Assembly (NCBI GenBank): GCA_963675245.1
Contig: OY775910.1
Span: 864,001 to 928,000, forward strand
Length of the DNA: 64,000 nt
Source of the DNA: Acholeplasmataceae bacterium
GTDB lineage: Bacteria > Bacillota_I > Bacilli_A > Acholeplasmatales > Acholeplasmataceae
Direction of reading: 5' to 3'
The notes under the pieces are model-generated. The model was not told where the DNA came from and did no database searches. It saw only the letters and a program-made list of their open reading frames with translations. Shown piece by piece: positions 1-64,000 of the stretch (the first letter of the stretch is position 1; every line of letters starts with the position of its first letter). The translations under genes and the position numbers were made by a program.

Positions 1-1
1 T

Positions 2-1111
2 GAAATAAATAGACAAAGAGATAGTTTATATACAATGACTGCACATCTAGCTACTGAAGAGAATTATAGTTTTTTAGAAGTATATCTAGAACATTATACA
101 CATACAAATAATGTCATAATAACTTTTCAAGATATTAATCATCAAATATTGTTCACTAACAATGATGATCAAATAACTGACTATCAACCTGTTTATTATG
201 AAAATACATTAGTGGGATATTTATCAGCTAACTTCACTTCATCATCACTTGGAACAGAGTATGCTTATGGATTTTTGGCCTTAAATCTCATATCGGTTAT
301 GTTATTTTCTGTAACTAGTTATTTACTTTTGAACTATTTGAAAACCCAAAATAAGCATATTGAAATTGATTTAGAACATATTCAATCTCATGAGAAAGTC
401 GAATATTTTGAAGAGTTTGATGCATTAAATCAAACACTTATATACAATCAAAGTCAAAACGAAAAACAACAAAAGATCTATGAATCACATATTAAGAGTC
501 TCGCTCATGATATAAAAACACCACTATCGGTGATTAGTATTTATGCAGAGTCTTTATTGTCTAAAAGAATCCCATACCATGAAGATGTCATTAAAGACAT
601 AAATGAAGAAGTGTCTAATATTGAGGAAATTATTCCTAAGTTTATCGTGTCTAGTTACGATCAGCTTCCTTATCAACAAGACATCTCAATATTTCTTCTT
701 GAATATATTGATAAATATAAAGATGTATTTTTATCAAAGAATATTGTTGTACAAGCCGACCTCTCACCTTTTATAGTGACGATATCCGATTTAGATATTA
801 AACGCTTAATAGAACATACTTTATTTAATGCATTTTATTATTCATCAATAAACAAAACAGTACAAGTATCGACAATGGTTGAGAAAAAACAACTTATGAT
901 AAAAGATCAAGGTATTGGTATGTCGAAAGAAACGATTGAAAAGATAATGAATGGGCCTTATAGAGATGAAACAGCACGTAAATATAATAAAAACGGTAAT
1001 GGTTTAGGCTATCAGATTATCAAAGATATTTGTCAAAGAAACAATATTGAGTTGAATATCAATAGCGTGTTAAATGTTGGCTCAATCATTACATTTGTTT
1101 TTCGAGAGTAA
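2..1111 (+). CDS. Sensor histidine kinase (HisKA + HATPase_c), probably 5'-truncated by the window edge
   Basis: H-box LAHDIKTPL, G1 DQGIGM, G2 GNGLGY and one TM segment. The frame is open from position 2; the first ATG is at 35. Confidence 0.85.
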   Translation, partial: EINRQRDSLYTMTAHLATEENYSFLEVYLEHYTHTNNVIITFQDINHQILFTNNDDQITDYQPVYYENTLVGYLSANFTSSSLGTEYAYGFLALNLISVMLFSVTSYLLLNYLKTQNKHIEIDLEHIQSHEKVEYFEEFDALNQTLIYNQSQNEKQQKIYESHIKSLAHDIKTPLSVISIYAESLLSKRIPYHEDVIKDINEEVSNIEEIIPKFIVSSYDQLPYQQDISIFLLEYIDKYKDVFLSKNIVVQADLSPFIVTISDLDIKRLIEHTLFNAFYYSSINKTVQVSTMVEKKQLMIKDQGIGMSKETIEKIMNGPYRDETARKYNKNGNGLGYQIIKDICQRNNIELNINSVLNVGSIITFVFRE

Positions 1112-1237
1112 AAGCTATACTTTGTCACAACCATTTCATGTATACGAACACATAACTAATGTTTCATAAAAAGAGATTGTTGATACTTAGGTATTGACTT
1201 TTTCTTTTATAAGTAACAAATATAAGGTATTAATTTG

Positions 1238-1246
1238 TGATATAAT
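1238..1246 (+). promoter_or_regulatory. Extended -10 promoter element (TGaTATAAT)
   Basis: Perfect TGnTATAAT about 30 nt upstream of the GNAT ATG and its GGAG RBS. Confidence 0.55.
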
Positions 1247-1278
1247 AGTTAACAAATTACGCATCATGGAGAAATGAA

Positions 1279-2079
1279 ATGATCAAAAAATGTCGTGAAC
1301 AGGATCGTCAATCAGTTTTAGAATATTTATACACAGAAGCTGCATATAATATTTTTATCATTGGCGATATTGAACATTTTGGTTTTGATAAAGATTTCCA
1401 ACAAATTTATATTGAAGAGGAAAACAATGTTATCAAAGCGGTATTACTTAGATACAATAAAAATGCTGTTTATTATACTGATGACCCTCATTTCAATCCT
1501 GACTTTATGGCTATTGTCAATGATTATGAACTTTCTTATTTTAATGGTAAATATGACGTCATGAAGCATGTTGAACCTTATATTCCAGCATTTAAAGCTA
1601 AGAGGTCTTATTTCTGTTCAACAAATAAGAATCAATTAAAGTTAGAAAAACCTCATCATCCTCTAGTGAAGAAATTGACCGATAATCTCAATGATATTGA
1701 ACGCTTGTTTGATTTACTTCACCATATTTCTGAGTTCAATTACGATGAAGTTGAGAAAGAGAATTTTGTAGAAAACAAACGTAAGTCACTTGAAATGGGA
1801 AGTACATACTTTATTGAAGAAGATGGCTTGATTGTGTCATCGGTAACAGTGACTGCAGAAACAACCATCAACGGTATGGTCGTCGCGGTTGCTACACATT
1901 CAGATTATAGACAAAGAGGATATGCAACCGCACTTATGAAACAATTAATGTATGAATATCTTGTGGAAAAAAATAAAGACTTATGTTTATTTTATGACAA
2001 TCCAAAAGCTGGACACATCTATTTATCACTAGGGTTTGAACCAATCGGTAAGTGGAGCATGTTTCATAAAGAAAAATAA
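1279..2079 (+). CDS. GNAT family N-acetyltransferase (two-domain)
   Basis: C-terminal VATHSDYRQRGYA acetyl-CoA motif and NPKAGHIYLSLGF; GGAG RBS. Confidence 0.85.
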   Translation: MIKKCREQDRQSVLEYLYTEAAYNIFIIGDIEHFGFDKDFQQIYIEEENNVIKAVLLRYNKNAVYYTDDPHFNPDFMAIVNDYELSYFNGKYDVMKHVEPYIPAFKAKRSYFCSTNKNQLKLEKPHHPLVKKLTDNLNDIERLFDLLHHISEFNYDEVEKENFVENKRKSLEMGSTYFIEEDGLIVSSVTVTAETTINGMVVAVATHSDYRQRGYATALMKQLMYEYLVEKNKDLCLFYDNPKAGHIYLSLGFEPIGKWSMFHKEK

Positions 2080-2098
2080 AAGGATATGGCGTTAGATA

Positions 2099-2623
2099 AT
2101 GTTTGAAGTTTGGGATAAAGAAAAGATTTTACACTTAAGTCTTTTGGAAAAAGAACAATGGTTTGATGTCTACAACCATAAGTTAGAAGAAGATCGAGGG
2201 ATATCTTTATCTGATCCGAATCTAACGGATAAACAACAGATCATCAAAGATGATTATTTTAAGTATATCGAAAGTTTCCCTTTCCTAGACAATGTATATA
2301 AATATTATGTTTTAAAAGTTGATGATAAAATCGTTAGCCTTTGTAGAGTTAATATAGATGAAGATAGATTTGTACTTGAAGGGTTAGAAACCCACAGAGA
2401 TGACTATCGAAAGGGATATGCGTTTAAACTTATTGATTATATGTTACTTCAATTATATAAAGATGGTTTGGATAGCTTATATTCTGAAGCGAGAGTATGG
2501 AATGATGCATCTAATAATCTACAATTAAAAATAGGATTTAAGCAATATGGTAAAGAGGGGAACAACTTTTTATATAAGATAGATGTGAGAACATATATTG
2601 AAACAAAAAAACTAAAAAAATAA
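2099..2623 (+). CDS. GNAT family N-acetyltransferase
   Basis: ETHRDDYRKGYA motif A and NDASNNLQLKIGF motif B. Confidence 0.8.
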   Translation: MFEVWDKEKILHLSLLEKEQWFDVYNHKLEEDRGISLSDPNLTDKQQIIKDDYFKYIESFPFLDNVYKYYVLKVDDKIVSLCRVNIDEDRFVLEGLETHRDDYRKGYAFKLIDYMLLQLYKDGLDSLYSEARVWNDASNNLQLKIGFKQYGKEGNNFLYKIDVRTYIETKKLKK

Positions 2624-2641
2624 ATTTAAATGTATAGATAT

Positions 2642-2670
2642 AAATCAATCCTTCCGGGTTGATTTTTCTT
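2642..2670 (+). terminator. Intrinsic terminator
   Basis: AAATCAATCC-ttcc-GGGTTGATTT hairpin followed by a T-tract. Confidence 0.7.
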
Positions 2671-2686
2671 TAATTTAACATATTAA

Positions 2687-2729
2687 TGTAAACGCTTGCA
2701 TTTATGAGCGTAACGCGTTAAAATGCAAG
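2687..2729 (+). promoter_or_regulatory. Sigma-A promoter (TTGCAT-17-TAAAAT) with overlapping cre-like site and inverted repeat
   Basis: -35 at 2696-2701 and -10 at 2719-2724; TGTAAACGCTTGCA at 2687-2700; inverted repeat CTTGCATTT/AAATGCAAG. Confidence 0.6.
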
Positions 2730-2770
2730 TGGGTAATTATCATTACATCTTTGGGGAAGGAATGAGTTAA

Positions 2771-3841
2771 TTGAATATAAAACTATTTATACCAGGACCA
2801 GTTGATGTGGATTCAAGTGTTTTAATGAGGCTAGCAACTCCTCAAATTGCACACCGTAGTAAAGAAGCGTCAGAACTACAAAAGCGTATTTCTGAAAAAC
2901 TTCAACAATTAATGTATACAAAAAATACGATTATTCTATCAACATCATCAGGTAGTGGGATTATGGAAATGGTAATACGGTCATGTACGAAAAAGCGCGT
3001 GGCTGTATTTAGTGTTGGTGCATTTGGTGATAGATGGTACAAAATGGCTATATCAAATAACATCCCTGCGGATGTTTTTCGTCCTGAACCAAGGCAAGCA
3101 ATTAAACCAGAAATGGTTGATGATGTCTTAAAAACCGGAAAGTACGATGCGATAACAATTACACATAATGAGACATCTTCAGGCATTATGAATCCAACTG
3201 AAGCGATTGGTGAAATTGTTAAGAAATATCCGGATGTTATTTATTTAGTAGATGCTGTTAGTAGTTTGGGTGGTGTCAAAATTGAAGTTGATAAAAGCGG
3301 TATAGATGTTTGTCTAGCTTCCACTCAAAAGTGTTTAGGGTTGCCACCTGGATTAAGTGTTGCCAGCGTTAGTGATAAAGCAATCGCACGTGCAAGATCC
3401 GTTGAATATCGTGGTTTTTATCTTGATTTAATCAATGTTGTTGATCGTGTTCATAAAGATTATCAATATCCAAGCACGCCAGTTACACCATTAATGTGGG
3501 CACTTGATTATCAATTAGATCGAATTTTAAATGATGAAGGATTAGAAAATCGCTTTACCCGTCATGCACATTTAGCACATATTGTGCAAGAGTGGGCTAA
3601 AAAATATTTTAGCTTATTTGCAGAAGAAGGATATCGTTCAAATACGGTAACGACTATATTAAACACAAAAGGGTATAGTGTATCAAAATTAAATGATGAA
3701 CTCATGAATAGAGGCTACATGATTAGTAATGGGTATGGTTCATTAAAAGAAAAAGCGTTTAGAATTGCTCACATGGCAGAACGAAACGAAAAAGATCTTC
3801 TAGCATTATTACATGAAATTGAAGATATTTGGGATTTATAG
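2771..3841 (+). CDS. Class V PLP aminotransferase (serine-pyruvate/alanine-glyoxylate type; probable phosphoserine aminotransferase)
   Basis: IPGP, HNETSSG, VDAVSS, STQKCLGLPPG (PLP lysine) and FRIAHM; TTG start; sits before serA-like and DUF1015 genes. Confidence 0.85.
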   Translation: MNIKLFIPGPVDVDSSVLMRLATPQIAHRSKEASELQKRISEKLQQLMYTKNTIILSTSSGSGIMEMVIRSCTKKRVAVFSVGAFGDRWYKMAISNNIPADVFRPEPRQAIKPEMVDDVLKTGKYDAITITHNETSSGIMNPTEAIGEIVKKYPDVIYLVDAVSSLGGVKIEVDKSGIDVCLASTQKCLGLPPGLSVASVSDKAIARARSVEYRGFYLDLINVVDRVHKDYQYPSTPVTPLMWALDYQLDRILNDEGLENRFTRHAHLAHIVQEWAKKYFSLFAEEGYRSNTVTTILNTKGYSVSKLNDELMNRGYMISNGYGSLKEKAFRIAHMAERNEKDLLALLHEIEDIWDL

Positions 3842-3849
3842 GTGAGAAT

Positions 3850-4755
3850 ATGTTGATATTAGCAAACGATGGTATTGATCCTTCTGCGAAAAACGTGTTA
3901 GAAGAAATGGGGCATACAGTTGATGTCTCACATTATGAAGGTGATGAACTGGAAGAAAAAATTAAAAATATAGATTGTTTAATCGTGCGTTCGGCGACTA
4001 AAATTAGAAAACCATTAATTAATGCTGCACTCGAAACGGGTCATCTTAAGTTAATTATAAGAGCAGGCGTAGGTATAGATAATATTGATCACGCATATGC
4101 TATTGAAAAAGGCATCAACGTTTTTAATACACCACATGCGAGTAGTAATGCAGTAGCTGAACTAACGATTGGACATATGCTTTCAATGGCGAGATACATT
4201 TATCATGCGAATGTTACGATGAGACAAGGTCAATGGCTAAAGAAAGATTATACGGGTATTGAATTGTCAGGGAAAAAGTTAGGCTTGATTGGTTTTGGAA
4301 AAATTGCACAGCTAGTTGCTAAAAAAGCATTAGCATTAGGTATGCACGTATCTTATTATAGCTTGAGAGGCGCGAAAGACAAGTTACCTGAATGTGCATA
4401 TCACACAAAAGAGCATATACTAAAACACTCTGATTTTATAAGTTTGCATATTCCACATCAAAAGGGAGAAAAACCGTTTATAGGTGAAGCGGAATTTGCA
4501 TTAATGAAAAAGAATACATATTTAATCAATACTGCTCGTGGTGGTGTAATAGATGAAGATGCATTGTTAGATGCACTTGATCAGGGGATAGTTGCTGTCG
4601 CTGCTTTAGATGTATATCAGGATGAACCAACTAAAAACGATCGTATCTATAGACATGATCGTATCTCCTTAACACCACACATTGGTGCGTCAACATATGA
4701 GGCACAACAACGTATTGGTTTAGAAATTATTGATACCATTAAAAAAAATATCTAG
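3850..4755 (+). CDS. serA: D-3-phosphoglycerate dehydrogenase-like D-2-hydroxyacid dehydrogenase (no ACT domain)
   Basis: VRSATK, RAGVGIDNID, GFGKIA, INTARGG and TPHIGAST. RBS AGGTGAG favours ATG 3850 over 3829. Confidence 0.8.
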   Translation: MLILANDGIDPSAKNVLEEMGHTVDVSHYEGDELEEKIKNIDCLIVRSATKIRKPLINAALETGHLKLIIRAGVGIDNIDHAYAIEKGINVFNTPHASSNAVAELTIGHMLSMARYIYHANVTMRQGQWLKKDYTGIELSGKKLGLIGFGKIAQLVAKKALALGMHVSYYSLRGAKDKLPECAYHTKEHILKHSDFISLHIPHQKGEKPFIGEAEFALMKKNTYLINTARGGVIDEDALLDALDQGIVAVAALDVYQDEPTKNDRIYRHDRISLTPHIGASTYEAQQRIGLEIIDTIKKNI

Positions 4756-4770
4756 GAGGATATAATCAGG

Positions 4771-7401
4771 ATGGCTGTAGTAAAACCGTTTAAGGCATTA
4801 CGCCCACGAAAGGATTTAGTTGAACGTGTCGCTTCATTACCATATGACGTGATGGACCGAAATGAAGCAAAAGTGATGGCGAAAGGAAATCCATATAGTT
4901 TTTTACATATCATCAGATCAGAAATAGATTTTCCATCATCCATGGATCCATATGATAAAAAAGTATATAAAAAAGCACAAACAAATTTAAAGATTTTTGA
5001 AGATGATGGCATCTTGGTACAAGATGACAAACCAATGATTTATATTTATAGACAAGTGATGGATGGTAATCCACAAACAGGTTTTGTTGCAAGCACGAGT
5101 GTAGATGATTATGTCAACAATATAATCAAAAAACATGAGCTTACATTATTAAGTAAAGAAAAAGATAGATTCAATCATTTTGATCGATGCGATGCGAATA
5201 CCGCACCTATCTTTTTAACCTATCGCGATCAAGAAAAACTCAACGAAATTCTTGAAACATGGACAACGAATCATGAACCAGAATTTGATATCGTTACTGA
5301 TGATAATGTGGGTCATGCCGTATGGAAGATAGATGATGATAGTGTCATTAATGACATTCAAGAACAATTTAAGCAAGTCAATAGTTTATATATTGCTGAT
5401 GGGCATCATAGAACAGCATCAGTTTCAAAAGTCGCTCAAAAAAGACGCACTGAAATTCCTAATTATACAGGCGATGAAGAATTTAATTTCTTCATGAGTG
5501 TCATTTTTCCAGAATCCACTTTAAATATAAAACCATATAATCGTGTGATACACGATCTTGGTGGATTAACAGATAAAGAATTCATGGATAAGATGAGCAA
5601 ACTCTTTACGATTGAACCAAGTGTTGCGCCATACATGCCAATTAAAAAGCATACATTTGGCATGTATTTTCATGAACAATGGTACCAATTAACATTGAAG
5701 AAAAGCGTGATTAAATCAGATAATATATTGGACAATATTGATGCTGCTATTTTAGAAGAAGAAGTGATTGGTGATATTTTAGGTATTAGAAATTTAGAAG
5801 TTAGTTCACGGATTAGTTTTATTGGTGGAAATCTTAGATTAAAAGGACTTAAAGAGAAGACAGATGCATGTGATGGTGTTGGATTCTCAATGTATCCTGT
5901 AACCATGTCTGAGATTATGGACGTTGCTGATTCTGGTCTGATTATGCCAGCTAAATCAACATGGTTTGAACCAAAACTATTAAGTGGACTCTTTGTACAT
6001 AAATTTGATAGTTATGCATTATCAACCGAAATAGATGGAAAGATCTCAACACAAACTAAAGAATATATTAACAGAGTACTAAATAAGATTCGCGAAAAAG
6101 ATGGTGATCAAAAAGAATTCATCCAAGCCGTCACAGAAGTATTTCATTCTTTAGGACCTGTGTTAGAACAACATCCAGAATATATTGAAAACAATATATT
6201 AGAACGTATCGTTGAACCGGAACGAGTTATTCAATTTAGAGTACCATGGGTAGATGATGATGGTAATGTACAAGTAAATAGAGGATTCCGTGTTCAGTTT
6301 AATGGTGCAATTGGACCATATAAAGGTGGTTTACGATTCCATCCTAGTGTGAACTTAGGCGTTGTTAAGTTCCTTGGCTTTGAACAAATCTTTAAGAACA
6401 GTTTAACAGGACTACCTATCGGTGGTGGTAAAGGGGGCAGTGACTTTAATCCACTTGGCAAAAGTGATCAAGAGATTAGACGTTTCTCCGAGTCCTTCAT
6501 GACAGAACTTTATCGCCACATTGGACCTGAGGTGGATGTGCCTGCTGGAGATATTGGTGTAGGTGCACGTGAAATTGGGTATTTATTTGGTCAGTATAGA
6601 AGAATCCGTGGAGCATTTGAAAATGGTGTTTTAACTGGAAAGGGATTTGATTTTGGTGGATCTCTCATTCGTCCTGAGGCAACTGGTTATGGGGCTACAT
6701 ATTATGCTTATCAAATGCTTAAACAAGATGATTTAGATTTCAAAAATAAAACTGTTGCTGTGAGTGGTTTTGGTAATGTGGCATGGGGTGTATGTAAAAA
6801 GGTTCGAGATTTGGGTGGTAAAGTTGTTACTTTAAGTGGACCGGAAGGTTATATCTATGATCCAGATGGTGTCACCACACAAGAGAAAATTGATTTCATG
6901 AGAGACATACGTTTAAACACCAGAGGCAAGATTGAAGATTATGCGATCAAGTATAATGTGCAATTTTTTCCAGGTAAAAAGCCTTGGGAAAGAAAAGTGG
7001 ATATTATTATGCCTTGTGCAACGCAAAATGAAATCCTCCTTTCTGATGCGAAACAGATTATTAAAAATGGTGTGAAGTATATTATTGAAGGGGCAAATAT
7101 GCCAATCACGAGTGAAGCGATTAAACTACTTCAGGATGCTGGTGTAATCATCGGTCCTGGTAAAGCAGCGAATGCTGGAGGGGTTGCTACAAGCGTATTA
7201 GAAATGACTCAAAACAGTACACACACAAGTTGGACAGCTGAAGAAGTTGATGAAAAACTTAGAAGCATCATGAAGAATATTTATAACAGTTGTGTCAGAG
7301 CAAGTAGTCGTTATAGTTTCGGTTATGACTTAATATCTGGCGCGAATATCGCAGGTTTTGTTAAAGTCGCTGACGCGATGATTGCGCAAGGCATCTATTA
7401 A
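4771..7401 (+). CDS. gdhA: Fusion of DUF1015 (about aa 1-413) and NADP-type glutamate dehydrogenase (about aa 430-876)
   Basis: N-half has PYDV, IKKHELT, YIADGHHR and MPAKSTWFEPK. C-half has GPYKGGLRFHP, GGGKGG, VPAGDIG, RPEATGYG, GFGNV and ANAGGV. No stop or Met at the junction. Confidence 0.9.
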   Translation: MAVVKPFKALRPRKDLVERVASLPYDVMDRNEAKVMAKGNPYSFLHIIRSEIDFPSSMDPYDKKVYKKAQTNLKIFEDDGILVQDDKPMIYIYRQVMDGNPQTGFVASTSVDDYVNNIIKKHELTLLSKEKDRFNHFDRCDANTAPIFLTYRDQEKLNEILETWTTNHEPEFDIVTDDNVGHAVWKIDDDSVINDIQEQFKQVNSLYIADGHHRTASVSKVAQKRRTEIPNYTGDEEFNFFMSVIFPESTLNIKPYNRVIHDLGGLTDKEFMDKMSKLFTIEPSVAPYMPIKKHTFGMYFHEQWYQLTLKKSVIKSDNILDNIDAAILEEEVIGDILGIRNLEVSSRISFIGGNLRLKGLKEKTDACDGVGFSMYPVTMSEIMDVADSGLIMPAKSTWFEPKLLSGLFVHKFDSYALSTEIDGKISTQTKEYINRVLNKIREKDGDQKEFIQAVTEVFHSLGPVLEQHPEYIENNILERIVEPERVIQFRVPWVDDDGNVQVNRGFRVQFNGAIGPYKGGLRFHPSVNLGVVKFLGFEQIFKNSLTGLPIGGGKGGSDFNPLGKSDQEIRRFSESFMTELYRHIGPEVDVPAGDIGVGAREIGYLFGQYRRIRGAFENGVLTGKGFDFGGSLIRPEATGYGATYYAYQMLKQDDLDFKNKTVAVSGFGNVAWGVCKKVRDLGGKVVTLSGPEGYIYDPDGVTTQEKIDFMRDIRLNTRGKIEDYAIKYNVQFFPGKKPWERKVDIIMPCATQNEILLSDAKQIIKNGVKYIIEGANMPITSEAIKLLQDAGVIIGPGKAANAGGVATSVLEMTQNSTHTSWTAEEVDEKLRSIMKNIYNSCVRASSRYSFGYDLISGANIAGFVKVADAMIAQGIY

Positions 7402-7420
7402 TCAAATGGATTCGATATAG

Positions 7421-7446
7421 AGGATTCCTAAAGGAATCCTTTTTTT
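7421..7446 (+). terminator. Intrinsic terminator
   Basis: AGGATTCCT-aa-AGGAATCCT followed by TTTTTT. Confidence 0.8.
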
Positions 7447-7470
7447 CGATTTTAATGTCTATTTTTCATA

Positions 7471-7500
7471 AATGATTGAAATTGATTGAAAATGATTGAA
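7471..7500. promoter_or_regulatory. Three tandem 10-bp direct repeats (AWTGATTGAA), putative DeoR-family operator
   Basis: aatgattgaa attgattgaa aatgattgaa upstream of the sugar kinase operon. Confidence 0.5.
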
Positions 7501-7543
7501 AAGATGCAAAAAATAGATTATAAAGCATCGTAACAATCATATA

Positions 7544-7573
7544 TTGACATATAAAAACATAGAATGATATATT
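7544..7573 (+). promoter_or_regulatory. Sigma-A promoter TTGACA-18-(TG)TATATT
   Basis: Consensus -35 at 7544-7549 and extended -10 at 7565-7573. Confidence 0.6.
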
Positions 7574-7647
7574 TAAGTCAATAAGTTAAATATGGTTAAT
7601 AGTCAATATACATCATAGATTCAGTTTGAATAGAGGGAGATTCTAAT

Positions 7648-9120
7648 ATGAATTATCTAGGAATTGATATTGGATCCACAAATGTTAAGTGTCGGTTATC
7701 AGATGATAATCATGTCATTTTATATACGTCAGAAAAAACGTGCCAAATGATTGAAATCGATCAGCAGATGTATGTTGATATCGAAAAAATATATATTGAA
7801 ATTGAGCAAATGATTTTAGAAGCGAGCAATTTATCAGCTATAGATGCAATCAGTGTCTCATCATTTGGCGAGTCTTTTGTACTGCTTGATGAGGATGACC
7901 AAATCATAATGCATCCTATGATATATACAGATAACAGAGGTTTAGAAGAAGCACGAGAAGTGAAAAGAGATATAGATATTGCCCATCTCTATAATATTAC
8001 GGGAACAACACCTCAAAGTCTATATTCAATTTACAAACTTCTATGGTTTAAAAAGAATCATCCAAGTGAATATAATAAAGTCGTCAAATTTATGCAGATT
8101 GGTGACTATATTAATTATCGACTAACAGGTAAACACGTGACAGATTATTCACTTGCATCTCGTAGCGGTATTTTTGATTTAACAAAAAAAGAATTTTCAA
8201 AGACTTTACTGGATAAACTAAATATTAACATAGATATTTTTCCAAATCCATTGCAAACAGGATCTATCATCGGAGTAGTGCATACATCGTTGCTTGATCA
8301 ATGTCAAGTTGTTGTAGGTGGACATGATCAGGTAATGGCTGCGATTGGTTCTGGTGCTATTCATCATCATGCAGCTGTAGATGGAATGGGTACAGTTGAG
8401 TGCTTAACACCAATTTTTAGACATAAAGTTGAAGATATAAGTATGGGATTGAAAGGGTATGTTAATGTACCTTTCTTTGATGATTATTGCACATATATGT
8501 TTAACTACACTGGAGGCTCATTAGTTCAATGGGCAAAGAAGAATATATTTAACCAACAATTGACTGAGAAGGAAATGGAAGTGTTAACCATTAAACACAA
8601 TCATTTTCAACCAACAAAACTTCTGACATTACCTTATTTTTCTGGTGCCGCAACACCCAATCAAAATATAAATGCTAAGGGCAGCATCATTAACTTGACT
8701 TCAAAAACAACATCTTATGACATATATCAATCCATTTTAGAAGGATTAGCATTCGAAATGAAGTATAATTTAGAGATTGCGAAACATTACGGCATTAAAA
8801 TAGATAAGATCATTGCTTCTGGTGGTGGATCTAACTCTAGACTATGGCTACAAATTAAAGCAGATGTATTTAATCAAAAGATATATCCACTTGAAGATAA
8901 TGAAAGTGGGATTACGGGGGCCATCATTTTATGTGCTGTCGCACTTAAAAAATACAAAGACTTGGGAGAAGCTGTTGAGCAATTTGTGAAATATAAAGAA
9001 ACTGTTCAGCCAAATAATGATCATATTAAGGCATATGAGAAACAATATCAAAAATACATTAAGCTTTATGATACATTGCAACAATTTAGTTTAGAAGAGG
9101 AGGAAAATCATGTCACATAA
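7648..9120 (+). CDS. FGGY family carbohydrate kinase
   Basis: GIDIGSTNVK, DYSLASR, GGHDQ, LPYFSG, EGLA and SGGGSNS motifs. Confidence 0.9.
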   Translation: MNYLGIDIGSTNVKCRLSDDNHVILYTSEKTCQMIEIDQQMYVDIEKIYIEIEQMILEASNLSAIDAISVSSFGESFVLLDEDDQIIMHPMIYTDNRGLEEAREVKRDIDIAHLYNITGTTPQSLYSIYKLLWFKKNHPSEYNKVVKFMQIGDYINYRLTGKHVTDYSLASRSGIFDLTKKEFSKTLLDKLNINIDIFPNPLQTGSIIGVVHTSLLDQCQVVVGGHDQVMAAIGSGAIHHHAAVDGMGTVECLTPIFRHKVEDISMGLKGYVNVPFFDDYCTYMFNYTGGSLVQWAKKNIFNQQLTEKEMEVLTIKHNHFQPTKLLTLPYFSGAATPNQNINAKGSIINLTSKTTSYDIYQSILEGLAFEMKYNLEIAKHYGIKIDKIIASGGGSNSRLWLQIKADVFNQKIYPLEDNESGITGAIILCAVALKKYKDLGEAVEQFVKYKETVQPNNDHIKAYEKQYQKYIKLYDTLQQFSLEEEENHVT

Positions 9121-10072
9121 TTTATATGTCACAGATTTAAGTGTATTGTGTCATGCTGAAAAAATTAAATTTACTGAGGGTAAAGCTGAAGGTATGAACT
9201 TTATCCACATGTATAATGGATCCTTGAATCTAATGATTTCTGTTGATCGTGCATTAGATATATACAGTGCTGACTTCAGAGGAAAGAATGTTGTGTTTAA
9301 ATCGAAAAATGGCATTGTTAATCCAAAATTATCTTCTCAAGCAATTGGATTTATCAATGATTTTGGTGGAGGATTATTATATACTTGTGGCCTTGATAAT
9401 ATTGGTGGGCCTAGAGATGGTTATATACAACATGGAAGTTTAGCATATTTACCAGCAGAACACGTTAATATAACAAAAGGATTTGATGAACATAAAAAGT
9501 TTTTTGTTAGCGTTGAAGGTGAGATTAAATATACGTCATTATTTGGGCACCACTTAGTATTAAAAAGATCGATTAAATTATTTTTTAATCAATCAAGCAT
9601 TTTCATTGAAGATCAAATAGAAAACCTTAATCATGAAGATGATCAATATATGTTAATGTATCATTTCAATTTTGGATATCCATTTATCAATGAACACACA
9701 AAACTTTACTTTAGCAATATTAGTAAAACTGATGTATTTAATCAAAATAAAAAAAGAACATACAGTGATTTTCACAGATTAGAGAAACCTATTGTCAATT
9801 ATCCGGAAGAGGTATTTATTCATGAGTTTGATAATACATCTACAAAGATAGATATTATAAATCAAGAAGATAGCGTATCACTTCATTTTGATAATGAGAG
9901 ATTGAAATATATGACACAGTGGAAAAGTATGGCTTCTGGTGATTATGCTTTAGGTATTGAACCAGCAACAACTAAATTATCAGAAAGAGCATATACGCCA
10001 ATTAAAGCGTTTGATAACCATGTATATAAGTTAGAATTAACATTTAAAAATAAGGAGAATACACATGAATAA
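9110..10072 (+). CDS. Aldose 1-epimerase superfamily protein (DUF4432/YphB-like)
   Basis: DRALDI, GGLLYTCGL, HG, YHFNFGYP and YALGIEP. Confidence 0.75.
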   Translation: MSHNLYVTDLSVLCHAEKIKFTEGKAEGMNFIHMYNGSLNLMISVDRALDIYSADFRGKNVVFKSKNGIVNPKLSSQAIGFINDFGGGLLYTCGLDNIGGPRDGYIQHGSLAYLPAEHVNITKGFDEHKKFFVSVEGEIKYTSLFGHHLVLKRSIKLFFNQSSIFIEDQIENLNHEDDQYMLMYHFNFGYPFINEHTKLYFSNISKTDVFNQNKKRTYSDFHRLEKPIVNYPEEVFIHEFDNTSTKIDIINQEDSVSLHFDNERLKYMTQWKSMASGDYALGIEPATTKLSERAYTPIKAFDNHVYKLELTFKNKENTHE

Positions 10073-11462
10073 ACTTTACTTTATTGTAGGAACACAAGGA
10101 TTATATGGCGAAGACGTATTAAAACAAGTCTATAAAGATGGTGCTGAAATTGCTGCTTTCTTGAATAAATCATTAGGACAATTTGTTGAAGTAGCATATC
10201 AAGGTTATGTGAAAAGTAGTGAAGAAGTTGAGGCGGCTTGTGTGAAAGCCAGTGTCGATTCATCATGTAGTGGAGTTATTACATGGATGCATACGTTCTC
10301 ACCTGCTAAGACGTGGATAAAAGGACTTCAAAAACTACAAAAGCCACTTTGTCATTTACATACACAATTCAATGAACGTTTACCATATGATTCTATCGAT
10401 ATGGATTTCATGAACCTCAATCAAGCGGCACATGGAGGAAGAGAATTTGAATTTATCCTAACACGTTTAAATATACCTAGACACGTTGTTGTTGGATATT
10501 ATAAAAAACAACCAGTCATTAATGAATTGAAACGATTTGCAAGAGTCGCTAATGGTATTCATTTCTCAAGACAATTAAAAGTTGCTATGTTTGGTAATAA
10601 TATGAGAGAAGTTGCAGTTACTGATGGTGATCGTGTCGAGAGTCAAATTAAATTTGGTTGGGAAGTAAACTATTTTGCAGTTGGTGATTTAGTTACGATC
10701 ATTAATCAATTAAGAGATGACGAAATTGAAAAAAGATATCAAGAAGTCATCACTGCGTATACGATAAAAACAAATGATGTTCATGCAGTGAAAGAACAAG
10801 TGAAGTATGAACTAGCATTTGAGAAATTCTTAGAAATTAATAATATTGGTGCCATTACCGATACATTCCAAGATTTATATGGCATGGATCAATTACCAGG
10901 AATGGCTGCTCAACGAATTATGGATAAAGGTTATGGCTTTGCACCTGAAGGGGATTATAAAACAAGTGCATTGTCAGCAGTAATGCAAAAAATGGCAGAA
11001 AACATGAATGGTGCAACAGGATTTTTAGAAGATTATACATATGATTTAATTGAGGGTGATGAGACAGTCTTAGCAGCTCACATGTTAGAGGTCCCACCAT
11101 CATTTGCAGCAACAAAACCTACGATTGAAGTTCATCCACTTGGAATTGGTGATAAAAACCCACCGGCTAGACTTGTGTTTGACGGTATTACAGGTCCTGG
11201 TGTTGCCGTATGTATGATTGATCTAGGTGATCGCTTTAGAATAGTAAGTGCAGAAATTGAGCTCATTAAACAAATAGCTGCAATGCCAAACTTACCTGTT
11301 GCTAGAGTGATGTGGAAAGTAAAACCAGACTTTGAAAAAGGTGTTAAAGGTTGGTTGAATGCAGGTGGTGGTCATCACGTTGTTGTATCAACTGCATTAG
11401 ACCGTAAGGATATTGAATTGTTTGCCAAATTGACACAAACAGAAATCGTAAGTATTTATTAG
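10065..11462 (+). CDS. araA: L-arabinose isomerase
   Basis: WMHTFSPAK, MNLNQAAHG, MREVAVTDGD, EGD, EDYTY, HMLEV and GGGHH metal/catalytic motifs. Confidence 0.92.
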   Translation: MNKLYFIVGTQGLYGEDVLKQVYKDGAEIAAFLNKSLGQFVEVAYQGYVKSSEEVEAACVKASVDSSCSGVITWMHTFSPAKTWIKGLQKLQKPLCHLHTQFNERLPYDSIDMDFMNLNQAAHGGREFEFILTRLNIPRHVVVGYYKKQPVINELKRFARVANGIHFSRQLKVAMFGNNMREVAVTDGDRVESQIKFGWEVNYFAVGDLVTIINQLRDDEIEKRYQEVITAYTIKTNDVHAVKEQVKYELAFEKFLEINNIGAITDTFQDLYGMDQLPGMAAQRIMDKGYGFAPEGDYKTSALSAVMQKMAENMNGATGFLEDYTYDLIEGDETVLAAHMLEVPPSFAATKPTIEVHPLGIGDKNPPARLVFDGITGPGVAVCMIDLGDRFRIVSAEIELIKQIAAMPNLPVARVMWKVKPDFEKGVKGWLNAGGGHHVVVSTALDRKDIELFAKLTQTEIVSIY

Positions 11463-11475
11463 AAGGGAAAACAAC

Positions 11476-12330
11476 ATGTTAGTAAACTTAAAAGACATAT
11501 TAAAGTATGCTGAAGATAATAAATGTGCAATTGCTGCTTTGAATGCTCCTACACTTGAAATGGCAATTGCTACCATTGAAGCAGCAGAAGAGTTAAATAA
11601 ACCAGTGATCATCATGCATGCTCAAATCCATGAAGATTTAGGCTACATTAAAATTGAACAAATTGCACCTATTCTCGTTGCATTTGCTAAGAATAGTTCT
11701 GTACCAGTATGTGTGCATCTTGATCATGGTGAAGATAAGGATTACGTATTTAAAGCAATTGAACTAGGTTTTTCATCTGTGATGTTTGATGCATCATTAA
11801 AACCATTTGAAGAAAACATCTTAGAAACAAAACAAGTTGTTGAATTTGCACATGCAAAAAATGTATCTGTGGAAGCAGAACTTGGTAGTATGCCAAATAA
11901 TCGTGGTGAATCAGATGATGAGTATATTCCTGAAGCTGCTGATTACTATACTAACCCAGATGAAGCGATTGAATTTATTGACAAAACAGGCATAGATGCA
12001 TTAGCTGTTTCATATGGATCAGTACATGGTGTATATAAAAGTGAACCCAATTTAGATATCAATGTGGTTAAAGAAATTAAAAAGAGAACTGATGTTCCAC
12101 TTGTATTACATGGTGCATCTGGCTTGTCAGTAAAAGATTTTAATGAATCAATTGATGCAGGTATCAGAAAAATTAATTACTTCACTTCAATGTCGTTTGA
12201 AGGTAGCAGGGCGATAAGAAATAAGTTGGCTTCATCGGATGAAGATGTTCATTTTCAAAAGTTAGCTATAATTGCAACTGTGGCGATGAAAGAAGATGCC
12301 AAGAGAGTAATTGGTATTTTCACAAAATAA
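11476..12330 (+). CDS. Class II fructose/tagatose-bisphosphate aldolase family protein (possibly a ketose-1-phosphate aldolase)
   Basis: HLDHG, SVMFDAS, EAELG, GSVHG, LHGASG and KIN motifs. Confidence 0.88.
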   Translation: MLVNLKDILKYAEDNKCAIAALNAPTLEMAIATIEAAEELNKPVIIMHAQIHEDLGYIKIEQIAPILVAFAKNSSVPVCVHLDHGEDKDYVFKAIELGFSSVMFDASLKPFEENILETKQVVEFAHAKNVSVEAELGSMPNNRGESDDEYIPEAADYYTNPDEAIEFIDKTGIDALAVSYGSVHGVYKSEPNLDINVVKEIKKRTDVPLVLHGASGLSVKDFNESIDAGIRKINYFTSMSFEGSRAIRNKLASSDEDVHFQKLAIIATVAMKEDAKRVIGIFTK

Positions 12331-12343
12331 ACAAATATATTAT

Positions 12344-12377
12344 AACGTTCTGGTTTAATTATTAAATCAGACGTTTT
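12344..12377 (+). terminator. Probable intrinsic terminator
   Basis: AACGT(T)CTGGTTTAAT/ATTAAATCAGACGTT hairpin followed by a short T-run. Confidence 0.5.
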
Positions 12378-12458
12378 AATATACTGACGTACTTTATTAT
12401 GATACACGTATAGTGTAAAATAGACATAAGAGAAAAGGATTTATAAGCGTGATATATT

Positions 12459-14723
12459 ATGAACTTTGTCTTTTCATCGTTATATAGAAAAACTAAAAAT
12501 ATTAATGTGGCATTTCAAAATGAAGCGCCACTACAAAAAGGTATATATAAAATTAAGTTAGCTGCGAGAAATACATATCGTGTCTTTTTGAATGACGTCT
12601 TAATTCACTATGGCCCATCAAGGAGTGCACACGGTTACTTACAAGAAGATCAATTGCTGATTCATGCAGATCGAATTAAAAATTATATCACCATAGAGGT
12701 TGTTGGACACAATATAAACAGCTACTATTTTGTTGATGAAGAACCCTTGTTTGGTATTGAGATTTATCTGAATGAACAATTATTACTGCATACGAATAAT
12801 TTTCAATGTTATTTGTTGAACGATCGAACAACCAAAATTCAACGTTATTCTTTTCAAAGAGATTTTGCTGAAAGTTATGTTCAAAAAGTAGACAGGTCGA
12901 TCTTTTATTTAGGGAATCATAATATGTTTCCTAGGTTAGATGTTATGTCATGTGAAGCGCCAAAAGTAATCGCTAGACAAACACCCTATCCCGATTTGAC
13001 ACATATTGAAACGTTAAGCAGTGTAGAGTCTGGGCAATTTATATTAGATACAACGTTACCGATATGGACCGATCGAGCGATTGAAAACATTAGTGAGACA
13101 TTTAAAGGATATGAAAAACAGGAGTTTGATATACGTCTAAGTGATGATATCAGTCGTATCGTTTATCAATCTTCAGAAGGATATTTGTGTAAGTCACTAA
13201 GTAATTATCAATATCAAATATATGATGCAACGCGCACATTGACAGGATTTATTAAATTATCGTTAACTGTCTTAGAACATACGATATTTTATGTGACGTT
13301 TGATGAAGTGGATTATAAAGAAAGTTCACGTAAACATACAGATGGTATTCATATTGATTTTTCTAGGAATAGCTGTTCGAATATTTTGAGATATGAACTC
13401 GCTGCTGGACAGTACGAGATAATTTCATTTGAGCCATATAGTCTTAGATATTTAAATATGATTGTATTTGACGGAAAGCTAGATGTATCGTCTGTACAAT
13501 TTGTTCGCTATGAGAATCAAGAAATATATAAATTATCTGTTCAAACAGCAGATGAAGATATCAATAACATAGTGAAAGCATCCCAACATACGCTTGCACA
13601 AAATGCAGTTGATGTTTTGACTGATTGTCCATCTAGAGAAAGGGCTGGTTGGTTATGTGATGCTTGGTTTTCTGCACGCGCCGAACAACTCATGACCGGT
13701 CATAACACCATTGAACAAAATTTCTTATGGAATTATGCCGTTTCACCACAAAGTGAGTATTTACCAAAAGGTATGATTCCCATGAATTATCCTGCAGATC
13801 ATACAGATGGTATTTTTATTCCTAACTGGTCATTATGGTATGGTATTGAATTATATGATTATTTTTTAAGAACAAGTGATGAAAAGCTTGTGAAGGAATC
13901 TAGATCAAAAATAGAGGGGTTAATTCAGTATTTTAAAGCTTTTGAAAATAGTATTGGGCTATTAGAGGATTTGGAAAGTTGGGTATTTATTGAATGGAGT
14001 AAAGCAAACGAATTTATCTCAGGTGTGAACATACCATCAAATATGATATACGCTCACTTCTTTGAATGTGTTGGTAAACTTTATCACGAATCATCTTATT
14101 TAGATAAGGCACTGCAAATCAAGCATACTATTCGCCAAGTCAGTTTCAATGGTACGTTTTTTGAGGATCAATTAATCAGAGATGAACATCAAGCACTTAA
14201 ACAAACGCATCATATTAGTGAAACATGTCAATATTATGCATTTTTCACTGGAGTTGCTACAAATAAAACACATAAACATTTATTTAACATGTTAATTAAT
14301 GAGTTTGGTTATCATCGTGATGAGAAGAACGTACATCCCAATGTTTACAAATCAAATGCATTTATAGGAAATTATCTAAGATTAGAAATGTTGAGACGTC
14401 ATTACAAAACAGAACAATTATTAAAAGAATGTAAAGATTATTTTTTATATATGGCAAATAGAACAGGGACATTATGGGAGCATAGTTATGTTTACGGCAG
14501 TCTTAATCACGGTTTTGCATCTTATGCTGCCAATTTAATTGTTTCATCACTAACAGGATTGAGTGGCTATAATGCGAAACAGAGAACCATTAAATATCAA
14601 AATCCAACCATAAAGTTGGATTTTGATATAATCATACCTTTCGGAGAAGGGATACGTGTTCATCAAAAAGATGGCAATATCACATATCGTATACCAGAAG
14701 ATATAGAAGTGGTTAAAGACTAA
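12459..14723 (+). CDS. GH78-like alpha-L-rhamnosidase family six-hairpin glycosidase (cytoplasmic)
   Basis: TDCPSRERAGWLCD and GTLWE...SLNHG catalytic motifs; no signal peptide. Confidence 0.78.
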   Translation: MNFVFSSLYRKTKNINVAFQNEAPLQKGIYKIKLAARNTYRVFLNDVLIHYGPSRSAHGYLQEDQLLIHADRIKNYITIEVVGHNINSYYFVDEEPLFGIEIYLNEQLLLHTNNFQCYLLNDRTTKIQRYSFQRDFAESYVQKVDRSIFYLGNHNMFPRLDVMSCEAPKVIARQTPYPDLTHIETLSSVESGQFILDTTLPIWTDRAIENISETFKGYEKQEFDIRLSDDISRIVYQSSEGYLCKSLSNYQYQIYDATRTLTGFIKLSLTVLEHTIFYVTFDEVDYKESSRKHTDGIHIDFSRNSCSNILRYELAAGQYEIISFEPYSLRYLNMIVFDGKLDVSSVQFVRYENQEIYKLSVQTADEDINNIVKASQHTLAQNAVDVLTDCPSRERAGWLCDAWFSARAEQLMTGHNTIEQNFLWNYAVSPQSEYLPKGMIPMNYPADHTDGIFIPNWSLWYGIELYDYFLRTSDEKLVKESRSKIEGLIQYFKAFENSIGLLEDLESWVFIEWSKANEFISGVNIPSNMIYAHFFECVGKLYHESSYLDKALQIKHTIRQVSFNGTFFEDQLIRDEHQALKQTHHISETCQYYAFFTGVATNKTHKHLFNMLINEFGYHRDEKNVHPNVYKSNAFIGNYLRLEMLRRHYKTEQLLKECKDYFLYMANRTGTLWEHSYVYGSLNHGFASYAANLIVSSLTGLSGYNAKQRTIKYQNPTIKLDFDIIIPFGEGIRVHQKDGNITYRIPEDIEVVKD

Positions 14724-15583
14724 CGATCCGATTGTTCCTTCATATATTGTTTTGGTGTGACCAATGTATATCGCTTAAATTCTTTCGAGAAATAAAAGGG
14801 ACTAGAATAACCAACAGTTTCAGCAATTTTGGTAATGCTGAACTGTTTTGTTTTTAACATAATAAAGGCTTTACGCATCCGCAAGGATATGATATATTTA
14901 GACATATTAACACCCATTACTTCTTTAAATTTTCGTGATAAATATGAAGAATTCATATAAAATATTTCACTGATTGAATTTAAAGACAAAGAGGGTTCAC
15001 CGATATGCTCATCGATGTAATCGATAATGGATTTCATGCGTGATTCAGCATCAGTATAAGGCTTAGAAGTATTGATGTCATGCTCATGAATTAGTAGACT
15101 GAATATATAAAGTAAATGAGATAACACATTCAAAGTAGAATGAATTTTTGAGTCTCTAGCATCTTCAAGCATATCTGAAAATGCTTTGATGTATTTTCTA
15201 GGGTTCTGTAACGTATATACTGGGTTATCAACAGTAATGTTTGCGTGATCACATAAGTGTTTAGCACCTAAACCATTAAATTCAACCCACATATATTGCC
15301 AAGGATCGTTTTTATCTGGATAATAAGAAATTTTCTCAGAAGGTATAATCATGAACATTTGATTTGCTTTAACAACGTATTTTTTTTCACCAACGTTAAA
15401 ATAGCCTCGGCCTTTGATAACGATATGCAATGTGTAGATTGATCGACTGACTGGACCTATCGTTTCTTTTGTCGGGCTACATTTTTCATAACCCACAATC
15501 ATTGGCACGATGTTAAGAGGAATTCTATCATCGAGATAGCGAAAAAATATATTGTTCGATTTAAAGGAGTATTCTTTGCTCAT
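14720..15583 (-). CDS. AraC family transcriptional regulator
   Basis: N-terminal cupin ligand domain; C-terminal double HTH (YLSRKFK...IAETVGYSSPFYFSKEFK). Confidence 0.92.
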   Translation of the reverse strand: MSKEYSFKSNNIFFRYLDDRIPLNIVPMIVGYEKCSPTKETIGPVSRSIYTLHIVIKGRGYFNVGEKKYVVKANQMFMIIPSEKISYYPDKNDPWQYMWVEFNGLGAKHLCDHANITVDNPVYTLQNPRKYIKAFSDMLEDARDSKIHSTLNVLSHLLYIFSLLIHEHDINTSKPYTDAESRMKSIIDYIDEHIGEPSLSLNSISEIFYMNSSYLSRKFKEVMGVNMSKYIISLRMRKAFIMLKTKQFSITKIAETVGYSSPFYFSKEFKRYTLVTPKQYMKEQSDR

Positions 15584-15728
15584 GCCATCATTTTAACCAC
15601 TAAAGTAAAAAAAGTAAATACAAAAACACTTAAATAATGTAAATAAATCACTATAAGGTAAAAAAAATACATTAATATGTAAACAAATTCTATGGTTCAT
15701 TCCATTTATATATGATAATCTATAGCCA

Positions 15729-15742
15729 TGATAACGGTTACA
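15729..15742. promoter_or_regulatory. cre-like (CcpA/LacI-family) operator TGATAACGGTTACA
   Basis: Full match to TGWNANCGNTNWCA, 20 nt upstream of the ABC permease start. Confidence 0.6.
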
Positions 15743-15761
15743 TTATCAATGGCGGAAAGTT

Positions 15762-16724
15762 ATGACTATGACAATAAATAAAAATGAAAAACGCGTCATC
15801 ACGAACAAGAAGAAACGTAAATTCACTAGAAAAGACTGGTCTTTACTCACTTTTTTGATACCTACAGTCATATATGTGTTTTTACTTCACTATCTACCAA
15901 TGGGTGGATTAATTATCGCTTTTAAAGATTATAACTCATATCAAGGTTTGTTCAATTCACCTTGGACAAGCATGGGTGGGTTTGGTCACTTTTATTATTT
16001 TATGACACTACCTAATTTTTGGCATATTATTTTAAATACGTTTGTAATTAGTATCTATTCGATTGGTGTTAATACGATATTTCCTATTGTATTGGCATTG
16101 TTAATCAATGAAATTAGACTTAAGTGGTTTAAAAAAACTGTACAAACAGTTTCTTACGCACCTTACTTTATTTCCGTTGTTGTCTTAGTTGGTATGCTAT
16201 TTTCATTTACGGACTTAGAAACAGGAATTATTAACTCGATTATCAGAGCTTTTGGCGGTGCACCTTCAAACTTAATGGAAAATGCAGTGTTATTTACGAC
16301 GATTTACGTTGTTAGTGGATTATGGCAAGGCTTAGGTTGGTGGTCAATTATTTACGTAGGAATTCTTTCTACGGTGGATCCTGAATTACATGAGGCAGCA
16401 GTTATGGATGGTGCTAGTCGTATGAAACGTATGTGGCACATTAATTTACCTGCCATATTACCTGTAGCTATTATTATGCTTATATTAAGTATCGGAAATA
16501 TGCTTACAGTTGGTTTTGAAAAAATTTATCTAATGCAAACTAATGGTAATATCACTGCATCAGAAGTCATATCAACTTATGTTTATCGAGTATCCTTAAG
16601 AGCGCTTATTCCACAATATAGTTATGCAACAGCGATAGGACTGTTCAATTCCATCATTAGTGTTGTGTTACTTGTGACGGCGAATAAGATTTCTGCAAAA
16701 GTCAATGAGACATCATTGTGGTAG
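15762..16724 (+). CDS. Carbohydrate ABC transporter permease (LplB-like)
   Basis: Multiple TM segments, EAA motif (HEAAVMDGAS) and GFEKIYLMQ. Confidence 0.92.
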   Translation: MTMTINKNEKRVITNKKKRKFTRKDWSLLTFLIPTVIYVFLLHYLPMGGLIIAFKDYNSYQGLFNSPWTSMGGFGHFYYFMTLPNFWHIILNTFVISIYSIGVNTIFPIVLALLINEIRLKWFKKTVQTVSYAPYFISVVVLVGMLFSFTDLETGIINSIIRAFGGAPSNLMENAVLFTTIYVVSGLWQGLGWWSIIYVGILSTVDPELHEAAVMDGASRMKRMWHINLPAILPVAIIMLILSIGNMLTVGFEKIYLMQTNGNITASEVISTYVYRVSLRALIPQYSYATAIGLFNSIISVVLLVTANKISAKVNETSLW

Positions 16725-16739
16725 GCGAGGTGAGATGAC

Positions 16740-17606
16740 ATGGTAGAAAACAAAGGTTCAGATCGCGTATTTAATTGGGGTATTGTTGTTTTAGCGTTTG
16801 TATATGCACTTGTAACAATATTGCCATTACTACATGTACTAGCAAGTTCGTTTTCAGATCCTAGTGCTGTAAATAGAGGGCAGGTTGGTATATTCCCGGT
16901 TGGTTTCACATTAGATAGTTATCAAAAGGTTCTACAGGAACAAACTATTATCAGAGGGTTTCTAAATACCATCATGTACACTGTGATTGGCACACTTATC
17001 CAATTGATATTACAATTTACAGCAGCATATGCGTTAACTAGAAATGACTTAAAGTTTAAGAAGTTTTGGAATTTATTCTTTATCATTCCAATGTTTGTTA
17101 GTGGTGGACTAATCCCAACATATTTAGTAGTTAAGAGTCTAGGAATGATAAATACGATATGGGCAATGATTATTCCTGGTGTTGTAAATCTATTCAATAT
17201 CATCATTATCAGAACATATATTAAAACGACCATTCCTTGGGAGATGCAAGAATCGGCAATGATTGATGGTGCATCAAACTGGCGAATCTTCTTACAAATA
17301 GTTTTACCACTATGTAAACCTATTATTGCAGTAATGACACTTTATGCCATCATTGGATTTTGGAATGCATATTTCAATTCCTTGATTTATATTACTGAGG
17401 ATTCATTATTCCCACTGCAAAGAGTGTTGCAAAGATTCTTGGTCGCGAACGATAGTGGCACCATTGGTGGTGGTACTTCGGAATTGATGGCACAGTCATT
17501 GAAATATTCAACTATTGTGATAGCAAGTGCACCAATGTTATTGTTATATCCATTCTTCCAAAGATTCTTTGAAAAGGGATTGATGGTTGGTAGTGTGAAA
17601 GGATAA
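16740..17606 (+). CDS. Carbohydrate ABC transporter permease (LplC-like)
   Basis: SGGLIPTY, ESAMIDGAS and C-terminal GSVKG. Confidence 0.92.
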   Translation: MVENKGSDRVFNWGIVVLAFVYALVTILPLLHVLASSFSDPSAVNRGQVGIFPVGFTLDSYQKVLQEQTIIRGFLNTIMYTVIGTLIQLILQFTAAYALTRNDLKFKKFWNLFFIIPMFVSGGLIPTYLVVKSLGMINTIWAMIIPGVVNLFNIIIIRTYIKTTIPWEMQESAMIDGASNWRIFLQIVLPLCKPIIAVMTLYAIIGFWNAYFNSLIYITEDSLFPLQRVLQRFLVANDSGTIGGGTSELMAQSLKYSTIVIASAPMLLLYPFFQRFFEKGLMVGSVKG

Positions 17607-17615
17607 GAGGAAATC

Positions 17616-19337
17616 ATGAGAAAAATATTTAACATAATAATTTGTTTACTAGTTGCATTAACAGTTGCAGCTTGTCAAAATGAATCTTATAATCCAGATA
17701 ACTTCCTACTTAATGGTACAGAAGACAATCCGTATCAAATCGTAGAAGAAGCAATAACGATTGAAATATTTGTTCCAAGAGGAAGCAAAAACCCACCTTT
17801 TTCAACAATGAAAATGTTTCAAAAATTATCTGAAATTACAAATTTACAGTTTGAGTTTACAGAAGTGGATGTATCTGCATATACTCAAGTAAGATCCGCT
17901 GCTTGGGAGGATAAAGATAATTTACCAGACCTATTTCTGTTTAATAACTCTGTGGCAGAACAGGTAACATATTCTCAATATAATGCGCTTGTATCCTTTA
18001 ATGACGATAATCTTTCATCGGGTGGCGTTAATGCAGGCAATTTAATTGATAATTATATGCCAATTTATAGTGATTTATTAGAAAATAATTTTCACATGGA
18101 AACAACAGATAGTGCTATAGAGACTGCTTTATTTGAAGATGGCATGATGTATTCGACATTATCAGTAAATAATGTTCCAAGAGATTTGACATATAAAATG
18201 TTTATCAATCAAAAATGGATTGAGAATCTTAGAGAAGACTATCCGGGACTGTACGGTGATTTACCTGATGCCGTTGAAATTGAAACAATTGAACAGTACT
18301 TAGAAGTATTACAAGCATTCAAAGATGGTGACCCTAACAGAAACGGAAGAACAGATGATGAAATTCCGGTAACTGCGAAAGAGATGCAATACTTAAAACA
18401 ATTCATTTTAGCTTCTTATGGATATGTTTATCCTGGCGTTGAGCTAAATGCTGCAGGTACTGAAGCAGTTTATGTGCCATCAACAGATGCATACAAACAG
18501 TACTTAAAAACAGTTGCACAAATGTATAACAATGGACAAGGAGTTTTAGATCCTCAAGTCTTTAGTATTAAAACAGATGCGCAAATGGCAATTAAAGGTA
18601 ATGCAGGACGCTTAGGTTCATTTTCAGCCGCTGCACCATATTTGATTGTAGGATACGAAGGTACTGCTGAAGGTAGTATTGAATCATTTAACGAAAGTGA
18701 TTATGTTGCTTTTGGTCCGCTTACAAGTGACTATTATCAAGGAGAACCATTGCAATGGGGATTTGCTAAATTTCAAGCAAATGGCGCAGTTATTCCAATG
18801 GGAACACCAAAAGTCAGAGAAGTAGCAAGACTATTAGATATTATGTATTCAGAATTAGGGCAACAACTTATTTCTTATGGTGAAGAGGGCGTAGATTTTA
18901 CATGGGATGATGAAGATAAGACATCATGGACATTCCAAGTACCAGAAAGTTTTGAAGGATCTCAAGAAGATTATCGTGCCACATTAACACCAAATGTTGA
19001 TACGGCATCCGCACTTTATTGGAACTATGACTTTGTAGGTAAAATGAATGATCCTATTATCACCAGATTAAATCAAATGAGTGAGCGATATGCACCATAT
19101 TTAAAAGAAACATTCCCAACTGCAGTCAAAATGACAATTGAAGAATATTCCACAATCGAATTAATTAATGCGAGTATAAGCGTATATTTACAAAGTTCAG
19201 ACTATGATTTTATTACTGGAGTAAGAAACATTGATGATTATTGGGAAACATATATTGAACAATTAGAAAATTATAACTATTTAGAATTACTAGAAACATA
19301 TAACAACGCATACCAGCGTTACTTAAATCAAGATTAG
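17616..19337 (+). CDS. Carbohydrate ABC transporter solute-binding lipoprotein
   Basis: Lipobox VAAC; LPDLF, INQKWIENL, DPNRNGRTDDEIP and YGEEGVDF motifs. Confidence 0.88.
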   Translation: MRKIFNIIICLLVALTVAACQNESYNPDNFLLNGTEDNPYQIVEEAITIEIFVPRGSKNPPFSTMKMFQKLSEITNLQFEFTEVDVSAYTQVRSAAWEDKDNLPDLFLFNNSVAEQVTYSQYNALVSFNDDNLSSGGVNAGNLIDNYMPIYSDLLENNFHMETTDSAIETALFEDGMMYSTLSVNNVPRDLTYKMFINQKWIENLREDYPGLYGDLPDAVEIETIEQYLEVLQAFKDGDPNRNGRTDDEIPVTAKEMQYLKQFILASYGYVYPGVELNAAGTEAVYVPSTDAYKQYLKTVAQMYNNGQGVLDPQVFSIKTDAQMAIKGNAGRLGSFSAAAPYLIVGYEGTAEGSIESFNESDYVAFGPLTSDYYQGEPLQWGFAKFQANGAVIPMGTPKVREVARLLDIMYSELGQQLISYGEEGVDFTWDDEDKTSWTFQVPESFEGSQEDYRATLTPNVDTASALYWNYDFVGKMNDPIITRLNQMSERYAPYLKETFPTAVKMTIEEYSTIELINASISVYLQSSDYDFITGVRNIDDYWETYIEQLENYNYLELLETYNNAYQRYLNQD

Positions 19338-19348
19338 AAGGTATTTCG

Positions 19349-21535
19349 ATGACAAAAAGAGTGATCATCATCCTATTGATGGGTTTATTATTGACGCTAA
19401 GTGCGTGTCAAGTGGATCCACCAATTGAAGACCAATATTATACTGTCACGTTTGTTACTAACAATCAAGATGTTCTTTTACCACTTAGTGTAAAAGAAGG
19501 ATTGTCAGTTAATGAACCAAATGTACAAAAAGAAGGCTATCAATTGATAGGTTGGTTCAATGACGCTCAATTTACAGATGCATGGGAATTTGAAATAGAT
19601 ACTGTAAATGAAGATACTGTGTTATATGCGAAATGGGAAATAATTGTAGTGATAGATACTTTGACAACAGAGGAAATGCTAGTGAAACTAAACAACTCAA
19701 TTTACCAAGAAGAAATGAATGTGGATGAACAAAGTGGACTTTCAGACCCTAGTTTGGTTGGTGTCAATCAAACCCAATTAGAAAATGAAATAAGATATCC
19801 ATTGCCAAATTTAAATGACTTTGTTGAAGTGTTTTATGTATCAGACTACGGTCTTTCACCTGAAAATGAAGATAATACAAACGCATTTAGAGCGATGTTA
19901 AGCGATGTAGAAACTGTTCAAGGATTAAAATTAATTCAATTTGAATCAGGTATATATAAATTTGGTGAAACCATTGAGTTTTTAAATATTTCAGATTTGT
20001 ATATCGCAGGCAATGATACCGAATGGTTAATGCGTTCATGGCAAACAATTATGAAAGTAACATCAAGTGAAAACTTTCATATAAACGACATGAATTTCGA
20101 TTATGAAATCAGCCCCACTATTTCTGGAACAGTGGCTAGTGTTGATACAGAGCTTAGTCAAGTATCCGTATTAGTTAACGAAGAATTTGATATGTCCAAT
20201 TTTAGATATAACAACGGAAAAGTAAATTATGGCAATTATATGGAGTATGTCTATGATACATTCTCAGATGCATATATTCCCGATGCGAATGGTATGTTGA
20301 GATATAACTCAACAGGAGACAATATCAAAGGTATCAAAAATAGTTTTTATAATCCTGAAAGTAATCTCTTAACACTTGAATTCGATCCAATTCAAGGTGC
20401 GTTTAAATCACCGGAAATTGGCAAGGTGGTTTCAGTTGGTTTTACAATGTATGAATATACGGGATTTCTAGTAAAAGATTCAAAAAACGTTTATATGGAG
20501 ACAGTAAATATATATACGACACCAGGTATGGCATTTACTGGTCATTCAGATGAGAATTTATACTTTAATCGAATGAATATTATGCTAAAGGCTGATTCTT
20601 CAAGATTGATGACAGCAACAGCTGATGGTATTCACACAGCGGATACTATCGGAGAAATCATTATTTCTAACTCAATATTAGAAGCTTCACATGACGATTC
20701 TGTTAATATTAAAACTTTTTATTTTAAAGTGGATTCCGTTTTAAGAAATAAACTAACGGTTAATATGACAACGACTGAGGTAAGAATACCTATAAATGTT
20801 GGTGATCAACTTGAGTTTTTCGAAGATAATTCATTTGTATCTAAAGCAGTTAGAACAGTGATAGCAGTAGAATCGTATGGAACGACATACGAGATTACAT
20901 TAGATGAAAACTTGAGTACAGGATTAGTAGTTCAAGGTGATTTAGTTGGCAATTTATCCAGAGTAGCTAAAGTTACCATTGAAAATTCTATTTTTAGAAA
21001 TAAAAGAAATCGAGGCATCTTAGTTCAAGTAAGAGACTCAAAGATCATCAACTCATCTTTTTATAATATCATTCACGGACCTATTATGATGCATGCAGCA
21101 TTTGATGTGTTTGCAGAAGCGATTGTTCCTAAAAATGTTGTTATTGAGAATAATAAATTCTTTAATAATAATCAGTCACATGGCTTAAGTGGAGACATAT
21201 CCGTCTTTAGACATGGAGGAGACATTGTTAGAAGCACTATAACCGATATCGTGATCAATAACAATTATTTCTACCAAAGTAGTTATAATTCAATCTATTT
21301 ATTAGGTACGGGTCGAATTTCAATTACTGATAATGTATTCCATGATGTTTCAATAAAATCTTCTGGTGAAAATTCAGCTAATAGTGCCATAAATATAAAT
21401 ATAGTTTCGGATACATTAATATCCGGTAATCTCACATATATGATACAAGTGAAATCTGATTTCGTCTTTGTCTATGCAAATGATGATATCGATACAGTTT
21501 ATAACAATAATACAAACCACAATATCAATGAGTAG
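19349..21535 (+). CDS. Lipoprotein: InlB B-repeat plus right-handed beta-helix, GH110-like glycosidase
   Basis: Lipobox LSAC; repeat ending LYAKW; RLMTATADGIH...HDDSVN and RNRGILV motifs resembling GH110. Confidence 0.7.
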   Translation: MTKRVIIILLMGLLLTLSACQVDPPIEDQYYTVTFVTNNQDVLLPLSVKEGLSVNEPNVQKEGYQLIGWFNDAQFTDAWEFEIDTVNEDTVLYAKWEIIVVIDTLTTEEMLVKLNNSIYQEEMNVDEQSGLSDPSLVGVNQTQLENEIRYPLPNLNDFVEVFYVSDYGLSPENEDNTNAFRAMLSDVETVQGLKLIQFESGIYKFGETIEFLNISDLYIAGNDTEWLMRSWQTIMKVTSSENFHINDMNFDYEISPTISGTVASVDTELSQVSVLVNEEFDMSNFRYNNGKVNYGNYMEYVYDTFSDAYIPDANGMLRYNSTGDNIKGIKNSFYNPESNLLTLEFDPIQGAFKSPEIGKVVSVGFTMYEYTGFLVKDSKNVYMETVNIYTTPGMAFTGHSDENLYFNRMNIMLKADSSRLMTATADGIHTADTIGEIIISNSILEASHDDSVNIKTFYFKVDSVLRNKLTVNMTTTEVRIPINVGDQLEFFEDNSFVSKAVRTVIAVESYGTTYEITLDENLSTGLVVQGDLVGNLSRVAKVTIENSIFRNKRNRGILVQVRDSKIINSSFYNIIHGPIMMHAAFDVFAEAIVPKNVVIENNKFFNNNQSHGLSGDISVFRHGGDIVRSTITDIVINNNYFYQSSYNSIYLLGTGRISITDNVFHDVSIKSSGENSANSAININIVSDTLISGNLTYMIQVKSDFVFVYANDDIDTVYNNNTNHNINE

Positions 21536-21544
21536 GTGAATAAA

Positions 21545-24478
21545 ATGAAAAAAATTATAGCGATATTATTAACTTTAAGCACGATATTTTTACTCGTAGC
21601 TTGTCAAGAAGAAATCGTTCAATACCAGGTTGATTTTGCTACAAATGGCGGTTCCGAGGTTGTTTCAGTGACCGTGAATGAGCAAAGTAAAATTAACAAA
21701 CCAACGACACTTAGAGATGGATACAAATTTATGGGATGGTATTTAGATAGTAATTTTACAACTGCTTGGGATTTTGATGTTGATGTTGTGAATGAAAACA
21801 TAACATTGTATGCAAAATGGGAAGAAATCATTGATCCTCAAATGTCAATTACTGATTATGTTGATGAACTGTTATCTTCTGCATACACAAACGAGGCACT
21901 TACCACTTTCTATGGTTTAAATGCACCAAACAATGTCGGTGTTAATGAAGATGAAGTCGGTGAATTATATGAAGAAATTGATGATAGCAATTATGAATCA
22001 AATGCAATATTTGATTTTGAAGCTATCAAAACCGAACAATCTTTAAATGACACAGACGCGTGGGATGAAGTACTTGCTCAAGCGAGTGCAGTGAATAGTT
22101 CTTTAAATATTCCAGTAAAAATTAAATTACCAAATAGAACAATTCAAATTATGGCATCAGAATCTACAACTGCTATGGATAACTATTCAATATCAATATA
22201 TGGATTCAATGGATTACATATGATTGGTGGAGAAGATACTGTACTTATGATTGAAACACCGACTGTTTGGAGGGGTGGCTTGAAAATTGAACAATCTACG
22301 GATGTTCAAATTAATCATGTCATGATTGATTATAAATATGCACCAACTTTGACTGGAATTATCAAAAGCTATGATGCTGAAGCTTTAACAATAACAATGG
22401 ATATTCCAGCATCCATGCATGAAGCAGTTCAGCATTTTAAGAATACACCAGATTTAGTTTCATCACTATATTCATTCGTTGAATATAACATGTTTACAAA
22501 TGGACCAAAAGAAGGTGGAAATGTATTGATATATTCTCAAGGTGTATTTGAGAATGTAGAAATTATTGATAATCAAAGTGAATCATTAGATCAAGTCATT
22601 GTTACATTTACAGAAGGATATGCTGATTCATTCAAGGTTCCTAGAATAAATGACCGTGTGGCTTTAGGATTCGCAATGTATGGGAATAATGGTATCACTA
22701 TTGGTAATTCAGAGGATATCATTCTTGAAAATGTGGGTATATACACAGCACCTGGTATGGGATTAACGGCAAGTTATGTAAATAACTTGTATATTAATCA
22801 ATTTAAATTAGTGTTAAAAGATGATCGTTTAATGACAGCTACAGCTGATGGTATACATATCGTCAATTCAACGGGACGTGTTGAAATAACAAATAGTATT
22901 ATTGAAAACACACATGATGATGCCTTAAATATTAAGAGTGGTTATTACTACTCGTTATCAAATGTTGATGCAGTGAATCGTGTCATAACCTTAGCAATGA
23001 AAACATCAGCTATACCGTTGCCTAAAGTTGGAGACATTATTCAAATATATGGATATACAGATTTTGATTTAAGAGCTTCACTAACAGTTGTTGAGGTATC
23101 AGGAACATCTAATCTCATGGAAATTAAAGTTGCAGAACGTCTTCCAGGAACCACAGATTGGACAAATGCTGTCGCAACAAACATATCTTTTTCAGCAGAG
23201 TTATTATTTAAGAATAATATCGTGAGAAATAAAAGAAATCGTGGCATATTAGTTCAAGTAAGAGATGCTGTGATTGAAAATAATACATTTGAAAATATTG
23301 GACATGGCTCCATTCAAGTGGCTTCATCTTTAGATATATATAACGAAGCCACAATGCCAGATAATATTTTAATTCAGAACAATAAATTTATTAATAATGG
23401 GTATTTGCTTAATGAAGCGTTAAGAGGCGATGTATCAGTGTTCGCGATTGCCGAAGGAGGTAATGTTGCACCTTCGGGTACGATTTCAAATGTGACAATA
23501 ACGAATAACTTCATCGCTAACACCGCTAACACAGGCATATCTTTAAGAGGTGTAGGTGGAGATTCAGTGGTTGTGTCTAATAATCTTTTATACAATACAG
23601 CGAGAGTCTATAGCTCTAACTTAACTGAAGCAGCCATTGAACTCGTCAATGTACAAGATATTTCAATCGTGAATAATTATAATTATTACACATTGAGTTC
23701 ACTGACTTATTCAGGTATTATTCCAGCGGGATTAACAAAAACAGATTCGATTGCATTAGAAGGTAACACGAATCTAAACTATCAAATTGCAGATGGTGAA
23801 GTTCTAACTTATACAGTGAGTCAGATTTCAGACGAAGTAATTACAATTGATGGAAATATTAGTGACTGGGTTGATCTTGGAACAGATATTGTTATAGATG
23901 GATCATCATTAGCAACTGGTGATGAAATATCACCTTCAGTGTATGAAAATGTCTTTCATATAAACACTGCAAAAATTGCATATAGCGATACAGGAATTTA
24001 TTTTGGATTTGATATCTTTGATGATACGTTAAACTTTAAAACAATTAATGATTTCTGGACAGGTGATGTTGTTGAAATATTCCTATCAACATATCTTGAA
24101 AGTCCTAATGCAGACTTCATGTTATATAAAGAAGAAGGTGATGTGTTCCAGTTAGCACTAGCGCAGACATGGGCATCACAATACTGGTTCGCTCAAAGTA
24201 GAACAAGCACGAGTATTATGGGTGAAAAAGAACTTGTTGATGTTGCAGTTGTTGAAACTGTAGACGGATGGGCAGGCGAAGTATTTATTCCATTCACACT
24301 TTTACCGAACGTAGAAACAATGATTGATGAAGGAGAAGGCATCGCACTAGCAATCGTGTTCGCAGACGCAGAACGTTTAGATATAAACAGGACACGTGTT
24401 CAAGTGGGAAATGTACCACATTTTGTTGAAGCGTTTAAGACAAAAACAGCTAGAATACCTCTCTATATTTTCGATTAA
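21545..24478 (+). CDS. Lipoprotein: InlB B-repeat, GH110-like beta-helix and C-terminal CBM9/DOMON-like domain
   Basis: Lipobox LVAC; ADGIH...HDDALN; C-terminal IDGNISDW, DVVEIFL and EVFIPF. RBS AGGTGA favours ATG 21545. Confidence 0.7.
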   Translation: MKKIIAILLTLSTIFLLVACQEEIVQYQVDFATNGGSEVVSVTVNEQSKINKPTTLRDGYKFMGWYLDSNFTTAWDFDVDVVNENITLYAKWEEIIDPQMSITDYVDELLSSAYTNEALTTFYGLNAPNNVGVNEDEVGELYEEIDDSNYESNAIFDFEAIKTEQSLNDTDAWDEVLAQASAVNSSLNIPVKIKLPNRTIQIMASESTTAMDNYSISIYGFNGLHMIGGEDTVLMIETPTVWRGGLKIEQSTDVQINHVMIDYKYAPTLTGIIKSYDAEALTITMDIPASMHEAVQHFKNTPDLVSSLYSFVEYNMFTNGPKEGGNVLIYSQGVFENVEIIDNQSESLDQVIVTFTEGYADSFKVPRINDRVALGFAMYGNNGITIGNSEDIILENVGIYTAPGMGLTASYVNNLYINQFKLVLKDDRLMTATADGIHIVNSTGRVEITNSIIENTHDDALNIKSGYYYSLSNVDAVNRVITLAMKTSAIPLPKVGDIIQIYGYTDFDLRASLTVVEVSGTSNLMEIKVAERLPGTTDWTNAVATNISFSAELLFKNNIVRNKRNRGILVQVRDAVIENNTFENIGHGSIQVASSLDIYNEATMPDNILIQNNKFINNGYLLNEALRGDVSVFAIAEGGNVAPSGTISNVTITNNFIANTANTGISLRGVGGDSVVVSNNLLYNTARVYSSNLTEAAIELVNVQDISIVNNYNYYTLSSLTYSGIIPAGLTKTDSIALEGNTNLNYQIADGEVLTYTVSQISDEVITIDGNISDWVDLGTDIVIDGSSLATGDEISPSVYENVFHINTAKIAYSDTGIYFGFDIFDDTLNFKTINDFWTGDVVEIFLSTYLESPNADFMLYKEEGDVFQLALAQTWASQYWFAQSRTSTSIMGEKELVDVAVVETVDGWAGEVFIPFTLLPNVETMIDEGEGIALAIVFADAERLDINRTRVQVGNVPHFVEAFKTKTARIPLYIFD

Positions 24479-24562
24479 TAAAAAAGGTAAAAAAGACATA
24501 ATTATGTCTATATTAAATAAGGGAGTTTCATATAGTAAAAAACTATATGGGAAAGGAAAAAA

Positions 24563-27436
24563 ATGAGAAAATACATTTATGGATTTGTTTTAATGGCTAT
24601 GATGGTATTAGGACTAGCTGCATGTACACCTGCAGAAGAACTTGCACCAGTACTCACCATCACAAGCGAACAGGAAGTTGTCATTGGCGTAGATGATAGT
24701 TACACACTAGTTTATACAGTTGATGAAAATACACAATCAGTTACTGTAACAGTATCAGAAGTCGATGGCGGAACTTCAGGTGTTTATAATGAAAGCACAA
24801 AAGTGTTTACTGCTTCTGAAGGTGGCGTTTATACATTGACAGTAGTAGCAACCAATATTGAAAAAACAGCAACTGATTCAGTTACTATAACAGTCAATGA
24901 TGAACTTCCAGTGATTTCATTTGAAGAAGGCGCATTAGATGAGTATGAGGTGAACCAAGGTGAAAACTTGACACTTCCAAGTGCGACTGCTAAAGATGCT
25001 TTAGATGTTGATTTAACTATTACTGTTACAGTTGATAGTGATGATGCGTCTGTAACACTTGTTGAAGGTTCATATATATTTACGTCTAACGTTGCAGGAG
25101 ACTATGTTGTTTCTTATAGTGCTGATGATGCCTATAATCAAAATGTGACTGAAACGATAGATATATTTGTAGCACCAACATCTGATCCAGTGATTTCATA
25201 TCAGGATGGCAAACTTGATGTGTATGAAACTTCAGTGGGAACTGAATTAACATTACCAAGTGCAACTGCACTTGATGGTGTAGGGGCTGATGTAGCACTT
25301 GAAGTGTATCCAACCCAACAACGTGGTGTGACATTCGAACAAAATGAAGATGATACATTTAGTTTTATTGCTGATGTCGCAGGCACGCATGTCATATCAT
25401 ATTATGCAGAAGATCAATATGGTAATTATGTCGAAGAGTTTATTGAAGTTGAAGTTTCTCCAGCAACTGCAGAAACTGAACTGACAAACGATGCAAGTCA
25501 TATTGAAAATCTTGCGACGTCTGGATTACTCTATCAAGAAAATTTCTCTGATGGATATAATAGTGATTTAGCAAAAGGTTTGGTTTGGGATGGCATTGTT
25601 AAACTTTATATTGATGGTGGCGCAAACGCGATCAGTGGAAACTCACTTATCTTTGATTATTCTGATGCAACAGCAACAACAAACACACAAATTTTCTTTG
25701 GTGCATTAGACAGCTATATTCAATCTGGCAGATGGGAAATATCATTTGATGTTAAGATTATTGAAGGTAACGCACCAAATTTCTATGTATCATTTATTTT
25801 TGAAGGTGATAATAGTGGTGATAATTTAGCTTATGCATTAACACCAGGTGAAACGACACATATCTCATATAATTATATAAAATCATTCGATAGTACTAAG
25901 ACATGGTATTTAAGATTATTTACATATACTGGAGATACAAGCTTTGATTATGATGGATTAAAACTTGCACTTGATAATTTTGAATTAAAGTGGACTGAAG
26001 TAGTAGATCCTACTGTTCAAAGAACTGGCACACCAGTTGCGTTAACACAAGAAATGTTAGATGGTGAAGGTTATACATTAACAGGTACTGAAGAAAACTT
26101 CACATCATTAAGCGGTAGTGGAGTTCCAACTTGGGTTAATATCAATCAACTTGTTGAAGGTGATATTTTAACTCCAGAACAAGCAGCGTTATTAACATCA
26201 GAAAATGGCTTTAATAGTGATTATGCTATTCGAGCATCGACACAACAAGTTTATTTAGACTCATTAAGAGGATTATTAACAGATCCTGACTACATTTATA
26301 CAGTCACATATAAAGTATATTCACCAACAACAGATAGCTGGTATTTCTGGATTGCAAAAGAAGATACATCTCAAGCGTTTGCTCAAGGTATGCCAGGAGA
26401 AGCGGGTCTTAAAGAATTCACACATTCTTTATTCGGAGACCCACAGTATTATCATGTTGGATTATATTCAGGTGGTATTCAAGAATTATTGATTGGTGAT
26501 ATAACAATTTCTAGAGAATTATATGTACCATCTACTACGACACCTAATGGCAATGAAATTGGCGATACATGGCAAGAAACCTCATTCTTACAAGAAGTCG
26601 TTGCAGCATCTTCAGTAGATATCGGTGATGGCGTATTATTAAATACTGTATCTGGTTTTGAAGGTGATGTTATGGCATTAGTTGATTCATCAGATACAAC
26701 AGATAAAAATGTTGTCGCATTTAATGGATCTACTATATTTGAAACAGTCGGCACTTATACGGTTACATTAAATCTATATGTGGTTAGTTTATCAGGCGGA
26801 CCACTTATGGTTAATCTTGACAATCAAGTCTTTGACGCATTAACGATTGATGGTACTGGTGCTATACAAGTAGAATACGAAATAACGGGTAGAACAGTTA
26901 ATTTCTTCTCCTTATATACACAAGGAGGTACTTTGGCAGAAGTCTATTTATCAGCAGTTAATATTGAATTATCAAGTATTCCTGTCACAACACCTAATGG
27001 CAATGAAATTGGCGATACATGGCAAGAAACCTCATTCTTACAAGAAGTCGTTGCAGCATCTTCAGTAGATATCGGTGATGGCGTATTATTAAATACTGTA
27101 TCTGGTTTTGAAGGTGATGTTATGGCATTAGTTGATTCATCAGATACAACAGATAAAAATGTTGTCGCATTTAATGGATCTACTATATTTGAAACAGTCG
27201 GCACTTATACGGTTACATTAAATCTATATGTGGTTAGTTTATCAGGCGGACCACTTATGGTTAATCTTGACAATCAAGTCTTTGACGCATTAACGATTGA
27301 TGGTACTGGTGCTATACAAGTAGAATACGAAATAACGGGTAGAACAGTTAATTTCTTCTCCTTATATACACAAGGAGGTACTTTGGCAGAAGTCTATTTA
27401 TCAGCAGTTGATGTTGAATTAACAGCAATAAATTAA
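24563..27436 (+). CDS. Large acidic surface lipoprotein with Ig-like repeats and a duplicated C-terminal beta-sandwich domain (putative glycan-binding)
   Basis: Lipobox LAAC; repeated PVIS...LTLPSATA.D Ig-like modules; 150-aa C-terminal tandem duplication. Confidence 0.65.
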   Translation: MRKYIYGFVLMAMMVLGLAACTPAEELAPVLTITSEQEVVIGVDDSYTLVYTVDENTQSVTVTVSEVDGGTSGVYNESTKVFTASEGGVYTLTVVATNIEKTATDSVTITVNDELPVISFEEGALDEYEVNQGENLTLPSATAKDALDVDLTITVTVDSDDASVTLVEGSYIFTSNVAGDYVVSYSADDAYNQNVTETIDIFVAPTSDPVISYQDGKLDVYETSVGTELTLPSATALDGVGADVALEVYPTQQRGVTFEQNEDDTFSFIADVAGTHVISYYAEDQYGNYVEEFIEVEVSPATAETELTNDASHIENLATSGLLYQENFSDGYNSDLAKGLVWDGIVKLYIDGGANAISGNSLIFDYSDATATTNTQIFFGALDSYIQSGRWEISFDVKIIEGNAPNFYVSFIFEGDNSGDNLAYALTPGETTHISYNYIKSFDSTKTWYLRLFTYTGDTSFDYDGLKLALDNFELKWTEVVDPTVQRTGTPVALTQEMLDGEGYTLTGTEENFTSLSGSGVPTWVNINQLVEGDILTPEQAALLTSENGFNSDYAIRASTQQVYLDSLRGLLTDPDYIYTVTYKVYSPTTDSWYFWIAKEDTSQAFAQGMPGEAGLKEFTHSLFGDPQYYHVGLYSGGIQELLIGDITISRELYVPSTTTPNGNEIGDTWQETSFLQEVVAASSVDIGDGVLLNTVSGFEGDVMALVDSSDTTDKNVVAFNGSTIFETVGTYTVTLNLYVVSLSGGPLMVNLDNQVFDALTIDGTGAIQVEYEITGRTVNFFSLYTQGGTLAEVYLSAVNIELSSIPVTTPNGNEIGDTWQETSFLQEVVAASSVDIGDGVLLNTVSGFEGDVMALVDSSDTTDKNVVAFNGSTIFETVGTYTVTLNLYVVSLSGGPLMVNLDNQVFDALTIDGTGAIQVEYEITGRTVNFFSLYTQGGTLAEVYLSAVDVELTAIN
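26540..27409 (+). repeat. Tandem intragenic duplication: two identical 420-bp copies (26540-26959 and 26990-27409), period 450 bp
   Basis: Line-by-line comparison shows no mismatch from acacctaatggc to tcagcagtt. Confidence 0.95.
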
Positions 27437-27445
27437 TCATGTATG

Positions 27446-27490
27446 GGTATCCCATAACAGGAGATGCTATGGGATACCTTTCATCTTTTT
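27446..27490 (+). terminator. Stem-loop after the lipoprotein gene (leaky terminator or mRNA-stabilising hairpin)
   Basis: GGTATCCCATA...TATGGGATACC followed by an interrupted T-tract. Confidence 0.55.
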
Positions 27491-27502
27491 AGAGGTAATC
27501 TT

Positions 27503-28990
27503 TTGACTATATTTGGAGAATTAAAAAGAAGAATAAAACTGAATAAAAATAGACTAAAAGATCCCACATATTGTGCGCCACTCATATTTGATCAAAATCA
27601 TGAATGGCCTGGTGATTGGCAAGGGAGAGCTATTTTAGCATTGGCTAATCATTATGCTGTCTCAACAAATTATGATGACAAAATATCAATTAAAAATCAA
27701 CTAGATGATATCATAACACAATTAAAAAACCATTTGAATAAAGATGGTTATTTTGGACCTTTATTAGACTTGAATCGAATTAACGAACAGCAAATTGCTG
27801 GAAACAGTTGGTTCTTAAGAGGACTTTGCGAATATCAAATTCTCTTTAGGGATCAGTATTCAAAGAGATTGATTCATCAAATTGTTGATCACTATTTATT
27901 AAAACTTGTTGATGCATATCAAACATATCCTAATATCAAAAGAGAAGATGGTGGTGTCGGAGGTCATTTATTGAAAATGACATATAATCACTGGCAGCTA
28001 TCCTCAGATGTAGGTTGTGCTTTTATAATGTTGGATGGTGTTTCACAAGTATATGAAATTACACGCGATCATCGATTAGTGCAATTAATCAATGTGATGA
28101 TTAAAAATTTCATGACATTGGATTTATTAGCGTCAAACTGTCAAACCCATGCAACTTTATCTGCTACCCGTGGCATGATGCGTTATTATAGACTCACAAA
28201 AAATGAGAGTATTCTTTCCCGTGTCATTAAAGTGTTTACATTATATGTTAATGAAGGCATGACGATTAATTACGCAAACATTAATTGGTTTGGTAAATCT
28301 TCATGGACCGAACCTTGTGCTGTCGTAGATAGTTTTATTTTAGCAAAGCAGTTATATGAAGTAACAAATAAGTACGATTATTTAGAACTCATGAATCGTA
28401 TTTATTATAATGCAATTTTAGTGGGTCAAAGAAGTAATGGTGGTGCTGGATGTGAAACATGTCTTTTATCGCATGATGATGAGTTTAAGATTCATACTTA
28501 TGAGGCTTATTTCTGTTGTAGCATGCGTCTAGCGGAAGGTTTAAGAGAAGTAGCTGATAGTATCATGATTGCAAACGCTAATGGTGTTACGTTAGCCATT
28601 ATGAATTCCATTAAGAAGTATCAAATATATCGTCATAACATCGAAATTTATGTCAACTTTAAAAAAGGTACGATATCAACACTTAATATTCGCATTAATA
28701 ATCCTCAACACATTGAAGGTGAGTTAGGCATCTATCTTCCAAAAGGAACGATGGTAGTATCTGCATCATCCGTATTATCTAAAGATGATTTAATACACAT
28801 CCCATTTACAACGACACACTTTGTACTGAACTTCAAGTATGTTTCAAGAATAGAGACAATTAAAAGCGTGAATGTTCAAATGCTTGGTGATTATATTTTG
28901 ATGACATCACAGAGTCACAAGCATTCTCATATGACAGATTATACACAACTCAGCGAGGAACAAGCACTTAAGGATATTCAAAAGCTATAA
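27503..28990 (+). CDS. GH127/GH146-like (beta-L-arabinofuranosidase family) glycosidase
   Basis: HATLS, TEPC and YFCC match the Glu/Cys3 Zn site of the family. RBS GAGGT favours TTG 27503. Confidence 0.7.
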   Translation: MTIFGELKRRIKLNKNRLKDPTYCAPLIFDQNHEWPGDWQGRAILALANHYAVSTNYDDKISIKNQLDDIITQLKNHLNKDGYFGPLLDLNRINEQQIAGNSWFLRGLCEYQILFRDQYSKRLIHQIVDHYLLKLVDAYQTYPNIKREDGGVGGHLLKMTYNHWQLSSDVGCAFIMLDGVSQVYEITRDHRLVQLINVMIKNFMTLDLLASNCQTHATLSATRGMMRYYRLTKNESILSRVIKVFTLYVNEGMTINYANINWFGKSSWTEPCAVVDSFILAKQLYEVTNKYDYLELMNRIYYNAILVGQRSNGGAGCETCLLSHDDEFKIHTYEAYFCCSMRLAEGLREVADSIMIANANGVTLAIMNSIKKYQIYRHNIEIYVNFKKGTISTLNIRINNPQHIEGELGIYLPKGTMVVSASSVLSKDDLIHIPFTTTHFVLNFKYVSRIETIKSVNVQMLGDYILMTSQSHKHSHMTDYTQLSEEQALKDIQKL

Positions 28991-29020
28991 AAAAGACAGT
29001 TTCATAGACTGTCTTTTTTT
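28989..29020. terminator. Bidirectional intrinsic terminator
   Basis: AAAAAAGACAGT-ttcatag-ACTGTCTTTTTT between convergent genes. Confidence 0.85.
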
Positions 29021-29032
29021 ATTTCATCAACA

Positions 29033-30241
29033 CTAACTATCTTTAATCTTGCTTGCTTTCAATGTCTCACAAAATTGAATGGTTGAAAATATATCTTTAT
29101 TATCTAAATAATTATAAATAGTTATAATCGATTGAATATCTTTTTTATCAGTCATGCCTGTATAAGTTATAATTGCTTGTCTTAAGTCAGACTTAGCATC
29201 ATGATAAACAGATTGACTGGATAAGTCATCTTCCTGCTTAAAGAGTAATGCGCCAGCTATACCAATCAATAAAAATGAATAAGGGACCTGATGCTTTTTA
29301 CAGAGATTTATTGAACCTGTGATACGATCATTTGGTGCAAGTTTTCTTTTTGGATCCCTGCCAACCCTAGCAATAGTATCTTTTAACTTATGATTATTAA
29401 AACGGTAAATCAATCGATCATAAAATTGAATCAATTCCTTTAATGGAAAATCACCAGCAGAAATAGCTTGAGCGGATTCTATACCACATGAATAGGTACA
29501 GTACTTAATCTCTGAGTCATTGATTGCCTCATGAATATATTGATAACCCTTTAGTGCACCTAAATATGCGGTAACGGCATGACCCATGTTATGCATAAAC
29601 AATTTTCTTTGAATATATGCTTCAAAAGGTGCATAAGCAATCATGTTTCTAATTTTTGGTATATCGCCAACATAACCATCTTTATCAGTATGTAGAATTT
29701 CAAATTCTTCGACCGTAATATCTGTTGGGTATTTTTGTTCTGACATCACCGGAACCATTCTTCCTATTGATGCTTCAACCAAACCAACTTTAGATAATAT
29801 ATGTTTTGCATCAGATTTTAGTTCTATTGATAACAAATCTTTCATATATGTATTAACATACATGAGATTCTCGCATAGTAAAATATTAAGGACATTTTTC
29901 TTATCTTTATCTCTTAACAATAAACCTTTTGCGATAAGCGGTGTTATATATTTAATAATATTCGCACCAACAGCAGTAGCCATAATATCGCAATCTGCAA
30001 TTTTCTTAATGGCTTGCTCCTCGTTGGTTATTGTATTAATAGCACGAATGTTTTTGATAGTTATTTGGTTTGTTTGATGGTTTGAAACAGTGGTAACTGT
30101 ATATTGCTTATCTTTATTTAATGTATTAATGATCGCATCATTAATGTCTAAAAAGATAACTTCATAACCAGACTGTGATAATAACTGACCAATGAAACCT
30201 CTACCTATATTTCCTGCACCATACATCACGGCTTTTTTCAT
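29033..30241 (-). CDS. mtlD: Mannitol-1-phosphate 5-dehydrogenase family protein
   Basis: GAGNIGRGFIG, TAVG, CEN, GRMVP, RKLFMHNMGHA and RVGRDPKRKL. Confidence 0.8.
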   Translation of the reverse strand: MKKAVMYGAGNIGRGFIGQLLSQSGYEVIFLDINDAIINTLNKDKQYTVTTVSNHQTNQITIKNIRAINTITNEEQAIKKIADCDIMATAVGANIIKYITPLIAKGLLLRDKDKKNVLNILLCENLMYVNTYMKDLLSIELKSDAKHILSKVGLVEASIGRMVPVMSEQKYPTDITVEEFEILHTDKDGYVGDIPKIRNMIAYAPFEAYIQRKLFMHNMGHAVTAYLGALKGYQYIHEAINDSEIKYCTYSCGIESAQAISAGDFPLKELIQFYDRLIYRFNNHKLKDTIARVGRDPKRKLAPNDRITGSINLCKKHQVPYSFLLIGIAGALLFKQEDDLSSQSVYHDAKSDLRQAIITYTGMTDKKDIQSIITIYNYLDNKDIFSTIQFCETLKASKIKDS

Positions 30242-30262
30242 ATATACCTTTCAACTAAACAA

Positions 30263-32731
30263 TTAGACACCTTTTTTGGCTTTCCTTAATTGTTCAGCCA
30301 CAGAATTGTTTTGTTTACTGACATGTCCTTTTAAAGGTAGAATCTTATCATTGATAGCGTCGATAATCCAATCTGCTTGAGGGAAGAAGGTAGCATCAAA
30401 TTCATACGGTGGTGTTATCCAATTCTTTGCACCTACAACAACTGGTGGACCATCTAAATAATCAAATGCCATTTCTGAAATGTTTCTTGCAAAATCATTT
30501 AAGATGGAACCTCTTGCACACGCATCACTTGCTAAAACAATTCGCCCTGTTTTTTTAACAGATTCAATGACTTGTTCATAATTAAAAGGAACGATACTTC
30601 TAGCATCAATCACTTCAGCAGAAACACCATATGTTTCTTCTAATTGTTTAGCCGCTTCCATCGCGTGATATAAGGTTGCACCAATGGTTAAGATTGTGAC
30701 ATCGGAACCTACACGTTTAATGTTTGGTTCACCAAGTGCAATTTCATAATATTCTTCTGGCACACCTGAATCAACAAACTCCTCGCCTTTGTCATATATT
30801 CTTTGTGACTCAAAGAAGACCACTGGATCAGTACCATTGAGTGCGGCATTCATCATACCTTTTGCATCATATGGAGTCACAGGAAATGCTACTTTTAATC
30901 CAGGTACATGAGCCGGTAGCGCTACCCAGTCTTGAGAATGTTGGGCACCATATTTAGAACCAATAGATACTCTTAAAATGACAGGCATCTTTAAGACACC
31001 ACTACTCATCGCTTGCCATTTAGCAAGTTGGTTAAATATTTCATCACCTGCACGTCCCATAAAGTCGGCATACATCAGTTCAATGATGACACGACCACCA
31101 CTTAATCCATAACCAACAGCAGTTGAGACAATCGCTGCTTCAGATATTGGACTATTGAATAATCTATGATAAGGAAGTGCTTCAGTTAAACCTCTGTAAA
31201 CAGCGAATGCGCCACCCCAGTCTCTCACATCTTCACCATAGGAAATCAGTGTTGGATCTTTATAGAAACGGTCGATAATCGCTTCAAAAAGACCATCTCT
31301 GATATTGTATTGTTTTATTTTAGGAATCAATTTACCTTGTTCATCATACGCATAACGAACACGTGATTTAAGTAATTTAACACGGGGGTTTTCTTCATAT
31401 GGTAATAAGAAATCACCTTTTCTAGTAGTGTCAAAAGATTCAACAGCACCATTGCTAAACATAAGTGATTCTACGTAATGAGGATTTTGATCTAAATCAA
31501 GATATGGTGATTTTTCAATATCAGAAGCGACTAAGAATAAGCGATACATTCTATCTTTAACGGCATTTAGGATATCTTCAAATTCACTATCTTTTGCAAT
31601 TTTAGCATCTACAAGTTCTTTTCTAAATGTAATCAGTGGATCGATTGCTTCCCACGCATCAATTTCTTCCTTTGTACGATAACTCATCGCGTCTGATGGT
31701 GAATGTCCACCAAATCGATAAGTGACGACATCTAAGAAAACAGGTCCTTTACCTTCTTTGATAATTTCCATTTTACGTTTATAAGCATCAATCACTGCTA
31801 ACACATTAAACCCATTGATGCGTTCTGTGTGTAATTGGGTTGGACTAATTCCTGCACCAAGTCGAGCAACGAAATCATTAGCCATCGTTTCGCCTCTGGT
31901 TTGACCACCCATACCATATCCGTTATTAAATATATTAAAGATGATTGGAAGACCACTTTGTTCATCCCATAGTTGTGTGAATTGATCCATTGCTGCAAAG
32001 TTAAGTGATTCATAAACGACACCACAACCAAGTGAACCATCACCGACATTAGCGATGACAACGCCATTTTTATGATTAACTCTTTTAAATAGGGCAGCAC
32101 CTGTAGCAATTGGCGCAGAACCACCAACGATTGCGTTATTTGGGTAAATACCAAAAGGTTGGAAGAAGACATGCATACTACCACCCATACCTTTATGGAA
32201 TCCTGTTCTTTTTGCAAAGATTTCAGCTAATGTACCATACAATAAAAAATCAATAGCAAGATCTTTTGAACTCGCATCAGGACTTTCATGTTTAACAACG
32301 TGATATGTTTCCCCATCTTCATAGTTGACCATGATGTCATTCAATGCAGATTCATCTAGTTTATGGATAGAGACTAAACCCCTCGCAAGTACTTCACTAT
32401 GACTTCGATGTGAACCAAATGTTAAATCGTCTTTTTCAAGTAGATAGGCTTGACCAACAGAAGCAGCTTCTTGCCCCATTGATAAATGAGCTGGTCCAGG
32501 ATAAGTAAATTTAAATCCATTGTACTCACCTTTAACTTTAATCGAATAGAGCATACTTTCAAATTCTCTTAATGTTGCCATATCGTGAAACATTCTTAGG
32601 AAATCAGCTTTACTAAATTGTTCTTTTTCATCATTAACAGTCTTATCATAGACGTTTACTGGAATATCTTCGAATGTGATTTTACCTTTTTTTAGCACCT
32701 CTTCAGGATGTATAAATAATGATTTTGGCAT
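30263..32731 (-). CDS. ThDP-dependent 2-oxoacid/acetoin dehydrogenase E1, fused alpha and beta subunits
   Basis: Alpha: HLSMGQEA, HRSH, GGSMH, GDG...NN and YRFGGHS. Beta: GEDV, PISE and GAQHSQ. Confidence 0.9.
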   Translation of the reverse strand: MPKSLFIHPEEVLKKGKITFEDIPVNVYDKTVNDEKEQFSKADFLRMFHDMATLREFESMLYSIKVKGEYNGFKFTYPGPAHLSMGQEAASVGQAYLLEKDDLTFGSHRSHSEVLARGLVSIHKLDESALNDIMVNYEDGETYHVVKHESPDASSKDLAIDFLLYGTLAEIFAKRTGFHKGMGGSMHVFFQPFGIYPNNAIVGGSAPIATGAALFKRVNHKNGVVIANVGDGSLGCGVVYESLNFAAMDQFTQLWDEQSGLPIIFNIFNNGYGMGGQTRGETMANDFVARLGAGISPTQLHTERINGFNVLAVIDAYKRKMEIIKEGKGPVFLDVVTYRFGGHSPSDAMSYRTKEEIDAWEAIDPLITFRKELVDAKIAKDSEFEDILNAVKDRMYRLFLVASDIEKSPYLDLDQNPHYVESLMFSNGAVESFDTTRKGDFLLPYEENPRVKLLKSRVRYAYDEQGKLIPKIKQYNIRDGLFEAIIDRFYKDPTLISYGEDVRDWGGAFAVYRGLTEALPYHRLFNSPISEAAIVSTAVGYGLSGGRVIIELMYADFMGRAGDEIFNQLAKWQAMSSGVLKMPVILRVSIGSKYGAQHSQDWVALPAHVPGLKVAFPVTPYDAKGMMNAALNGTDPVVFFESQRIYDKGEEFVDSGVPEEYYEIALGEPNIKRVGSDVTILTIGATLYHAMEAAKQLEETYGVSAEVIDARSIVPFNYEQVIESVKKTGRIVLASDACARGSILNDFARNISEMAFDYLDGPPVVVGAKNWITPPYEFDATFFPQADWIIDAINDKILPLKGHVSKQNNSVAEQLRKAKKGV

Positions 32732-32742
32732 TGTAATTCCTC

Positions 32743-34113
32743 CTATATATGAAATAAAGCATCTTTAACAAGCTCACCAACTGTTGGATGAGGATAGATG
32801 ATTCGTTTCATTTCTTCAATATTAATTTCAAGGTGCATCATCGCACTCAAGAAAAGTGAAATTTCACTTGCATAAAGCGAAAGCATATGCGCACCAAGTA
32901 GGGTGTTTCTTTTTTGATCAACCACGAGTTTAACAAAACCGTCGTGGTCATTTGATTCAGCTAAATGTCTTCCGGAATAAGAGACAGGTAAAGAAATGAC
33001 TTTAACATCATATCCTTTTTCTTTAGCGACCAACTCCGTATAACCAATACTACATACTTCAGGAGAAGTATATATCACAGATGGTATCTTATCGTAATTG
33101 ATAACGTCTTTTTTACCTAGAAGGGTGTTGATACAAACTTCAGCTTCTTTATATGCTGTATGAGCTAACATGACTTTACCGTTAACATCACCAATCGCAT
33201 ACACGTTCGCAACATTTGTCTTTGTTTGATCATCTGTGATGATTGAACCATTTTTACGTGTGTCAATATATAGGTTTTCTAATCCAAGTTCACTTGTACT
33301 TGCACGTCTACCAACAGATAATAATGCGTAATCAAAGGTGACTGATTCTTCTTGATTGTCTTGGACATACGTCAGTTCTTTTTCAGATACCTTGGTTACT
33401 TTCGCATTTAATTTAAATGTGATGCCTTGTGATTCTAATACTTTTTTAAGTGCTTTTGAAATATCTAGATCAAGTGGTCCGCCAATGGTTGGTAACATTT
33501 CAACTACAGTTACTTTACTCCCTATTTGGGCAAAGTAAGTTGCCATTTCAAGACCAATAACTCCTCCACCAATCACAGTCAGATTTTTAGGAATATCGGT
33601 TAAATCTAATATTTCTCTACTTGTTAAAATCGAACCTTTTTTAATGGCTTCAGCCAATCCTTCGATGGGTGGAATCACCGGTGAAGAACCACTAGCAATA
33701 ATCAGTTTAGTTGAGACATAAATATCACTACCCACTTGGACTTTAAAGCCTTCATTATCTTTTTTAAGAATAGTAGCTAAACCTGAGACAACTGTAACCT
33801 TAGCTGTTTTCAATGTATATCCAACACCAGCAACAAGTGTTTTAACAATGTTGTTTTTACGTTGAACAACTTCCTTTTGATTATAAGTTACATCATTTGC
33901 ATAAACACCATAACTTTCGCCATGCTTTGCATAACGGAAGTGCTTTGCGCTATTTAATAATGCTTTACTTGGAATGCAACCTTCATTCAAACACACGCCA
34001 CCAAGTTTATGCTTCTCGATAACTAATGTTTTTAAACCAGCTTTACCAGCAAGGTCTGCAGCATGATAACCACCAGGACCACCACCGATAATGATTAAAT
34101 CGTAATTATTCAT
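32743..34113 (-). CDS. lpdA: Dihydrolipoyl dehydrogenase (E3)
   Basis: GGGPGGY, GGVCLNEGCIPSK, MLAH and HPTVGE. Confidence 0.95.
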   Translation of the reverse strand: MNNYDLIIIGGGPGGYHAADLAGKAGLKTLVIEKHKLGGVCLNEGCIPSKALLNSAKHFRYAKHGESYGVYANDVTYNQKEVVQRKNNIVKTLVAGVGYTLKTAKVTVVSGLATILKKDNEGFKVQVGSDIYVSTKLIIASGSSPVIPPIEGLAEAIKKGSILTSREILDLTDIPKNLTVIGGGVIGLEMATYFAQIGSKVTVVEMLPTIGGPLDLDISKALKKVLESQGITFKLNAKVTKVSEKELTYVQDNQEESVTFDYALLSVGRRASTSELGLENLYIDTRKNGSIITDDQTKTNVANVYAIGDVNGKVMLAHTAYKEAEVCINTLLGKKDVINYDKIPSVIYTSPEVCSIGYTELVAKEKGYDVKVISLPVSYSGRHLAESNDHDGFVKLVVDQKRNTLLGAHMLSLYASEISLFLSAMMHLEINIEEMKRIIYPHPTVGELVKDALFHI

Positions 34114-34123
34114 GATAAACTCC

Positions 34124-35350
34124 TTATTTTAAACCTTTAGGGTCACTATCGATATGTTTAGAAAATGCTTGTAGATATTCTTTTAAGTCTTTTAAAAATC
34201 TAGAAGCACCAGCACCGTCAAGTACTTGATGATCATATGTGAGTGATAATCCCATTGCTTGATAGAATACAAAGCGACCGTGTTCATCGGTTTTAACTTT
34301 TGTTGAAATAGTATTGACACCTAAAATACCAGTTTGAGGTGGGTTAATAATTGGAGTGAAGTGTTCAATATCCAACGTCCCAAGATTTGAAATTGTAAAT
34401 GATGCATTCGTTAATAAATCGGGATTAATATTGCCAGCGATACATTGAGAAAAGAGTGATTTTGCTTGATTGGAAATATCAACAAGACTCAATGTGTCAG
34501 CATATTGCAACGTCGGTACCATAAGACCTCTTGGTGTATCGGTAGCAATCCCCATATGAACATGTTCGAAAACACGTAATTCACCATTAACGAAGTGTGC
34601 ATTTAAATCCATATGTTTCTTTAAGACTCTAGATACAGCATAAATCATAATATCGTTAAATGTGATTCTAGGTAATGATTGTTGTTCTGATATCCTTTTA
34701 AGTTCTTTTCGATAACTAAATATATCAGTCGCGTCAAATGATAAAGAGTGTGTGAGCTGTGCCGTATTTTGCAAGCTCTTCATCATCGTCTTACCAATAA
34801 TCTTACGCATATTAGAAAGTGATTTAACGGTATAGTCTTGTGTGCCACTTACTTGAACAACTGCAGTACCAACATTTTCAAGAGATACATCACGGTCAAT
34901 CACACGTCCACCTGGACCACTACCTTTGATCGTTTGAATATCTATGTTTTGTTTTTGTGCTTTAACTTTTGCACGAGGACTTGCGAAATGTTCACTTGAG
35001 GAATCTGATTCAACGATGTCTTCAACTTGAATAGACGCAGATGCTTTAGGTTGATCAACTTGAGAAGCCTCCTCGTTAGAAGAAGTAGGTGAGTCAACAT
35101 CGATTTTTTCACCTGGTTCACCAATATAACAAACAGGGGTTAAGACATCGACAATTTCACCTTCTTTGTATAGTAACTTTAAAACAGTGCCTTCAACTTC
35201 TGATGGAAAATCAAAAACTGCTTTATCTGTTTCGTAGCTAAAAAGAATCGTACCGACTTCAATGTTATCATTTTCTTTCACGTGCCAAGCGCTTAAAAAA
35301 CAGCTCTCAACGGTATTACCTTGTTTTGGCATTAATACTGGATTTGCCAT
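34124..35350 (-). CDS. Dihydrolipoamide acyltransferase (E2)
   Basis: Lipoyl domain ETDKA, subunit-binding domain ASPRA...GSGPGGRV, TISNLG and DHQVLDG. Confidence 0.92.
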   Translation of the reverse strand: MANPVLMPKQGNTVESCFLSAWHVKENDNIEVGTILFSYETDKAVFDFPSEVEGTVLKLLYKEGEIVDVLTPVCYIGEPGEKIDVDSPTSSNEEASQVDQPKASASIQVEDIVESDSSSEHFASPRAKVKAQKQNIDIQTIKGSGPGGRVIDRDVSLENVGTAVVQVSGTQDYTVKSLSNMRKIIGKTMMKSLQNTAQLTHSLSFDATDIFSYRKELKRISEQQSLPRITFNDIMIYAVSRVLKKHMDLNAHFVNGELRVFEHVHMGIATDTPRGLMVPTLQYADTLSLVDISNQAKSLFSQCIAGNINPDLLTNASFTISNLGTLDIEHFTPIINPPQTGILGVNTISTKVKTDEHGRFVFYQAMGLSLTYDHQVLDGAGASRFLKDLKEYLQAFSKHIDSDPKGLK

Positions 35351-35352
35351 AA

Positions 35353-36621
35353 TTACACCTCAATCTTTTTTCCGTGTTTAAGTAAATAAGATTCTGCTTC
35401 AACACTCCATAAACCATCATGACGATCACAAATGTTTGCAAGCTCAGCAAAAAGCGGATCGTTTTCGCCAAGTTTTCTAAAATCACTAATATCTGTCATA
35501 GGCATAGAAATATGTGTATAAACTAATTTTTTAGCACCAGGGATTTGTGGCAAATTGAGTGTCGTATCAATCACTGAATCAAGACCACCTACATGAGAAA
35601 TCATAATTTCTGGATGTAGTCTTCCTTTCGCAAACATATCTAGCACTTCTTTCATATCATTCGTGTTACCACCAGAAGTTCCGGTTAAGCGATGTCCTTC
35701 GTAATGTAATTTATAAAAATTAAAGTTTGCTGAAAAGTTAGGATCACTTGGGCCGGCAAAGAAATTTAGACAACCCATTTTAGCCAACAATTGGTTAGCT
35801 TGCTCGACTAAAAATTTTACTGGTGCGAATACAAAAACATCATCATACCCTTCTCCTTGATTAAACGCTTTTAATTGTTCAACTGGATTGTCAAAAGAAC
35901 TTGTATTTATATAGCGTAATTCAATACCTTTTTCTTTAGCGTCACTTGGTCTAACTAATGCTGCTGCTCGATCTAATCTTTCTTGATTAACATCTGTAAC
36001 GACAAGCAGACGAGGTGTAATGTCACGATTTACTGCATAAGCGATTGCCGCTAACCCCATTGGACCACCACCAGCAATAATAATCATGGCACCATCTTTT
36101 TTGATATCCATTTCATGCATATGTGTATCAAAGTTGGATCTAAAGTTTTCATGGAATGCACCTGCAACACATGAAAATGGTTCAGCTAAAGATCCCGAAA
36201 AATAACCTTCACCCTCATATGGCAATAAACATTCCTGAATCATGACCACTTCAGGAATGACAATATAAGTCGCATCTCCACCAATATATTCAAAAGAATA
36301 GCCTGGGGCATCTAAACTGCCTTTATAGTTTAAAGCTGGTTGAATAGAATATTTGTCACCAGGTTTGTATTGTTCTTTCCATTTGTCACCTACTTCGATA
36401 AGTTCTAGACAAAACTCATGACCGATAATCGTAGGATGAGTAGAGATATTATTTGGTACGCGTTTATGATCTTCTCCTTGATTAGCAGCTTTATAAGAAG
36501 ACATGCAGATGCTATCTGAAATAACTTTAGCAAGTATTTCAGTTGTCTTTATGTCTGGTAAATCAAATGTTTCTAATCGTAAATCTTTTTTTCCATAAAT
36601 TCTTACAGCAGTAGTTTTCAT
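35353..36621 (-). CDS. sorE: L-sorbose-1-phosphate reductase-like Zn-binding dehydrogenase
   Basis: SDSICMSSYKA...HKRVP...GHE, IQPAL, GGGPMG, NFFAGP and GTSGG are SorE-family features. GAGGT RBS supports start 36621. Confidence 0.75.
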   Translation of the reverse strand: MKTTAVRIYGKKDLRLETFDLPDIKTTEILAKVISDSICMSSYKAANQGEDHKRVPNNISTHPTIIGHEFCLELIEVGDKWKEQYKPGDKYSIQPALNYKGSLDAPGYSFEYIGGDATYIVIPEVVMIQECLLPYEGEGYFSGSLAEPFSCVAGAFHENFRSNFDTHMHEMDIKKDGAMIIIAGGGPMGLAAIAYAVNRDITPRLLVVTDVNQERLDRAAALVRPSDAKEKGIELRYINTSSFDNPVEQLKAFNQGEGYDDVFVFAPVKFLVEQANQLLAKMGCLNFFAGPSDPNFSANFNFYKLHYEGHRLTGTSGGNTNDMKEVLDMFAKGRLHPEIMISHVGGLDSVIDTTLNLPQIPGAKKLVYTHISMPMTDISDFRKLGENDPLFAELANICDRHDGLWSVEAESYLLKHGKKIEV

Positions 36622-36730
36622 ATTAGTTACCTCGCAGTATTCTAGTTTATCACAATAGTATTTTACTATAACAATCAAAAAAATGTTTATAATGTTCAAT
36701 TCGTTGTAAAATCATCTTTTTAATGATAAA

Positions 36731-36760
36731 ATAAAATCATAAATAAACATAAACGATCAT
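36731..36760. promoter_or_regulatory. Three imperfect 10-bp direct repeats in the sorE/deoR divergent region, putative DeoR operator
   Basis: ataaaatcat aaataaacat aaacgatcat; read on the minus strand these are ATGAT/ATGTT-core repeats. Confidence 0.4.
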
Positions 36761-36774
36761 ATGGAGGAGTTATT

Positions 36775-37536
36775 GTGTCATATTTGGAAAGACAAGATGA
36801 TATATTGAATATTTTATCCAATGAAAAAGTAGTAAGTGTCCAGAAATTATCTGCAACATTATATGTCAGTGAAGCTACCATAAGAAGAGATTTGATCCGA
36901 ATGGATAATTTAGGATTAATTAGACGCACACATGGTGGCGCGATGATTGCTAAAAATACGGCACAAGAATCATCGTTCGCGATGCGTGAAGTAGAAAACC
37001 TATCTGCAAAAAAATTATTATGTTCACTGGCGTTAGCACACATCACTGATCACAGTGTGATTTATATGGATAGTAGTTCAACAGTGATGCCAATCATTCC
37101 TATGCTTCAAAGATTTCAACATTTAACAGTAATTACACACGGCATCAGAACAGCACTTCTTTTATCGAACCTCGAAAATGTAGAGGTTTATGTGGCCGGT
37201 GGAAGATTAGGAAATTTTTCAAACTCAATTTTGGGACAATCCGTTATTGAGTTTTATGATCAGATTAATGCTGACATTGCATTATTGTCATGTAGTGGCA
37301 TTGATGAAAAGGGAGATATTACAGATAACAGCATGGAACAAGCAAAAATTAAAAAGCAGATTGTAGATAAAAGTAAAAAGGTCATTATGTTGGCCGATCA
37401 AACGAAATTTGGTAAAACATTTATGAATACAACTTTCCAACTACAAGATGTTGATATATTTATCACAGATAAAGATATGCCTGAAACATTTATAGAAGTC
37501 TTTAATCAGTATGAAGGAGAAGTGATTAAACCATAA
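36775..37536 (+). CDS. DeoR/GlpR family transcriptional regulator
   Basis: VSEATIRRDL...RTHGGA HTH plus DeoRC sensor domain (DSSST, LADQTKFG). Confidence 0.93.
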   Translation: MSYLERQDDILNILSNEKVVSVQKLSATLYVSEATIRRDLIRMDNLGLIRRTHGGAMIAKNTAQESSFAMREVENLSAKKLLCSLALAHITDHSVIYMDSSSTVMPIIPMLQRFQHLTVITHGIRTALLLSNLENVEVYVAGGRLGNFSNSILGQSVIEFYDQINADIALLSCSGIDEKGDITDNSMEQAKIKKQIVDKSKKVIMLADQTKFGKTFMNTTFQLQDVDIFITDKDMPETFIEVFNQYEGEVIKP

Positions 37537-37563
37537 AAAAAGGAACTTTTCGTTCCTTTTTTT
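37535..37563. terminator. Bidirectional intrinsic terminator
   Basis: AAAAAAAGGAAC-ttttc-GTTCCTTTTTTT. Confidence 0.8.
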
Positions 37564-38341
37564 AATGCATTATTTGTCCACCTGTGACATTGATTGCTTG
37601 ACCAGTCATGTAGCTTGAGAGATCTGAAGCCAAGAAGACGACCATGTTTTCAATGTCTTCATATTCACAACTGCGTTTGAGTGGGACTTGATTGATATAT
37701 TTTTCTCTAATCTTTTCTTCAGTGGTATGTTGGTTTTGAGCATATTGTTTAAACAAGCTATTCACCCAGAGTGGTGAATTCAAAAGATTACCAGGACAGA
37801 TACTGTTAACTCTAACGTTAAACTCAGCAAACTCTTTAGCTAGACTTTGAGTTAAACCGATACCACCAAACTTACTTGCTGCATATGCACCATTTTTATA
37901 AGAACCCACCTTGCCAGATTTACTATTAATTTGGATGATAGAGCCTTTGCGGTTTTCAATCATCATCGGTGCGAATGCTTTAACAGTATTGAAATAGCCA
38001 TTTAGGTTGACATCAATAACCTTTTTAAAATGAGCAGAAGAAAGCGTGTTAATATCTCCACTTAATAAAATGCCAGCATTTGATACGAGAATATCAACTC
38101 GACCAAATTTAGATTTAACATCATTCGCAACACTCTCACATTGTTCATAGTTTGTGATATCAAGCGCATATGGATATGCATTCTCTATATCAGAACAAAC
38201 TTTTTTTACACCTTCATAGTTGATATCACAAGCGATGACAGTACAACCTTCATTTGATAATCTAAGTGCAATTGCTTCACCTAAACCTTGTGATACGCCA
38301 GTGACAACAGCGACTTTGTCTTTCAAATTTATTTCACTCAT
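37562..38341 (-). CDS. srlD: Sorbitol-6-phosphate 2-dehydrogenase-like SDR
   Basis: SrlD signature IQINSKSGKVG...YAASKFGGIGLTQSLA, plus GNLLNSP and TGQAINVTGGQ. Confidence 0.85.
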   Translation of the reverse strand: MSEINLKDKVAVVTGVSQGLGEAIALRLSNEGCTVIACDINYEGVKKVCSDIENAYPYALDITNYEQCESVANDVKSKFGRVDILVSNAGILLSGDINTLSSAHFKKVIDVNLNGYFNTVKAFAPMMIENRKGSIIQINSKSGKVGSYKNGAYAASKFGGIGLTQSLAKEFAEFNVRVNSICPGNLLNSPLWVNSLFKQYAQNQHTTEEKIREKYINQVPLKRSCEYEDIENMVVFLASDLSSYMTGQAINVTGGQIMH

Positions 38342-39591
38342 TTTAAAGCCTCTTTTCTTGCATATGAACTAAAGAACTTAATACGTTCACTAATGGACAT
38401 ATGCTGATATGTATTTCCTAACAATCCATCTTCAGGATTTTTTTTATATAATTTTTCATGTGCAACTAACGCCCAAGCGGAATCAATTAAATGATGATGT
38501 TTTGGATATTGATAAGCAGAACAATTAAAACTTTGTCTAGGTGAATTGATATCTTCTCCGGATATTTCAATCATATGATATTTATGTGCTAAGGCATGAA
38601 TACGATCGATTTGTTCTTCTGTATTTCTGGTTGGCATATATGCAATGGCAGGTACGCCAATCTCTTTTAATGCGATAATTAATTCTTCTAAAAATGCATC
38701 TTCAAATGTTTGTGCTCTTTTATCACCAGTAACTGATTCAACAACATCACCTAAATACGGATAAGCCGGGATTGCACCATGTGCTTTAGCAAACGCAACA
38801 TATTCCTTCGCATCTGGTAACTCATCTGTCGCAGGAATGAAGAATTTTGAAGTGTTTGATTTAATGACACCTAAAATATCATATAGCAATAAGTCGTTAT
38901 TTTTAGATAGAAGTAATGCTCTTTGTTTCTTTGATACCTTGATTTCAAATGTTTGCGATACGTAGTCAATTAATTGATTCATGTCAGTGAAATGATGAAG
39001 TAATTTTTGTGCTAAAGCAAATAGTATGTGCCTTTCTGTTACAGTGCCACCCTCTTCAACCTTAGAAATAGATTGTACATCGCGTTTATAATCTAGCACA
39101 ATATCAGAAGATGCGATTAACCGATTGACTTTATCTACAATTAAACGATTTCTTTTTTCACGATTATCACGATAAGGTTTTAAAAATACATCAAATGAAG
39201 CAATGCTTTCTTCTGGGATGGCATGCGCCACCATATACATCACATTATTCTGATCAGGGTTATTGATCCTACGATTAAAGGTATCAAATTTAACACGTAA
39301 TTCTACACCAGCAGTTGAAGCGATACCTAGTAAATCAGAAGCGTCATGAAATTCTTTAATGCCTGCAACAGTATCATGATCAATAATACCTGCAACACTT
39401 AAACCGGCTTGATATGCACTATAAGCTGCATGTGTTGGTGAATACGGTGAAAAGGAATAAAACGTATGGATGTGATTATTCACATCATGTTCATTAATTT
39501 CTCTAACAGCATTGTGGTAACTGAGTATTTCTTCGAGTGCACTGATGCGATCAGATAATATGCCTTCGTTTAGTTTATTGATAATTTTCAT
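38338..39591 (-). CDS. PHP domain-containing protein
   Basis: NHIHTFYS, IIDHD and GVE motifs; ATGA overlaps with both neighbouring genes. Confidence 0.75.
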   Translation of the reverse strand: MKIINKLNEGILSDRISALEEILSYHNAVREINEHDVNNHIHTFYSFSPYSPTHAAYSAYQAGLSVAGIIDHDTVAGIKEFHDASDLLGIASTAGVELRVKFDTFNRRINNPDQNNVMYMVAHAIPEESIASFDVFLKPYRDNREKRNRLIVDKVNRLIASSDIVLDYKRDVQSISKVEEGGTVTERHILFALAQKLLHHFTDMNQLIDYVSQTFEIKVSKKQRALLLSKNNDLLLYDILGVIKSNTSKFFIPATDELPDAKEYVAFAKAHGAIPAYPYLGDVVESVTGDKRAQTFEDAFLEELIIALKEIGVPAIAYMPTRNTEEQIDRIHALAHKYHMIEISGEDINSPRQSFNCSAYQYPKHHHLIDSAWALVAHEKLYKKNPEDGLLGNTYQHMSISERIKFFSSYARKEALK

Positions 39592-40685
39592 TTACTTTGC
39601 ACCTTAAACCTGTAATGTTCAACTTCCCAATTCAATATGAAATTAATGTCATCATCTGTCATTGGTTTAGATCCACCGAAATACTGACTATAGTATCCAA
39701 TTTTTATTTGATCAAGAAATAGAAGTCTCGCATTTTCGGATTGTTTTTGACTATCACCTACCGCATACATACCAGATCCTTTGAGCAGTATAATGCGTGG
39801 TGGGAAGCCAAATTTGTCAATATATGTCTGATATGTTAATTGTAAATTATCAAACGATGTATAAAGTGGTTCGTGTCGGCAATACACCACATGATCTGGC
39901 GTAAATGATGTTCTGACTTTTTGATAAGAAGAAGGGTTTTCTAGAATATCATCTATGGCATGATTCTTCTCAAATGTCACATATTTATGCACATCAAGTG
40001 ATTTGATGGCAGACAGATGAATATCAAAGATAGCTTTATCTAAAGATGTTTTTGACAAGTCAATATCAGATTTAATTTGTTGATTAATCTTAGCCATTAA
40101 AGCATCAACTAATTGGTCAATTTCTTCTATACTATCAGCTGCGAAGAACACACCATGATTCTCTAAGAGAAGTATTTGAGGTATCACATGATGCTTTTTT
40201 TCATGTGCTTCCATTTTTTCTTTACAGGTTATCGCTAGTATATATCCTGGTTTAGTCGCTTCTACCCATACGACGTTATGTGATAAATGATTTTCAACCC
40301 AAGATTCACCAGATAGACCACATGTTACGGCATTTACTTTTGTTGGATGTAGATGTAATACAAATTTAAAGGGAAATAAGTCATGTAGCTGTGTTTCAAC
40401 AGAAGGTCTATTTATTTCACCCTCACATCTCGCATCCATGAGATCTTTTAAAACTTCCTTTTCACGATTCGATGTTTGATCGCTATAGGTCACATGCCAC
40501 ATATGATTAAGCTTCTTACGATCAAGTTTAACAAAGCCATCTTCTTTAATCGTTGCTAGTTGATAACCACTTGCTTTTACAATCAATGTGTTATCATCTT
40601 TAGCACTTGTATTTCCACCACCAGCTAAAACAAATTCTGATTGAGCACCATATTTGTTGGACATTTTTATTAATTCGGTTAACAT
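39588..40685 (-). CDS. Class II aldolase/adducin family protein (rhamnulose-1-phosphate aldolase-like, RhaEW N-domain type)
   Basis: GGGNTS, KASG, PSVETQLH, HLHP, ENHG, TPDHVVY and WEVEHYR. Confidence 0.8.
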   Translation of the reverse strand: MLTELIKMSNKYGAQSEFVLAGGGNTSAKDDNTLIVKASGYQLATIKEDGFVKLDRKKLNHMWHVTYSDQTSNREKEVLKDLMDARCEGEINRPSVETQLHDLFPFKFVLHLHPTKVNAVTCGLSGESWVENHLSHNVVWVEATKPGYILAITCKEKMEAHEKKHHVIPQILLLENHGVFFAADSIEEIDQLVDALMAKINQQIKSDIDLSKTSLDKAIFDIHLSAIKSLDVHKYVTFEKNHAIDDILENPSSYQKVRTSFTPDHVVYCRHEPLYTSFDNLQLTYQTYIDKFGFPPRIILLKGSGMYAVGDSQKQSENARLLFLDQIKIGYYSQYFGGSKPMTDDDINFILNWEVEHYRFKVQSK

Positions 40686-40917
40686 ATTAGTTTGCTCCTT
40701 TAATGATCATCGACTCCGTGTATGACACTGTCATTATATGTGAATCAAACATTATTTACAATCTAAAATTTTCAAATTATAATCAAAAAGATTAATCACG
40801 TTTTACCCTCAAATATTTATATATTTGAGTCAAAGAAACAAAATCTTTCGGATTTGTAAAATACAAAAAAAATATGATTTTGAGTAAAAAAAGTGATATA
40901 AAAAATCAATAATTACA

Positions 40918-40926
40918 TGATATACT
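40918..40926 (+). promoter_or_regulatory. Extended -10 (TGaTATACT) of rhaBA
   Basis: Lies just upstream of the AGGAG RBS. Confidence 0.45.
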
Positions 40927-40953
40927 TGAAAAGAGACAACAGGAGTGATAGTT

Positions 40954-42270
40954 ATGAAAAGTGTAAGAATCGCTATTGATATTGGTGCGAGTGGTGGTAG
41001 GCATTTAGCGTATTATATCGAAAATGGTAAAGATATTTATGAAGAAGTTTACCGCTTTAAAAACTACATGTCAGGAACACCAGAATATAGTTTAATTTGG
41101 GATTATCAACGCTTAGTTGATAATGTCTTCAAAGGATTAAAAATTGCTTTTGAGACATATGATGAAGTCCTATCGGTTGGTCTTGATACATGGGGTGTAG
41201 ATTATGCATTGCTCGATGAAAAAAAAGAGGTTATTAAGCCTGTTTTTGCATATCGGAATCCCAGAACTGAAGCAATCATAAAAGAAGTGCATGAGATTAT
41301 TTCGTTTGAAAAATTATATGAAATTACAGGTTCACAATTCCAGTCTTTTAACACAATTTACCAATTATATTGTGATAAAAAAAGCGGTAAATTAGATAAA
41401 GCTAAACACTTTTTAATGATGCCGGAATTCTTATATTACAAATTAACTGGTCTGATGTTGCAAGAGTATACAGAAACGAGCACTTCAGGTATGATTGATT
41501 TAAAAACGAATGATTTTTCAACTGAAATAATTGAAAAATTAAGTTATCCAAAACACTTATTTGATAAACCTGTTCAACCAGGGATTTTCCATCCTTTAGC
41601 TGAAGATGTTTCCAAAGCTTTAGGTGGTCAAACTAAAGTTTGTTTAGTGGCTACACATGATACTGCAAGTGCAGTTGAAGGGGTGGATATTGATCTTAAT
41701 CAAGCATACTTATCAAGTGGTACTTGGTCATTATTAGGTATGAAAGTAAAAGAACCGATTTTGACAGAAATAGCCAGAGAAAATAATTTCTCTCATGAAG
41801 GTGGCATTGGTTATATCAGATTCCAAAAAAACATCATGGGATTATGGATGACACAGTTTTTAAAAAATGAATTAGGTTATGATGATTATTTTCAAATGGC
41901 GGATGATGCAAGTTGCTCCACATGTTGTGAATTGATTGACGTTAATGATGAGTCATTTCTAGCTCCAGTATCCATGAAAGATGCGATTTTTGATTATTTA
42001 AAAAAGCATCATAAAAAGCTACCGGAAACAAATGGCGATATTTTAAATGTGGTTTACCACAGTTTAGCAAAATCATATGAAGATGCATTAGATGAACTAG
42101 AAGAAATAACAGGCAAAAAAATAGAAACCTTAACCATATTTGGTGGGGGTGCACAAAACAAATATTTTAATAAAGTGATTAAGAAATATTCAACCAGAGA
42201 TTTAGTGATACATCCAATAGAAGCAACCGCTATTGGAAATTTAAGAGTACAGGAGAAATATGATGAGTAG
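40954..42270 (+). CDS. rhaB: Rhamnulokinase
   Basis: AIDIGASGGR, DTWGVDY, NTIYQL, THDTASAV, SSGTWSLLG, KNIMGLW and EATAIGN; adjacent to rhaA. Confidence 0.9.
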   Translation: MKSVRIAIDIGASGGRHLAYYIENGKDIYEEVYRFKNYMSGTPEYSLIWDYQRLVDNVFKGLKIAFETYDEVLSVGLDTWGVDYALLDEKKEVIKPVFAYRNPRTEAIIKEVHEIISFEKLYEITGSQFQSFNTIYQLYCDKKSGKLDKAKHFLMMPEFLYYKLTGLMLQEYTETSTSGMIDLKTNDFSTEIIEKLSYPKHLFDKPVQPGIFHPLAEDVSKALGGQTKVCLVATHDTASAVEGVDIDLNQAYLSSGTWSLLGMKVKEPILTEIARENNFSHEGGIGYIRFQKNIMGLWMTQFLKNELGYDDYFQMADDASCSTCCELIDVNDESFLAPVSMKDAIFDYLKKHHKKLPETNGDILNVVYHSLAKSYEDALDELEEITGKKIETLTIFGGGAQNKYFNKVIKKYSTRDLVIHPIEATAIGNLRVQEKYDE

Positions 42271-43504
42271 ATTTGAAGATGCGAAGAAAATATATGAATC
42301 GTTTGGTGTCAATGTAGAACAGGCATTAGATACATTAAAAAAAATACCTATATCCATTCATTGTTGGCAAGGTGACGATGTTCGCGGGTTTGAATCTGAT
42401 GAACAAGCGTTAACGGGTGGCATTCAAGCAACAGGGAATTATCCAGGTCGTGCGCATGGATTCAAGGAATTAAGTAGAGATTTAGAAAAAGCATTCCAAC
42501 ATATTCCTGGTTCGAAACGCGTCAACTTGCATGCGATTTATGCTGTATCTGATAAACCCATTGGAAGAAATGATATTAAAAACGAACATTTTGATCCATG
42601 GTTAGAATTTGCGAAGAAAAACAATGTTAAATTAGATTTCAATCCAACCTTTTTCTCATCACCTATGGTAAAAGATAATCTAACATTATCTTCACCTGAT
42701 GAAGAAGTGAGATCTTTTTGGATTGAACATGGTGTCATTTCAAGAGACATCGCAGCATATATTGGTGAAAAACAAGAATCACCATGCTTATTTAATGTAT
42801 GGATTCCAGATGGTATGAAAGACACACCTGCTGATCGCGTTGGACCGCGATTAAGATTAAAAGATTCACTAGATAAAATCTTTAAGAAACCACTAAAAGA
42901 CGATGTTGTTATTGATGCTGTTGAGTCTAAAGTGTTCGGTATTGGATTAGAGTCGTATACGGTTGGTTCTCAAGAATTTTATATGAACTATGCACAACAA
43001 AAAGGCGTTTGTTGTCTCATTGATAATGGGCATTATCACCCAACTGAAAATGTTGCAGATAAATTATCATCCATGTTAATTTTTAATAAATATGTCGCAT
43101 TACATGTCACAAGACCTGTCCGCTGGGATAGTGATCACGTGGTCTTATTTGATGATATTACAAAAGATATCGCACGCGAAATCATTCAGTCAAAACAACC
43201 TGAACGTTTCTTAATTGGCCTCGATTATTTCGATGCGTCTATTAACAGAATTGCAGCTTGGATACTAGGTACAAGAAACTTCCAAAAAGCACTCTTACAA
43301 GCATTATTACTGCCACATGAATATATGACAAAACTTCAAAACAATGGTGAGTTCACTGAACTACTAGTTCTGAATGAAGAACTAAAAACATTACCATTTC
43401 ATGATGTTTGGGAAGCGTATTGTAAAAGTGAAAATGTATCACCAGACATGACTTGGTTTGATGATGTAAAAACATATGAGAAAGAGATTTTATCAAAACG
43501 TTAA
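42263..43504 (+). CDS. rhaA: L-rhamnose isomerase
   Basis: HCWQGDDV, NLHAIY, DFNPT, WIPDG, ESKVFGIG, GHYHPTE, RWDSDHV and DYFDASINR; start at 42260 or 42263. Confidence 0.95.
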   Translation: MSRFEDAKKIYESFGVNVEQALDTLKKIPISIHCWQGDDVRGFESDEQALTGGIQATGNYPGRAHGFKELSRDLEKAFQHIPGSKRVNLHAIYAVSDKPIGRNDIKNEHFDPWLEFAKKNNVKLDFNPTFFSSPMVKDNLTLSSPDEEVRSFWIEHGVISRDIAAYIGEKQESPCLFNVWIPDGMKDTPADRVGPRLRLKDSLDKIFKKPLKDDVVIDAVESKVFGIGLESYTVGSQEFYMNYAQQKGVCCLIDNGHYHPTENVADKLSSMLIFNKYVALHVTRPVRWDSDHVVLFDDITKDIAREIIQSKQPERFLIGLDYFDASINRIAAWILGTRNFQKALLQALLLPHEYMTKLQNNGEFTELLVLNEELKTLPFHDVWEAYCKSENVSPDMTWFDDVKTYEKEILSKR

Positions 43505-43533
43505 GTTTCAAAGATTTAATCAGAAATACATGC

Positions 43534-43562
43534 AAAAGCGAAGCTAGAATGCTTGGCTTTTT
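43534..43562 (+). terminator. Probable intrinsic terminator
   Basis: AAAAGCGAAGC-tagaat-GCTTGGCTTTTT with one mismatch. Confidence 0.55.
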
Positions 43563-43639
43563 AAACACTGAAAGCACAATAAATTAAATGTGATAAAATA
43601 GTGGTGACTGAACAATTCAGTTTTATTTGGGAGAAAAAT

Positions 43640-44350
43640 ATGATTAGAATTGCTATTGTTGAGGATGATAAAAATTACATAAGTGAATTAAAGAAAATGC
43701 TAGCACAATATGAAAAAGAAAGTGGCCGAAAATTAATCGTCACTGTTTTTGATGATGGTGAAGATATTGCGATTGATTATAAAGCAGAATATGACATTAT
43801 TTTAATGGATATTGAAATGCGTTTCATGGATGGCATGACAGCGGCGACTAAAATCCGTGAAAAAGATAACGAAGTTATTTTAATCTTTATTACGAATATG
43901 CCGCAATATGTCATGGAAGGTTACAAAGTTGATGCGCTAGATTATGTGTTAAAACCTTTAACATATTTTTCGCTGTCGCAACGCATTGATCGTGCCTTAA
44001 TAAGAATGAAAAAAAGATTGACTAAATACATTACAATTCCGATTCATAATGGTATTCAAAAAATTGATGTCAATAAGATATATTTTATAGAAATGCATAA
44101 TCACGATGCTATTTTTCATACTGAAAATGGTGAATATGTACTAAGAGAATCATTAAGAATTTTAGAAAAGTTACTTGAGAAGGAATCATTTTATCGTTGC
44201 CATAAAAGTTTTATGGTTAATTTAGCTTATGTTGACTCGATTCAAGGTTGTGATATTTATATTAAAGACCAAATAATTCAAGTTAGTAGAAGTAAGAAAA
44301 AAGATTTTATCGATGCTTTAAATAACTATTTAAATGAGGTTAGTAAATGA
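43640..44350 (+). CDS. LytTR family response regulator
   Basis: IAIVEDD, MDIEM, DYVLKP and FYRCHKSFMVN. GGGAG RBS favours ATG 43640. Confidence 0.92.
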   Translation: MIRIAIVEDDKNYISELKKMLAQYEKESGRKLIVTVFDDGEDIAIDYKAEYDIILMDIEMRFMDGMTAATKIREKDNEVILIFITNMPQYVMEGYKVDALDYVLKPLTYFSLSQRIDRALIRMKKRLTKYITIPIHNGIQKIDVNKIYFIEMHNHDAIFHTENGEYVLRESLRILEKLLEKESFYRCHKSFMVNLAYVDSIQGCDIYIKDQIIQVSRSKKKDFIDALNNYLNEVSK

Positions 44351-45684
44351 ACCTTCCAATCAATTTAACCGAAACACCTGGTGGCGTCTATGCGCTAGCG
44401 TATTGGTTTGGTGTCTTAGTGTTTATCATTGTGAATAGAAAAAAGATGAAGACTGTGCCATTGGTTGGTATTTCCATTTTTTTCCTTGTCTTTTTAGTAG
44501 CGATAATGACATTAAATCATCCTGTGCCAGCAATTTGGTTTATTCCTAGTATTATGTTATATGTTTGCATTATTGGCATATTTATGTATATTTCAATTGA
44601 TGTTTCCAAAATGAGTGTAGCTTATTATACAGCTAGAGCATTTCTTGTTGGTGAATTAATTGGATCATTAAGTTGGCAATTATTTCATTTTTCTATTATC
44701 AATGAATACTTTGAGAATAAACTTTGGATACTTTTAATGTTCTTGGCAATTGTAGAAACATTGGCATTTATGTTGCTTCTCACGCTTGAAAAGAAATTTA
44801 AAGAAGAAGATCGTAGTTTTAATGTCTCGCAAAGAGACTTAATAGCGACTGTTTTAATTGTTGTGGTTATTTTTATGGTTAGTAATTTGAGTTATGTGAA
44901 TGAAAACACACCATTCAGTGGGACAATGGATGCGGAAATTTTTAATGTTAGAACGTTGGTTGACTTCGGTGGCGTTGCTTTACTATTTGCATTTCATATT
45001 CAAATTACGGAGTTACATATGAAATTTGAAGTTGGAAAATTACAAAGTCTATTAAAACTTCAAGTAGAAAATTACGAATTGTCAAAAAAGAGTATTGAAA
45101 TGGTTAATCAAAAATATCACGATTTAAAACACCATATCGCCGTTATGAAATCAAATGCAAGCGATGATTCTTCAATTGAATATTTAAATAAAATGGAAAA
45201 AGAAATTAAATCATATGAAGCGCAAAACAAAACTGGAAATCATGTTTTAGACACAATTTTAACCGTTAAATCATTGACGTGTCAGTCGAACAATACGCAA
45301 TTAAACGTAATTGCGGATGGACACTTACTAGCTATGTTTGATCCAATTGATATATCCACACTTTTCGGTAACATACTAGATAATGCTATTGAGAGTGTTA
45401 AGATCATCAAGGAGAAAGATCAAAGGATTATACATTTGAGTATTTCTAAGCAAAAACAATTTATGTTAATTCGTCTTGAAAATCCTTACACTGGTAAAAT
45501 TAAATATAAAGATGGTTTACCAATGACAACTAAAAAAGATCAATCTAATCATGGTTATGGTTTAAAAAGCGTACTTAATACTGTGAAGAAATATGATGGT
45601 TCACTGACAATTAGTGATGATGATAAATGGTTTGAAGTTCGCATCCTTATTCCTCTTGCAACATCACTTAATTCATCGTTTTAA
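44347..45684 (+). CDS. AgrC/VirS-like membrane sensor histidine kinase (GHKL)
   Basis: About 7 TM segments, YHDLKHH, GNILDNAIE and HGYGLK; ATGA overlap with the regulator gene. Confidence 0.9.
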   Translation: MNLPINLTETPGGVYALAYWFGVLVFIIVNRKKMKTVPLVGISIFFLVFLVAIMTLNHPVPAIWFIPSIMLYVCIIGIFMYISIDVSKMSVAYYTARAFLVGELIGSLSWQLFHFSIINEYFENKLWILLMFLAIVETLAFMLLLTLEKKFKEEDRSFNVSQRDLIATVLIVVVIFMVSNLSYVNENTPFSGTMDAEIFNVRTLVDFGGVALLFAFHIQITELHMKFEVGKLQSLLKLQVENYELSKKSIEMVNQKYHDLKHHIAVMKSNASDDSSIEYLNKMEKEIKSYEAQNKTGNHVLDTILTVKSLTCQSNNTQLNVIADGHLLAMFDPIDISTLFGNILDNAIESVKIIKEKDQRIIHLSISKQKQFMLIRLENPYTGKIKYKDGLPMTTKKDQSNHGYGLKSVLNTVKKYDGSLTISDDDKWFEVRILIPLATSLNSSF

Positions 45685-45695
45685 ATACTAATTAC

Positions 45696-45723
45696 AAAGG
45701 CTATTTAATAGCCTTTTATTTTT
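45696..45723 (+). terminator. Intrinsic terminator
   Basis: AAAGGCTATT-t-AATAGCCTTT followed by a T-rich tail. Confidence 0.7.
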
Positions 45724-45739
45724 AAGTTTTAATCGTAAA

Positions 45740-45773
45740 AATACATTTCACGCATTAATTAATACATTTCACG
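45740..45773 (+). promoter_or_regulatory. Perfect 13-bp direct repeat AATACATTTCACG x2 (21-bp period), putative LytTR binding site
   Basis: Copies at 45740-45752 and 45761-45773, upstream of TGtTAAAAT (45801-45809). Confidence 0.65.
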
Positions 45774-45814
45774 AAATCACAAAAAATTCCGAAAATTTAG
45801 TGTTAAAATATAAA

Positions 45815-45828
45815 ATAAAGCGTTTACA
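45815..45828. promoter_or_regulatory. cre-like operator ATAAAGCGTTTACA
   Basis: Right half matches cre exactly; lies just downstream of the extended -10. Confidence 0.45.
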
Positions 45829-45928
45829 TTGATGGTTTTAATATCTAAACCACAATACAATCATCTTGTTAATATACATCATTGAAACAAATATCATATT
45901 TGCTTCAAGGCGATAAAAGGAGCATATT

Positions 45929-48484
45929 GTGTTAAAAATTAGAGATCTGAAAATTGAAAATCAGACGCATGATATCGTTACTGATCAATTGAGACCAAGA
46001 ATTTCATATTATGTGGAAAGTGATCGAAAAGAAACAAATATCTTAAACGGACACATACAAATTGGCGATTGGTCCCTTGACACAACTGAACATGTAGCTG
46101 TCATGTATGACGGTCCCCAACTTACCCCTTATTCTTCATATACTGTTCATGTTGAAATCGAAGATGATCAAGGTAATATAGCTAAGGCGTCTAATACATT
46201 TAGCACAGGGAAGCTAGAAACACCTTGGGAAGCGAAATGGATTACTGATGGAGAGTACACATTTAAAGGTCAAAAGAAATCACCTAAAACAATGACCTTT
46301 AAAAAAGTTTTTACAAGTGATAAAAAAATCAAAAGTGCAAAAGTGTATGCTACTGCACTTGGTATATATGAATTAAATTTAAACGGAAAAAAAGTCGGGA
46401 ATGATTATTTTGCACCGGGTTTTACTGCGTATAAACATCACCTTCAATATCAAGTTTATGATATTACGAGTGACATAAAGTCGTCTAATGAGTTAACCGC
46501 CATAGTTGGTGGAGGATGGGCCGTTGGACCATTTACGTATGTCAGACGAACAAGGGTATTTGCAAAGAAACAAGCATTTCTTTGTGAGATAAGAATAACA
46601 TATACAGATGGTAGTACAGAAGTTATTAGTACAGATTCATCATGGGATGTTACACTAGATGGAAATTACGTTGAAACTGAATTTTATGATGGCGAAGTAT
46701 ATGATGCGACAATAGATATCTCAAAGATTAATTTTCACAAAGCTAGTTTAGCTAAAGTCTCAATAAAACCAGACATCACTGCAACGTATGGCGCAATGGT
46801 TAAACACATGGAAACATTGAAACCAATTGGTCATCATAAATCCAATCAAGGAACATTAATCTATGATTTTGGTCAAAATTTTGCAGGTGTAATTTCAATC
46901 AAAATTAATGCTAAAAAAGGACAAAGAATTGTTTTCAGACACGCAGAAATATTAATGAATGGTGAATTATATACAGAACCACTCAGAAGTGCAAAACAAG
47001 AAATTGTGTATATCGCAAAAGAGGGCGAACAAGTTTATTCACCCCGTATGACATTCATGGGATTCAGATTTGTGAGTGTTGAAGGTATCGCATCTGAAGA
47101 TTTAGAAATAACGGGATTAGTGTTATATTCAGATATTGAAACCACTGGTCAGTTTGAGTGTTCTAATTCCGATTTAAATCAACTTCAAAGAAATATTACT
47201 TGGAGTGCAAAGTCTAATTTCATTGATATTCCAATGGATTGTCCACAACGTGATGAACGCATGGGTTGGACAGGTGATATTGGGTTATTCGCATCAACAG
47301 CTGCATATAACTTTGATATGAGTCGGTTTTTGGAAAAATGGCTCATTGACGTCAAAGTCGAACAAAGACGCGGTGGTGGCATTCCAGTGATAGTACCGCT
47401 AGTCCGAGTACCACTACAATATGAGATTGCCTTACCAATGGCAGTTGATCATTGGGGTGACGCGTGTGTGTTAGTACCGTGGGCTGAATACTTAACACGT
47501 GGTGATATTAGTTTATTAGAAACCATGTATCCAGTCATGAAGAAATATATAAAAGCATGTCAGTTCTGGGCAGGGTTATTCTCATTTGGAAAACACCGTA
47601 AAATTTGGAAACTAGGTCATCATTATGGTGATTGGGTCGCACCCAACTCAGGTTTAATGGAGTGGATGAGTCGTGGTAAATGGACCGGAACAGCAAGTTT
47701 ATCAAACACTAGTAACATTGTGTCTAAAATTGCTCAGATATTAAATAAAACAGAAGATGTTGCATATTATAAGAAGCTTAGTGAAGATACAGCTGTTGCA
47801 TATCGAGACATATTGATGAATGATGATTGTTCAATCAAAAAAGAGTTTCAAACAGGATATGTCTTACCGCTTCATTATAAAATGCTTAACGATCAAGATC
47901 GATTTAAAGCAGCGGATCATTTGGCGGATATCATTCGCGAAAATGATTATAAAATCGCAACCGGATTTCCAGGTACGCCTTATGTCTTATTCGCTTTAGC
48001 AGATAATGGTCATTTAGAAGATGCGTATAAGATGCTTTTAAATGATGAAGCACCTTCTTGGTTATTTATGTTAAGAGCAGGTGCAACCACCATTTGGGAA
48101 AAATGGGATGCACTAAAAGAAAATGGTACAAGCAATACTGGTGAAGGTGATGGTTTGAAATGTATGGTATCGTTCAATCATTATGCGAACGGTGCTGTTG
48201 GAGATTTCTTCTATAAAAGAATCGCAGGTATTGAACCATTAGAGGGTGGATATAAATCCTTTAGTGTTAACCCAAGACTTGGTGGTAATCTGACATATGC
48301 TAAAGCTTCAGTAATGTCAGCATATGGCAAAATCGAAAGTCATTGGGAAATTAAAGATAATAACTTTACAATAAATGTTACTGTTCCTGTTGGATCAACG
48401 TGCTATTTGCAATTACCGAATGGAGAGAAACATGAATTGTTGAATGGTACTTACACATATGCACAAGATTTGAGAGAAAGGTAA
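45929..48484 (+). CDS. GH78 alpha-L-rhamnosidase
   Basis: ATALGIYE, YDFGQNFAG, DCPQRDERMGWTGD, GATTIWEKWD and SFNHYA; GTG start with AGGAG RBS. Confidence 0.9.
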   Translation: MLKIRDLKIENQTHDIVTDQLRPRISYYVESDRKETNILNGHIQIGDWSLDTTEHVAVMYDGPQLTPYSSYTVHVEIEDDQGNIAKASNTFSTGKLETPWEAKWITDGEYTFKGQKKSPKTMTFKKVFTSDKKIKSAKVYATALGIYELNLNGKKVGNDYFAPGFTAYKHHLQYQVYDITSDIKSSNELTAIVGGGWAVGPFTYVRRTRVFAKKQAFLCEIRITYTDGSTEVISTDSSWDVTLDGNYVETEFYDGEVYDATIDISKINFHKASLAKVSIKPDITATYGAMVKHMETLKPIGHHKSNQGTLIYDFGQNFAGVISIKINAKKGQRIVFRHAEILMNGELYTEPLRSAKQEIVYIAKEGEQVYSPRMTFMGFRFVSVEGIASEDLEITGLVLYSDIETTGQFECSNSDLNQLQRNITWSAKSNFIDIPMDCPQRDERMGWTGDIGLFASTAAYNFDMSRFLEKWLIDVKVEQRRGGGIPVIVPLVRVPLQYEIALPMAVDHWGDACVLVPWAEYLTRGDISLLETMYPVMKKYIKACQFWAGLFSFGKHRKIWKLGHHYGDWVAPNSGLMEWMSRGKWTGTASLSNTSNIVSKIAQILNKTEDVAYYKKLSEDTAVAYRDILMNDDCSIKKEFQTGYVLPLHYKMLNDQDRFKAADHLADIIRENDYKIATGFPGTPYVLFALADNGHLEDAYKMLLNDEAPSWLFMLRAGATTIWEKWDALKENGTSNTGEGDGLKCMVSFNHYANGAVGDFFYKRIAGIEPLEGGYKSFSVNPRLGGNLTYAKASVMSAYGKIESHWEIKDNNFTINVTVPVGSTCYLQLPNGEKHELLNGTYTYAQDLRER

Positions 48485-48492
48485 CAAGAGCA

Positions 48493-50064
48493 ATGAAATT
48501 TCTGAACATGTTTAAAAACCCATTATTTAAAACAAAGATTAAAACAGCAAAAGTAAACAAAAAGGAAATGATCATAGGTTATTTCTTAGCACCATTCCTT
48601 GCATTAATGTCAAATGCCATCTTTGGATCTTACTTAAATCGTTATTTCTCTGATGTTATTGGGTGGACAGATGCAACCAGATTTGGTGTGTTCTCGGCGT
48701 TATTACCAATGTTATCTGTCATTTTAGTTATCGCTGGAAATGTATTTATTGGAAGATTGATTGATAAAACAAAAACACCAGCAGGTAAAGCAAGACCGTA
48801 TTTAATTCTTGCAGCTCCACTATTAGTTATTACAATGGCATTGTTGTTCTCTAATCCAATCAACAGTAGTCCTGTTATTCAAATGATTTGGATTGCCATT
48901 TCGTATAACTTATATTATGCATTAGCTTATCCAATTTATTATGCGTCTCATAGTGCGATGGTTGGTTTATCTACGAGAGATTCAAATAAACGTGGCTTAT
49001 TATCAACTATGTCAAATGCATCAGCAGTAGCTGCTGTAGGTATTGGCGCAAGCATGATTGTTCCATTCTTTATGATGAGTTTCTTGTTTGCTGAAACAAA
49101 TGGCGTATTAGATGTTCAACAAAGTTATGCTAACTGGCGTATCTTAATGATTATTCTTTGTGGTGTCACTTTCTTAGCAACATTGTTAGAATATTTCTTC
49201 ACAAGAGAAAGAATCACAGAAGAAGTTACTCATGAAGAACATTTAAGTGCACCAAAAATTTCAACTAAAGAACAGATTAAAGCATGTGTAACAAATAAAT
49301 ATTGGTGGATTATCATTCTTTATTTCCTACTGTTTCAATTAGGTGGACTAGTGAAGAATGGGTCTATGGTTTACTATAGCAGATGGATGTTTGATACAGT
49401 AACCGATGAAGCTAGTGCTGGACAAGTGATGGCTTTAATAGGCTTAATAGGAGGTATACCAACCGCAATTGGCATGTTACTCGCTTGGCCATTAGCAAAT
49501 AAACTTGGTAAGAAAAATGCAATCTTTCTAGGTTTGATTATTTCAGTTATCGGTGGCGCGGTAAGCTTCATAAATGTTCATAGCGTCTTAATGGTAAGTA
49601 TTGGTATTGTTTTAAAAGGTATAGGTTCCATTCCTGCGATGTATGTCACATTAGCATTATTGTCTGATGTACTTGATCACATGGAAGCTAAAAATAGGTT
49701 TAGAAGTGATGGATTCACAATGGCAATATACGGATCGATCATGGTAGGTTTATTAGGACTAGGCAACGGATTAATTAATGCACTATTAAGTGTCACTGGT
49801 TATGACCCGCTCGCTTCAACACAGTCGGGTGGTGTACAAACAGTATTGGTCATCTGTTTCTTAGGACTTGAATTGGCATTATATGCAGTCATTGTTGTAT
49901 TATTCCAATTCATGAATGTAGAAAAACATATTAAAGAAGATCAAGAGACGATTAAAGAGTATCAAAAACAGAAGGTTCTTGCAGCTGGAGGAGAGTGGAT
50001 TGATCCAGAAGAAAGATTAAGGATGGAGCAAGAAGCGGACGAAAGCGAGTTGAAAAAAACTTAA
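48493..50064 (+). CDS. MFS glycoside-pentoside-hexuronide (GPH/MelB-like) transporter
   Basis: About 12 TM segments, GRLIDKTKTPAGKARPY and FTRERI. Confidence 0.88.
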   Translation: MKFLNMFKNPLFKTKIKTAKVNKKEMIIGYFLAPFLALMSNAIFGSYLNRYFSDVIGWTDATRFGVFSALLPMLSVILVIAGNVFIGRLIDKTKTPAGKARPYLILAAPLLVITMALLFSNPINSSPVIQMIWIAISYNLYYALAYPIYYASHSAMVGLSTRDSNKRGLLSTMSNASAVAAVGIGASMIVPFFMMSFLFAETNGVLDVQQSYANWRILMIILCGVTFLATLLEYFFTRERITEEVTHEEHLSAPKISTKEQIKACVTNKYWWIIILYFLLFQLGGLVKNGSMVYYSRWMFDTVTDEASAGQVMALIGLIGGIPTAIGMLLAWPLANKLGKKNAIFLGLIISVIGGAVSFINVHSVLMVSIGIVLKGIGSIPAMYVTLALLSDVLDHMEAKNRFRSDGFTMAIYGSIMVGLLGLGNGLINALLSVTGYDPLASTQSGGVQTVLVICFLGLELALYAVIVVLFQFMNVEKHIKEDQETIKEYQKQKVLAAGGEWIDPEERLRMEQEADESELKKT

Positions 50065-50167
50065 TTCCATCTTATTAAGAAAGGTTTAATGATTTTTTAG
50101 AAAAGTCTCTTGAGAGTAGTAAATAAAAATGAGTAAAATAAAAAAATATATAGAAGGAGTAAACAAA

Positions 50168-53100
50168 ATGAAAGTAAGAATCAAAAAGAACAGTTTTAGT
50201 TTAGTTAGACACATGCTGGTTTTGACTTTGACACTTTTCATAGCAATATCAGCAGGTTCACTTGCTTTTGCTGCTAACAACGGGATTGCTATCCCTACGT
50301 ATGATACATTAGAAGAAGCACAAGCAGCAGCAGCAGAGTTGAACATTGAACTCACTGGTGAAGGTTCAGTATTATTAAAGAACCAAAGTGATGCATTACC
50401 TCTTAGCAAATCAAGTGAAGGTGTTACAGTATTTGGTTATGCAGCTGCTTCATTGCAAGGTGGTAGTGGTGAATTAGTCGCTGAACTTGCAGATGCTGGA
50501 TTCACAGTCAATCCAACATTGATTCTAGAAGAAGATGCATTAACAGCAACTATTGATACAGCATATGATGATGTTGGCGTCGTCGTTCTAAGACGTGGTG
50601 GTGGTGAAGGTCAAGACCTTTCTGTAGCTACTGACGAACTTGCAGATGATGCAAACGAAAACGTTAATGGATGGACACATGAACGCTTAGCGCAAAATTC
50701 TGCTGGAGAAGACTTAAAACATTACTTAATGTTAACAAGTGCAGAAATCGCGATGATTGAACAAGCTAAAGCAAAAACTGCTAAAGTTGTTGTTCTCTTG
50801 AACACATCTACTCCGCTTGAAATGTACAACCTTGAACACGATGCTGGTGTTGATGCTATCATGTTTATTGGGCGTCCTGGTGCAAACGGACTTAAAGCTG
50901 TTCCTAAGCTATTAAGTGGTGAAATCAATCCATCAGGTAAAACCGTTGATGAATGGTACAAAGATTTTTCAATGGATCCAACTTGGTACAACTCAATTGC
51001 TAATGTTCAAAATGATGCTGGCAGTAATTCATACATCTTATCAGATGGTAGTCAAGCTAGTTCAATTGGTTTACATGGCGTTGACTATTCAGAAGACATC
51101 TATATGGGATATAGATATTATGAAACAGTCTATGCAGAAATACTGGCTGGAAACCTCAGTTTTGATGGAGCTGACTTAAGCGAAGCAGCACCTCTTGATG
51201 CACAAGCAGAAGCAGATCTATGGTATGCAGATAATGTCGTTTATCCATTCGGATATGGTCTATCTTATTCAACATTTGATATCAGCATATTATCAATTTC
51301 TGAAAGTTCACTTGATGCAGCTGACATTAGTTCATCAGTATTTGATCCAGCTAATATTAAATCAATCTCATTAATCGTTGAAGTAACAAATACTGGCGAT
51401 GTAGCTGGTAAAGAAGTAGTAGAAATCTATGCACAAGCTCCTTATACAGCTGGTGAAATTGAAAAAGCTTCTGTTAATTTAGTTGCATATGCAAAGACAG
51501 ATCTTCTTCAACCTGGTAAATCTCAAAAATTATTAATTGAAGTTCAATTACAAGATTTCGCATCTTATGATTATAATGATGCAAACAGTAATGGATTCAA
51601 AGGTTTTGAATTAGAAGGTGGCGTGTATACGTTATTTGCTTCAAACACATCACATTGTGTTGCTGCAACTGAACAAGTATCATTAACAATCGTTGGTGAT
51701 GCATTACTTGGATTAGATGACTTCACGGATAATGAAATTATGAATTTATTCTCAGTAGAAAACGGTAGAAACTATTCACTTCGCAGAAATGATGGCGATT
51801 TTGATGGTGATGGCGTTTATGGTGATATTATGTTCTCAGATGAACAAGTATTACTTTCTAGAGCAGCTTTAGTTTCAACATTCCCACAAGCTCCAGTCAC
51901 AACAGTTGATGGTATTCCTGTTTCAGCATTCACAGAATTTGACAATACTGTATCTTATGCAATCGATGATATCGTTAAAGTTACCATCGTACAATCAGGC
52001 TTCACAGGCACAGGTAGTGTGACTTATTATAAATTTATTGCTGCTCATGCACCTGGTGAATTCAATCTTGCAGAAGTTGAAACATTATCAGGCATTTACA
52101 GCGGTGGATTAGTTGTTACACAAGAATTTGCTGATTTAATGGATTATTATGCAAAATTCACATTAAATCTTTGGGAAACTGAATATCCATATTTTAATCC
52201 TGCAAGCTCATATGCAACAAATGATGAATTCGGATTAACAGACACTAAACAGGTCTATCAAGCTACAAAGGACAGTGCAGCTGTTCCTGAAGTAACAGTA
52301 GATGGTACTTTTGCAATTGACTCTTACCTATTATCTAATGGTACGATTTATCATGTAATCGCTGAAATACCAACTATTACTTTCAAGGATAATGGTCCTG
52401 TTGCTGATGGTATCGCAACACAAGCTTATGCAGTTGGTGACTATGTAAATTATAGTTATACTAGCTGGGGTGGTGCAAGATCAGGTAGCGTTCTAATTAC
52501 TGCACCTATCGCTGTTGGCGAAGCAATTAATACAAGAACTAATGCTCAAAACTTCTCAGCATCAATGAGACTTATTACAGATGGTGATACACCAAACGTT
52601 GCAGAAGTAAGTCAAGAAACATATATTACTACTGTTATGGAAGCAACTTTAACGGCAACTGAAAATACAGGTGAATATGTCTATTCAGACCAATTATTCA
52701 TCGGTAGTGAAGGTGTTAATGGCTATGATGGTAATGTAGACGGTTTATATGATGTTGATGCAGAGATGTTAGAAGGCTGGACTCAAATGGCTGATGCAGA
52801 TGCACAATTAGCAGCAAGAGAAGCGGCTGGCGATGATTGGATTTATTACAATGATCTTAATGGCATTCTCTTCAATGATGAAAACATGATCATGTCTGGT
52901 AAACTTGCTGGTATGACTGGTGTAGAAGCTTGGACGAAGTTCATGAACCAATGGACATGGAATGACTTCTATACAGCTAATTGGAGCGGCGGAGCTAATG
53001 GTAATGCAGTTGAAAACCTAGGCATTCCTAGTGGTGGTATTGCTGACTCACCAACAAACTGGAATGGCACATATACATGGTGTGACAACGCAACAATCGG

Positions 53101-54520
53101 TGCAACTTGGAATGTTGAATTAGGTTATGAACAAGGTTCAGTTACAGCTTCAATGGGTCTATTAAAGAATAAAGATCAAAACATTAATAAAGACCAATGG
53201 CTCAACCCAGCAATTAACTTCCATCGTACACCATTCTCAGGTCGTAACAATGAATATTATGGACAAGATGGTTTCCATGCTGGCTATCTAGCTATATTTG
53301 TTGTTCAAGGTATTCAAGATCGTGGTGTTGGTAGTCATATTAAACATATGTTATTAAATGACCAAGAAACAAACCGTAACTCTGGTGACTTATTCGCATG
53401 GGTATCAGAACAAGCATTACGTGAAATCTACTTAGTTCCTTGGCAAAAAGCTATTCAAGAAGGTGGCGCAGAAGGTGCAATGTCTGCATTCGCACGTATC
53501 GGTTCAGTTCCTACACCTGTCAGTTATAATATGGTCGAAGAACTTGTCCGTACACAATGGGGAGCACCTAATTTCATGTTCCATCCTGACTTCTATAGAG
53601 CAGAATCAAATGTATCATCTGAAGACTTAATGTTACGTACAGGTCATAATCATGCACCTGGTGGAAACAACACAACTAATGAAGGTACTGCAGCGAATGA
53701 TACATATGCAGGTCGTTGGGATCCAGAATATGTTAATCCATTAACTGGAGAACTTGGTGGTGTTATGATTGGTAGAGACAATGAAAATACTGGTCAAGAA
53801 GCTTATTATTCTAATAACCAATGGTATGTAGTTCGCTATAGTGGAATGCTCATGATGAGCGAATATGCTAACCAAGCACATACACTAAACGGAATTATCC
53901 TTTCAGATTGGATGGGTGGACAATTTGGAATTAATGCTGCTGATTCAGTCAAACTAGATGCAAGCTTCGATGGTGCAAAAGACAAAGCAACAATCTTTGA
54001 ATATGAAATCATCGATGGTACATTACCTGCAGGTTTATCATTAGACTCATACACTGGTATGATTACTGGTACTGCAACTGAACTTGGAACTTTCACAGTA
54101 ACAGTTCAAGGTGTATTTGATCGTTGGATTAAAGGTGAAGCAGACTTTACAATCGTCGTTGGACATGGTTCAATCGTGTCACAAGTAATTAATGACGCAG
54201 GTGAATTAGTGCTTACATTCTCAGATGGTGAAGATGTTAATCTTGGTGTTGTTGTCGGTGCAGATGGTGCAGATGGTGCTGATGGTGCTGTAGGTCCTCA
54301 AGGTCCTGCTGGTGCTGATGGTGCTGACGGTGCTGTAGGTCCTCAAGGTCCTGCTGGTGCTGATGGAGCTGACGGTGTTGATGGACAAGATTATGTCCCA
54401 GAAGATACTGGTTGCGGTAGTGTAATTAACGTAGCAAGCACAGTTATCATGATGACATCAGTAATTGCTTTTGCAGTATTAGCATTATTACGTAAAAAAG
54501 CCACACAATTCAATAAATAA
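50168..54520 (+). CDS. Secreted, C-terminally anchored, circularly permuted GH3 glycosidase with Ig domain and collagen-like linker
   Basis: Signal peptide; domain order EGSVLLKN / NPSGK / YPFGYGLSY / GKEVVEIY, then HRTPFSGRNNEYY, KH..NDQE and EQALREIYL; LPAGLSLD..TG.ITG; (GXY)15; TM plus RKK. AGGAG RBS favours ATG 50168. Confidence 0.85.
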   Translation: MKVRIKKNSFSLVRHMLVLTLTLFIAISAGSLAFAANNGIAIPTYDTLEEAQAAAAELNIELTGEGSVLLKNQSDALPLSKSSEGVTVFGYAAASLQGGSGELVAELADAGFTVNPTLILEEDALTATIDTAYDDVGVVVLRRGGGEGQDLSVATDELADDANENVNGWTHERLAQNSAGEDLKHYLMLTSAEIAMIEQAKAKTAKVVVLLNTSTPLEMYNLEHDAGVDAIMFIGRPGANGLKAVPKLLSGEINPSGKTVDEWYKDFSMDPTWYNSIANVQNDAGSNSYILSDGSQASSIGLHGVDYSEDIYMGYRYYETVYAEILAGNLSFDGADLSEAAPLDAQAEADLWYADNVVYPFGYGLSYSTFDISILSISESSLDAADISSSVFDPANIKSISLIVEVTNTGDVAGKEVVEIYAQAPYTAGEIEKASVNLVAYAKTDLLQPGKSQKLLIEVQLQDFASYDYNDANSNGFKGFELEGGVYTLFASNTSHCVAATEQVSLTIVGDALLGLDDFTDNEIMNLFSVENGRNYSLRRNDGDFDGDGVYGDIMFSDEQVLLSRAALVSTFPQAPVTTVDGIPVSAFTEFDNTVSYAIDDIVKVTIVQSGFTGTGSVTYYKFIAAHAPGEFNLAEVETLSGIYSGGLVVTQEFADLMDYYAKFTLNLWETEYPYFNPASSYATNDEFGLTDTKQVYQATKDSAAVPEVTVDGTFAIDSYLLSNGTIYHVIAEIPTITFKDNGPVADGIATQAYAVGDYVNYSYTSWGGARSGSVLITAPIAVGEAINTRTNAQNFSASMRLITDGDTPNVAEVSQETYITTVMEATLTATENTGEYVYSDQLFIGSEGVNGYDGNVDGLYDVDAEMLEGWTQMADADAQLAAREAAGDDWIYYNDLNGILFNDENMIMSGKLAGMTGVEAWTKFMNQWTWNDFYTANWSGGANGNAVENLGIPSGGIADSPTNWNGTYTWCDNATIGATWNVELGYEQGSVTASMGLLKNKDQNINKDQWLNPAINFHRTPFSGRNNEYYGQDGFHAGYLAIFVVQGIQDRGVGSHIKHMLLNDQETNRNSGDLFAWVSEQALREIYLVPWQKAIQEGGAEGAMSAFARIGSVPTPVSYNMVEELVRTQWGAPNFMFHPDFYRAESNVSSEDLMLRTGHNHAPGGNNTTNEGTAANDTYAGRWDPEYVNPLTGELGGVMIGRDNENTGQEAYYSNNQWYVVRYSGMLMMSEYANQAHTLNGIILSDWMGGQFGINAADSVKLDASFDGAKDKATIFEYEIIDGTLPAGLSLDSYTGMITGTATELGTFTVTVQGVFDRWIKGEADFTIVVGHGSIVSQVINDAGELVLTFSDGEDVNLGVVVGADGADGADGAVGPQGPAGADGADGAVGPQGPAGADGADGVDGQDYVPEDTGCGSVINVASTVIMMTSVIAFAVLALLRKKATQFNK
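54257..54391 (+). repeat. Collagen-like Gly-X-Y repeat (15 triplets) containing a 45-nt near-perfect tandem repeat
   Basis: GAD GAD GAD GAV GPQ GPA GAD GAD GAV GPQ GPA GAD GAD GVD GQD. Confidence 0.9.
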
Positions 54521-54583
54521 AATTATTTATAGCATGATAATATTTACAGATTAGATTAAATAGTAAATAACTATTAAAATGGA

Positions 54584-54642
54584 TATGTTCGGGATATTCT
54601 TTGGTATGCGATTATCGCAAGTCAAGAGAATATCCCGACATA
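54584..54642 (+). other. Long intergenic stem-loop without a U-tract (putative mRNA processing/stability element)
   Basis: TATGT(T)CGGGATATTCT...AGAATATCCCGACATA with an inner TGCGA/TCGCA stem. Confidence 0.55.
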
Positions 54643-54672
54643 ACCTTATATTAAGAAATAAAGGAGTTAGCC

Positions 54673-56814
54673 ATGAAAAAGAAAATATATTTCTTTATAA
54701 AGCTACTTTCGCTATCGTTGTTATCATTAAGTGTTCTTTATTCATGTGTTGGCGGTACAACAGAAACGGATAGACTAGACGTTTCTACCGTTTATTTTCA
54801 TGATAATTATCAAGACATTTATGAAAAGTTAGTCGTAGAAGCTGGAGAAACAATTACACTTCCTGATGATCCGTCACGCGTTGGATACACATTTGAAGGA
54901 TGGATGTTGAGTGCAGATCCCGATGCTACTGATGCTTTTGATCATTTGCAAGCGATCAACGAAGATATAACAGTATATGCAAAGTGGAGCAGAGATAATA
55001 CCGTTAGCCTTGTCACCTTAAAGTTTTTAAATTACAGTACTGCAGATGAAATTTTGGCAGTCACAAAAGGTTCAGTATTTGCTGAACCAGACACACCAAT
55101 TTACGATGAAAATGAAATGTATGCATTTGTGGATTGGTATACGGATAAAGATTTAACAGAGGTTTATGACTTCAGTTTGGAAGTCAATGATGACCTCGTT
55201 TTGTATGCTGGATGGGTTCAACAAAAAGCATATTTAAAATTAGACTATAACTTTACAGCATCTCCAGATCCTACGATTATTATTGTAAATATTGGTGAAA
55301 CTGTAAGTCAAATAGAAACGCCAACCAGAGATCAATATGCGTTTGGCGATTGGTACTCAGAAAGAATAGGTGGCTTGCCTTTTGATTTAAATACACCTAT
55401 TGATTCTGATTTAACGATTTATGCACATTGGAGTAGAAGTGCATATATCGTAGCATTTAACATTAATTCTGGTCAACTTGAAGATGGCACACAGTTAAGT
55501 TATGAAATTGCAAACAATGCATCTGCTGAAACAGAAGCAGCATTAATTGAAGATGCGTTATCTTTAGTTGGACACGACTTTGCAGGATGGTACTTAATTG
55601 AAATAGATCCAGATTCAGAAGATCCATTACCTGAAGATTACTTAGCTGATTTAACAAGCATTAATGATGATATGGTTTTATACGCAGCATGGACACTTAG
55701 TGAATATCAAATTGATTTTGATTATAACTATGAAGGTGCACCAGAACAACCTGACAGTCAACTTGTTAAATACAGTAAATTTATCCAAGCACCTACAATA
55801 GATGATCGAGAAGGATATCTATTTGGAGGTTGGTTTACTGAGCCTGAAGGCACTAATCAGTTTACACTAGATGATACGCCTGTTACGGGTGATATCACAT
55901 TATATGCGAAGTGGATTGATGAATCTACTCAATTTGATGATGTTACAGTTACATATATTTATAATTTAGGTACTGGTGATGTACAATATAGTACGCTTGA
56001 TGTCGCATATAATGGAACAGTTGGTACAAATGGACCTCAAAATCCAGAAATAGAAGATTATATGTTTGCTGGATGGTTCCGTGATAGTCAATTCTCGACT
56101 AGATTTAGCAACAGTTTGAACTTAACTGATGACATAACTGTTTATGCTAAGATGCTTAAAAAATACACATTTGAAGCAGAAGCAACTGACCTTACAGATA
56201 AGATTGGACAAGGAACTTCAACAAACTCTTTTGAAGAAGAATTGATCATGGACTATACTTTTGTAGGAGATGGTAGTAATACAGGAGAATCAACTGTAAG
56301 CAATGGGTTCTTTGTAAGAGAACTTTACTATTATGGTGCGTATTTAGATTTTGTCATTGATGCTGAAGCTGACGAAACAGACGCTGTTTTATATCTTCGT
56401 GTTTCCAGCGAATCATATGTATTCTTTGGCGCAAAGGCTAAAGAAGAGGGCGGAGAACTTTACAATTACTTGTCAGATACTGAATTCAAAATCATCGTAA
56501 ATGGTGAATGGTCTGGCGATGAACCATTAACGTGGTTAGAATATGGTGGTATTTACTTACCTATGGCTAACACTATAGAACCTGGAGATGTAGATGGTCA
56601 TAAAACACCATTTGAAGATGTTTTCATTATTGATGGTTTAACACTTAATGAAGGTTTAAACTTTATCACATTATATGTTAGCAATAATAACAACCATGGT
56701 GGTACTTTCCACGCAGAAGCGCCAGTCATCGACTGTATTTATATTTACTCATCTGTCGAGTTGACAATGCAAGATTATGAATTCTATTTACTAGATGGCG
56801 TTAAGACTGGATAA
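54673..56814 (+). CDS. Lipoprotein with six InlB B-repeats and a C-terminal CBM6/35-like beta-sandwich
   Basis: Lipobox LYSC; six repeats ending YA(K/G/H/A)W or YAKM; TFEAE-initiated C-terminal domain. Confidence 0.7.
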   Translation: MKKKIYFFIKLLSLSLLSLSVLYSCVGGTTETDRLDVSTVYFHDNYQDIYEKLVVEAGETITLPDDPSRVGYTFEGWMLSADPDATDAFDHLQAINEDITVYAKWSRDNTVSLVTLKFLNYSTADEILAVTKGSVFAEPDTPIYDENEMYAFVDWYTDKDLTEVYDFSLEVNDDLVLYAGWVQQKAYLKLDYNFTASPDPTIIIVNIGETVSQIETPTRDQYAFGDWYSERIGGLPFDLNTPIDSDLTIYAHWSRSAYIVAFNINSGQLEDGTQLSYEIANNASAETEAALIEDALSLVGHDFAGWYLIEIDPDSEDPLPEDYLADLTSINDDMVLYAAWTLSEYQIDFDYNYEGAPEQPDSQLVKYSKFIQAPTIDDREGYLFGGWFTEPEGTNQFTLDDTPVTGDITLYAKWIDESTQFDDVTVTYIYNLGTGDVQYSTLDVAYNGTVGTNGPQNPEIEDYMFAGWFRDSQFSTRFSNSLNLTDDITVYAKMLKKYTFEAEATDLTDKIGQGTSTNSFEEELIMDYTFVGDGSNTGESTVSNGFFVRELYYYGAYLDFVIDAEADETDAVLYLRVSSESYVFFGAKAKEEGGELYNYLSDTEFKIIVNGEWSGDEPLTWLEYGGIYLPMANTIEPGDVDGHKTPFEDVFIIDGLTLNEGLNFITLYVSNNNNHGGTFHAEAPVIDCIYIYSSVELTMQDYEFYLLDGVKTG

Positions 56815-56864
56815 TAAGTAATTAAAATGTATAACGTTATGAGTAAATGTAAAGGAGAAAAAGT

Positions 56865-57392
56865 ATGAATATAACAAAACCTTTTTACAAACAAATAAAT
56901 TTTTATTTATCAGTAATAGCATTGATTCTTTCGATGGTTGCACTGATACTATATGCACTGAACGTTCCTTCGGAATTCAATGGAGGAAAAGTTTCTAGTG
57001 CGGTAGTTACTGCGGATGTTGTAGCAATCATTGTATTAATATTCGCTATATCAGCAAATGTTGCTGAAAACTATTTTAAAGACAACACATTATTACTAGA
57101 TATTTTCAGTTATAGACGTTTTCTTGTTTATATAGCATTTGTATCGCTTCTATATAGTTTCCTTATGGGGATTTTAACAGAATATTCTTTGATTGGTACG
57201 ATTCTTTATCCCATCGTATCTGGAACAGTAGGAGACCCAGTGGATCCTATCCTTTCGTTTAGCTATTTTGCTAATTTGATTGGAACACTTATAGCAGTTG
57301 TATTAACATCAACAACCGCGATTATCCAAAGAAAATCATTCTATAAAGTAGAAAAGAACCCCACAGTTGAAATCAAGGAAGCAGGAAATTAA
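56865..57392 (+). CDS. Hypothetical integral membrane protein (about 4 TM)
   Basis: AGGAG RBS, four hydrophobic segments, in operon with the GH3 genes. Confidence 0.7.
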   Translation: MNITKPFYKQINFYLSVIALILSMVALILYALNVPSEFNGGKVSSAVVTADVVAIIVLIFAISANVAENYFKDNTLLLDIFSYRRFLVYIAFVSLLYSFLMGILTEYSLIGTILYPIVSGTVGDPVDPILSFSYFANLIGTLIAVVLTSTTAIIQRKSFYKVEKNPTVEIKEAGN

Positions 57393-57393
57393 T

Positions 57394-60300
57394 ATGAAAA
57401 CATTTAAGAAACTTCTAAAACGAAAATTATGGGAAAAATGGTTAGTTAGATTTACGTCATTGATGTTAATTATGTTTGTCATTAATGGCGCAGTTGCAGT
57501 ATTTAATAATGAAATTAGTTCTGCTCTAGGAACGGTTGACTATGTGACAGTTGAAGTAGATCCAGTAAGTGGTGAAACTGAACAAGTTATTAATTGGGAT
57601 CAACTGTATTCTGCAGACGATATTGAGGCATATTATAGAGCAGTGAATGAAGAGGTAGAAGCTGAAGGGTTAGTTCTTTTAAAGAATGATAATGATGCTT
57701 TACCACTTGAATCTAATGCGAATGTTTCATTTGCGCTTAGTGGCGCGGGAAAAATTTTCTATGCGACGCACGGTCCTGGTGTTCGTCGTGAAGGAGAATT
57801 GACGGATCTTTATGAAGCATTAACAGAAGAAACTAGTTTAAATGTTAATGATGAAATATACAATTTTTTAAGTACTGGAGAAGGTAAATCAAATCGTGGT
57901 ATTAAAAACGGTGTTTTCGTCACTAACGAACCTTCTTGGACAACTTATAGAACTGCAGGAATTAGTGATGCATACAGCACTCATGGAGGCACAGTTATTG
58001 CCGTAATCACACGTGAAAGTGGTGAAGGTGTCGATGCTTCATGGACTGGTAGTGATGGTGTTGATGGCAGCTATTTAACATTAACAGTTAATGAGTTACA
58101 AATTTTAGAACAACTTGCTCTTAAGAAAAGAGCAGGAGAAATTGATAAGATTGTTGTTTTAATTAATTCGGCAATGACCATACAATGCGACTTTCTATAT
58201 AATGAAAACTATGGTGTAGACGCAGCTATGTGGATTGGCCTTCCAGGTGCAACAGGCATGAAGGCTGTTGCTAAAGCATTGATTGGCGATGTGAATCCTT
58301 CTGGCCGTTTATCAGATACATTCCTAAATGATAATTTTTCATCTCCAGCAGCAATGTACTGGGTAGAAAATGATGGCTTTTCATCAGAGTATGCCAATGC
58401 AAGTGAATTAGAATTAAATAACTCACAAATGTATTATGGCGTCTATGTTGAAGGTGTTTATGTAGGTTATCGCTATTATGAGACACGTTATGAAGATTAT
58501 GTGATACAAAGTGCTGGTGTTGGTGAGTATGATTATAGTAGTGATGTCGCTTATCCATTCGGATATGGGTTATCATATACTGACTTTGAGTATAGCAATC
58601 TTGTTATTACTGAAGAGTTAGATACTGAAAATCATGTTATTGCATATAATGTCAGCGTAACTGTGACGAATACAGGTGATGTGGCAGGTAAAGAAGTTGT
58701 TCAAATTTATTTACAAAAACCATATTCTGATTATACGAGAATGTTTGGTATTGAAGTACCATCGGTAGAATTAGTAGGTTTTGGTAAAACTGTACTTCTG
58801 GCCCCTGATGAAAGTGATACATTAAGTGCTACAATTTCAGATAAAGCAGATGTGGATCGCATGAAAGTAGCTTTTGAACAGTTTAGAATGTATGATGCTG
58901 AAAACGCAGGAACGTATATTTTAGCTGCTGGTGACTATTACTTAACGGTTGCTAAAGATTCACATGATGCAGTAAATAATATTTTGGCAGCAAAAGGATA
59001 TACAACAGCAAATAGTAATATGGATGCAGACGGTAATGCAGATTTAGTAGACAAAGTACTCATTCAACTCACCGTAAACAATGAAATATTTGCTGAATCA
59101 ACTGCTTTGGTATCGGAAGCACCAAATTCATTAACTGATACAGAAGTTGGCACTGCCATTGTAAATCAACTTGACTTTATGGATCCTAATCGCTTCTCAG
59201 GCGTTACGAATGATGTTACTGATGATGGTGACGTAGTTTATGTTTCACGTCAAAATTGGTTAGGTACACTTCCTTCAGAAGCGACTAACTTATCCTTGAC
59301 GAATCTTGTTGAAGAAAAATATGATATTACTAGTCATAAGAGTATCATCGAATCTGATGGTGCAACGATGCCTACGTTCAATGATTTGAGTTCAGATTTA
59401 ACACTAGCTATGATGGCTGGATTATCCTATGATGATCCACTGTGGGATGCACTCTTAAACAAAATCTCACAAGATGATATGTTCTTAGTCTTAACAAACT
59501 GTTATGGCTATACACCAGCGCTCGCTAGTGTAGCGAAACCGATGACTGATGAAGATGATGGTCCTTATGGTGTAAGTAATACAGCAGAAGGATATTCTTC
59601 AATGAGTTGTGAAGGTATTATTGCCTCAAGTTTCAGTTTAGAAATTTTTAAAAAAGTCGGAGAAGCGATTGCTGCTGATGCGAGAAGCGGACATGATGAA
59701 GCACAAAAAAATCTTCATGGATTATATGCTCCAGGTTTAAATATGCACCGAGTCGCTTTTGGTGGAAGAGCTGCAGAATATTATTCAGAAGATCCAATTT
59801 TAAGTGGTATTGCTGCTATGTATGAAATTGAAACGATGCAAGAACAAGGTGTCGTTGCTATTCCTAAACACTTTATCTTTAACGATGAAGAATCTAACCG
59901 TAATGGTATATCAATTTGGATGAGTGAGCAAGCGGCAAGAGAAATATACTTATTGCCTTGGGAGTATGCACTTCGATCTGATATGGGTAATGCTCATTCA
60001 CTCATGACATCATTTAATAGAGCTGGTGCATTATGGACAAGTGCTAATGACAACCTAATGATGAACATCCTCCGCGATGAATGGCAATTTGACGGGTATA
60101 CACTAACTGATATGGCAGGTTCAAATGGTAAGTTATTTATGGTTTATGATGATGGCTTCATGAATGGTACTGACTGTTTCTTGGATAAAGGAACGTTAAG
60201 TGGATTCACAAGTGATATGAAAAATAGTCCAACATTTAATACAAACCTAAGAGAATCAATGCATCGATTGTTATATGTTCAAGCAAACTATAGTGCATCT

Positions 60301-60471
60301 ATGGATGGATATTCCAACTTGACTAGATTACAACCGGTTGCCGTATGGTGGAAAGTGACAATCAATACTGTAACGGTGGTTGCCATTACATTTACCGTTG
60401 TTTGTGGGGCTATGTATGTCTTAAGTGATATTGATAAACGAAAGAACATTTTTAAAGCTATTAATAAATAA
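57394..60471 (+). CDS. Membrane-anchored, circularly permuted GH3 glycosidase
   Basis: N- and C-terminal TM; EGLVLLKN, NPSGRL, YPFGYGLSY, GRAAEYYSED, KHFIFND and GYTLTDM (nucleophile). Confidence 0.88.
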   Translation: MKTFKKLLKRKLWEKWLVRFTSLMLIMFVINGAVAVFNNEISSALGTVDYVTVEVDPVSGETEQVINWDQLYSADDIEAYYRAVNEEVEAEGLVLLKNDNDALPLESNANVSFALSGAGKIFYATHGPGVRREGELTDLYEALTEETSLNVNDEIYNFLSTGEGKSNRGIKNGVFVTNEPSWTTYRTAGISDAYSTHGGTVIAVITRESGEGVDASWTGSDGVDGSYLTLTVNELQILEQLALKKRAGEIDKIVVLINSAMTIQCDFLYNENYGVDAAMWIGLPGATGMKAVAKALIGDVNPSGRLSDTFLNDNFSSPAAMYWVENDGFSSEYANASELELNNSQMYYGVYVEGVYVGYRYYETRYEDYVIQSAGVGEYDYSSDVAYPFGYGLSYTDFEYSNLVITEELDTENHVIAYNVSVTVTNTGDVAGKEVVQIYLQKPYSDYTRMFGIEVPSVELVGFGKTVLLAPDESDTLSATISDKADVDRMKVAFEQFRMYDAENAGTYILAAGDYYLTVAKDSHDAVNNILAAKGYTTANSNMDADGNADLVDKVLIQLTVNNEIFAESTALVSEAPNSLTDTEVGTAIVNQLDFMDPNRFSGVTNDVTDDGDVVYVSRQNWLGTLPSEATNLSLTNLVEEKYDITSHKSIIESDGATMPTFNDLSSDLTLAMMAGLSYDDPLWDALLNKISQDDMFLVLTNCYGYTPALASVAKPMTDEDDGPYGVSNTAEGYSSMSCEGIIASSFSLEIFKKVGEAIAADARSGHDEAQKNLHGLYAPGLNMHRVAFGGRAAEYYSEDPILSGIAAMYEIETMQEQGVVAIPKHFIFNDEESNRNGISIWMSEQAAREIYLLPWEYALRSDMGNAHSLMTSFNRAGALWTSANDNLMMNILRDEWQFDGYTLTDMAGSNGKLFMVYDDGFMNGTDCFLDKGTLSGFTSDMKNSPTFNTNLRESMHRLLYVQANYSASMDGYSNLTRLQPVAVWWKVTINTVTVVAITFTVVCGAMYVLSDIDKRKNIFKAINK

Positions 60472-60494
60472 TATAATATTAATGTAATGTTAAT

Positions 60495-60530
60495 GGGGAA
60501 GGATTGCTTTTGTAATCCTCCCCCTTTTCT
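60495..60530 (+). terminator. Intrinsic terminator
   Basis: GGGGAAGGATTGC-tttt-GTAATCCTCCCC followed by a T-tract. Confidence 0.8.
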
Positions 60531-60538
60531 ATGTTAAA

Positions 60539-60547
60539 TGCTATAAT
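60539..60547 (+). promoter_or_regulatory. Extended -10 (TGcTATAAT)
   Basis: Perfect element about 35 nt upstream of ATG 60581. Confidence 0.5.
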
Positions 60548-60580
60548 TAAATTGTAGGATACATGTGAGAGGGTGTTTGG

Positions 60581-61351
60581 ATGAAAGAAGAATTATATCA
60601 ATCTTTAAAGGACATGTTATATGCAAGAAACGATGTTTACGCCGCACATCTTGGTGGATCAAGTGCAACTGGATTCGAAGATGAGTTTTCGGATTTAGAT
60701 TTAGAAGTTATATGCGCCGATCATGCCGTTGAAGACATATTCAAAGATGTTGAGACATTTCTTCAAAAAAATTATGGCATTTTACAATCTTATCGCATGC
60801 CCGAACCCACTTGGCATGGTTTTTCTCAGTGTTTTTACTTGGTTGATAAAATGCCTAAACATTTTTATATTGATTTAGCGATCGTGAAGAACACGCTTAA
60901 AGATCGTTTGACTGATAGTAAAAGACATGGTCACGCAGTTGTTTGGTTCGATAAAGGTCAATATATAATTGAAAAGGATGACTCAGATGAAGAAACCATC
61001 AAACGGGCAAAGCAGTTTTATCAAAGAGCGATTTCTATTGACTTTTTAATGATGATTGAAGTTGAAAAAAATTTAGATAGAAATAGATATATAGATGGAT
61101 TTCTAGCTTATTATCGATTTATTCAAAATCAGTTGGTCGTAATGTTGAATTTAAAGCACAGACCATATAAAGTGGATTTTGGTATGCGCTATGCATATCG
61201 CGATTATGATGATAAGGATTATAGATTTTTACAAAATTGCCTTCAGCAAAAAAGTTTAGAAGATCTTAAAAAGAATTATAAATTGGCGAAATCTTATTAT
61301 TTAGTATTAAAAAAAGAGTTTCAAGAAACGTATCAAAACAAAGAGGTGTAA
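60581..61351 (+). CDS. Pol-beta-like nucleotidyltransferase domain protein
   Basis: GGS...DEFSDLDL and a third Asp in YIDL; helical C-terminal domain. Confidence 0.75.
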   Translation: MKEELYQSLKDMLYARNDVYAAHLGGSSATGFEDEFSDLDLEVICADHAVEDIFKDVETFLQKNYGILQSYRMPEPTWHGFSQCFYLVDKMPKHFYIDLAIVKNTLKDRLTDSKRHGHAVVWFDKGQYIIEKDDSDEETIKRAKQFYQRAISIDFLMMIEVEKNLDRNRYIDGFLAYYRFIQNQLVVMLNLKHRPYKVDFGMRYAYRDYDDKDYRFLQNCLQQKSLEDLKKNYKLAKSYYLVLKKEFQETYQNKEV

Positions 61352-61352
61352 G

Positions 61353-62336
61353 ATGAATATTTTAATTATAGGTGGTACTGGAACGATTAGCACAGCCGTT
61401 GTTGAAAAATGTTTAAGTATGAATATCGATGTCACGGTCATGAATCGTGGTACTCATAATGATTCTTTACCTAAAGAAGTTAAAACGATTGTATGTGATA
61501 TCAATCAAGAGGATGCCGTTTTAAACGCACTTAGAGGGCAGCATTATGATAGTGTGATTGAATTTGTTGCGTATGTACCTAAACAAGTTCAACGTGATAT
61601 ACGCCTGTTTAAGGGTAAGACTGATCAATATATATTCATTAGTAGTGCAAGTGCTTATGAGAAACCAATAAAATCTTATCCAATCACCGAAGAAACACCA
61701 CTGATTAATCCTTATTGGGAATATAGTAGAAACAAAGCATTGTGTGAAGATTACTTAAAGACAGTTAAAGATATTAATGTCACGATTGTTAGACCATCTC
61801 ACACATATGATAATAAGATGGTTTTAGCGGTTATGACGAGATGGGGAAATGAATATGCTCACATAAAAAGATTGATGGATGGGAAACCGATTATTGTACC
61901 AGGTGATGGTACAAATCTTTGGACGGTTACACATGCGAGTGATTTCGCAAATAGTTTTGTATACGTAATCGGAAATCCTAAAACCTATGGTGAAGCATAT
62001 CACATTACTGGAAGTAAGGTCTATACATGGGATCAGTTAACTGAAATCATGGCGTCACATTTAGGTGTTAAAGCGCATATTGTTCACATACCAAGTGACA
62101 TCATTATTAAGTATATGCCGGAAATGGAAGGACCTTTACTTGGAGATAAATCTTGGAGTGCTATTTTTGATAACTCAAAAATTAAGTCTATCAGCAAAGA
62201 ATATTCATCAAAAGTCGGGTATGAAGATGTTGTGAGTGATGTCATCAAATATTATCAAGCGCATGAAGAAAAACAAAACATTAGTGAAGAATATGAAAAG
62301 ATGTATGATCAATTAGTAGAAAAATATCAAATATAA
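61353..62336 (+). CDS. NAD-dependent epimerase/dehydratase (extended SDR)
   Basis: IGGTGTIS, FISSASAY, YSRNK and VRPSHTY. Confidence 0.85.
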   Translation: MNILIIGGTGTISTAVVEKCLSMNIDVTVMNRGTHNDSLPKEVKTIVCDINQEDAVLNALRGQHYDSVIEFVAYVPKQVQRDIRLFKGKTDQYIFISSASAYEKPIKSYPITEETPLINPYWEYSRNKALCEDYLKTVKDINVTIVRPSHTYDNKMVLAVMTRWGNEYAHIKRLMDGKPIIVPGDGTNLWTVTHASDFANSFVYVIGNPKTYGEAYHITGSKVYTWDQLTEIMASHLGVKAHIVHIPSDIIIKYMPEMEGPLLGDKSWSAIFDNSKIKSISKEYSSKVGYEDVVSDVIKYYQAHEEKQNISEEYEKMYDQLVEKYQI

Positions 62337-62340
62337 GGAT

Positions 62341-62374
62341 AAACCTAACCTATTTATTCAGGTTAGGTTTTTAT
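62341..62374 (+). terminator. Intrinsic terminator
   Basis: AAACCTAACCT...AGGTTAGGTTT followed by T-rich sequence. Confidence 0.75.
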
Positions 62375-62420
62375 ATATTTTCAATATATAAGTAAAAAAT
62401 ATTTGTTATTATATGTGATT

Positions 62421-62468
62421 TTGGTATTACAAAGAAATGATGTTATAATATTGCTGTAAGCGGTTACA
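62421..62468 (+). promoter_or_regulatory. Promoter TTGGTA-17-(TG)TATAAT with cre site TGTAAGCGGTTACA at the predicted transcription start
   Basis: -35 at 62421-62426, -10 at 62444-62449 and cre at 62455-62468. Confidence 0.65.
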
Positions 62469-62496
62469 ATATTAATATAAAAAACGGAGGTTGACG

Positions 62497-63579
62497 ATGG
62501 ATAAGTTCGATTATATGAAAAAACACAATTATGAACAAATCGTCTATTTTTTTGACAAGACAACAGGATTAAAGGGAATCACGTGTATTCACAATACCAC
62601 ATTAGGGCCAGCCCTTGGGGGTACGAGACTTTGGAATTACGAATGTGAAGAAGATGCTGTCCTTGATTGTTTGAGACTCGCAAGAGGTATGACATACAAA
62701 GCTGCAGCAGCGGGTTTAAACCTTGGTGGTGGTAAAACAGTACTAATTGGTAACGCAGATGAAGTGAAGAGTGAAGCTTATTTTAGAGCACTAGGTCGAT
62801 ATGTACAAAGTTTAAATGGCAGATATATTACCGCTGAGGATGTTAATACGTCGACAAAAGATATGGATTATGTACACATGGAAACGGATCATGTCGTTGG
62901 ACTCGAAGGGAAATCAGGAAACCCCTCACCTCTCACAGCATTAGGTGTCTTCCATGGTATTCGTGCGACACTACAACACCGTTTAGGTGATAATGATATA
63001 ACAAAATATTCGTTCGCTGTTCAAGGAACAGGTCAGACAGGCTATTATTTAGTGAAGTTATTAACTGAAGCAAACGCTAAAAAGATTTATTTCACTGATA
63101 TTAATAAAGAACATATTAACCGTATGAAAAAAGAATGTCCGAATGCGGTTTATGTTGACCCAAATGATATATATGGATTAGACGTTGATGTGTTTTCACC
63201 ATGTGCGTTAGGTGCGGTGTTAAATGACAAAACGATACCTCAAATTAAGGCACCAGTTATCGCTGGTTCTGCTAATAATGTGTTGGAAGATGAAGAAAAG
63301 CATGGCAATATGATTAAAGATAAAGGTATATTATATGCACCAGATTTCGTGATTAATGCTGGTGGATTAATTAATGTGTCACATGAATTAGTGACATACA
63401 ATAGAGAACGTGCCATTAGAGACATTGAAAAAATATATGATCGTTTATTAGAGATTTTCTCGATTGCTGAAAAAGAAGATATACCAACATTTAATGCTGC
63501 AAAAGTGTTCGCTAAAAAGCGTATTGAAACAATCACAGTTCTTCGAGGTAATTATATTCCAAGAAATACAAACAAATAA
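62497..63579 (+). CDS. Leucine (Glu/Leu/Phe/Val family) dehydrogenase
   Basis: GPALGGTR, GMTYK, GGGKTV, TAEDV, PSPLTA, PCALG, GSANN and NAGGLI. GGAGG RBS favours ATG 62497. Confidence 0.9.
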   Translation: MDKFDYMKKHNYEQIVYFFDKTTGLKGITCIHNTTLGPALGGTRLWNYECEEDAVLDCLRLARGMTYKAAAAGLNLGGGKTVLIGNADEVKSEAYFRALGRYVQSLNGRYITAEDVNTSTKDMDYVHMETDHVVGLEGKSGNPSPLTALGVFHGIRATLQHRLGDNDITKYSFAVQGTGQTGYYLVKLLTEANAKKIYFTDINKEHINRMKKECPNAVYVDPNDIYGLDVDVFSPCALGAVLNDKTIPQIKAPVIAGSANNVLEDEEKHGNMIKDKGILYAPDFVINAGGLINVSHELVTYNRERAIRDIEKIYDRLLEIFSIAEKEDIPTFNAAKVFAKKRIETITVLRGNYIPRNTNK

Positions 63580-64000
63580 TGAAAAGAATTATATTTATTA
63601 CGGGATATTTTGGTTCAGGTAAAACAGAGGTTGCGCTTAATTTAACTGAAAAAATAAAAGCGGATTATTTAGTTGACTTGGATATTATTAATCCGTATTT
63701 CAGATCAAGAGAATATAAAGATAAATTAACACACACTGAGGTAATCTCGTCAGATCTTGAAAAAGATCAATATAGTGATTTGCCATATCTTTCAAAAAAG
63801 ATATTTTTACCCTTTAATCAACATGACTCAAAAGCGATTTATGATTTGGGTGGTAGTGATTTAGGTGTAAAAGTGATGAAGCAATTTAGTCATGAGGATT
63901 TAAGGGATGTTGATTTGTTTCTAGTGATTAATGTGTATCGTATGGAAACGAATGATGAAGCATCGATTCTTCAACTTATTAAAATGCTAGAACAACAAAG
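63579..64000 (+). CDS. P-loop ATP-binding protein (MinD/CbiA-like), 3'-truncated by the window edge; absent from the ORF track
   Basis: TAATG overlap with the dehydrogenase gene; translates MKRIIFITGYFGSGKTEVALNL...DLDIINPYFRSRE. Confidence 0.8.
   Translation, partial: MKRIIFITGYFGSGKTEVALNLTEKIKADYLVDLDIINPYFRSREYKDKLTHTEVISSDLEKDQYSDLPYLSKKIFLPFNQHDSKAIYDLGGSDLGVKVMKQFSHEDLRDVDLFLVINVYRMETNDEASILQLIKMLEQQ

Follow-up and report, generated by a model that had tools for sequence, protein, structure and literature searches.

Methyl ketols of the form CH3-CO-CHOH-R are cleaved to acetyl-CoA and an aldehyde by the AcoABCL system, in which a thiamine-dependent E1, a lipoyl E2 and an E3 act together. 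In the L-sorbose pathway, SorE is the L-sorbose-1-phosphate reductase and SorD or SrlD the glucitol-6-phosphate dehydrogenase. The RhaEW protein (YuxG of Bacillus subtilis, Caur_2283 of Chloroflexus) is described as a bifunctional rhamnulose-1-phosphate aldolase and lactaldehyde dehydrogenase (Rodionova et al. 2013, PMC3870299). In Caldicellulosiruptor bescii, the three-gene dehydrogenase Athe_0702-4 belongs to a rhamnose regulon of the DeoR-family regulator RhaR2; the authors leave its function unassigned and guess at direct use of lactaldehyde (Rodionov et al. 2021, PMC8579813). Finally, 1,5-anhydroglucitol catabolism has a 1-deoxy-fructose-6-phosphate (1-deoxy-F6P) branch involving YbiW/PflD and F6P aldolase, in which downstream aldolases cleave 1-deoxy-F6P to G3P and hydroxyacetone (review, PMC13450708).

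Here we describe a rhamnose locus combining relatives of several of these enzymes, a module for which we found no biochemical description in the literature. With a little less than even confidence, we propose that this conserved module replaces RhaD and lactaldehyde reductase, and that a methyl ketol phosphate derived from a 6-deoxyhexulose phosphate is cleaved to acetyl-CoA. If true, this would be a route burning the methyl end of rhamnose to acetyl-CoA.

Organization of the locus

The window, meaning the whole stretch of DNA analyzed, covers 64,000 nt of the forward strand of Acholeplasmataceae bacterium (assembly GCA_963675245.1, contig OY775910.1, positions 864,001-928,000). The gene arrangement given by a preliminary description of this DNA was borne out, since all eleven genes at 29033..43504 lie where it had placed them and profile searches confirmed their families. 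They are listed below with a downstream pair.

29033..30241, minus strand, MtlD-like polyol-phosphate dehydrogenase, last gene of the complex operon (Mannitol_dh 133 bits, Mannitol_dh_C 126.6 bits)
30263..32731, minus strand, fused E1 alpha-beta, thiamine-diphosphate component, 822 aa (E1_dh, Transket_pyr, Transketolase_C)
32743..34113, minus strand, E3, dihydrolipoyl dehydrogenase (TIGR01350, 485.8 against a cut-off of 408.8)
34124..35350, minus strand, E2, lipoyl acyltransferase (Pfam Biotin_lipoyl, E3_binding, 2-oxoacid_dh)
35353..36699, minus strand, SorE/YggP-family Zn-dehydrogenase (homology to sorE and yggP)
36775..37536, plus strand, DeoR/GlpR-family regulator, divergent from the complex operon (HTH_DeoR and DeoRC domains)
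37562..38341, minus strand, SrlD-like short-chain dehydrogenase, SDR (SrlD equivalog NF009050, 321.7 against a cut-off of 307)
38338..39591, minus strand, PHP-fold protein, 417 aa (predicted structure, Foldseek)
39588..40685, minus strand, RhaE-type class II aldolase (Aldolase_II, 61.8 bits)
40945..42270, plus strand, rhaB, rhamnulokinase (best match TIGR02627, 391.8, under the cut-off of 527.95)
42260..43504, plus strand, rhaA, L-rhamnose isomerase (NF002203, 642 against a cut-off of 572)
45929..50064, plus strand, GH78 alpha-L-rhamnosidase and MFS_2 glycoside transporter (Pfam matches)

The rhaB-rhaA pair diverges from the genes for the RhaE-type aldolase, the PHP-fold protein and the SDR, beyond which lie the DeoR gene and the operon encoding the SorE-like reductase, E2, E3, fused E1 and MtlD-like enzyme. 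According to the coordinates, the intergenic gaps from the MtlD-like to the SorE-like gene measure 21, 11, 10 and 2 nt, and the RhaE/PHP and PHP/SDR pairs overlap by 4 nt each, the PHP gene being translationally coupled to both neighbors. This spacing is consistent with two tight operons; a two-way terminator-like hairpin occupies 28989-29019. RhaB is the sole ketose-1-phosphate-forming kinase adjoining the module, and the GH78 enzyme and MFS_2 transporter are assigned, from their families, to rhamnose supply.

The aldolase, PHP-fold and dehydrogenase genes

The aldolase had been called RhaD-like. It is not of the RhaD type: its best NCBIfam matches are the N-terminal halves of bifunctional aldolase/SDR models, corresponding to RhaE. 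It conserves GGGN, RPSVE, HxHP and QNHG, the metal and phosphate motifs of class II aldolases; the RhaD residues are named in the RhaEW study (PMC3870299). A PF00596 search of the genome returned this gene as its only class II aldolase-family member. The SDR retains the S...YxxxK motif and has SrlD (5o3z, 205 bits) as best solved structure. It aligns at 38% identity with residues 378-648 of a RhaEW-like fusion from locus L034 and, on this basis, corresponds to the SDR half of such fusions, encoded here as a gene of its own.

The predicted model of the PHP-fold protein (pLDDT 91.5) finds its best Foldseek matches in the PHP phosphoesterases 3o0f, 9etk and 2yb1 (E 7e-12 to 9e-10), and H40, H42, D71, E97 and H188 are among its invariant residues. 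Complex prediction with the RhaE-type aldolase scored 0.49 (runs of 0.49, 0.00 and 0.59; best control 0.00). Of 157 solved complexes, 116 pass the mark on this scale, as do 2 of 215 mismatched pairs; only 18 of those 157 pass at 0.60 or less, where both of the passing mismatches also fall. The runs share at least 45% of their contacts, with a partner pLDDT of 86 or higher, and weakly suggest that the two proteins may associate.

The Zn-dehydrogenase, a putative ketose-1-phosphate reductase, shares 47-49% identity across 93-94% of its length with sorE-annotated genes on three enterobacterial plasmids and with yggP. Relatives align from about residue 25, so translation probably begins some 25 codons after the listed TTG. 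The MtlD-like protein scores 286 with the best MtlD equivalog, under the cut-off of 356, and its best solved structure is MtlD (3h2z, 218 bits).

In agreement with the preliminary description, which had reported neither a lactaldehyde reductase or dehydrogenase nor a sorbose, sorbitol or mannitol PTS in the window, no PTS, Fe-ADH or aldehyde dehydrogenase domain was detected in the 41 window ORFs scanned. The lack of a sorbose, sorbitol or mannitol PTS extends to the whole genome (99.96% complete), where the EIIC families PF03609, PF02378 and PF03608 have no match; the SorE-like, SrlD-like and MtlD-like enzymes therefore cannot serve PTS-fed pathways for these three substrates. No clear lactaldehyde reductase was found in the genome either.

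A second lipoamide complex

The fused E1 falls under every PDH equivalog cut-off (229.6 against 321; 219.8 against 393.85), and its relatives in many phyla share 54-87% identity with it. A conventional PDH is encoded elsewhere in the genome at 841.8-848.4 kb (PdhA 474 against a cut-off of 411, with PdhB, E2 and E3 alongside), which supports the assignment, from these profile scores, of the fused-E1 complex as a second complex beside the true PDH.

These observations bear on an alternative in which the locus holds a split RhaEW: the RhaE-type aldolase and SDR would make DHAP and L-lactate, lactate would be converted to pyruvate, and the fused-E1 complex would be a sugar-regulated PDH, the SorE-like, MtlD-like and PHP proteins serving otherwise. 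We regard it as unlikely. The aldolase and the SDR do align with the respective halves of aldolase/SDR fusions, at 38% identity each, RhaEW is reported to yield lactate and DHAP in vitro (PMC3870299), and E1 is nearest by sequence to PDH and branched-chain E1s. However, a true PDH already exists in this genome, and further points for and against emerge from the relatives of the complex.

Recurrence of the module

Fused-E1 loci were compared in 80 cases from many phyla; the counts are lower bounds, as sequence extends 8 kb to either side of the complex in just 32 of them. A SorE-like gene adjoins E1 in at least 36 loci, an SDR or RhaEW-like gene occurs in at least 32, and PHP in at least 23, 20 of which also hold an SDR or RhaEW-like gene. 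DeoR flanks the complex in at least 25 loci; transaldolase or F6P-aldolase genes are found in at least 13, lipoate ligase in at least 10 and MtlD-like genes in at least nine. Among the 35 loci of the SorE-like cluster, where this gene stands beside E1, 31 also hold an SDR/RhaEW-like or MtlD-like gene. In Bacteroidota loci, FSA-type aldolase genes lie within the module; of five short TAL/FSA genes, three encode the APYV.R-motif Tyr, which we take to mark F6P aldolases. In many loci, DeoR-E2-E3-E1 stands alone amid unrelated genes.

The tight linkage of SorE-like, PHP and TAL/FSA genes to E1 is left unaccounted for by a split RhaEW feeding a PDH, and no lactate dehydrogenase or oxidase appears among the recurrent neighbor clusters. 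Moreover, all eight RhaEW-like fusions tested score only 220-295 bits on TIGR02632, far under the cut-off of 568, and so are not of the characterized subfamily. In favor of that alternative, a SorE-like gene was not found at E <= 1e-40 in 18 of 50 fused-E1 genomes, and four of these 18 (G024, G031, G040 and G050) have RhaEW-like fusions; in G031, G050 and G024 the fusion gene adjoins rhaA or lies no more than about 8 kb from it.

The module had been expected to co-occur with rhamnose or fucose genes and to be anticorrelated with fucO. Among the 50 carrier genomes, 27 have rhaA, 31 fucI and 35 at least one of them, leaving 15 with neither. The anticorrelation with fucO is not strict, since a near-threshold lactaldehyde reductase adjoins the module at locus L013.

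Within the same order, fused E1 was found in three and rhaA in 12 of 151 sampled genomes. Both are present in two, within about 10 kb of each other each time, and in the family rhaA is confined to these two complex-carrying genomes, where it adjoins the complex. Three of the 10 rhaA-positive, E1-negative order relatives were picked for inspection, and all three carry rhaB-rhaA-rhaD, one with fucO as well (675 against a cut-off of 537). Gene content thus supports the view that, in the rhaBA clusters of this order, the module stands in for RhaD/FucO. The closest named relative, Peloplasma aerotolerans (L002), carries the SorE-like/E2/E3/E1/MtlD-like operon, and its genome has no match for rhaA, fucI or class II aldolase.

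The Peloplasma operon, together with the finding that only 10 of the 80 loci have rha or fuc genes in the flanking sequence retrieved, would fit chance neighborhood, in which case the DeoR operon would belong to a polyol or ketose-phosphate pathway of its own that has nothing to do with rhamnose. We consider this quite improbable in view of the confinement of rhaA in the family, its presence or that of fucI in 35 of 50 carriers, the RhaEW-like or PHP genes directly adjoining E1 in many phyla, and a genome without PTS of the three types searched.

A proposed route to acetyl-CoA

Under our preferred reading, a route through a methyl ketol phosphate, RhaA and RhaB, assigned from homology, would form L-rhamnulose-1-phosphate. 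The RhaE-type aldolase, PHP, SorE-like and SrlD-like (or MtlD-like) proteins would then shift the carbonyl to the methyl end of a 6-deoxyhexulose phosphate and so generate a methyl ketol in the form of a 1-deoxy-2-ketose phosphate. This product would be cleaved by E1 alpha-beta/E2/E3 to acetyl-CoA, NADH and a tetrose phosphate, as acetoin dehydrogenase does with acetoin. The gene set and its recurrence support the general idea that a methyl ketol phosphate derived from a deoxy sugar may be converted to acetyl-CoA.

The variant that we rank first, stereochemically the tidiest, invokes aldol cleavage, re-condensation to 6-deoxy-L-sorbose-1-phosphate, then 1-deoxy-glucitol-6-phosphate and 1-deoxy-F6P, ending in acetyl-CoA and E4P; we deem it possible, if doubtful. 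Re-condensation might fall to the product of a ketose-bisphosphate aldolase-like gene (11476-12330) or to that of a second FBA-like gene, near 723 kb. The transaldolase/F6P-aldolase neighbors seen elsewhere would be compatible with E4P or another aldose phosphate as product. Several observations count against the scheme. TAL/FSA is missing from this genome, so that E4P could be put to net use only in some different way, and PHP and the MtlD-like enzyme are given no step. E1 is nearest by sequence to PDH and branched-chain E1s, and nothing in its sequence indicates a sugar-phosphate site. The carriers without a SorE-like gene, those with neither rhaA nor fucI, the Peloplasma operon and the loci with DeoR-E2-E3-E1 alone weigh on the same side.

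Since 10 of the 18 SorE-less carriers have rhaA or fucI, the complex can work without the proposed carbonyl transposition. This persistent link suits another alternative, rather improbable in our estimation, in which the complex acts on a C3 unit, converting L-lactaldehyde to lactoyl-CoA, or its isomer hydroxyacetone or oxidation product methylglyoxal to acetyl-CoA and C1. Lactaldehyde is the product common to the rhamnose and fucose pathways, with whose genes the complex is linked, and C. bescii, described as devoid of lactaldehyde reductase and dehydrogenase, likely performs the final rhamnose step with a three-subunit dehydrogenase homologous to acetoin dehydrogenase (PMC8579813). On the other hand, formaldehyde or formate would be released, and the sugar-phosphate-type dehydrogenases, PHP, the DeoR-type regulator and TAL/FSA are left unaccounted for. 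We also know of no precedent for lactaldehyde, hydroxyacetone or methylglyoxal reactions in E1/E2/E3 complexes.

Comparison with known systems

The proposed methyl ketol route would share its reaction type with AcoABCL. In contrast to that system, E1 is here one fused chain, E2 has a classical 2-oxoacid_dh catalytic domain (the AcoC model NF011457 covers only its N-terminal, lipoyl part, 58.6 against 307), acetoin genes are absent and a sugar phosphate is proposed as substrate. The resemblance to SorE and SorD/SrlD lies in the identity of the SorE-like protein to annotated SorE, in the SDR passing the SrlD equivalog and in the proposed shift of a carbonyl from C2 to C5 via a hexitol phosphate, whereas the genome lacks sorbose, glucitol and mannitol PTS and the genes stand beside rha genes and a lipoamide complex. 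Like RhaEW, the locus pairs an SDR with a class II aldolase domain bearing the same metal and phosphate motifs, lies among rha genes and replaces RhaD. In contrast to RhaEW, the aldolase and the SDR are encoded separately, on either side of a PHP-fold gene, their E1-associated fused relatives score far below the RhaEW cut-off, and the SDR passes the SrlD model, accompanied by PHP, a SorE-like gene and the lipoamide complex. The 1,5-anhydroglucitol branch shows that 1-deoxy-fructose-6-phosphate genuinely occurs in bacterial metabolism and that FSA-type aldolases act on it. In that pathway glycyl radical enzymes produce the compound, its cleavage yields G3P and hydroxyacetone, and no lipoamide complex takes part. 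Athe_0702-4 shares the homology to acetoin dehydrogenase, the DeoR-family rhamnose regulon and the absence of lactaldehyde reductase and dehydrogenase, and may well be the equivalent of the complex reported here.

Organization and gene content of the rhamnose locus

The eleven genes listed in the preliminary description are all present at 29033-43504, and the locus that they form is real and non-canonical. It belongs to an uncharacterised module that is widespread and linked to the catabolism of 6-deoxyhexoses. Gene coordinates place the module in two tight minus-strand operons, with gaps of 2-21 nt and overlaps of 4 nt:

Operon 1, minus strand: RhaE-type aldolase, PHP-fold protein and SDR, 259 nt apart from the divergent rhaBA
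Operon 2, minus strand: SorE-like reductase, E2, E3, fused E1 alpha-beta and MtlD-like enzyme, with a divergent gene for a DeoR regulator (Pfam/NCBIfam scans)
28989-29019: bidirectional terminator-like hairpin, after the last gene of operon 2

RhaA scores above its equivalog cut-off (642 versus 572), and the best match of RhaB is the rhamnulokinase model, at 391.8 and under the cut-off of 527.95. As assigned from homology, rhamnosides would be taken up and cleaved first, and RhaA and RhaB would then produce L-rhamnulose-1-P. Other genes in the window encode GH78 rhamnosidases, an MFS_2 transporter and further glycosidases. Three additional multidomain proteins are encoded in the window:

50129-54520: GH3-type protein of 1463 aa with swapped C- and N-terminal domains, a He_PIG Ig domain and, close to the C-terminus, a collagen triple-helix repeat
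57367-60471: second GH3 protein with the same swapped domain order
4771-7401: 876-aa fusion of DUF1015 (381 bits) with a complete Glu/Leu/Phe/Val dehydrogenase, coming after class V aminotransferase and D-2-hydroxyacid dehydrogenase genes

The aldolase, initially called RhaD-like, has to be renamed. Its best NCBIfam matches are the N-terminal RhaE halves of bifunctional aldolase/SDR models, with no RhaD model among the NCBIfam matches, and it is therefore of the RhaE type. Since this gene is the single PF00596 match in the whole genome, it is the only candidate rhamnulose-1-P aldolase encoded there. The GGGN, RPSVE, HxHP and QNHG motifs are kept in all 13 aldolase-bearing rows of our alignment A2. 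Mapped by motif and not by structure, GGGN, HxHP and QNHG appear to correspond to the phosphate site (Gly-Asn) and the Zn-binding His triad described for RhaD and RhaE in excerpts of Rodionova et al. (PMC3870299).

The same single PF00596 match implies that the genome has no AraD-type epimerase, which bears on a second sugar cluster of the window:

7648-12330: FGGY kinase (xylulokinase-like, 270 bits, below cut-off), DUF4432, AraA and a class II ketose-bisphosphate aldolase-like gene

AraA, the L-arabinose isomerase, passes its cut-off (637.6 versus 622). In the absence of an AraD-type epimerase, arabinose may be split by an aldolase route and not by the textbook epimerase route.

The PHP-fold protein has a weak Pfam match (23.8 bits versus a gathering score of 26.4) and a confident predicted model (pLDDT 91.5, 19-row alignment) carrying a large helical insertion. 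Foldseek matches this model to 3o0f/3e0f, RNase AM 9etk and Cv1693 2yb1 (E 7e-12 to 9e-10, TM about 0.7 on target). The N-terminal metal ligands, HxH, D71 (Asp) and E97 (Glu), align with those of PHP proteins. Because Asn (N110 and N349) occupies further invariant positions among the later ligands, the chemistry of this protein may differ from that of PHP phosphoesterases. Structure prediction weakly suggests a complex between the RhaE-type aldolase and the PHP-fold protein: the score was 0.49 (runs 0.49, 0.00 and 0.59), the best control scored 0.00, at least 45% of contacts agreed between runs and partner pLDDT was at least 86. Of 157 solved complexes, 116 reach the mark used for such predictions, as do 2 of 215 mismatched pairs; at scores of 0.60 or less it is reached by just 18 of the 157 solved complexes plus both passing mismatches.

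The dehydrogenases and the lipoamide complex

The long Zn-dehydrogenase, here called SorE-like, shares 47-49% identity over 93-94% of its length with annotated sorE products (Serratia, Citrobacter and Klebsiella plasmids) and with E. coli yggP. The SDR exceeds the equivalog cut-off for sorbitol-6-P dehydrogenase, SrlD (321.7 versus 307); its best solved relative is SrlD 5o3z at 205 bits, other single-domain SDRs following from 143 bits and the 604-aa multidomain chain 2et6 reaching 171 bits. The fold family of the MtlD-like protein is clear (best solved structure MtlD 3h2z, 218 bits), with a score under the MtlD equivalog cut-off (best 286 versus 356). The 41 ORFs scanned in the window contain no PTS domain. 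In the whole genome (one contig, 1.63 Mb, 99.96% complete), profile searches detected no PTS EIIC of the sorbose/mannose, glucose/mannitol/fructose or glucitol type (PF03609, PF02378, PF03608). With no EIIC of these three types, the SorE-like, SrlD-like and MtlD-like enzymes cannot be fed by the PTS routes typical of their namesakes, and a PTS-fed sorbose, sorbitol or mannitol cluster is ruled out.

The lipoamide complex comprises an E2 with lipoyl, E3-binding and catalytic domains, an E3 above the TIGR01350 cut-off (485.8 versus 408.8) and a fused E1 alpha-beta of 822 aa that falls under every PDH equivalog cut-off (alpha 219.8 versus 393.85, beta 229.6 versus 321). A second, conventional complex is encoded at 841.8-848.4 kb of the genome. 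Its E1 alpha passes the PDH cut-off (474 versus 411), so that the fused-E1 complex is not the PDH of the cell, and the idea that it might be the sole PDH can be discarded. With its counterpart in Peloplasma aerotolerans the fused E1 shares 87% identity, which makes the organism Acholeplasmataceae-like, and with proteins carrying a Clostridia or Christensenellaceae label it shares 74-75%. To our knowledge, no sequence signature tells a methyl-ketol from a 2-oxoacid substrate, and we know of no reliable carboxylate- or phosphate-binding E1 markers.

Lactaldehyde reductase and dehydrogenase are absent from the window, as originally reported, with no Fe-ADH or aldehyde dehydrogenase domain in the 41 ORFs scanned. 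The only Fe-ADH-domain protein of the genome is atypical (578 aa), and its only aldehyde dehydrogenase is MdlD-like, scoring 166.6 against a cut-off of 650 on the lactaldehyde dehydrogenase model. Excerpts of a study on Caldicellulosiruptor bescii (PMC8579813) describe Athe_0702-4, a three-subunit acetoin-dehydrogenase homologue of the rhamnose regulon, as unassigned and possibly handling lactaldehyde. A similar direct use of a C3 unit by the present complex, following what those excerpts guess for Caldicellulosiruptor, seems to us distinctly unlikely.

A possible carbon-conserving pathway

Across the loci compared below, the complex is accompanied most consistently by two enzymes, one of the ketose-1-P reductase type and one of the hexitol-phosphate 2-dehydrogenase type, the latter either SDR or MtlD-like. 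In the sorbose pathway, a reductase and a hexitol-phosphate dehydrogenase shift the carbonyl from C2 to C5 via a hexitol phosphate. Acting on a 6-deoxy sugar, the SorE-like enzyme and its SDR or MtlD-like partner would yield a 1-deoxy-2-ketose phosphate, CH3-CO-CHOH-R, an acetoin-type motif that the thiamine/lipoamide complex would split into acetyl-CoA and an aldehyde. In the version put forward in the preliminary description, RhaE would cleave rhamnulose-1-P into DHAP and L-lactaldehyde, which a D-threo-specific aldolase would re-condense to 6-deoxy-L-sorbose-1-P; the net reaction would convert rhamnose, ATP, CoA and NAD+ into acetyl-CoA, erythrose-4-phosphate (E4P) and NADH without propanediol. 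Its stereochemical argument holds: in Fischer projections drawn by hand, re-condensation is the only variant combining native SorE/SrlD configurations with D-erythrose-4-P as the end product. We consider this pathway, coherent and unproven, as the leading hypothesis. A full-text literature search found no description of such a pathway. Excerpts of a review (PMC13450708) document 1-deoxy-F6P as a metabolite, cleaved by aldolases acting downstream.

In its full form, the proposal is tentative and we hold it with more doubt than confidence. With the fused-E1/E2/E3, the 2-oxoacid dehydrogenase complex family would for the first time include a member that has a sugar phosphate as natural substrate. 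The SorE-like and SrlD/MtlD-like enzymes would form 1-deoxy-D-fructose-6-phosphate from the lactaldehyde portion of either rhamnose or fucose, and the complex would convert it into acetyl-CoA and erythrose-4-phosphate. This carbon-conserving, propanediol-free route would be widespread in gut, rumen and sediment anaerobes, and the PHP-fold protein could act as the missing catalyst and, jointly with RhaE, reset the C3/C4 configuration without freeing lactaldehyde.

Other routes were considered. An aldolase-free route, with C2 reduced and C5 oxidised directly on rhamnulose-1-P or fuculose-1-P, would make both substrates converge since C4 turns into the aldehyde carbon. By hand-drawn stereochemistry it would end in L-erythrose-4-P or D-threose-4-P and not in D-erythrose-4-P, and it gives the RhaE-type protein no role; we keep it as a minor variant. 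An F6P-aldolase route, from hydroxyacetone and G3P to 1-deoxy-F6P, is ruled out in the source genome, where a profile search found no gene of the transaldolase/F6P-aldolase (TAL/FSA) family, and stays open for Bacteroidota loci with an FSA-type gene. The leading hypothesis itself meets difficulties in the source genome, which has transketolase and RpiB and lacks a transaldolase: no dedicated re-condensing aldolase was identified, the aldolase-like gene of the 7648-12330 cluster being a candidate for this step, and neither the PHP-fold protein nor the MtlD-like enzyme has a step in the scheme.

Distribution in related genomes and across phyla

Among 151 sampled genomes of the same order, three encode the fused E1 (the source genome G000, G110 and G131) and 12 carry rhaA, G000 and G131 possessing both. 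Neither gene occurs in the 6 other sampled genomes of the genus, and the whole rhamnose locus looks horizontally acquired. Gene order in G131 is GH78, rhaA, rhaB, PHP, SDR, RhaE-like, deoR, SorE-like, E2, E3, E1. Three of the ten rhaA-positive, E1-negative genomes were picked for comparison (loci L084, L085 and L087); all three display rhaB-rhaA-rhaD, with a RhaD passing PRK03634, and one also encodes fucO (675 versus a cut-off of 537). These three picked genomes, to which no statistic applies, are suggestive of the module occupying the usual position of RhaD and lactaldehyde reductase.

A scan of one genome per species gave 428 pattern matches, 403 of them relatives of the fused E1, and the best 80 of the 403 loci (54-87% identity) were kept. 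They belong to Bacteroidota, Clostridia, Spirochaetota, Bryobacterales, Lentisphaerae, Kiritimatiellae, Ignavibacteria, Calditrichia and others. Neighbouring ORFs were labelled by BLASTP against the window proteins, the rest being clustered and representatives named by Pfam/NCBIfam.

Neighbours of the fused E1 in the best 80 loci. Counts are lower bounds, 8 kb on both sides being available in only 32 loci; a few unrelated SDRs may be counted in the SDR cluster.
E2: at least 64 of 80
E3: at least 54 of 80
SorE-like: at least 36 of 80
SDR or RhaEW-like: at least 32 of 80
DeoR: at least 25 of 80
PHP: at least 23 of 80
RhaE domain: at least 18 of 80
Transaldolase or F6P-aldolase family: at least 13 of 80
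Lipoate-protein ligase: at least 10 of 80
rhaA, FGGY kinase, fucI or GH78: at least 10 of 80
MtlD-like: at least 9 of 80
GntR: at least 9 of 80

An SDR/RhaEW-like or MtlD-like gene is also present in 31 of the 35 loci of the SorE-like cluster, and 20 of the 23 PHP loci also have an SDR or RhaEW-like gene. Genome-wide searches covered 50 of the 80 genomes, chosen mostly for their longer loci, with 30 left out. Co-occurrence with deoxysugar genes, which the preliminary description proposed to check, is seen in most carriers: rhaA is found in 27 and fucI in 31 of the 50 carrier genomes (two fucI matches being weak or partial), and one or the other in 35; a class II aldolase-family gene is present in 43.

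Aldolase/SDR fusions resembling RhaEW, the bifunctional rhamnulose-1-P aldolase/lactaldehyde dehydrogenase that produces DHAP and L-lactate with NAD+, also travel with E1. On TIGR02632, whose cut-off is 567.75, all eight fusions examined reach 220-295 bits, and the SrlD model is listed for six of the eight at 215-249 bits within the E-value limits used; they form a subfamily separate from the TIGR02632 equivalog. In several carrier genomes, it is rhaA and not E1 that adjoins either a RhaEW-like fusion or a RhaE-type gene of about 375 aa standing on its own, a placement that fits a rhamnose-specific role. The locus could be read as a split RhaEW feeding a second PDH, which we judge unlikely.

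A different protein of about 435 aa with two tandem class II aldolase domains lies beside the SorE-like gene in L001, L013, L019, L021 and L032, and elsewhere in many carrier genomes. Its best NCBIfam match in the five loci is 3-oxo-tetronate-4-P decarboxylase (162 versus a cut-off of 250), with FucA next. Because of this match we considered a 5-keto route, in which 6-deoxy-5-ketohexulose-1-P would give acetyl-CoA and a 3-oxotetrose phosphate, the latter yielding DHAP by one-carbon loss, and set it aside as pure speculation.

Several features of these genomes count against the pathway through 1-deoxy-F6P. The complex occurs without a SorE-like ortholog (E <= 1e-40) in 18 of the 50 genomes, 32 having one; ten of these 18 still have rhaA or fucI, and four have RhaEW-like fusions, three of which lie next to rhaA or no more than about 8 kb from it. 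Peloplasma has the operon in a genome with no match to rhaA, fucI or class II aldolase. Many loci of Spirochaetota, Lentisphaerae and Bryobacterales show just DeoR-E2-E3-E1 or TAL-like-E2-E3-E1, surrounded by unrelated genes. The anticorrelation with fucO formerly anticipated is not strict, since at L013 a near-passing lactaldehyde reductase (491 versus an equivalog cut-off of 523) adjoins the module. These points keep alive the split RhaEW and the C3 unit, as well as a third explanation, an unrelated polyol pathway, that we regard as very unlikely.

The recurring transaldolase/F6P-aldolase genes are in line with E4P as a product or 1-deoxy-F6P as an intermediate, as the pathway through 1-deoxy-F6P would have it. 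Five short TAL/FSA genes differ in the APYV.R motif: the three from Bacteroidota have Tyr, which we take to be the F6P aldolase type, and the two from Clostridia have Phe, presumably the transaldolase type. In the Bryobacterales loci L042, L044, L057, L062, L065, L073 and L076, a divergent transaldolase-like gene (343 aa, 103 bits versus a cut-off of 367) lies immediately upstream of E2-E3-E1. The SorE-like gene was absent from all four searched genomes of this set, and this arrangement may be a minimal form of the system.

Other neighbours recur in smaller sets. In Christensenellaceae and other Clostridia, thiE- and thiM-type genes for thiamine salvage occur a few genes from the fused-E1 operon in L035, L053 and L075. 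A C_GCAxxG_C_C redox protein is encoded near it in L035, L047 and L053, and an RmuC gene lies shortly downstream in L030, L041 and L043.

Significance and comparison with known systems

Rhamnose and fucose are major sugars in plant pectins, mucins and algal polymers, and the textbook fermentation of 6-deoxyhexoses loses half of the carbon as 1,2-propanediol. If the pathway through 1-deoxy-F6P is true, acetyl-CoA, with extra ATP via acetate, and a four-carbon sugar phosphate would alter predicted yields, and propanediol/propionate cross-feeding and genome-based metabolic models would change for many gut, rumen and sediment carriers. Lipoamide multienzyme complexes would gain sugar phosphates in their reaction scope, and functions would be found for a large family whose annotation does not go beyond 'alpha-ketoacid dehydrogenase subunit alpha/beta', 'zinc-binding dehydrogenase' or PHP proteins.

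The locus stands outside the RhaEW, PDH and MtlD equivalogs; among characterised systems, RhaEW, acetoin dehydrogenase and the SorE/SrlD pair come closest to it. Whereas RhaEW is one chain passing TIGR02632/PRK08324, the aldolase and SDR halves are here two separate genes. With the L-sorbose/glucitol pathway the locus shares a SorE-family reductase and a SrlD-family dehydrogenase, although in a genome without the defining PTS. As in the acetoin dehydrogenase system, the genes for a TPP E1, a lipoyl E2 and an E3 are found together at the locus.

Follow-up and report, generated by a model that had tools for sequence, protein, structure and literature searches.

Acetoin, a methyl ketol, is cleaved oxidatively by the acetoin system to acetyl-CoA and an aldehyde. 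This system (AcoA, AcoB, AcoC and AcoL) comprises a ThDP-dependent E1 of the alpha/beta E1_dh type, encoded in a single cluster with the E2 and E3 that serve it. Pyruvate dehydrogenase (PDH) of Bacilli and Mollicutes possesses separate alpha and beta subunits and is encoded by a pdhABCD operon, and in sorbose catabolism SorE together with SorF/SrlD moves the carbonyl of a ketose 1-phosphate from C2 to C5. Other E1 proteins with alpha and beta parts in one chain carry names like ‘bkdA’ (KEGG-style) or ‘dehydrogenase E1 component subunit alpha/beta’. For rhamnose, RhaEW (B. subtilis YuxG) is presented as a bifunctional rhamnulose-1-phosphate aldolase/lactaldehyde dehydrogenase (PMC3870299). Neither the family of fused E1 proteins treated here nor a deoxyhexose pathway of the kind proposed below was found described in a literature search.

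The region studied (30263..35350) belongs to a window of 64,000 nt, meaning the whole stretch of DNA analysed, from Acholeplasmataceae bacterium GCA_963675245.1 (contig OY775910.1, 864,001 to 928,000). Five genes follow each other on the minus strand with intergenic gaps of 2, 10, 11 and 21 nt: a SorE/YggP-like Zn-dependent ketose-1-phosphate reductase (35353..36621; 422 aa from its ATG), an E2 acyltransferase of 408 aa (34124..35350) with lipoyl, E3-binding and catalytic domains (PF00364, PF02817, PF00198), a second copy of E3 dihydrolipoyl dehydrogenase of 456 aa (32743..34113) with the redox motif CLNEGC, a ThDP-dependent fused alpha-beta E1 of 822 aa (30263..32731), and a mannitol-1-phosphate 5-dehydrogenase (MtlD)-like gene (29033..30241; PF01232 and PF08125). 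The operon ends at a bidirectional terminator-like hairpin (28989..29019) whose 14-pair stem runs into a stretch of T. For the SorE-like gene the listed TTG start at 36699 would add 26 residues, which are missing from homologues of 420-423 aa. The order E2-E3-E1 between sorE and mtlD with gaps of 2-21 nt, reported in an earlier sequence-only reading, was verified together with the coordinates; that observation as a whole was confirmed and its interpretation partly supported.

In three components, the same Pfam domains, a conserved catalytic His and the ThDP-activating Glu region the complex resembles Gram-positive PDH (PdhA/PdhB/PdhC/PdhD), but it differs from the pdhABCD of Bacilli and Mollicutes in the order E2-E3-E1 and in an E1 consisting of one 822-aa chain. 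This chain holds E1_dh in two stretches (PF00676), Transket_pyr (PF02779) and Transketolase_C (PF02780), a PP-Pyr-C layout that aligns with transketolases; its beta part superposes on the E1 beta of PDH and BCKDH, and the counterpart of the catalytic His H128-beta in G. stearothermophilus E1p is retained. Although PDH E1 models were the best curated matches of the alpha and beta parts, all NCBIfam E1 cut-offs were missed (TIGR03181, 146.4 against 411.35; TIGR03182, 219.8 against 393.85; NF006667, 229.6 against 321), and no curated AcoA/AcoB model occurred among the profile matches. A split set pdhA-pdhB-pdhC-lpdA is located about 15.6 kb before the start of the window; its PdhA passes TIGR03181 (474.1 against 411.35), and the fused E1 is 34-35% identical to PdhA and PdhB of this set. 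The fused-E1 complex is therefore an additional one and not the sole PDH of the genome, and the distinct E1 subfamily postulated from sequence alone held.

Alignment with the PdhA of the same genome revealed an insertion of about 40-50 residues behind GSHRSH and a GDG..NN ThDP motif lengthened by 10-13 residues; in addition a linker of about 60-70 residues precedes the beta part. As GSHRSH occurs in 71/80 family members and both insertions and the linker are kept across phyla (mean column identity 70% in 30 sequences), these elements are not due to chance. Within the insertion M134, G140, Y165 and E170 are invariant, and residues 111-171 were predicted by AlphaFold as helices (pLDDT 87-94 over blocks 111-170). 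Post-GSHRSH insertion, extended GD(G/A)..NN motif and conserved linker, the marks by which membership was judged, are thus all present in the window's E1, in agreement with the fusion, insertions and long linker noted earlier.

By domain set and identity this E1 belongs to the fused ‘alpha-ketoacid dehydrogenase subunit alpha/beta’ proteins of about 820 aa, and its best 120 matches measure 821-825 aa. The family was detected in at least 403 species representatives. Among its members identities range from 48 to 89%, against only 31-35% to other E1s: identities of 55-89% were found across Bacillota, Bacteroidota, Spirochaetota, Acidobacteriota, Lentisphaerota and others, alphaproteobacterial plasmid copies reach 48-51%, and the P. 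aerotolerans protein bearing the alpha-ketoacid dehydrogenase name shares 87%. The label ‘2-oxoisovalerate dehydrogenase E1 component’ is attached to some members by JGI; a fused E1 of such a name on an Arthrobacter plasmid is only 32.6% identical. Judged by these sequences, the fused E1 is a distinct, widespread and strongly constrained family. It is at the same time an accessory trait, present in 3/201 genomes sampled from the order, all three within the window's taxonomic family, and in 0/8 congeners. RhaA is rare there as well, with 4/87 genomes sampled from that taxonomic family, and fused E1 and RhaA coincide in two of its genomes, in the second of which some 10 kb separate them.

The E2 remained below all E2 equivalog cut-offs. 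Its motif DHQVLDG, which the sequence-only reading had set against DHRxxDG, was read correctly but is no hallmark: among 72 neighbouring E2s DHR occurred 37 times, DHQ 20, DHG three times and DHK once, with no motif found in 11, so that DHQ is a lineage variant. The E3 passes the lipoamide dehydrogenase equivalog TIGR01350 (485.8 against 408.8) and shares 42% identity with the canonical LpdA encoded elsewhere in the genome, where a lipoate ligase is present too. With the domains of E1, E2 and E3 intact, the lipoamide multienzyme complex is complete.

The genes around the operon form an island of rhamnose genes, among which the window also carries sugar transporters. Divergent from the operon lies a DeoR-family regulator (36775..37536, plus strand; PF08220 and PF00455), followed on the minus strand by an SDR of the sorbitol-6-phosphate 2-dehydrogenase type (37562..38341; NF009050, 321.7 against 307), a putative PHP-family metal phosphoesterase (38338..39591; weak PF02811 match) and a class II aldolase-like protein resembling the RhaE half of RhaEW (39588..40685; PF00596). 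An FGGY kinase, rhamnulokinase-like yet below the cut-off (40945..42270; TIGR02627, 391.8 against 527.95), L-rhamnose isomerase RhaA (42260..43504; PF06134, 625 bits) and a GH78 alpha-L-rhamnosidase (45929..48484) are encoded on the plus strand; a further rhamnosidase-like gene occupies 12459-14723, both rhamnosidase assignments resting on Pfam rhamnosidase domains. The sugar-phosphate operon seen from sequence alone was thereby borne out, here as in other phyla, and narrowed to an L-rhamnose/rhamnoside island.

Over 98-100% of its length the SorE-like reductase is 47-49% identical to plasmid genes annotated sorE and to E. coli yggP, and some sources name its homologues ‘L-sorbose 1-phosphate reductase’; no curated SorE HMM appeared in the NCBIfam profile search, and to a solved butanediol dehydrogenase this Zn-ADH is weakly related. 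For the SDR, sorbitol-6-phosphate dehydrogenase was the best match and the only one above cut-off among the 25 matches listed; butanediol and acetoin reductase models gave scores as well. The pair hence resembles SorE and SorF/SrlD and would likewise shift the carbonyl of a ketose 1-phosphate from C2 to C5. A sorbose PTS was not seen here, however, and unlike in the L-sorbose pathway both genes have rhamnose genes and a dehydrogenase complex for company. This points to a 6-deoxy substrate, the product of which would be unable to enter glycolysis as fructose 6-phosphate. An assignment of the MtlD-like gene as MtlD equivalog was rejected (best score 286 against 356; all nine MtlD models below cut-off). 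The model of the PHP protein (pLDDT 92.9) has PHP phosphoesterases as best folds (3o0f, 9etk, 2yb1), and H40, H42, D71, E97 and H188 are invariant.

The aldolase-like gene is the only PF00596 match in the genome. E97, H111, H113 and H177 of its product are fully or almost fully conserved across 14 sequences and match the three His metal ligands and the Glu of FucA/RhaD-type enzymes. Against RhaEW (TIGR02632) it scored 92.2, below the cut-off of 567.75. In combining a class II aldolase-like domain with an SDR in a rhamnose context, the locus nevertheless resembles RhaEW; the two are fused in at least 17/80 related loci, whereas here the PHP gene stands between them. The fusions reach 227-245 bits against the same cut-off, and their SDR half is closest to sorbitol-6-phosphate dehydrogenase, so they are not demonstrably RhaEW orthologues.

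Neighbours were counted by ORF clustering over 80 related loci, many of which end at contig edges, and all counts are lower bounds. E2 accompanied the fused E1 in at least 69/80 and E3 in at least 53/80 loci, the SorE-like gene in at least 35/80 (mean identity 57%), a PHP-like gene in at least 25/80, an SDR in at least 18/80, transaldolase in at least nine, FSA in at least five and an MtlD-like gene in at least six (plus three of a second cluster), while adjoining regulators were of DeoR type in at least 25/80 and of GntR type in at least 9/80. RhaA was present in at least four loci and FucI directly upstream in at least three. RhaA and/or FucI were encoded in 57/80 host genomes compared with 4/14 control genomes, a difference limited by a probably high background rate, the hosts being mostly polysaccharide degraders. 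P. aerotolerans, one of the 23/80 hosts in which neither was found, carries the module SorE-like/E2/E3/E1/MtlD-like, with the MtlD-like gene after E1, and in Bryobacteraceae the complex is joined only by a transaldolase-like gene.

On plasmids of Rhizobium, Agrobacterium and Pleomorphomonas the partners of the E1 are a free lipoyl protein and an alpha/beta-fold hydrolase, the latter labelled acoC by Prokka in one record, which is the acetoin-system type of E2; these loci also hold sugar kinases, a gene of the mannitol dehydrogenase family, sugar ABC transporters, FucU/RbsD and SorC-type regulators. Besides this pairing in its proteobacterial relatives, the complex shares with the acetoin system, compared in architecture and chemistry, a ThDP E1 of E1_dh type clustered with a dedicated E2 and E3, and the kind of cleavage proposed here. 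It differs in the fused 822-aa E1 with its two conserved insertions and conserved linker, in its neighbours (sugar kinases, SorE-like, MtlD-like and deoxyhexose genes instead of butanediol genes), and in the proposed leaving group, a sugar phosphate and not acetaldehyde.

Our preferred reading, held at somewhat less than an even chance, is that the complex is an inducible one of the acetoin dehydrogenase kind, which serves catabolism of 6-deoxyhexoses, here L-rhamnose, and not pyruvate oxidation. L-rhamnulose 1-phosphate would be made by RhaA and the FGGY kinase and split by the class II aldolase-like protein into DHAP and L-lactaldehyde, which a (3S,4R)-type aldolase or transaldolase might rejoin to 6-deoxy-L-sorbose 1-phosphate; alternatively, rhamnulose 1-phosphate might be used directly. 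After reduction at C2 by the SorE-like enzyme, the SDR would oxidise the carbon adjacent to the methyl group, or the MtlD-like enzyme would do so for a mannitol-configured isomer, which would repeat the L-sorbose route (SorE, then SorF) on a 6-deoxy analogue. The product would be a 1-deoxy-2-ketohexose 6-phosphate, most simply 1-deoxy-D-fructose 6-phosphate, and as such a methyl ketol resembling acetoin. E1-ThDP could attack its C2 and cleave C2-C3 to release a tetrose 4-phosphate (in the simplest case D-erythrose 4-phosphate), before E1 transfers the hydroxyethyl group oxidatively from ThDP to the lipoyl arm of E2; acetyl-CoA would be formed by E2, and E3 would reoxidise lipoamide with NAD+ to yield NADH. 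Transaldolase and FSA were not found in the genome; erythrose 4-phosphate would need to leave via transketolase and aldolase. We infer every substrate and the order of the steps from the genes present, their intact motifs, the distinctness of the family and its genomic company. The scheme leaves the PHP phosphoesterase without a function, which speaks against it, as do the missing transaldolase and FSA, the hosts showing neither RhaA nor FucI and the sparse Bryobacteraceae loci; the aldolase-like protein, moreover, may be nothing more than RhaE, yielding DHAP and lactaldehyde unlinked to the complex.

A second dehydrogenase for pyruvate or another 2-oxoacid, fed from rhamnose via lactaldehyde, lactate and pyruvate to acetyl-CoA, would agree with the PDH E1 models as best matches, the superposition of the beta part, the retained catalytic His and a lactate yield of RhaEW-type enzymes, as reported in PMC3870299. 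In 5/5 Christensenellaceae/Clostridia MAGs examined, moreover, no full PF00676 gene besides the fused E1 is present, and it stands beside PGK, TIM and iPGM (a SorE-like gene was found in only 2/5, there among housekeeping genes), a setting compatible with a pyruvate role. We nevertheless consider this explanation unlikely, as all PDH equivalog cut-offs were missed, a canonical PDH set is already at hand, the alphaproteobacterial copies reside on accessory plasmids with kinases and acetoin-type E2, and no role would remain for the regulators of sugar-phosphate type or for the SorE-like, MtlD-like and transaldolase neighbours. Another alternative is an oxidative transketolase converting fructose 6-phosphate, xylulose 5-phosphate or sedoheptulose 7-phosphate to glycolyl-CoA and an aldose phosphate: transaldolase or FSA occurs in at least 14/80 loci, xylulokinase-like kinases are nearby, and the single-chain layout aligns with transketolases. 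Genes handling glycolyl-CoA were not seen in the neighbourhoods, however, ordinary ketose phosphates already have their routes, and the association with RhaA, FucI and rhamnosidases as well as the SorE-like/SrlD-like pair indicate a methyl-bearing substrate, which renders this alternative decidedly improbable. Of the two activities envisaged in the sequence-only reading, a deoxyketose-phosphate dehydrogenase, its substrate putative, would thus account for the gene set better than transketolase-like oxidation of ordinary ketoses.

Two further readings have also to be weighed. Classical cleavage of acetoin/2,3-butanediol, with Zn-ADH and SDR as butanediol and acetoin dehydrogenases, is very unlikely: the similarity of the former to SorE, the sorbitol-6-phosphate dehydrogenase profile of the latter and a context of rhamnose/fucose genes, kinases and sugar-phosphate regulators outweigh the secondary SDR scores on butanediol and acetoin reductase models, an automatic acoB/acoC label on one relative and the acetoin-type E2 of Proteobacteria. 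Very unlikely, too, is an E1 acting directly on a small C3 carbonyl from the breakdown of deoxyhexoses (L-lactaldehyde to lactyl-CoA, or methylglyoxal/hydroxyacetone to acetyl-CoA and a C1 unit), since the SorE-like, MtlD-like and sorbitol-6-phosphate-dehydrogenase-type enzymes and the sugar-phosphate regulators would stay unexplained and no genes for C1 units or lactyl-CoA were seen nearby, even though lactaldehyde is common to the rhamnose and fucose routes, the complex is tied to RhaA and FucI contexts, and the genome's sole class II aldolase lies within the cluster.

More tentatively, the deoxyhexose reading may extend to a new route widespread across many phyla, in which SorE-like and SrlD/MtlD-like enzymes would shift the carbonyl of a 6-deoxyketose 1-phosphate beside the methyl group and the fused-E1 complex would convert the product to acetyl-CoA and erythrose 4-phosphate. 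If so, all six carbons of L-rhamnose and L-fucose would be burned, or lactaldehyde salvaged, instead of being excreted as 1,2-propanediol, and the complex would be the first of the 2-oxoacid dehydrogenase type with a sugar phosphate as natural substrate.

Five tightly packed genes were found on the minus strand at 29033-36621, separated by gaps of 2, 10, 11 and 21 nt: a SorE-like, Zn-dependent dehydrogenase (Zn-ADH; 35353-36621), an E2 (34124-35350) with Pfam lipoyl, E3-binding and catalytic domains, an E3 (32743-34113) with the usual Pfam flavoprotein domains that passes the lipoamide-dehydrogenase equivalog, a fused E1 of 822 aa (30263-32731) and, last in the operon, a mannitol-1-phosphate-dehydrogenase-like (MtlD-like) gene (29033-30241), 3' of which lies a hairpin of 14 pairs with a T run (28989-29019). 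The order E2-E3-E1 between the SorE-like and MtlD-like genes with gaps of 2-21 nt, as described in the sequence-only reading, was thus confirmed. By Pfam, the one E1 chain contains E1_dh, split over two stretches, as well as Transket_pyr and Transketolase_C; neither E1 nor E2 passed a curated model, and the translations show the ThDP motif, the redox cysteines of E3 and the context of the lipoyl lysine. Along its full length the Zn-ADH shares 47-49% identity with E. coli yggP and with genes that carry the annotation sorE (L-sorbose-1-phosphate reductase); its mechanical ORF (35353-36699, minus strand) opens with a TTG 26 codons 5' of the ATG used by homologues of 420-423 aa, and the shorter, ATG-started form was taken as the gene. 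A DeoR regulator (36775-37536, plus strand) is divergent from the operon. A promoter scan returned sites no commoner than in shuffled sequence (56 versus 58 expected), and a shared operator, sought by eye in two divergent intergenic regions, yielded AT-rich words only.

Alignment of the fused E1 with PdhA of the same genome bore out the insertions and the long alpha-beta linker noted earlier: about 40-50 additional residues follow GSHRSH, a motif present in 71 of 80 family members, 10-13 lie between GDG and NN, and a linker of about 60-70 residues precedes the beta part. Both insertions and the linker are kept in relatives of many phyla, with a mean column identity of 70% among 30 sequences and invariant residues inside the insertion, and in the AlphaFold model the region of the insertion (residues 111-171) is helical (pLDDT 87-94 across blocks 111-170). 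The E2 motif DHQVLDG, by contrast, failed as a hallmark. Among 72 E2s adjoining related E1s, DHR occurs in 37, DHQ in 20, DHG in three and DHK in one (not found in 11), and the Q is therefore not a family trait. Residues near the catalytic His were compared with a description of Geobacillus stearothermophilus E1p: F82-beta corresponds to Y554 and F85-beta to F557 in the fused E1, in which the T124-P125 loop lacks two residues and K593, Q597, Q600, D556 and R560 are fully or almost fully conserved. At this level of alignment, the comparison is at most suggestive of a more polar active site.

The protein search gave at least 7998 scored hits to the fused E1, the best 120 of which are all 821-825 aa long, with identities of 73% or more; among named proteins, one from Peloplasma aerotolerans comes closest (87%). 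At least 403 species-representative genomes encode a relative, and the best 80 of these (54-87% identical, full length where the contig permits) belong to Bacillota, Bacteroidota, Spirochaetota, Acidobacteriota, Lentisphaerota, Planctomycetota, Calditrichota, Ignavibacteriota and others. Plasmid copies in Rhizobium, Agrobacterium and Pleomorphomonas share 48.7-51.1% identity with E1, and the next-best E1s of any kind 30-34%, which, together with the failure to pass any curated model, upholds the claim of a distinct E1 subfamily. Within its order the fused E1 was found in three of 201 sampled genomes, too few for statistics on a phylogenetic profile, and in none of eight congeners; the complex is an accessory trait. 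One matched E1 range, in a Bryobacterales MAG (L047:10001-12462), carries 21 stop codons in the given frame, owing either to a frameshift or indel or to an assembly error, and was excluded.

For the surroundings of the 80 related E1s, ORFs were called and clustered by BLAST, and common clusters were named by Pfam and NCBIfam from one representative each; because contig ends cut many loci, all neighbour counts are lower bounds. E1 and E2 are a textbook binding pair, and E2 was found at no fewer than 69 of the 80 loci and E3 at 53 or more. A SorE-like Zn-ADH (mean identity of 57% to that in the window) accompanies at least 35, a PHP-like protein and a DeoR regulator at least 25 each, an SDR at least 18, a class II-aldolase-SDR fusion at least 17, a lipoate ligase at least 11, and a GntR regulator and a transaldolase-like gene (343 aa) at least nine each. 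MtlD-like genes occur at six or more loci, with three further ones in a second cluster, fructose-6-phosphate aldolase (FSA) and a double class II aldolase at five or more each, RhaA at four or more, and L-fucose isomerase directly upstream of DeoR-E2-E3-E1 at three or more. Several arrangements recur: regulator, E2, E3, E1, PHP, aldolase-SDR and Zn-ADH, with or without FSA, in Bacteroidales and Clostridia; DeoR, MtlD-like, E2, E3, E1 and Zn-ADH in Ignavibacteriota and Calditrichota; and transaldolase-like, E2, E3 and E1 in Bryobacteraceae. The aldolase-SDR fusions score 227-245 bits against a RhaEW equivalog cut-off of 567.75, and the closest match of their SDR half is sorbitol-6-phosphate dehydrogenase.

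In the window, the complex operon and a second minus-strand operon both lie inside a rhamnoside island. The second operon encodes a class II aldolase-like protein (39588-40685), a PHP-family protein (38338-39591) and an SDR (37562-38341) that passes the sorbitol-6-phosphate dehydrogenase cut-off, and divergent from it are RhaA and an FGGY kinase closest to rhamnulokinase. Other members of the island are a rhamnosidase-like gene (12459-14723), a GH78 (45929-48484), an AraC regulator, ABC permeases, a GH127-like gene and an MFS_2 transporter. The genome has a single PF00596 gene, that of the aldolase-like protein. Its aldolase-like domain retains a Glu and three His, which we take to be the FucA/RhaD metal site; a role as AraD-like 4-epimerase is less likely, the presumed Glu metal ligand being that of aldolases. 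The confidently modelled PHP protein (pLDDT 92.9) matches phosphoesterases such as BAD_1165, RNase AM and nucleoside bisphosphate phosphatase in fold. Transaldolase and FSA are both absent from the source genome, which has one transketolase and two class II FBA genes. The second of these (11476-12330) was set aside as a lactaldehyde-condensing aldolase because it belongs to a separate operon that also encodes an FGGY kinase and an AraA-type isomerase.

That four-gene run (7648-12330, plus strand), just upstream of the first rhamnosidase, consists of a xylulokinase-like FGGY kinase below the cut-off, a 320-aa protein matching no NCBIfam family, an L-arabinose isomerase passing NF002795 and, last, the second class II ketose-bisphosphate aldolase; besides the aldolase-like protein of the cluster, no AraD-type gene was found in the genome, and the run may serve a galactose/tagatose-type or an unusual pentose route. 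A LytTR response regulator and a GHKL histidine kinase (43601-45684, plus strand) between RhaA and the GH78 rhamnosidase are a possible second regulator of the island. The plus strand further encodes a GH3-family protein of 1463 aa (50129-54520), in which the C domain precedes the N domain; it also has a He_PIG Ig domain and, close to the C terminus, a collagen triple-helix repeat. An 876-aa ORF on the same strand (4771-7401) includes a complete NADP-glutamate dehydrogenase (residues 428-875); its first ~430 residues, for which NCBIfam gave no match, represent either an extended N terminus or read-through from an upstream ORF.

Among the 80 E1 host genomes, RhaA was found in 48, FucI above its cut-off in 47 and either of them in 57, versus four of 14 named, unmatched control genomes. 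The hosts are mostly polysaccharide degraders and many are incomplete MAGs, and the association is supportive only. Neither gene was found in 23 of the hosts, among them P. aerotolerans, for which the accessible part of the species description lists no rhamnose test. In the taxonomic family of the window RhaA occurs in four of 87 genomes, E1 in three and both in two, the second of which carries them about 10 kb apart.

Taken together, the genes are read as an acetoin/2-oxoacid-type lipoamide complex whose substrate is probably a sugar phosphate. In the L-sorbose route a SorE-like reductase is followed by a dehydrogenase of the sorbitol-6-phosphate or mannitol-1-phosphate type, and the carbonyl moves from C2 to C5. 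Acting on a 6-deoxyketose 1-phosphate, enzymes of this type would give a 1-deoxy-2-ketohexose 6-phosphate, which would be barred from glycolysis, yet would be a methyl ketol like acetoin. An E1 of the acetoin-dehydrogenase type could then add ThDP at C2, break C2-C3 with release of a tetrose 4-phosphate and hand the two-carbon unit oxidatively to lipoyl-E2, whereupon E2 would form acetyl-CoA and E3 NADH. By textbook reasoning the stereochemistry would depend on the entry point. With direct entry of L-rhamnulose 1-phosphate or L-fuculose 1-phosphate, the tetrose would be D-threose or L-erythrose 4-phosphate. Alternatively, the class II aldolase would yield DHAP and L-lactaldehyde, which a (3S,4R) enzyme (FBA, FSA or transaldolase) could rejoin to 6-deoxy-L-sorbose (1-phosphate), so that all later enzymes would meet their native configuration, leading via 1-deoxy-D-glucitol 6-phosphate and 1-deoxy-D-fructose 6-phosphate to D-erythrose 4-phosphate; the MtlD-like enzyme would serve the mannitol-configured isomer, derived from D-lactaldehyde. 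FSA can form 1-deoxy-D-fructose 6-phosphate from hydroxyacetone and glyceraldehyde 3-phosphate. The scheme would explain why the complex is linked to both RhaA and FucI and why transaldolase and FSA genes and sugar-phosphate regulators accompany it; the PHP enzyme is left unexplained by it.

That the complex is a second PDH is considered unlikely. When a separate pdhABCD was looked for in the source genome (one contig of 1.63 Mb), canonical pdhA, pdhB, pdhC, an IS110 transposase gene and lpdA were found to end about 15.6 kb before the start of the window (L005:3824-10430, corresponding to G000:C1:841824-848430), PdhA passing TIGR03181. The complex is therefore an extra one beside a canonical set. 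Its E1 shares 34% identity (206 aa) with PdhA and 35% (316 aa) with PdhB, and its E3 42% with LpdA. In five of five Christensenellaceae/Clostridia MAGs (L035, L045, L046, L052 and L058; small genomes, E1 with E2 and a divergent E3), the cluster recurs as E3, E2 and E1 only, adjoining PGK, TIM and iPGM, and these genomes have no full PF00676 gene other than that of the fused E1; because a sole full E1 stands beside glycolysis genes there, pyruvate or another central substrate is possible. A SorE-like gene is present in two of the five, among housekeeping genes, and some E1 loci of this group lie near the thiamine salvage genes ThiE and ThiM. In the canonical set, the IS110-family gene (L005:7634-8794, opposite strand) splits pdhA-pdhB-pdhC from lpdA, which may therefore have lost its operon promoter.

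Sequence and fold searches of solved structures with E1 brought up E1 beta, E1 alpha, transketolase and DXPS relatives, all of them generic. An oxidative transketolase producing glycolyl-CoA is given a slim chance. Slimmer still is the prospect of a classical acetoin system. On alphaproteobacterial plasmids, the classical E2 is replaced by a free lipoyl protein (78 aa) and an alpha/beta-fold hydrolase (annotated acoC in one record), both encoded after E1; nearby are SorC-type regulators, FGGY or PfkB kinases, a mannitol-dehydrogenase-family gene, sugar ABC transporters, FucU/RbsD and lipA. E3 is absent from these clusters on Rhizobium johnstonii 3841 pRL8 (L086), Agrobacterium tumefaciens pAt15955 (L087) and Pleomorphomonas pSM30-1 (L088). 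The pRL8 cluster lies a few kb from homoserine-related genes and is unmentioned in the accessible part of a pRL8 transcriptome paper. Least probable of these readings is direct use of lactaldehyde or methylglyoxal by the complex. Counting against the proposed route, RhaEW enzymes were reported to produce DHAP and lactate, only with NAD+ present (PMC3870299), and therefore the aldolase and SDR could act apart from the complex.

Returning to a sugar-phosphate substrate, full-text searches covering the main texts of openly accessible papers found no description of the function of this E1 family or of a deoxyketose-phosphate dehydrogenase complex or pathway. Textbook substrates of lipoamide complexes are pyruvate, 2-oxoglutarate, branched-chain oxoacids, acetoin and glycine, and a sugar phosphate would, if the proposal is true, join this short list. 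Deoxyhexoses, which abound in pectin, fucoidan, mucin and bacterial glycans, would gain a new fate, and the fermentation balances predicted for gut and sediment anaerobes would shift from propanediol and propionate towards acetate, with a higher yield of ATP. The large family is labelled only generically or as a branched-chain dehydrogenase (‘alpha-ketoacid dehydrogenase subunit alpha/beta’, ‘dehydrogenase’, ‘2-oxoisovalerate dehydrogenase E1 component’), and many genome-scale models may for this reason be wrong at the step of the fused E1.
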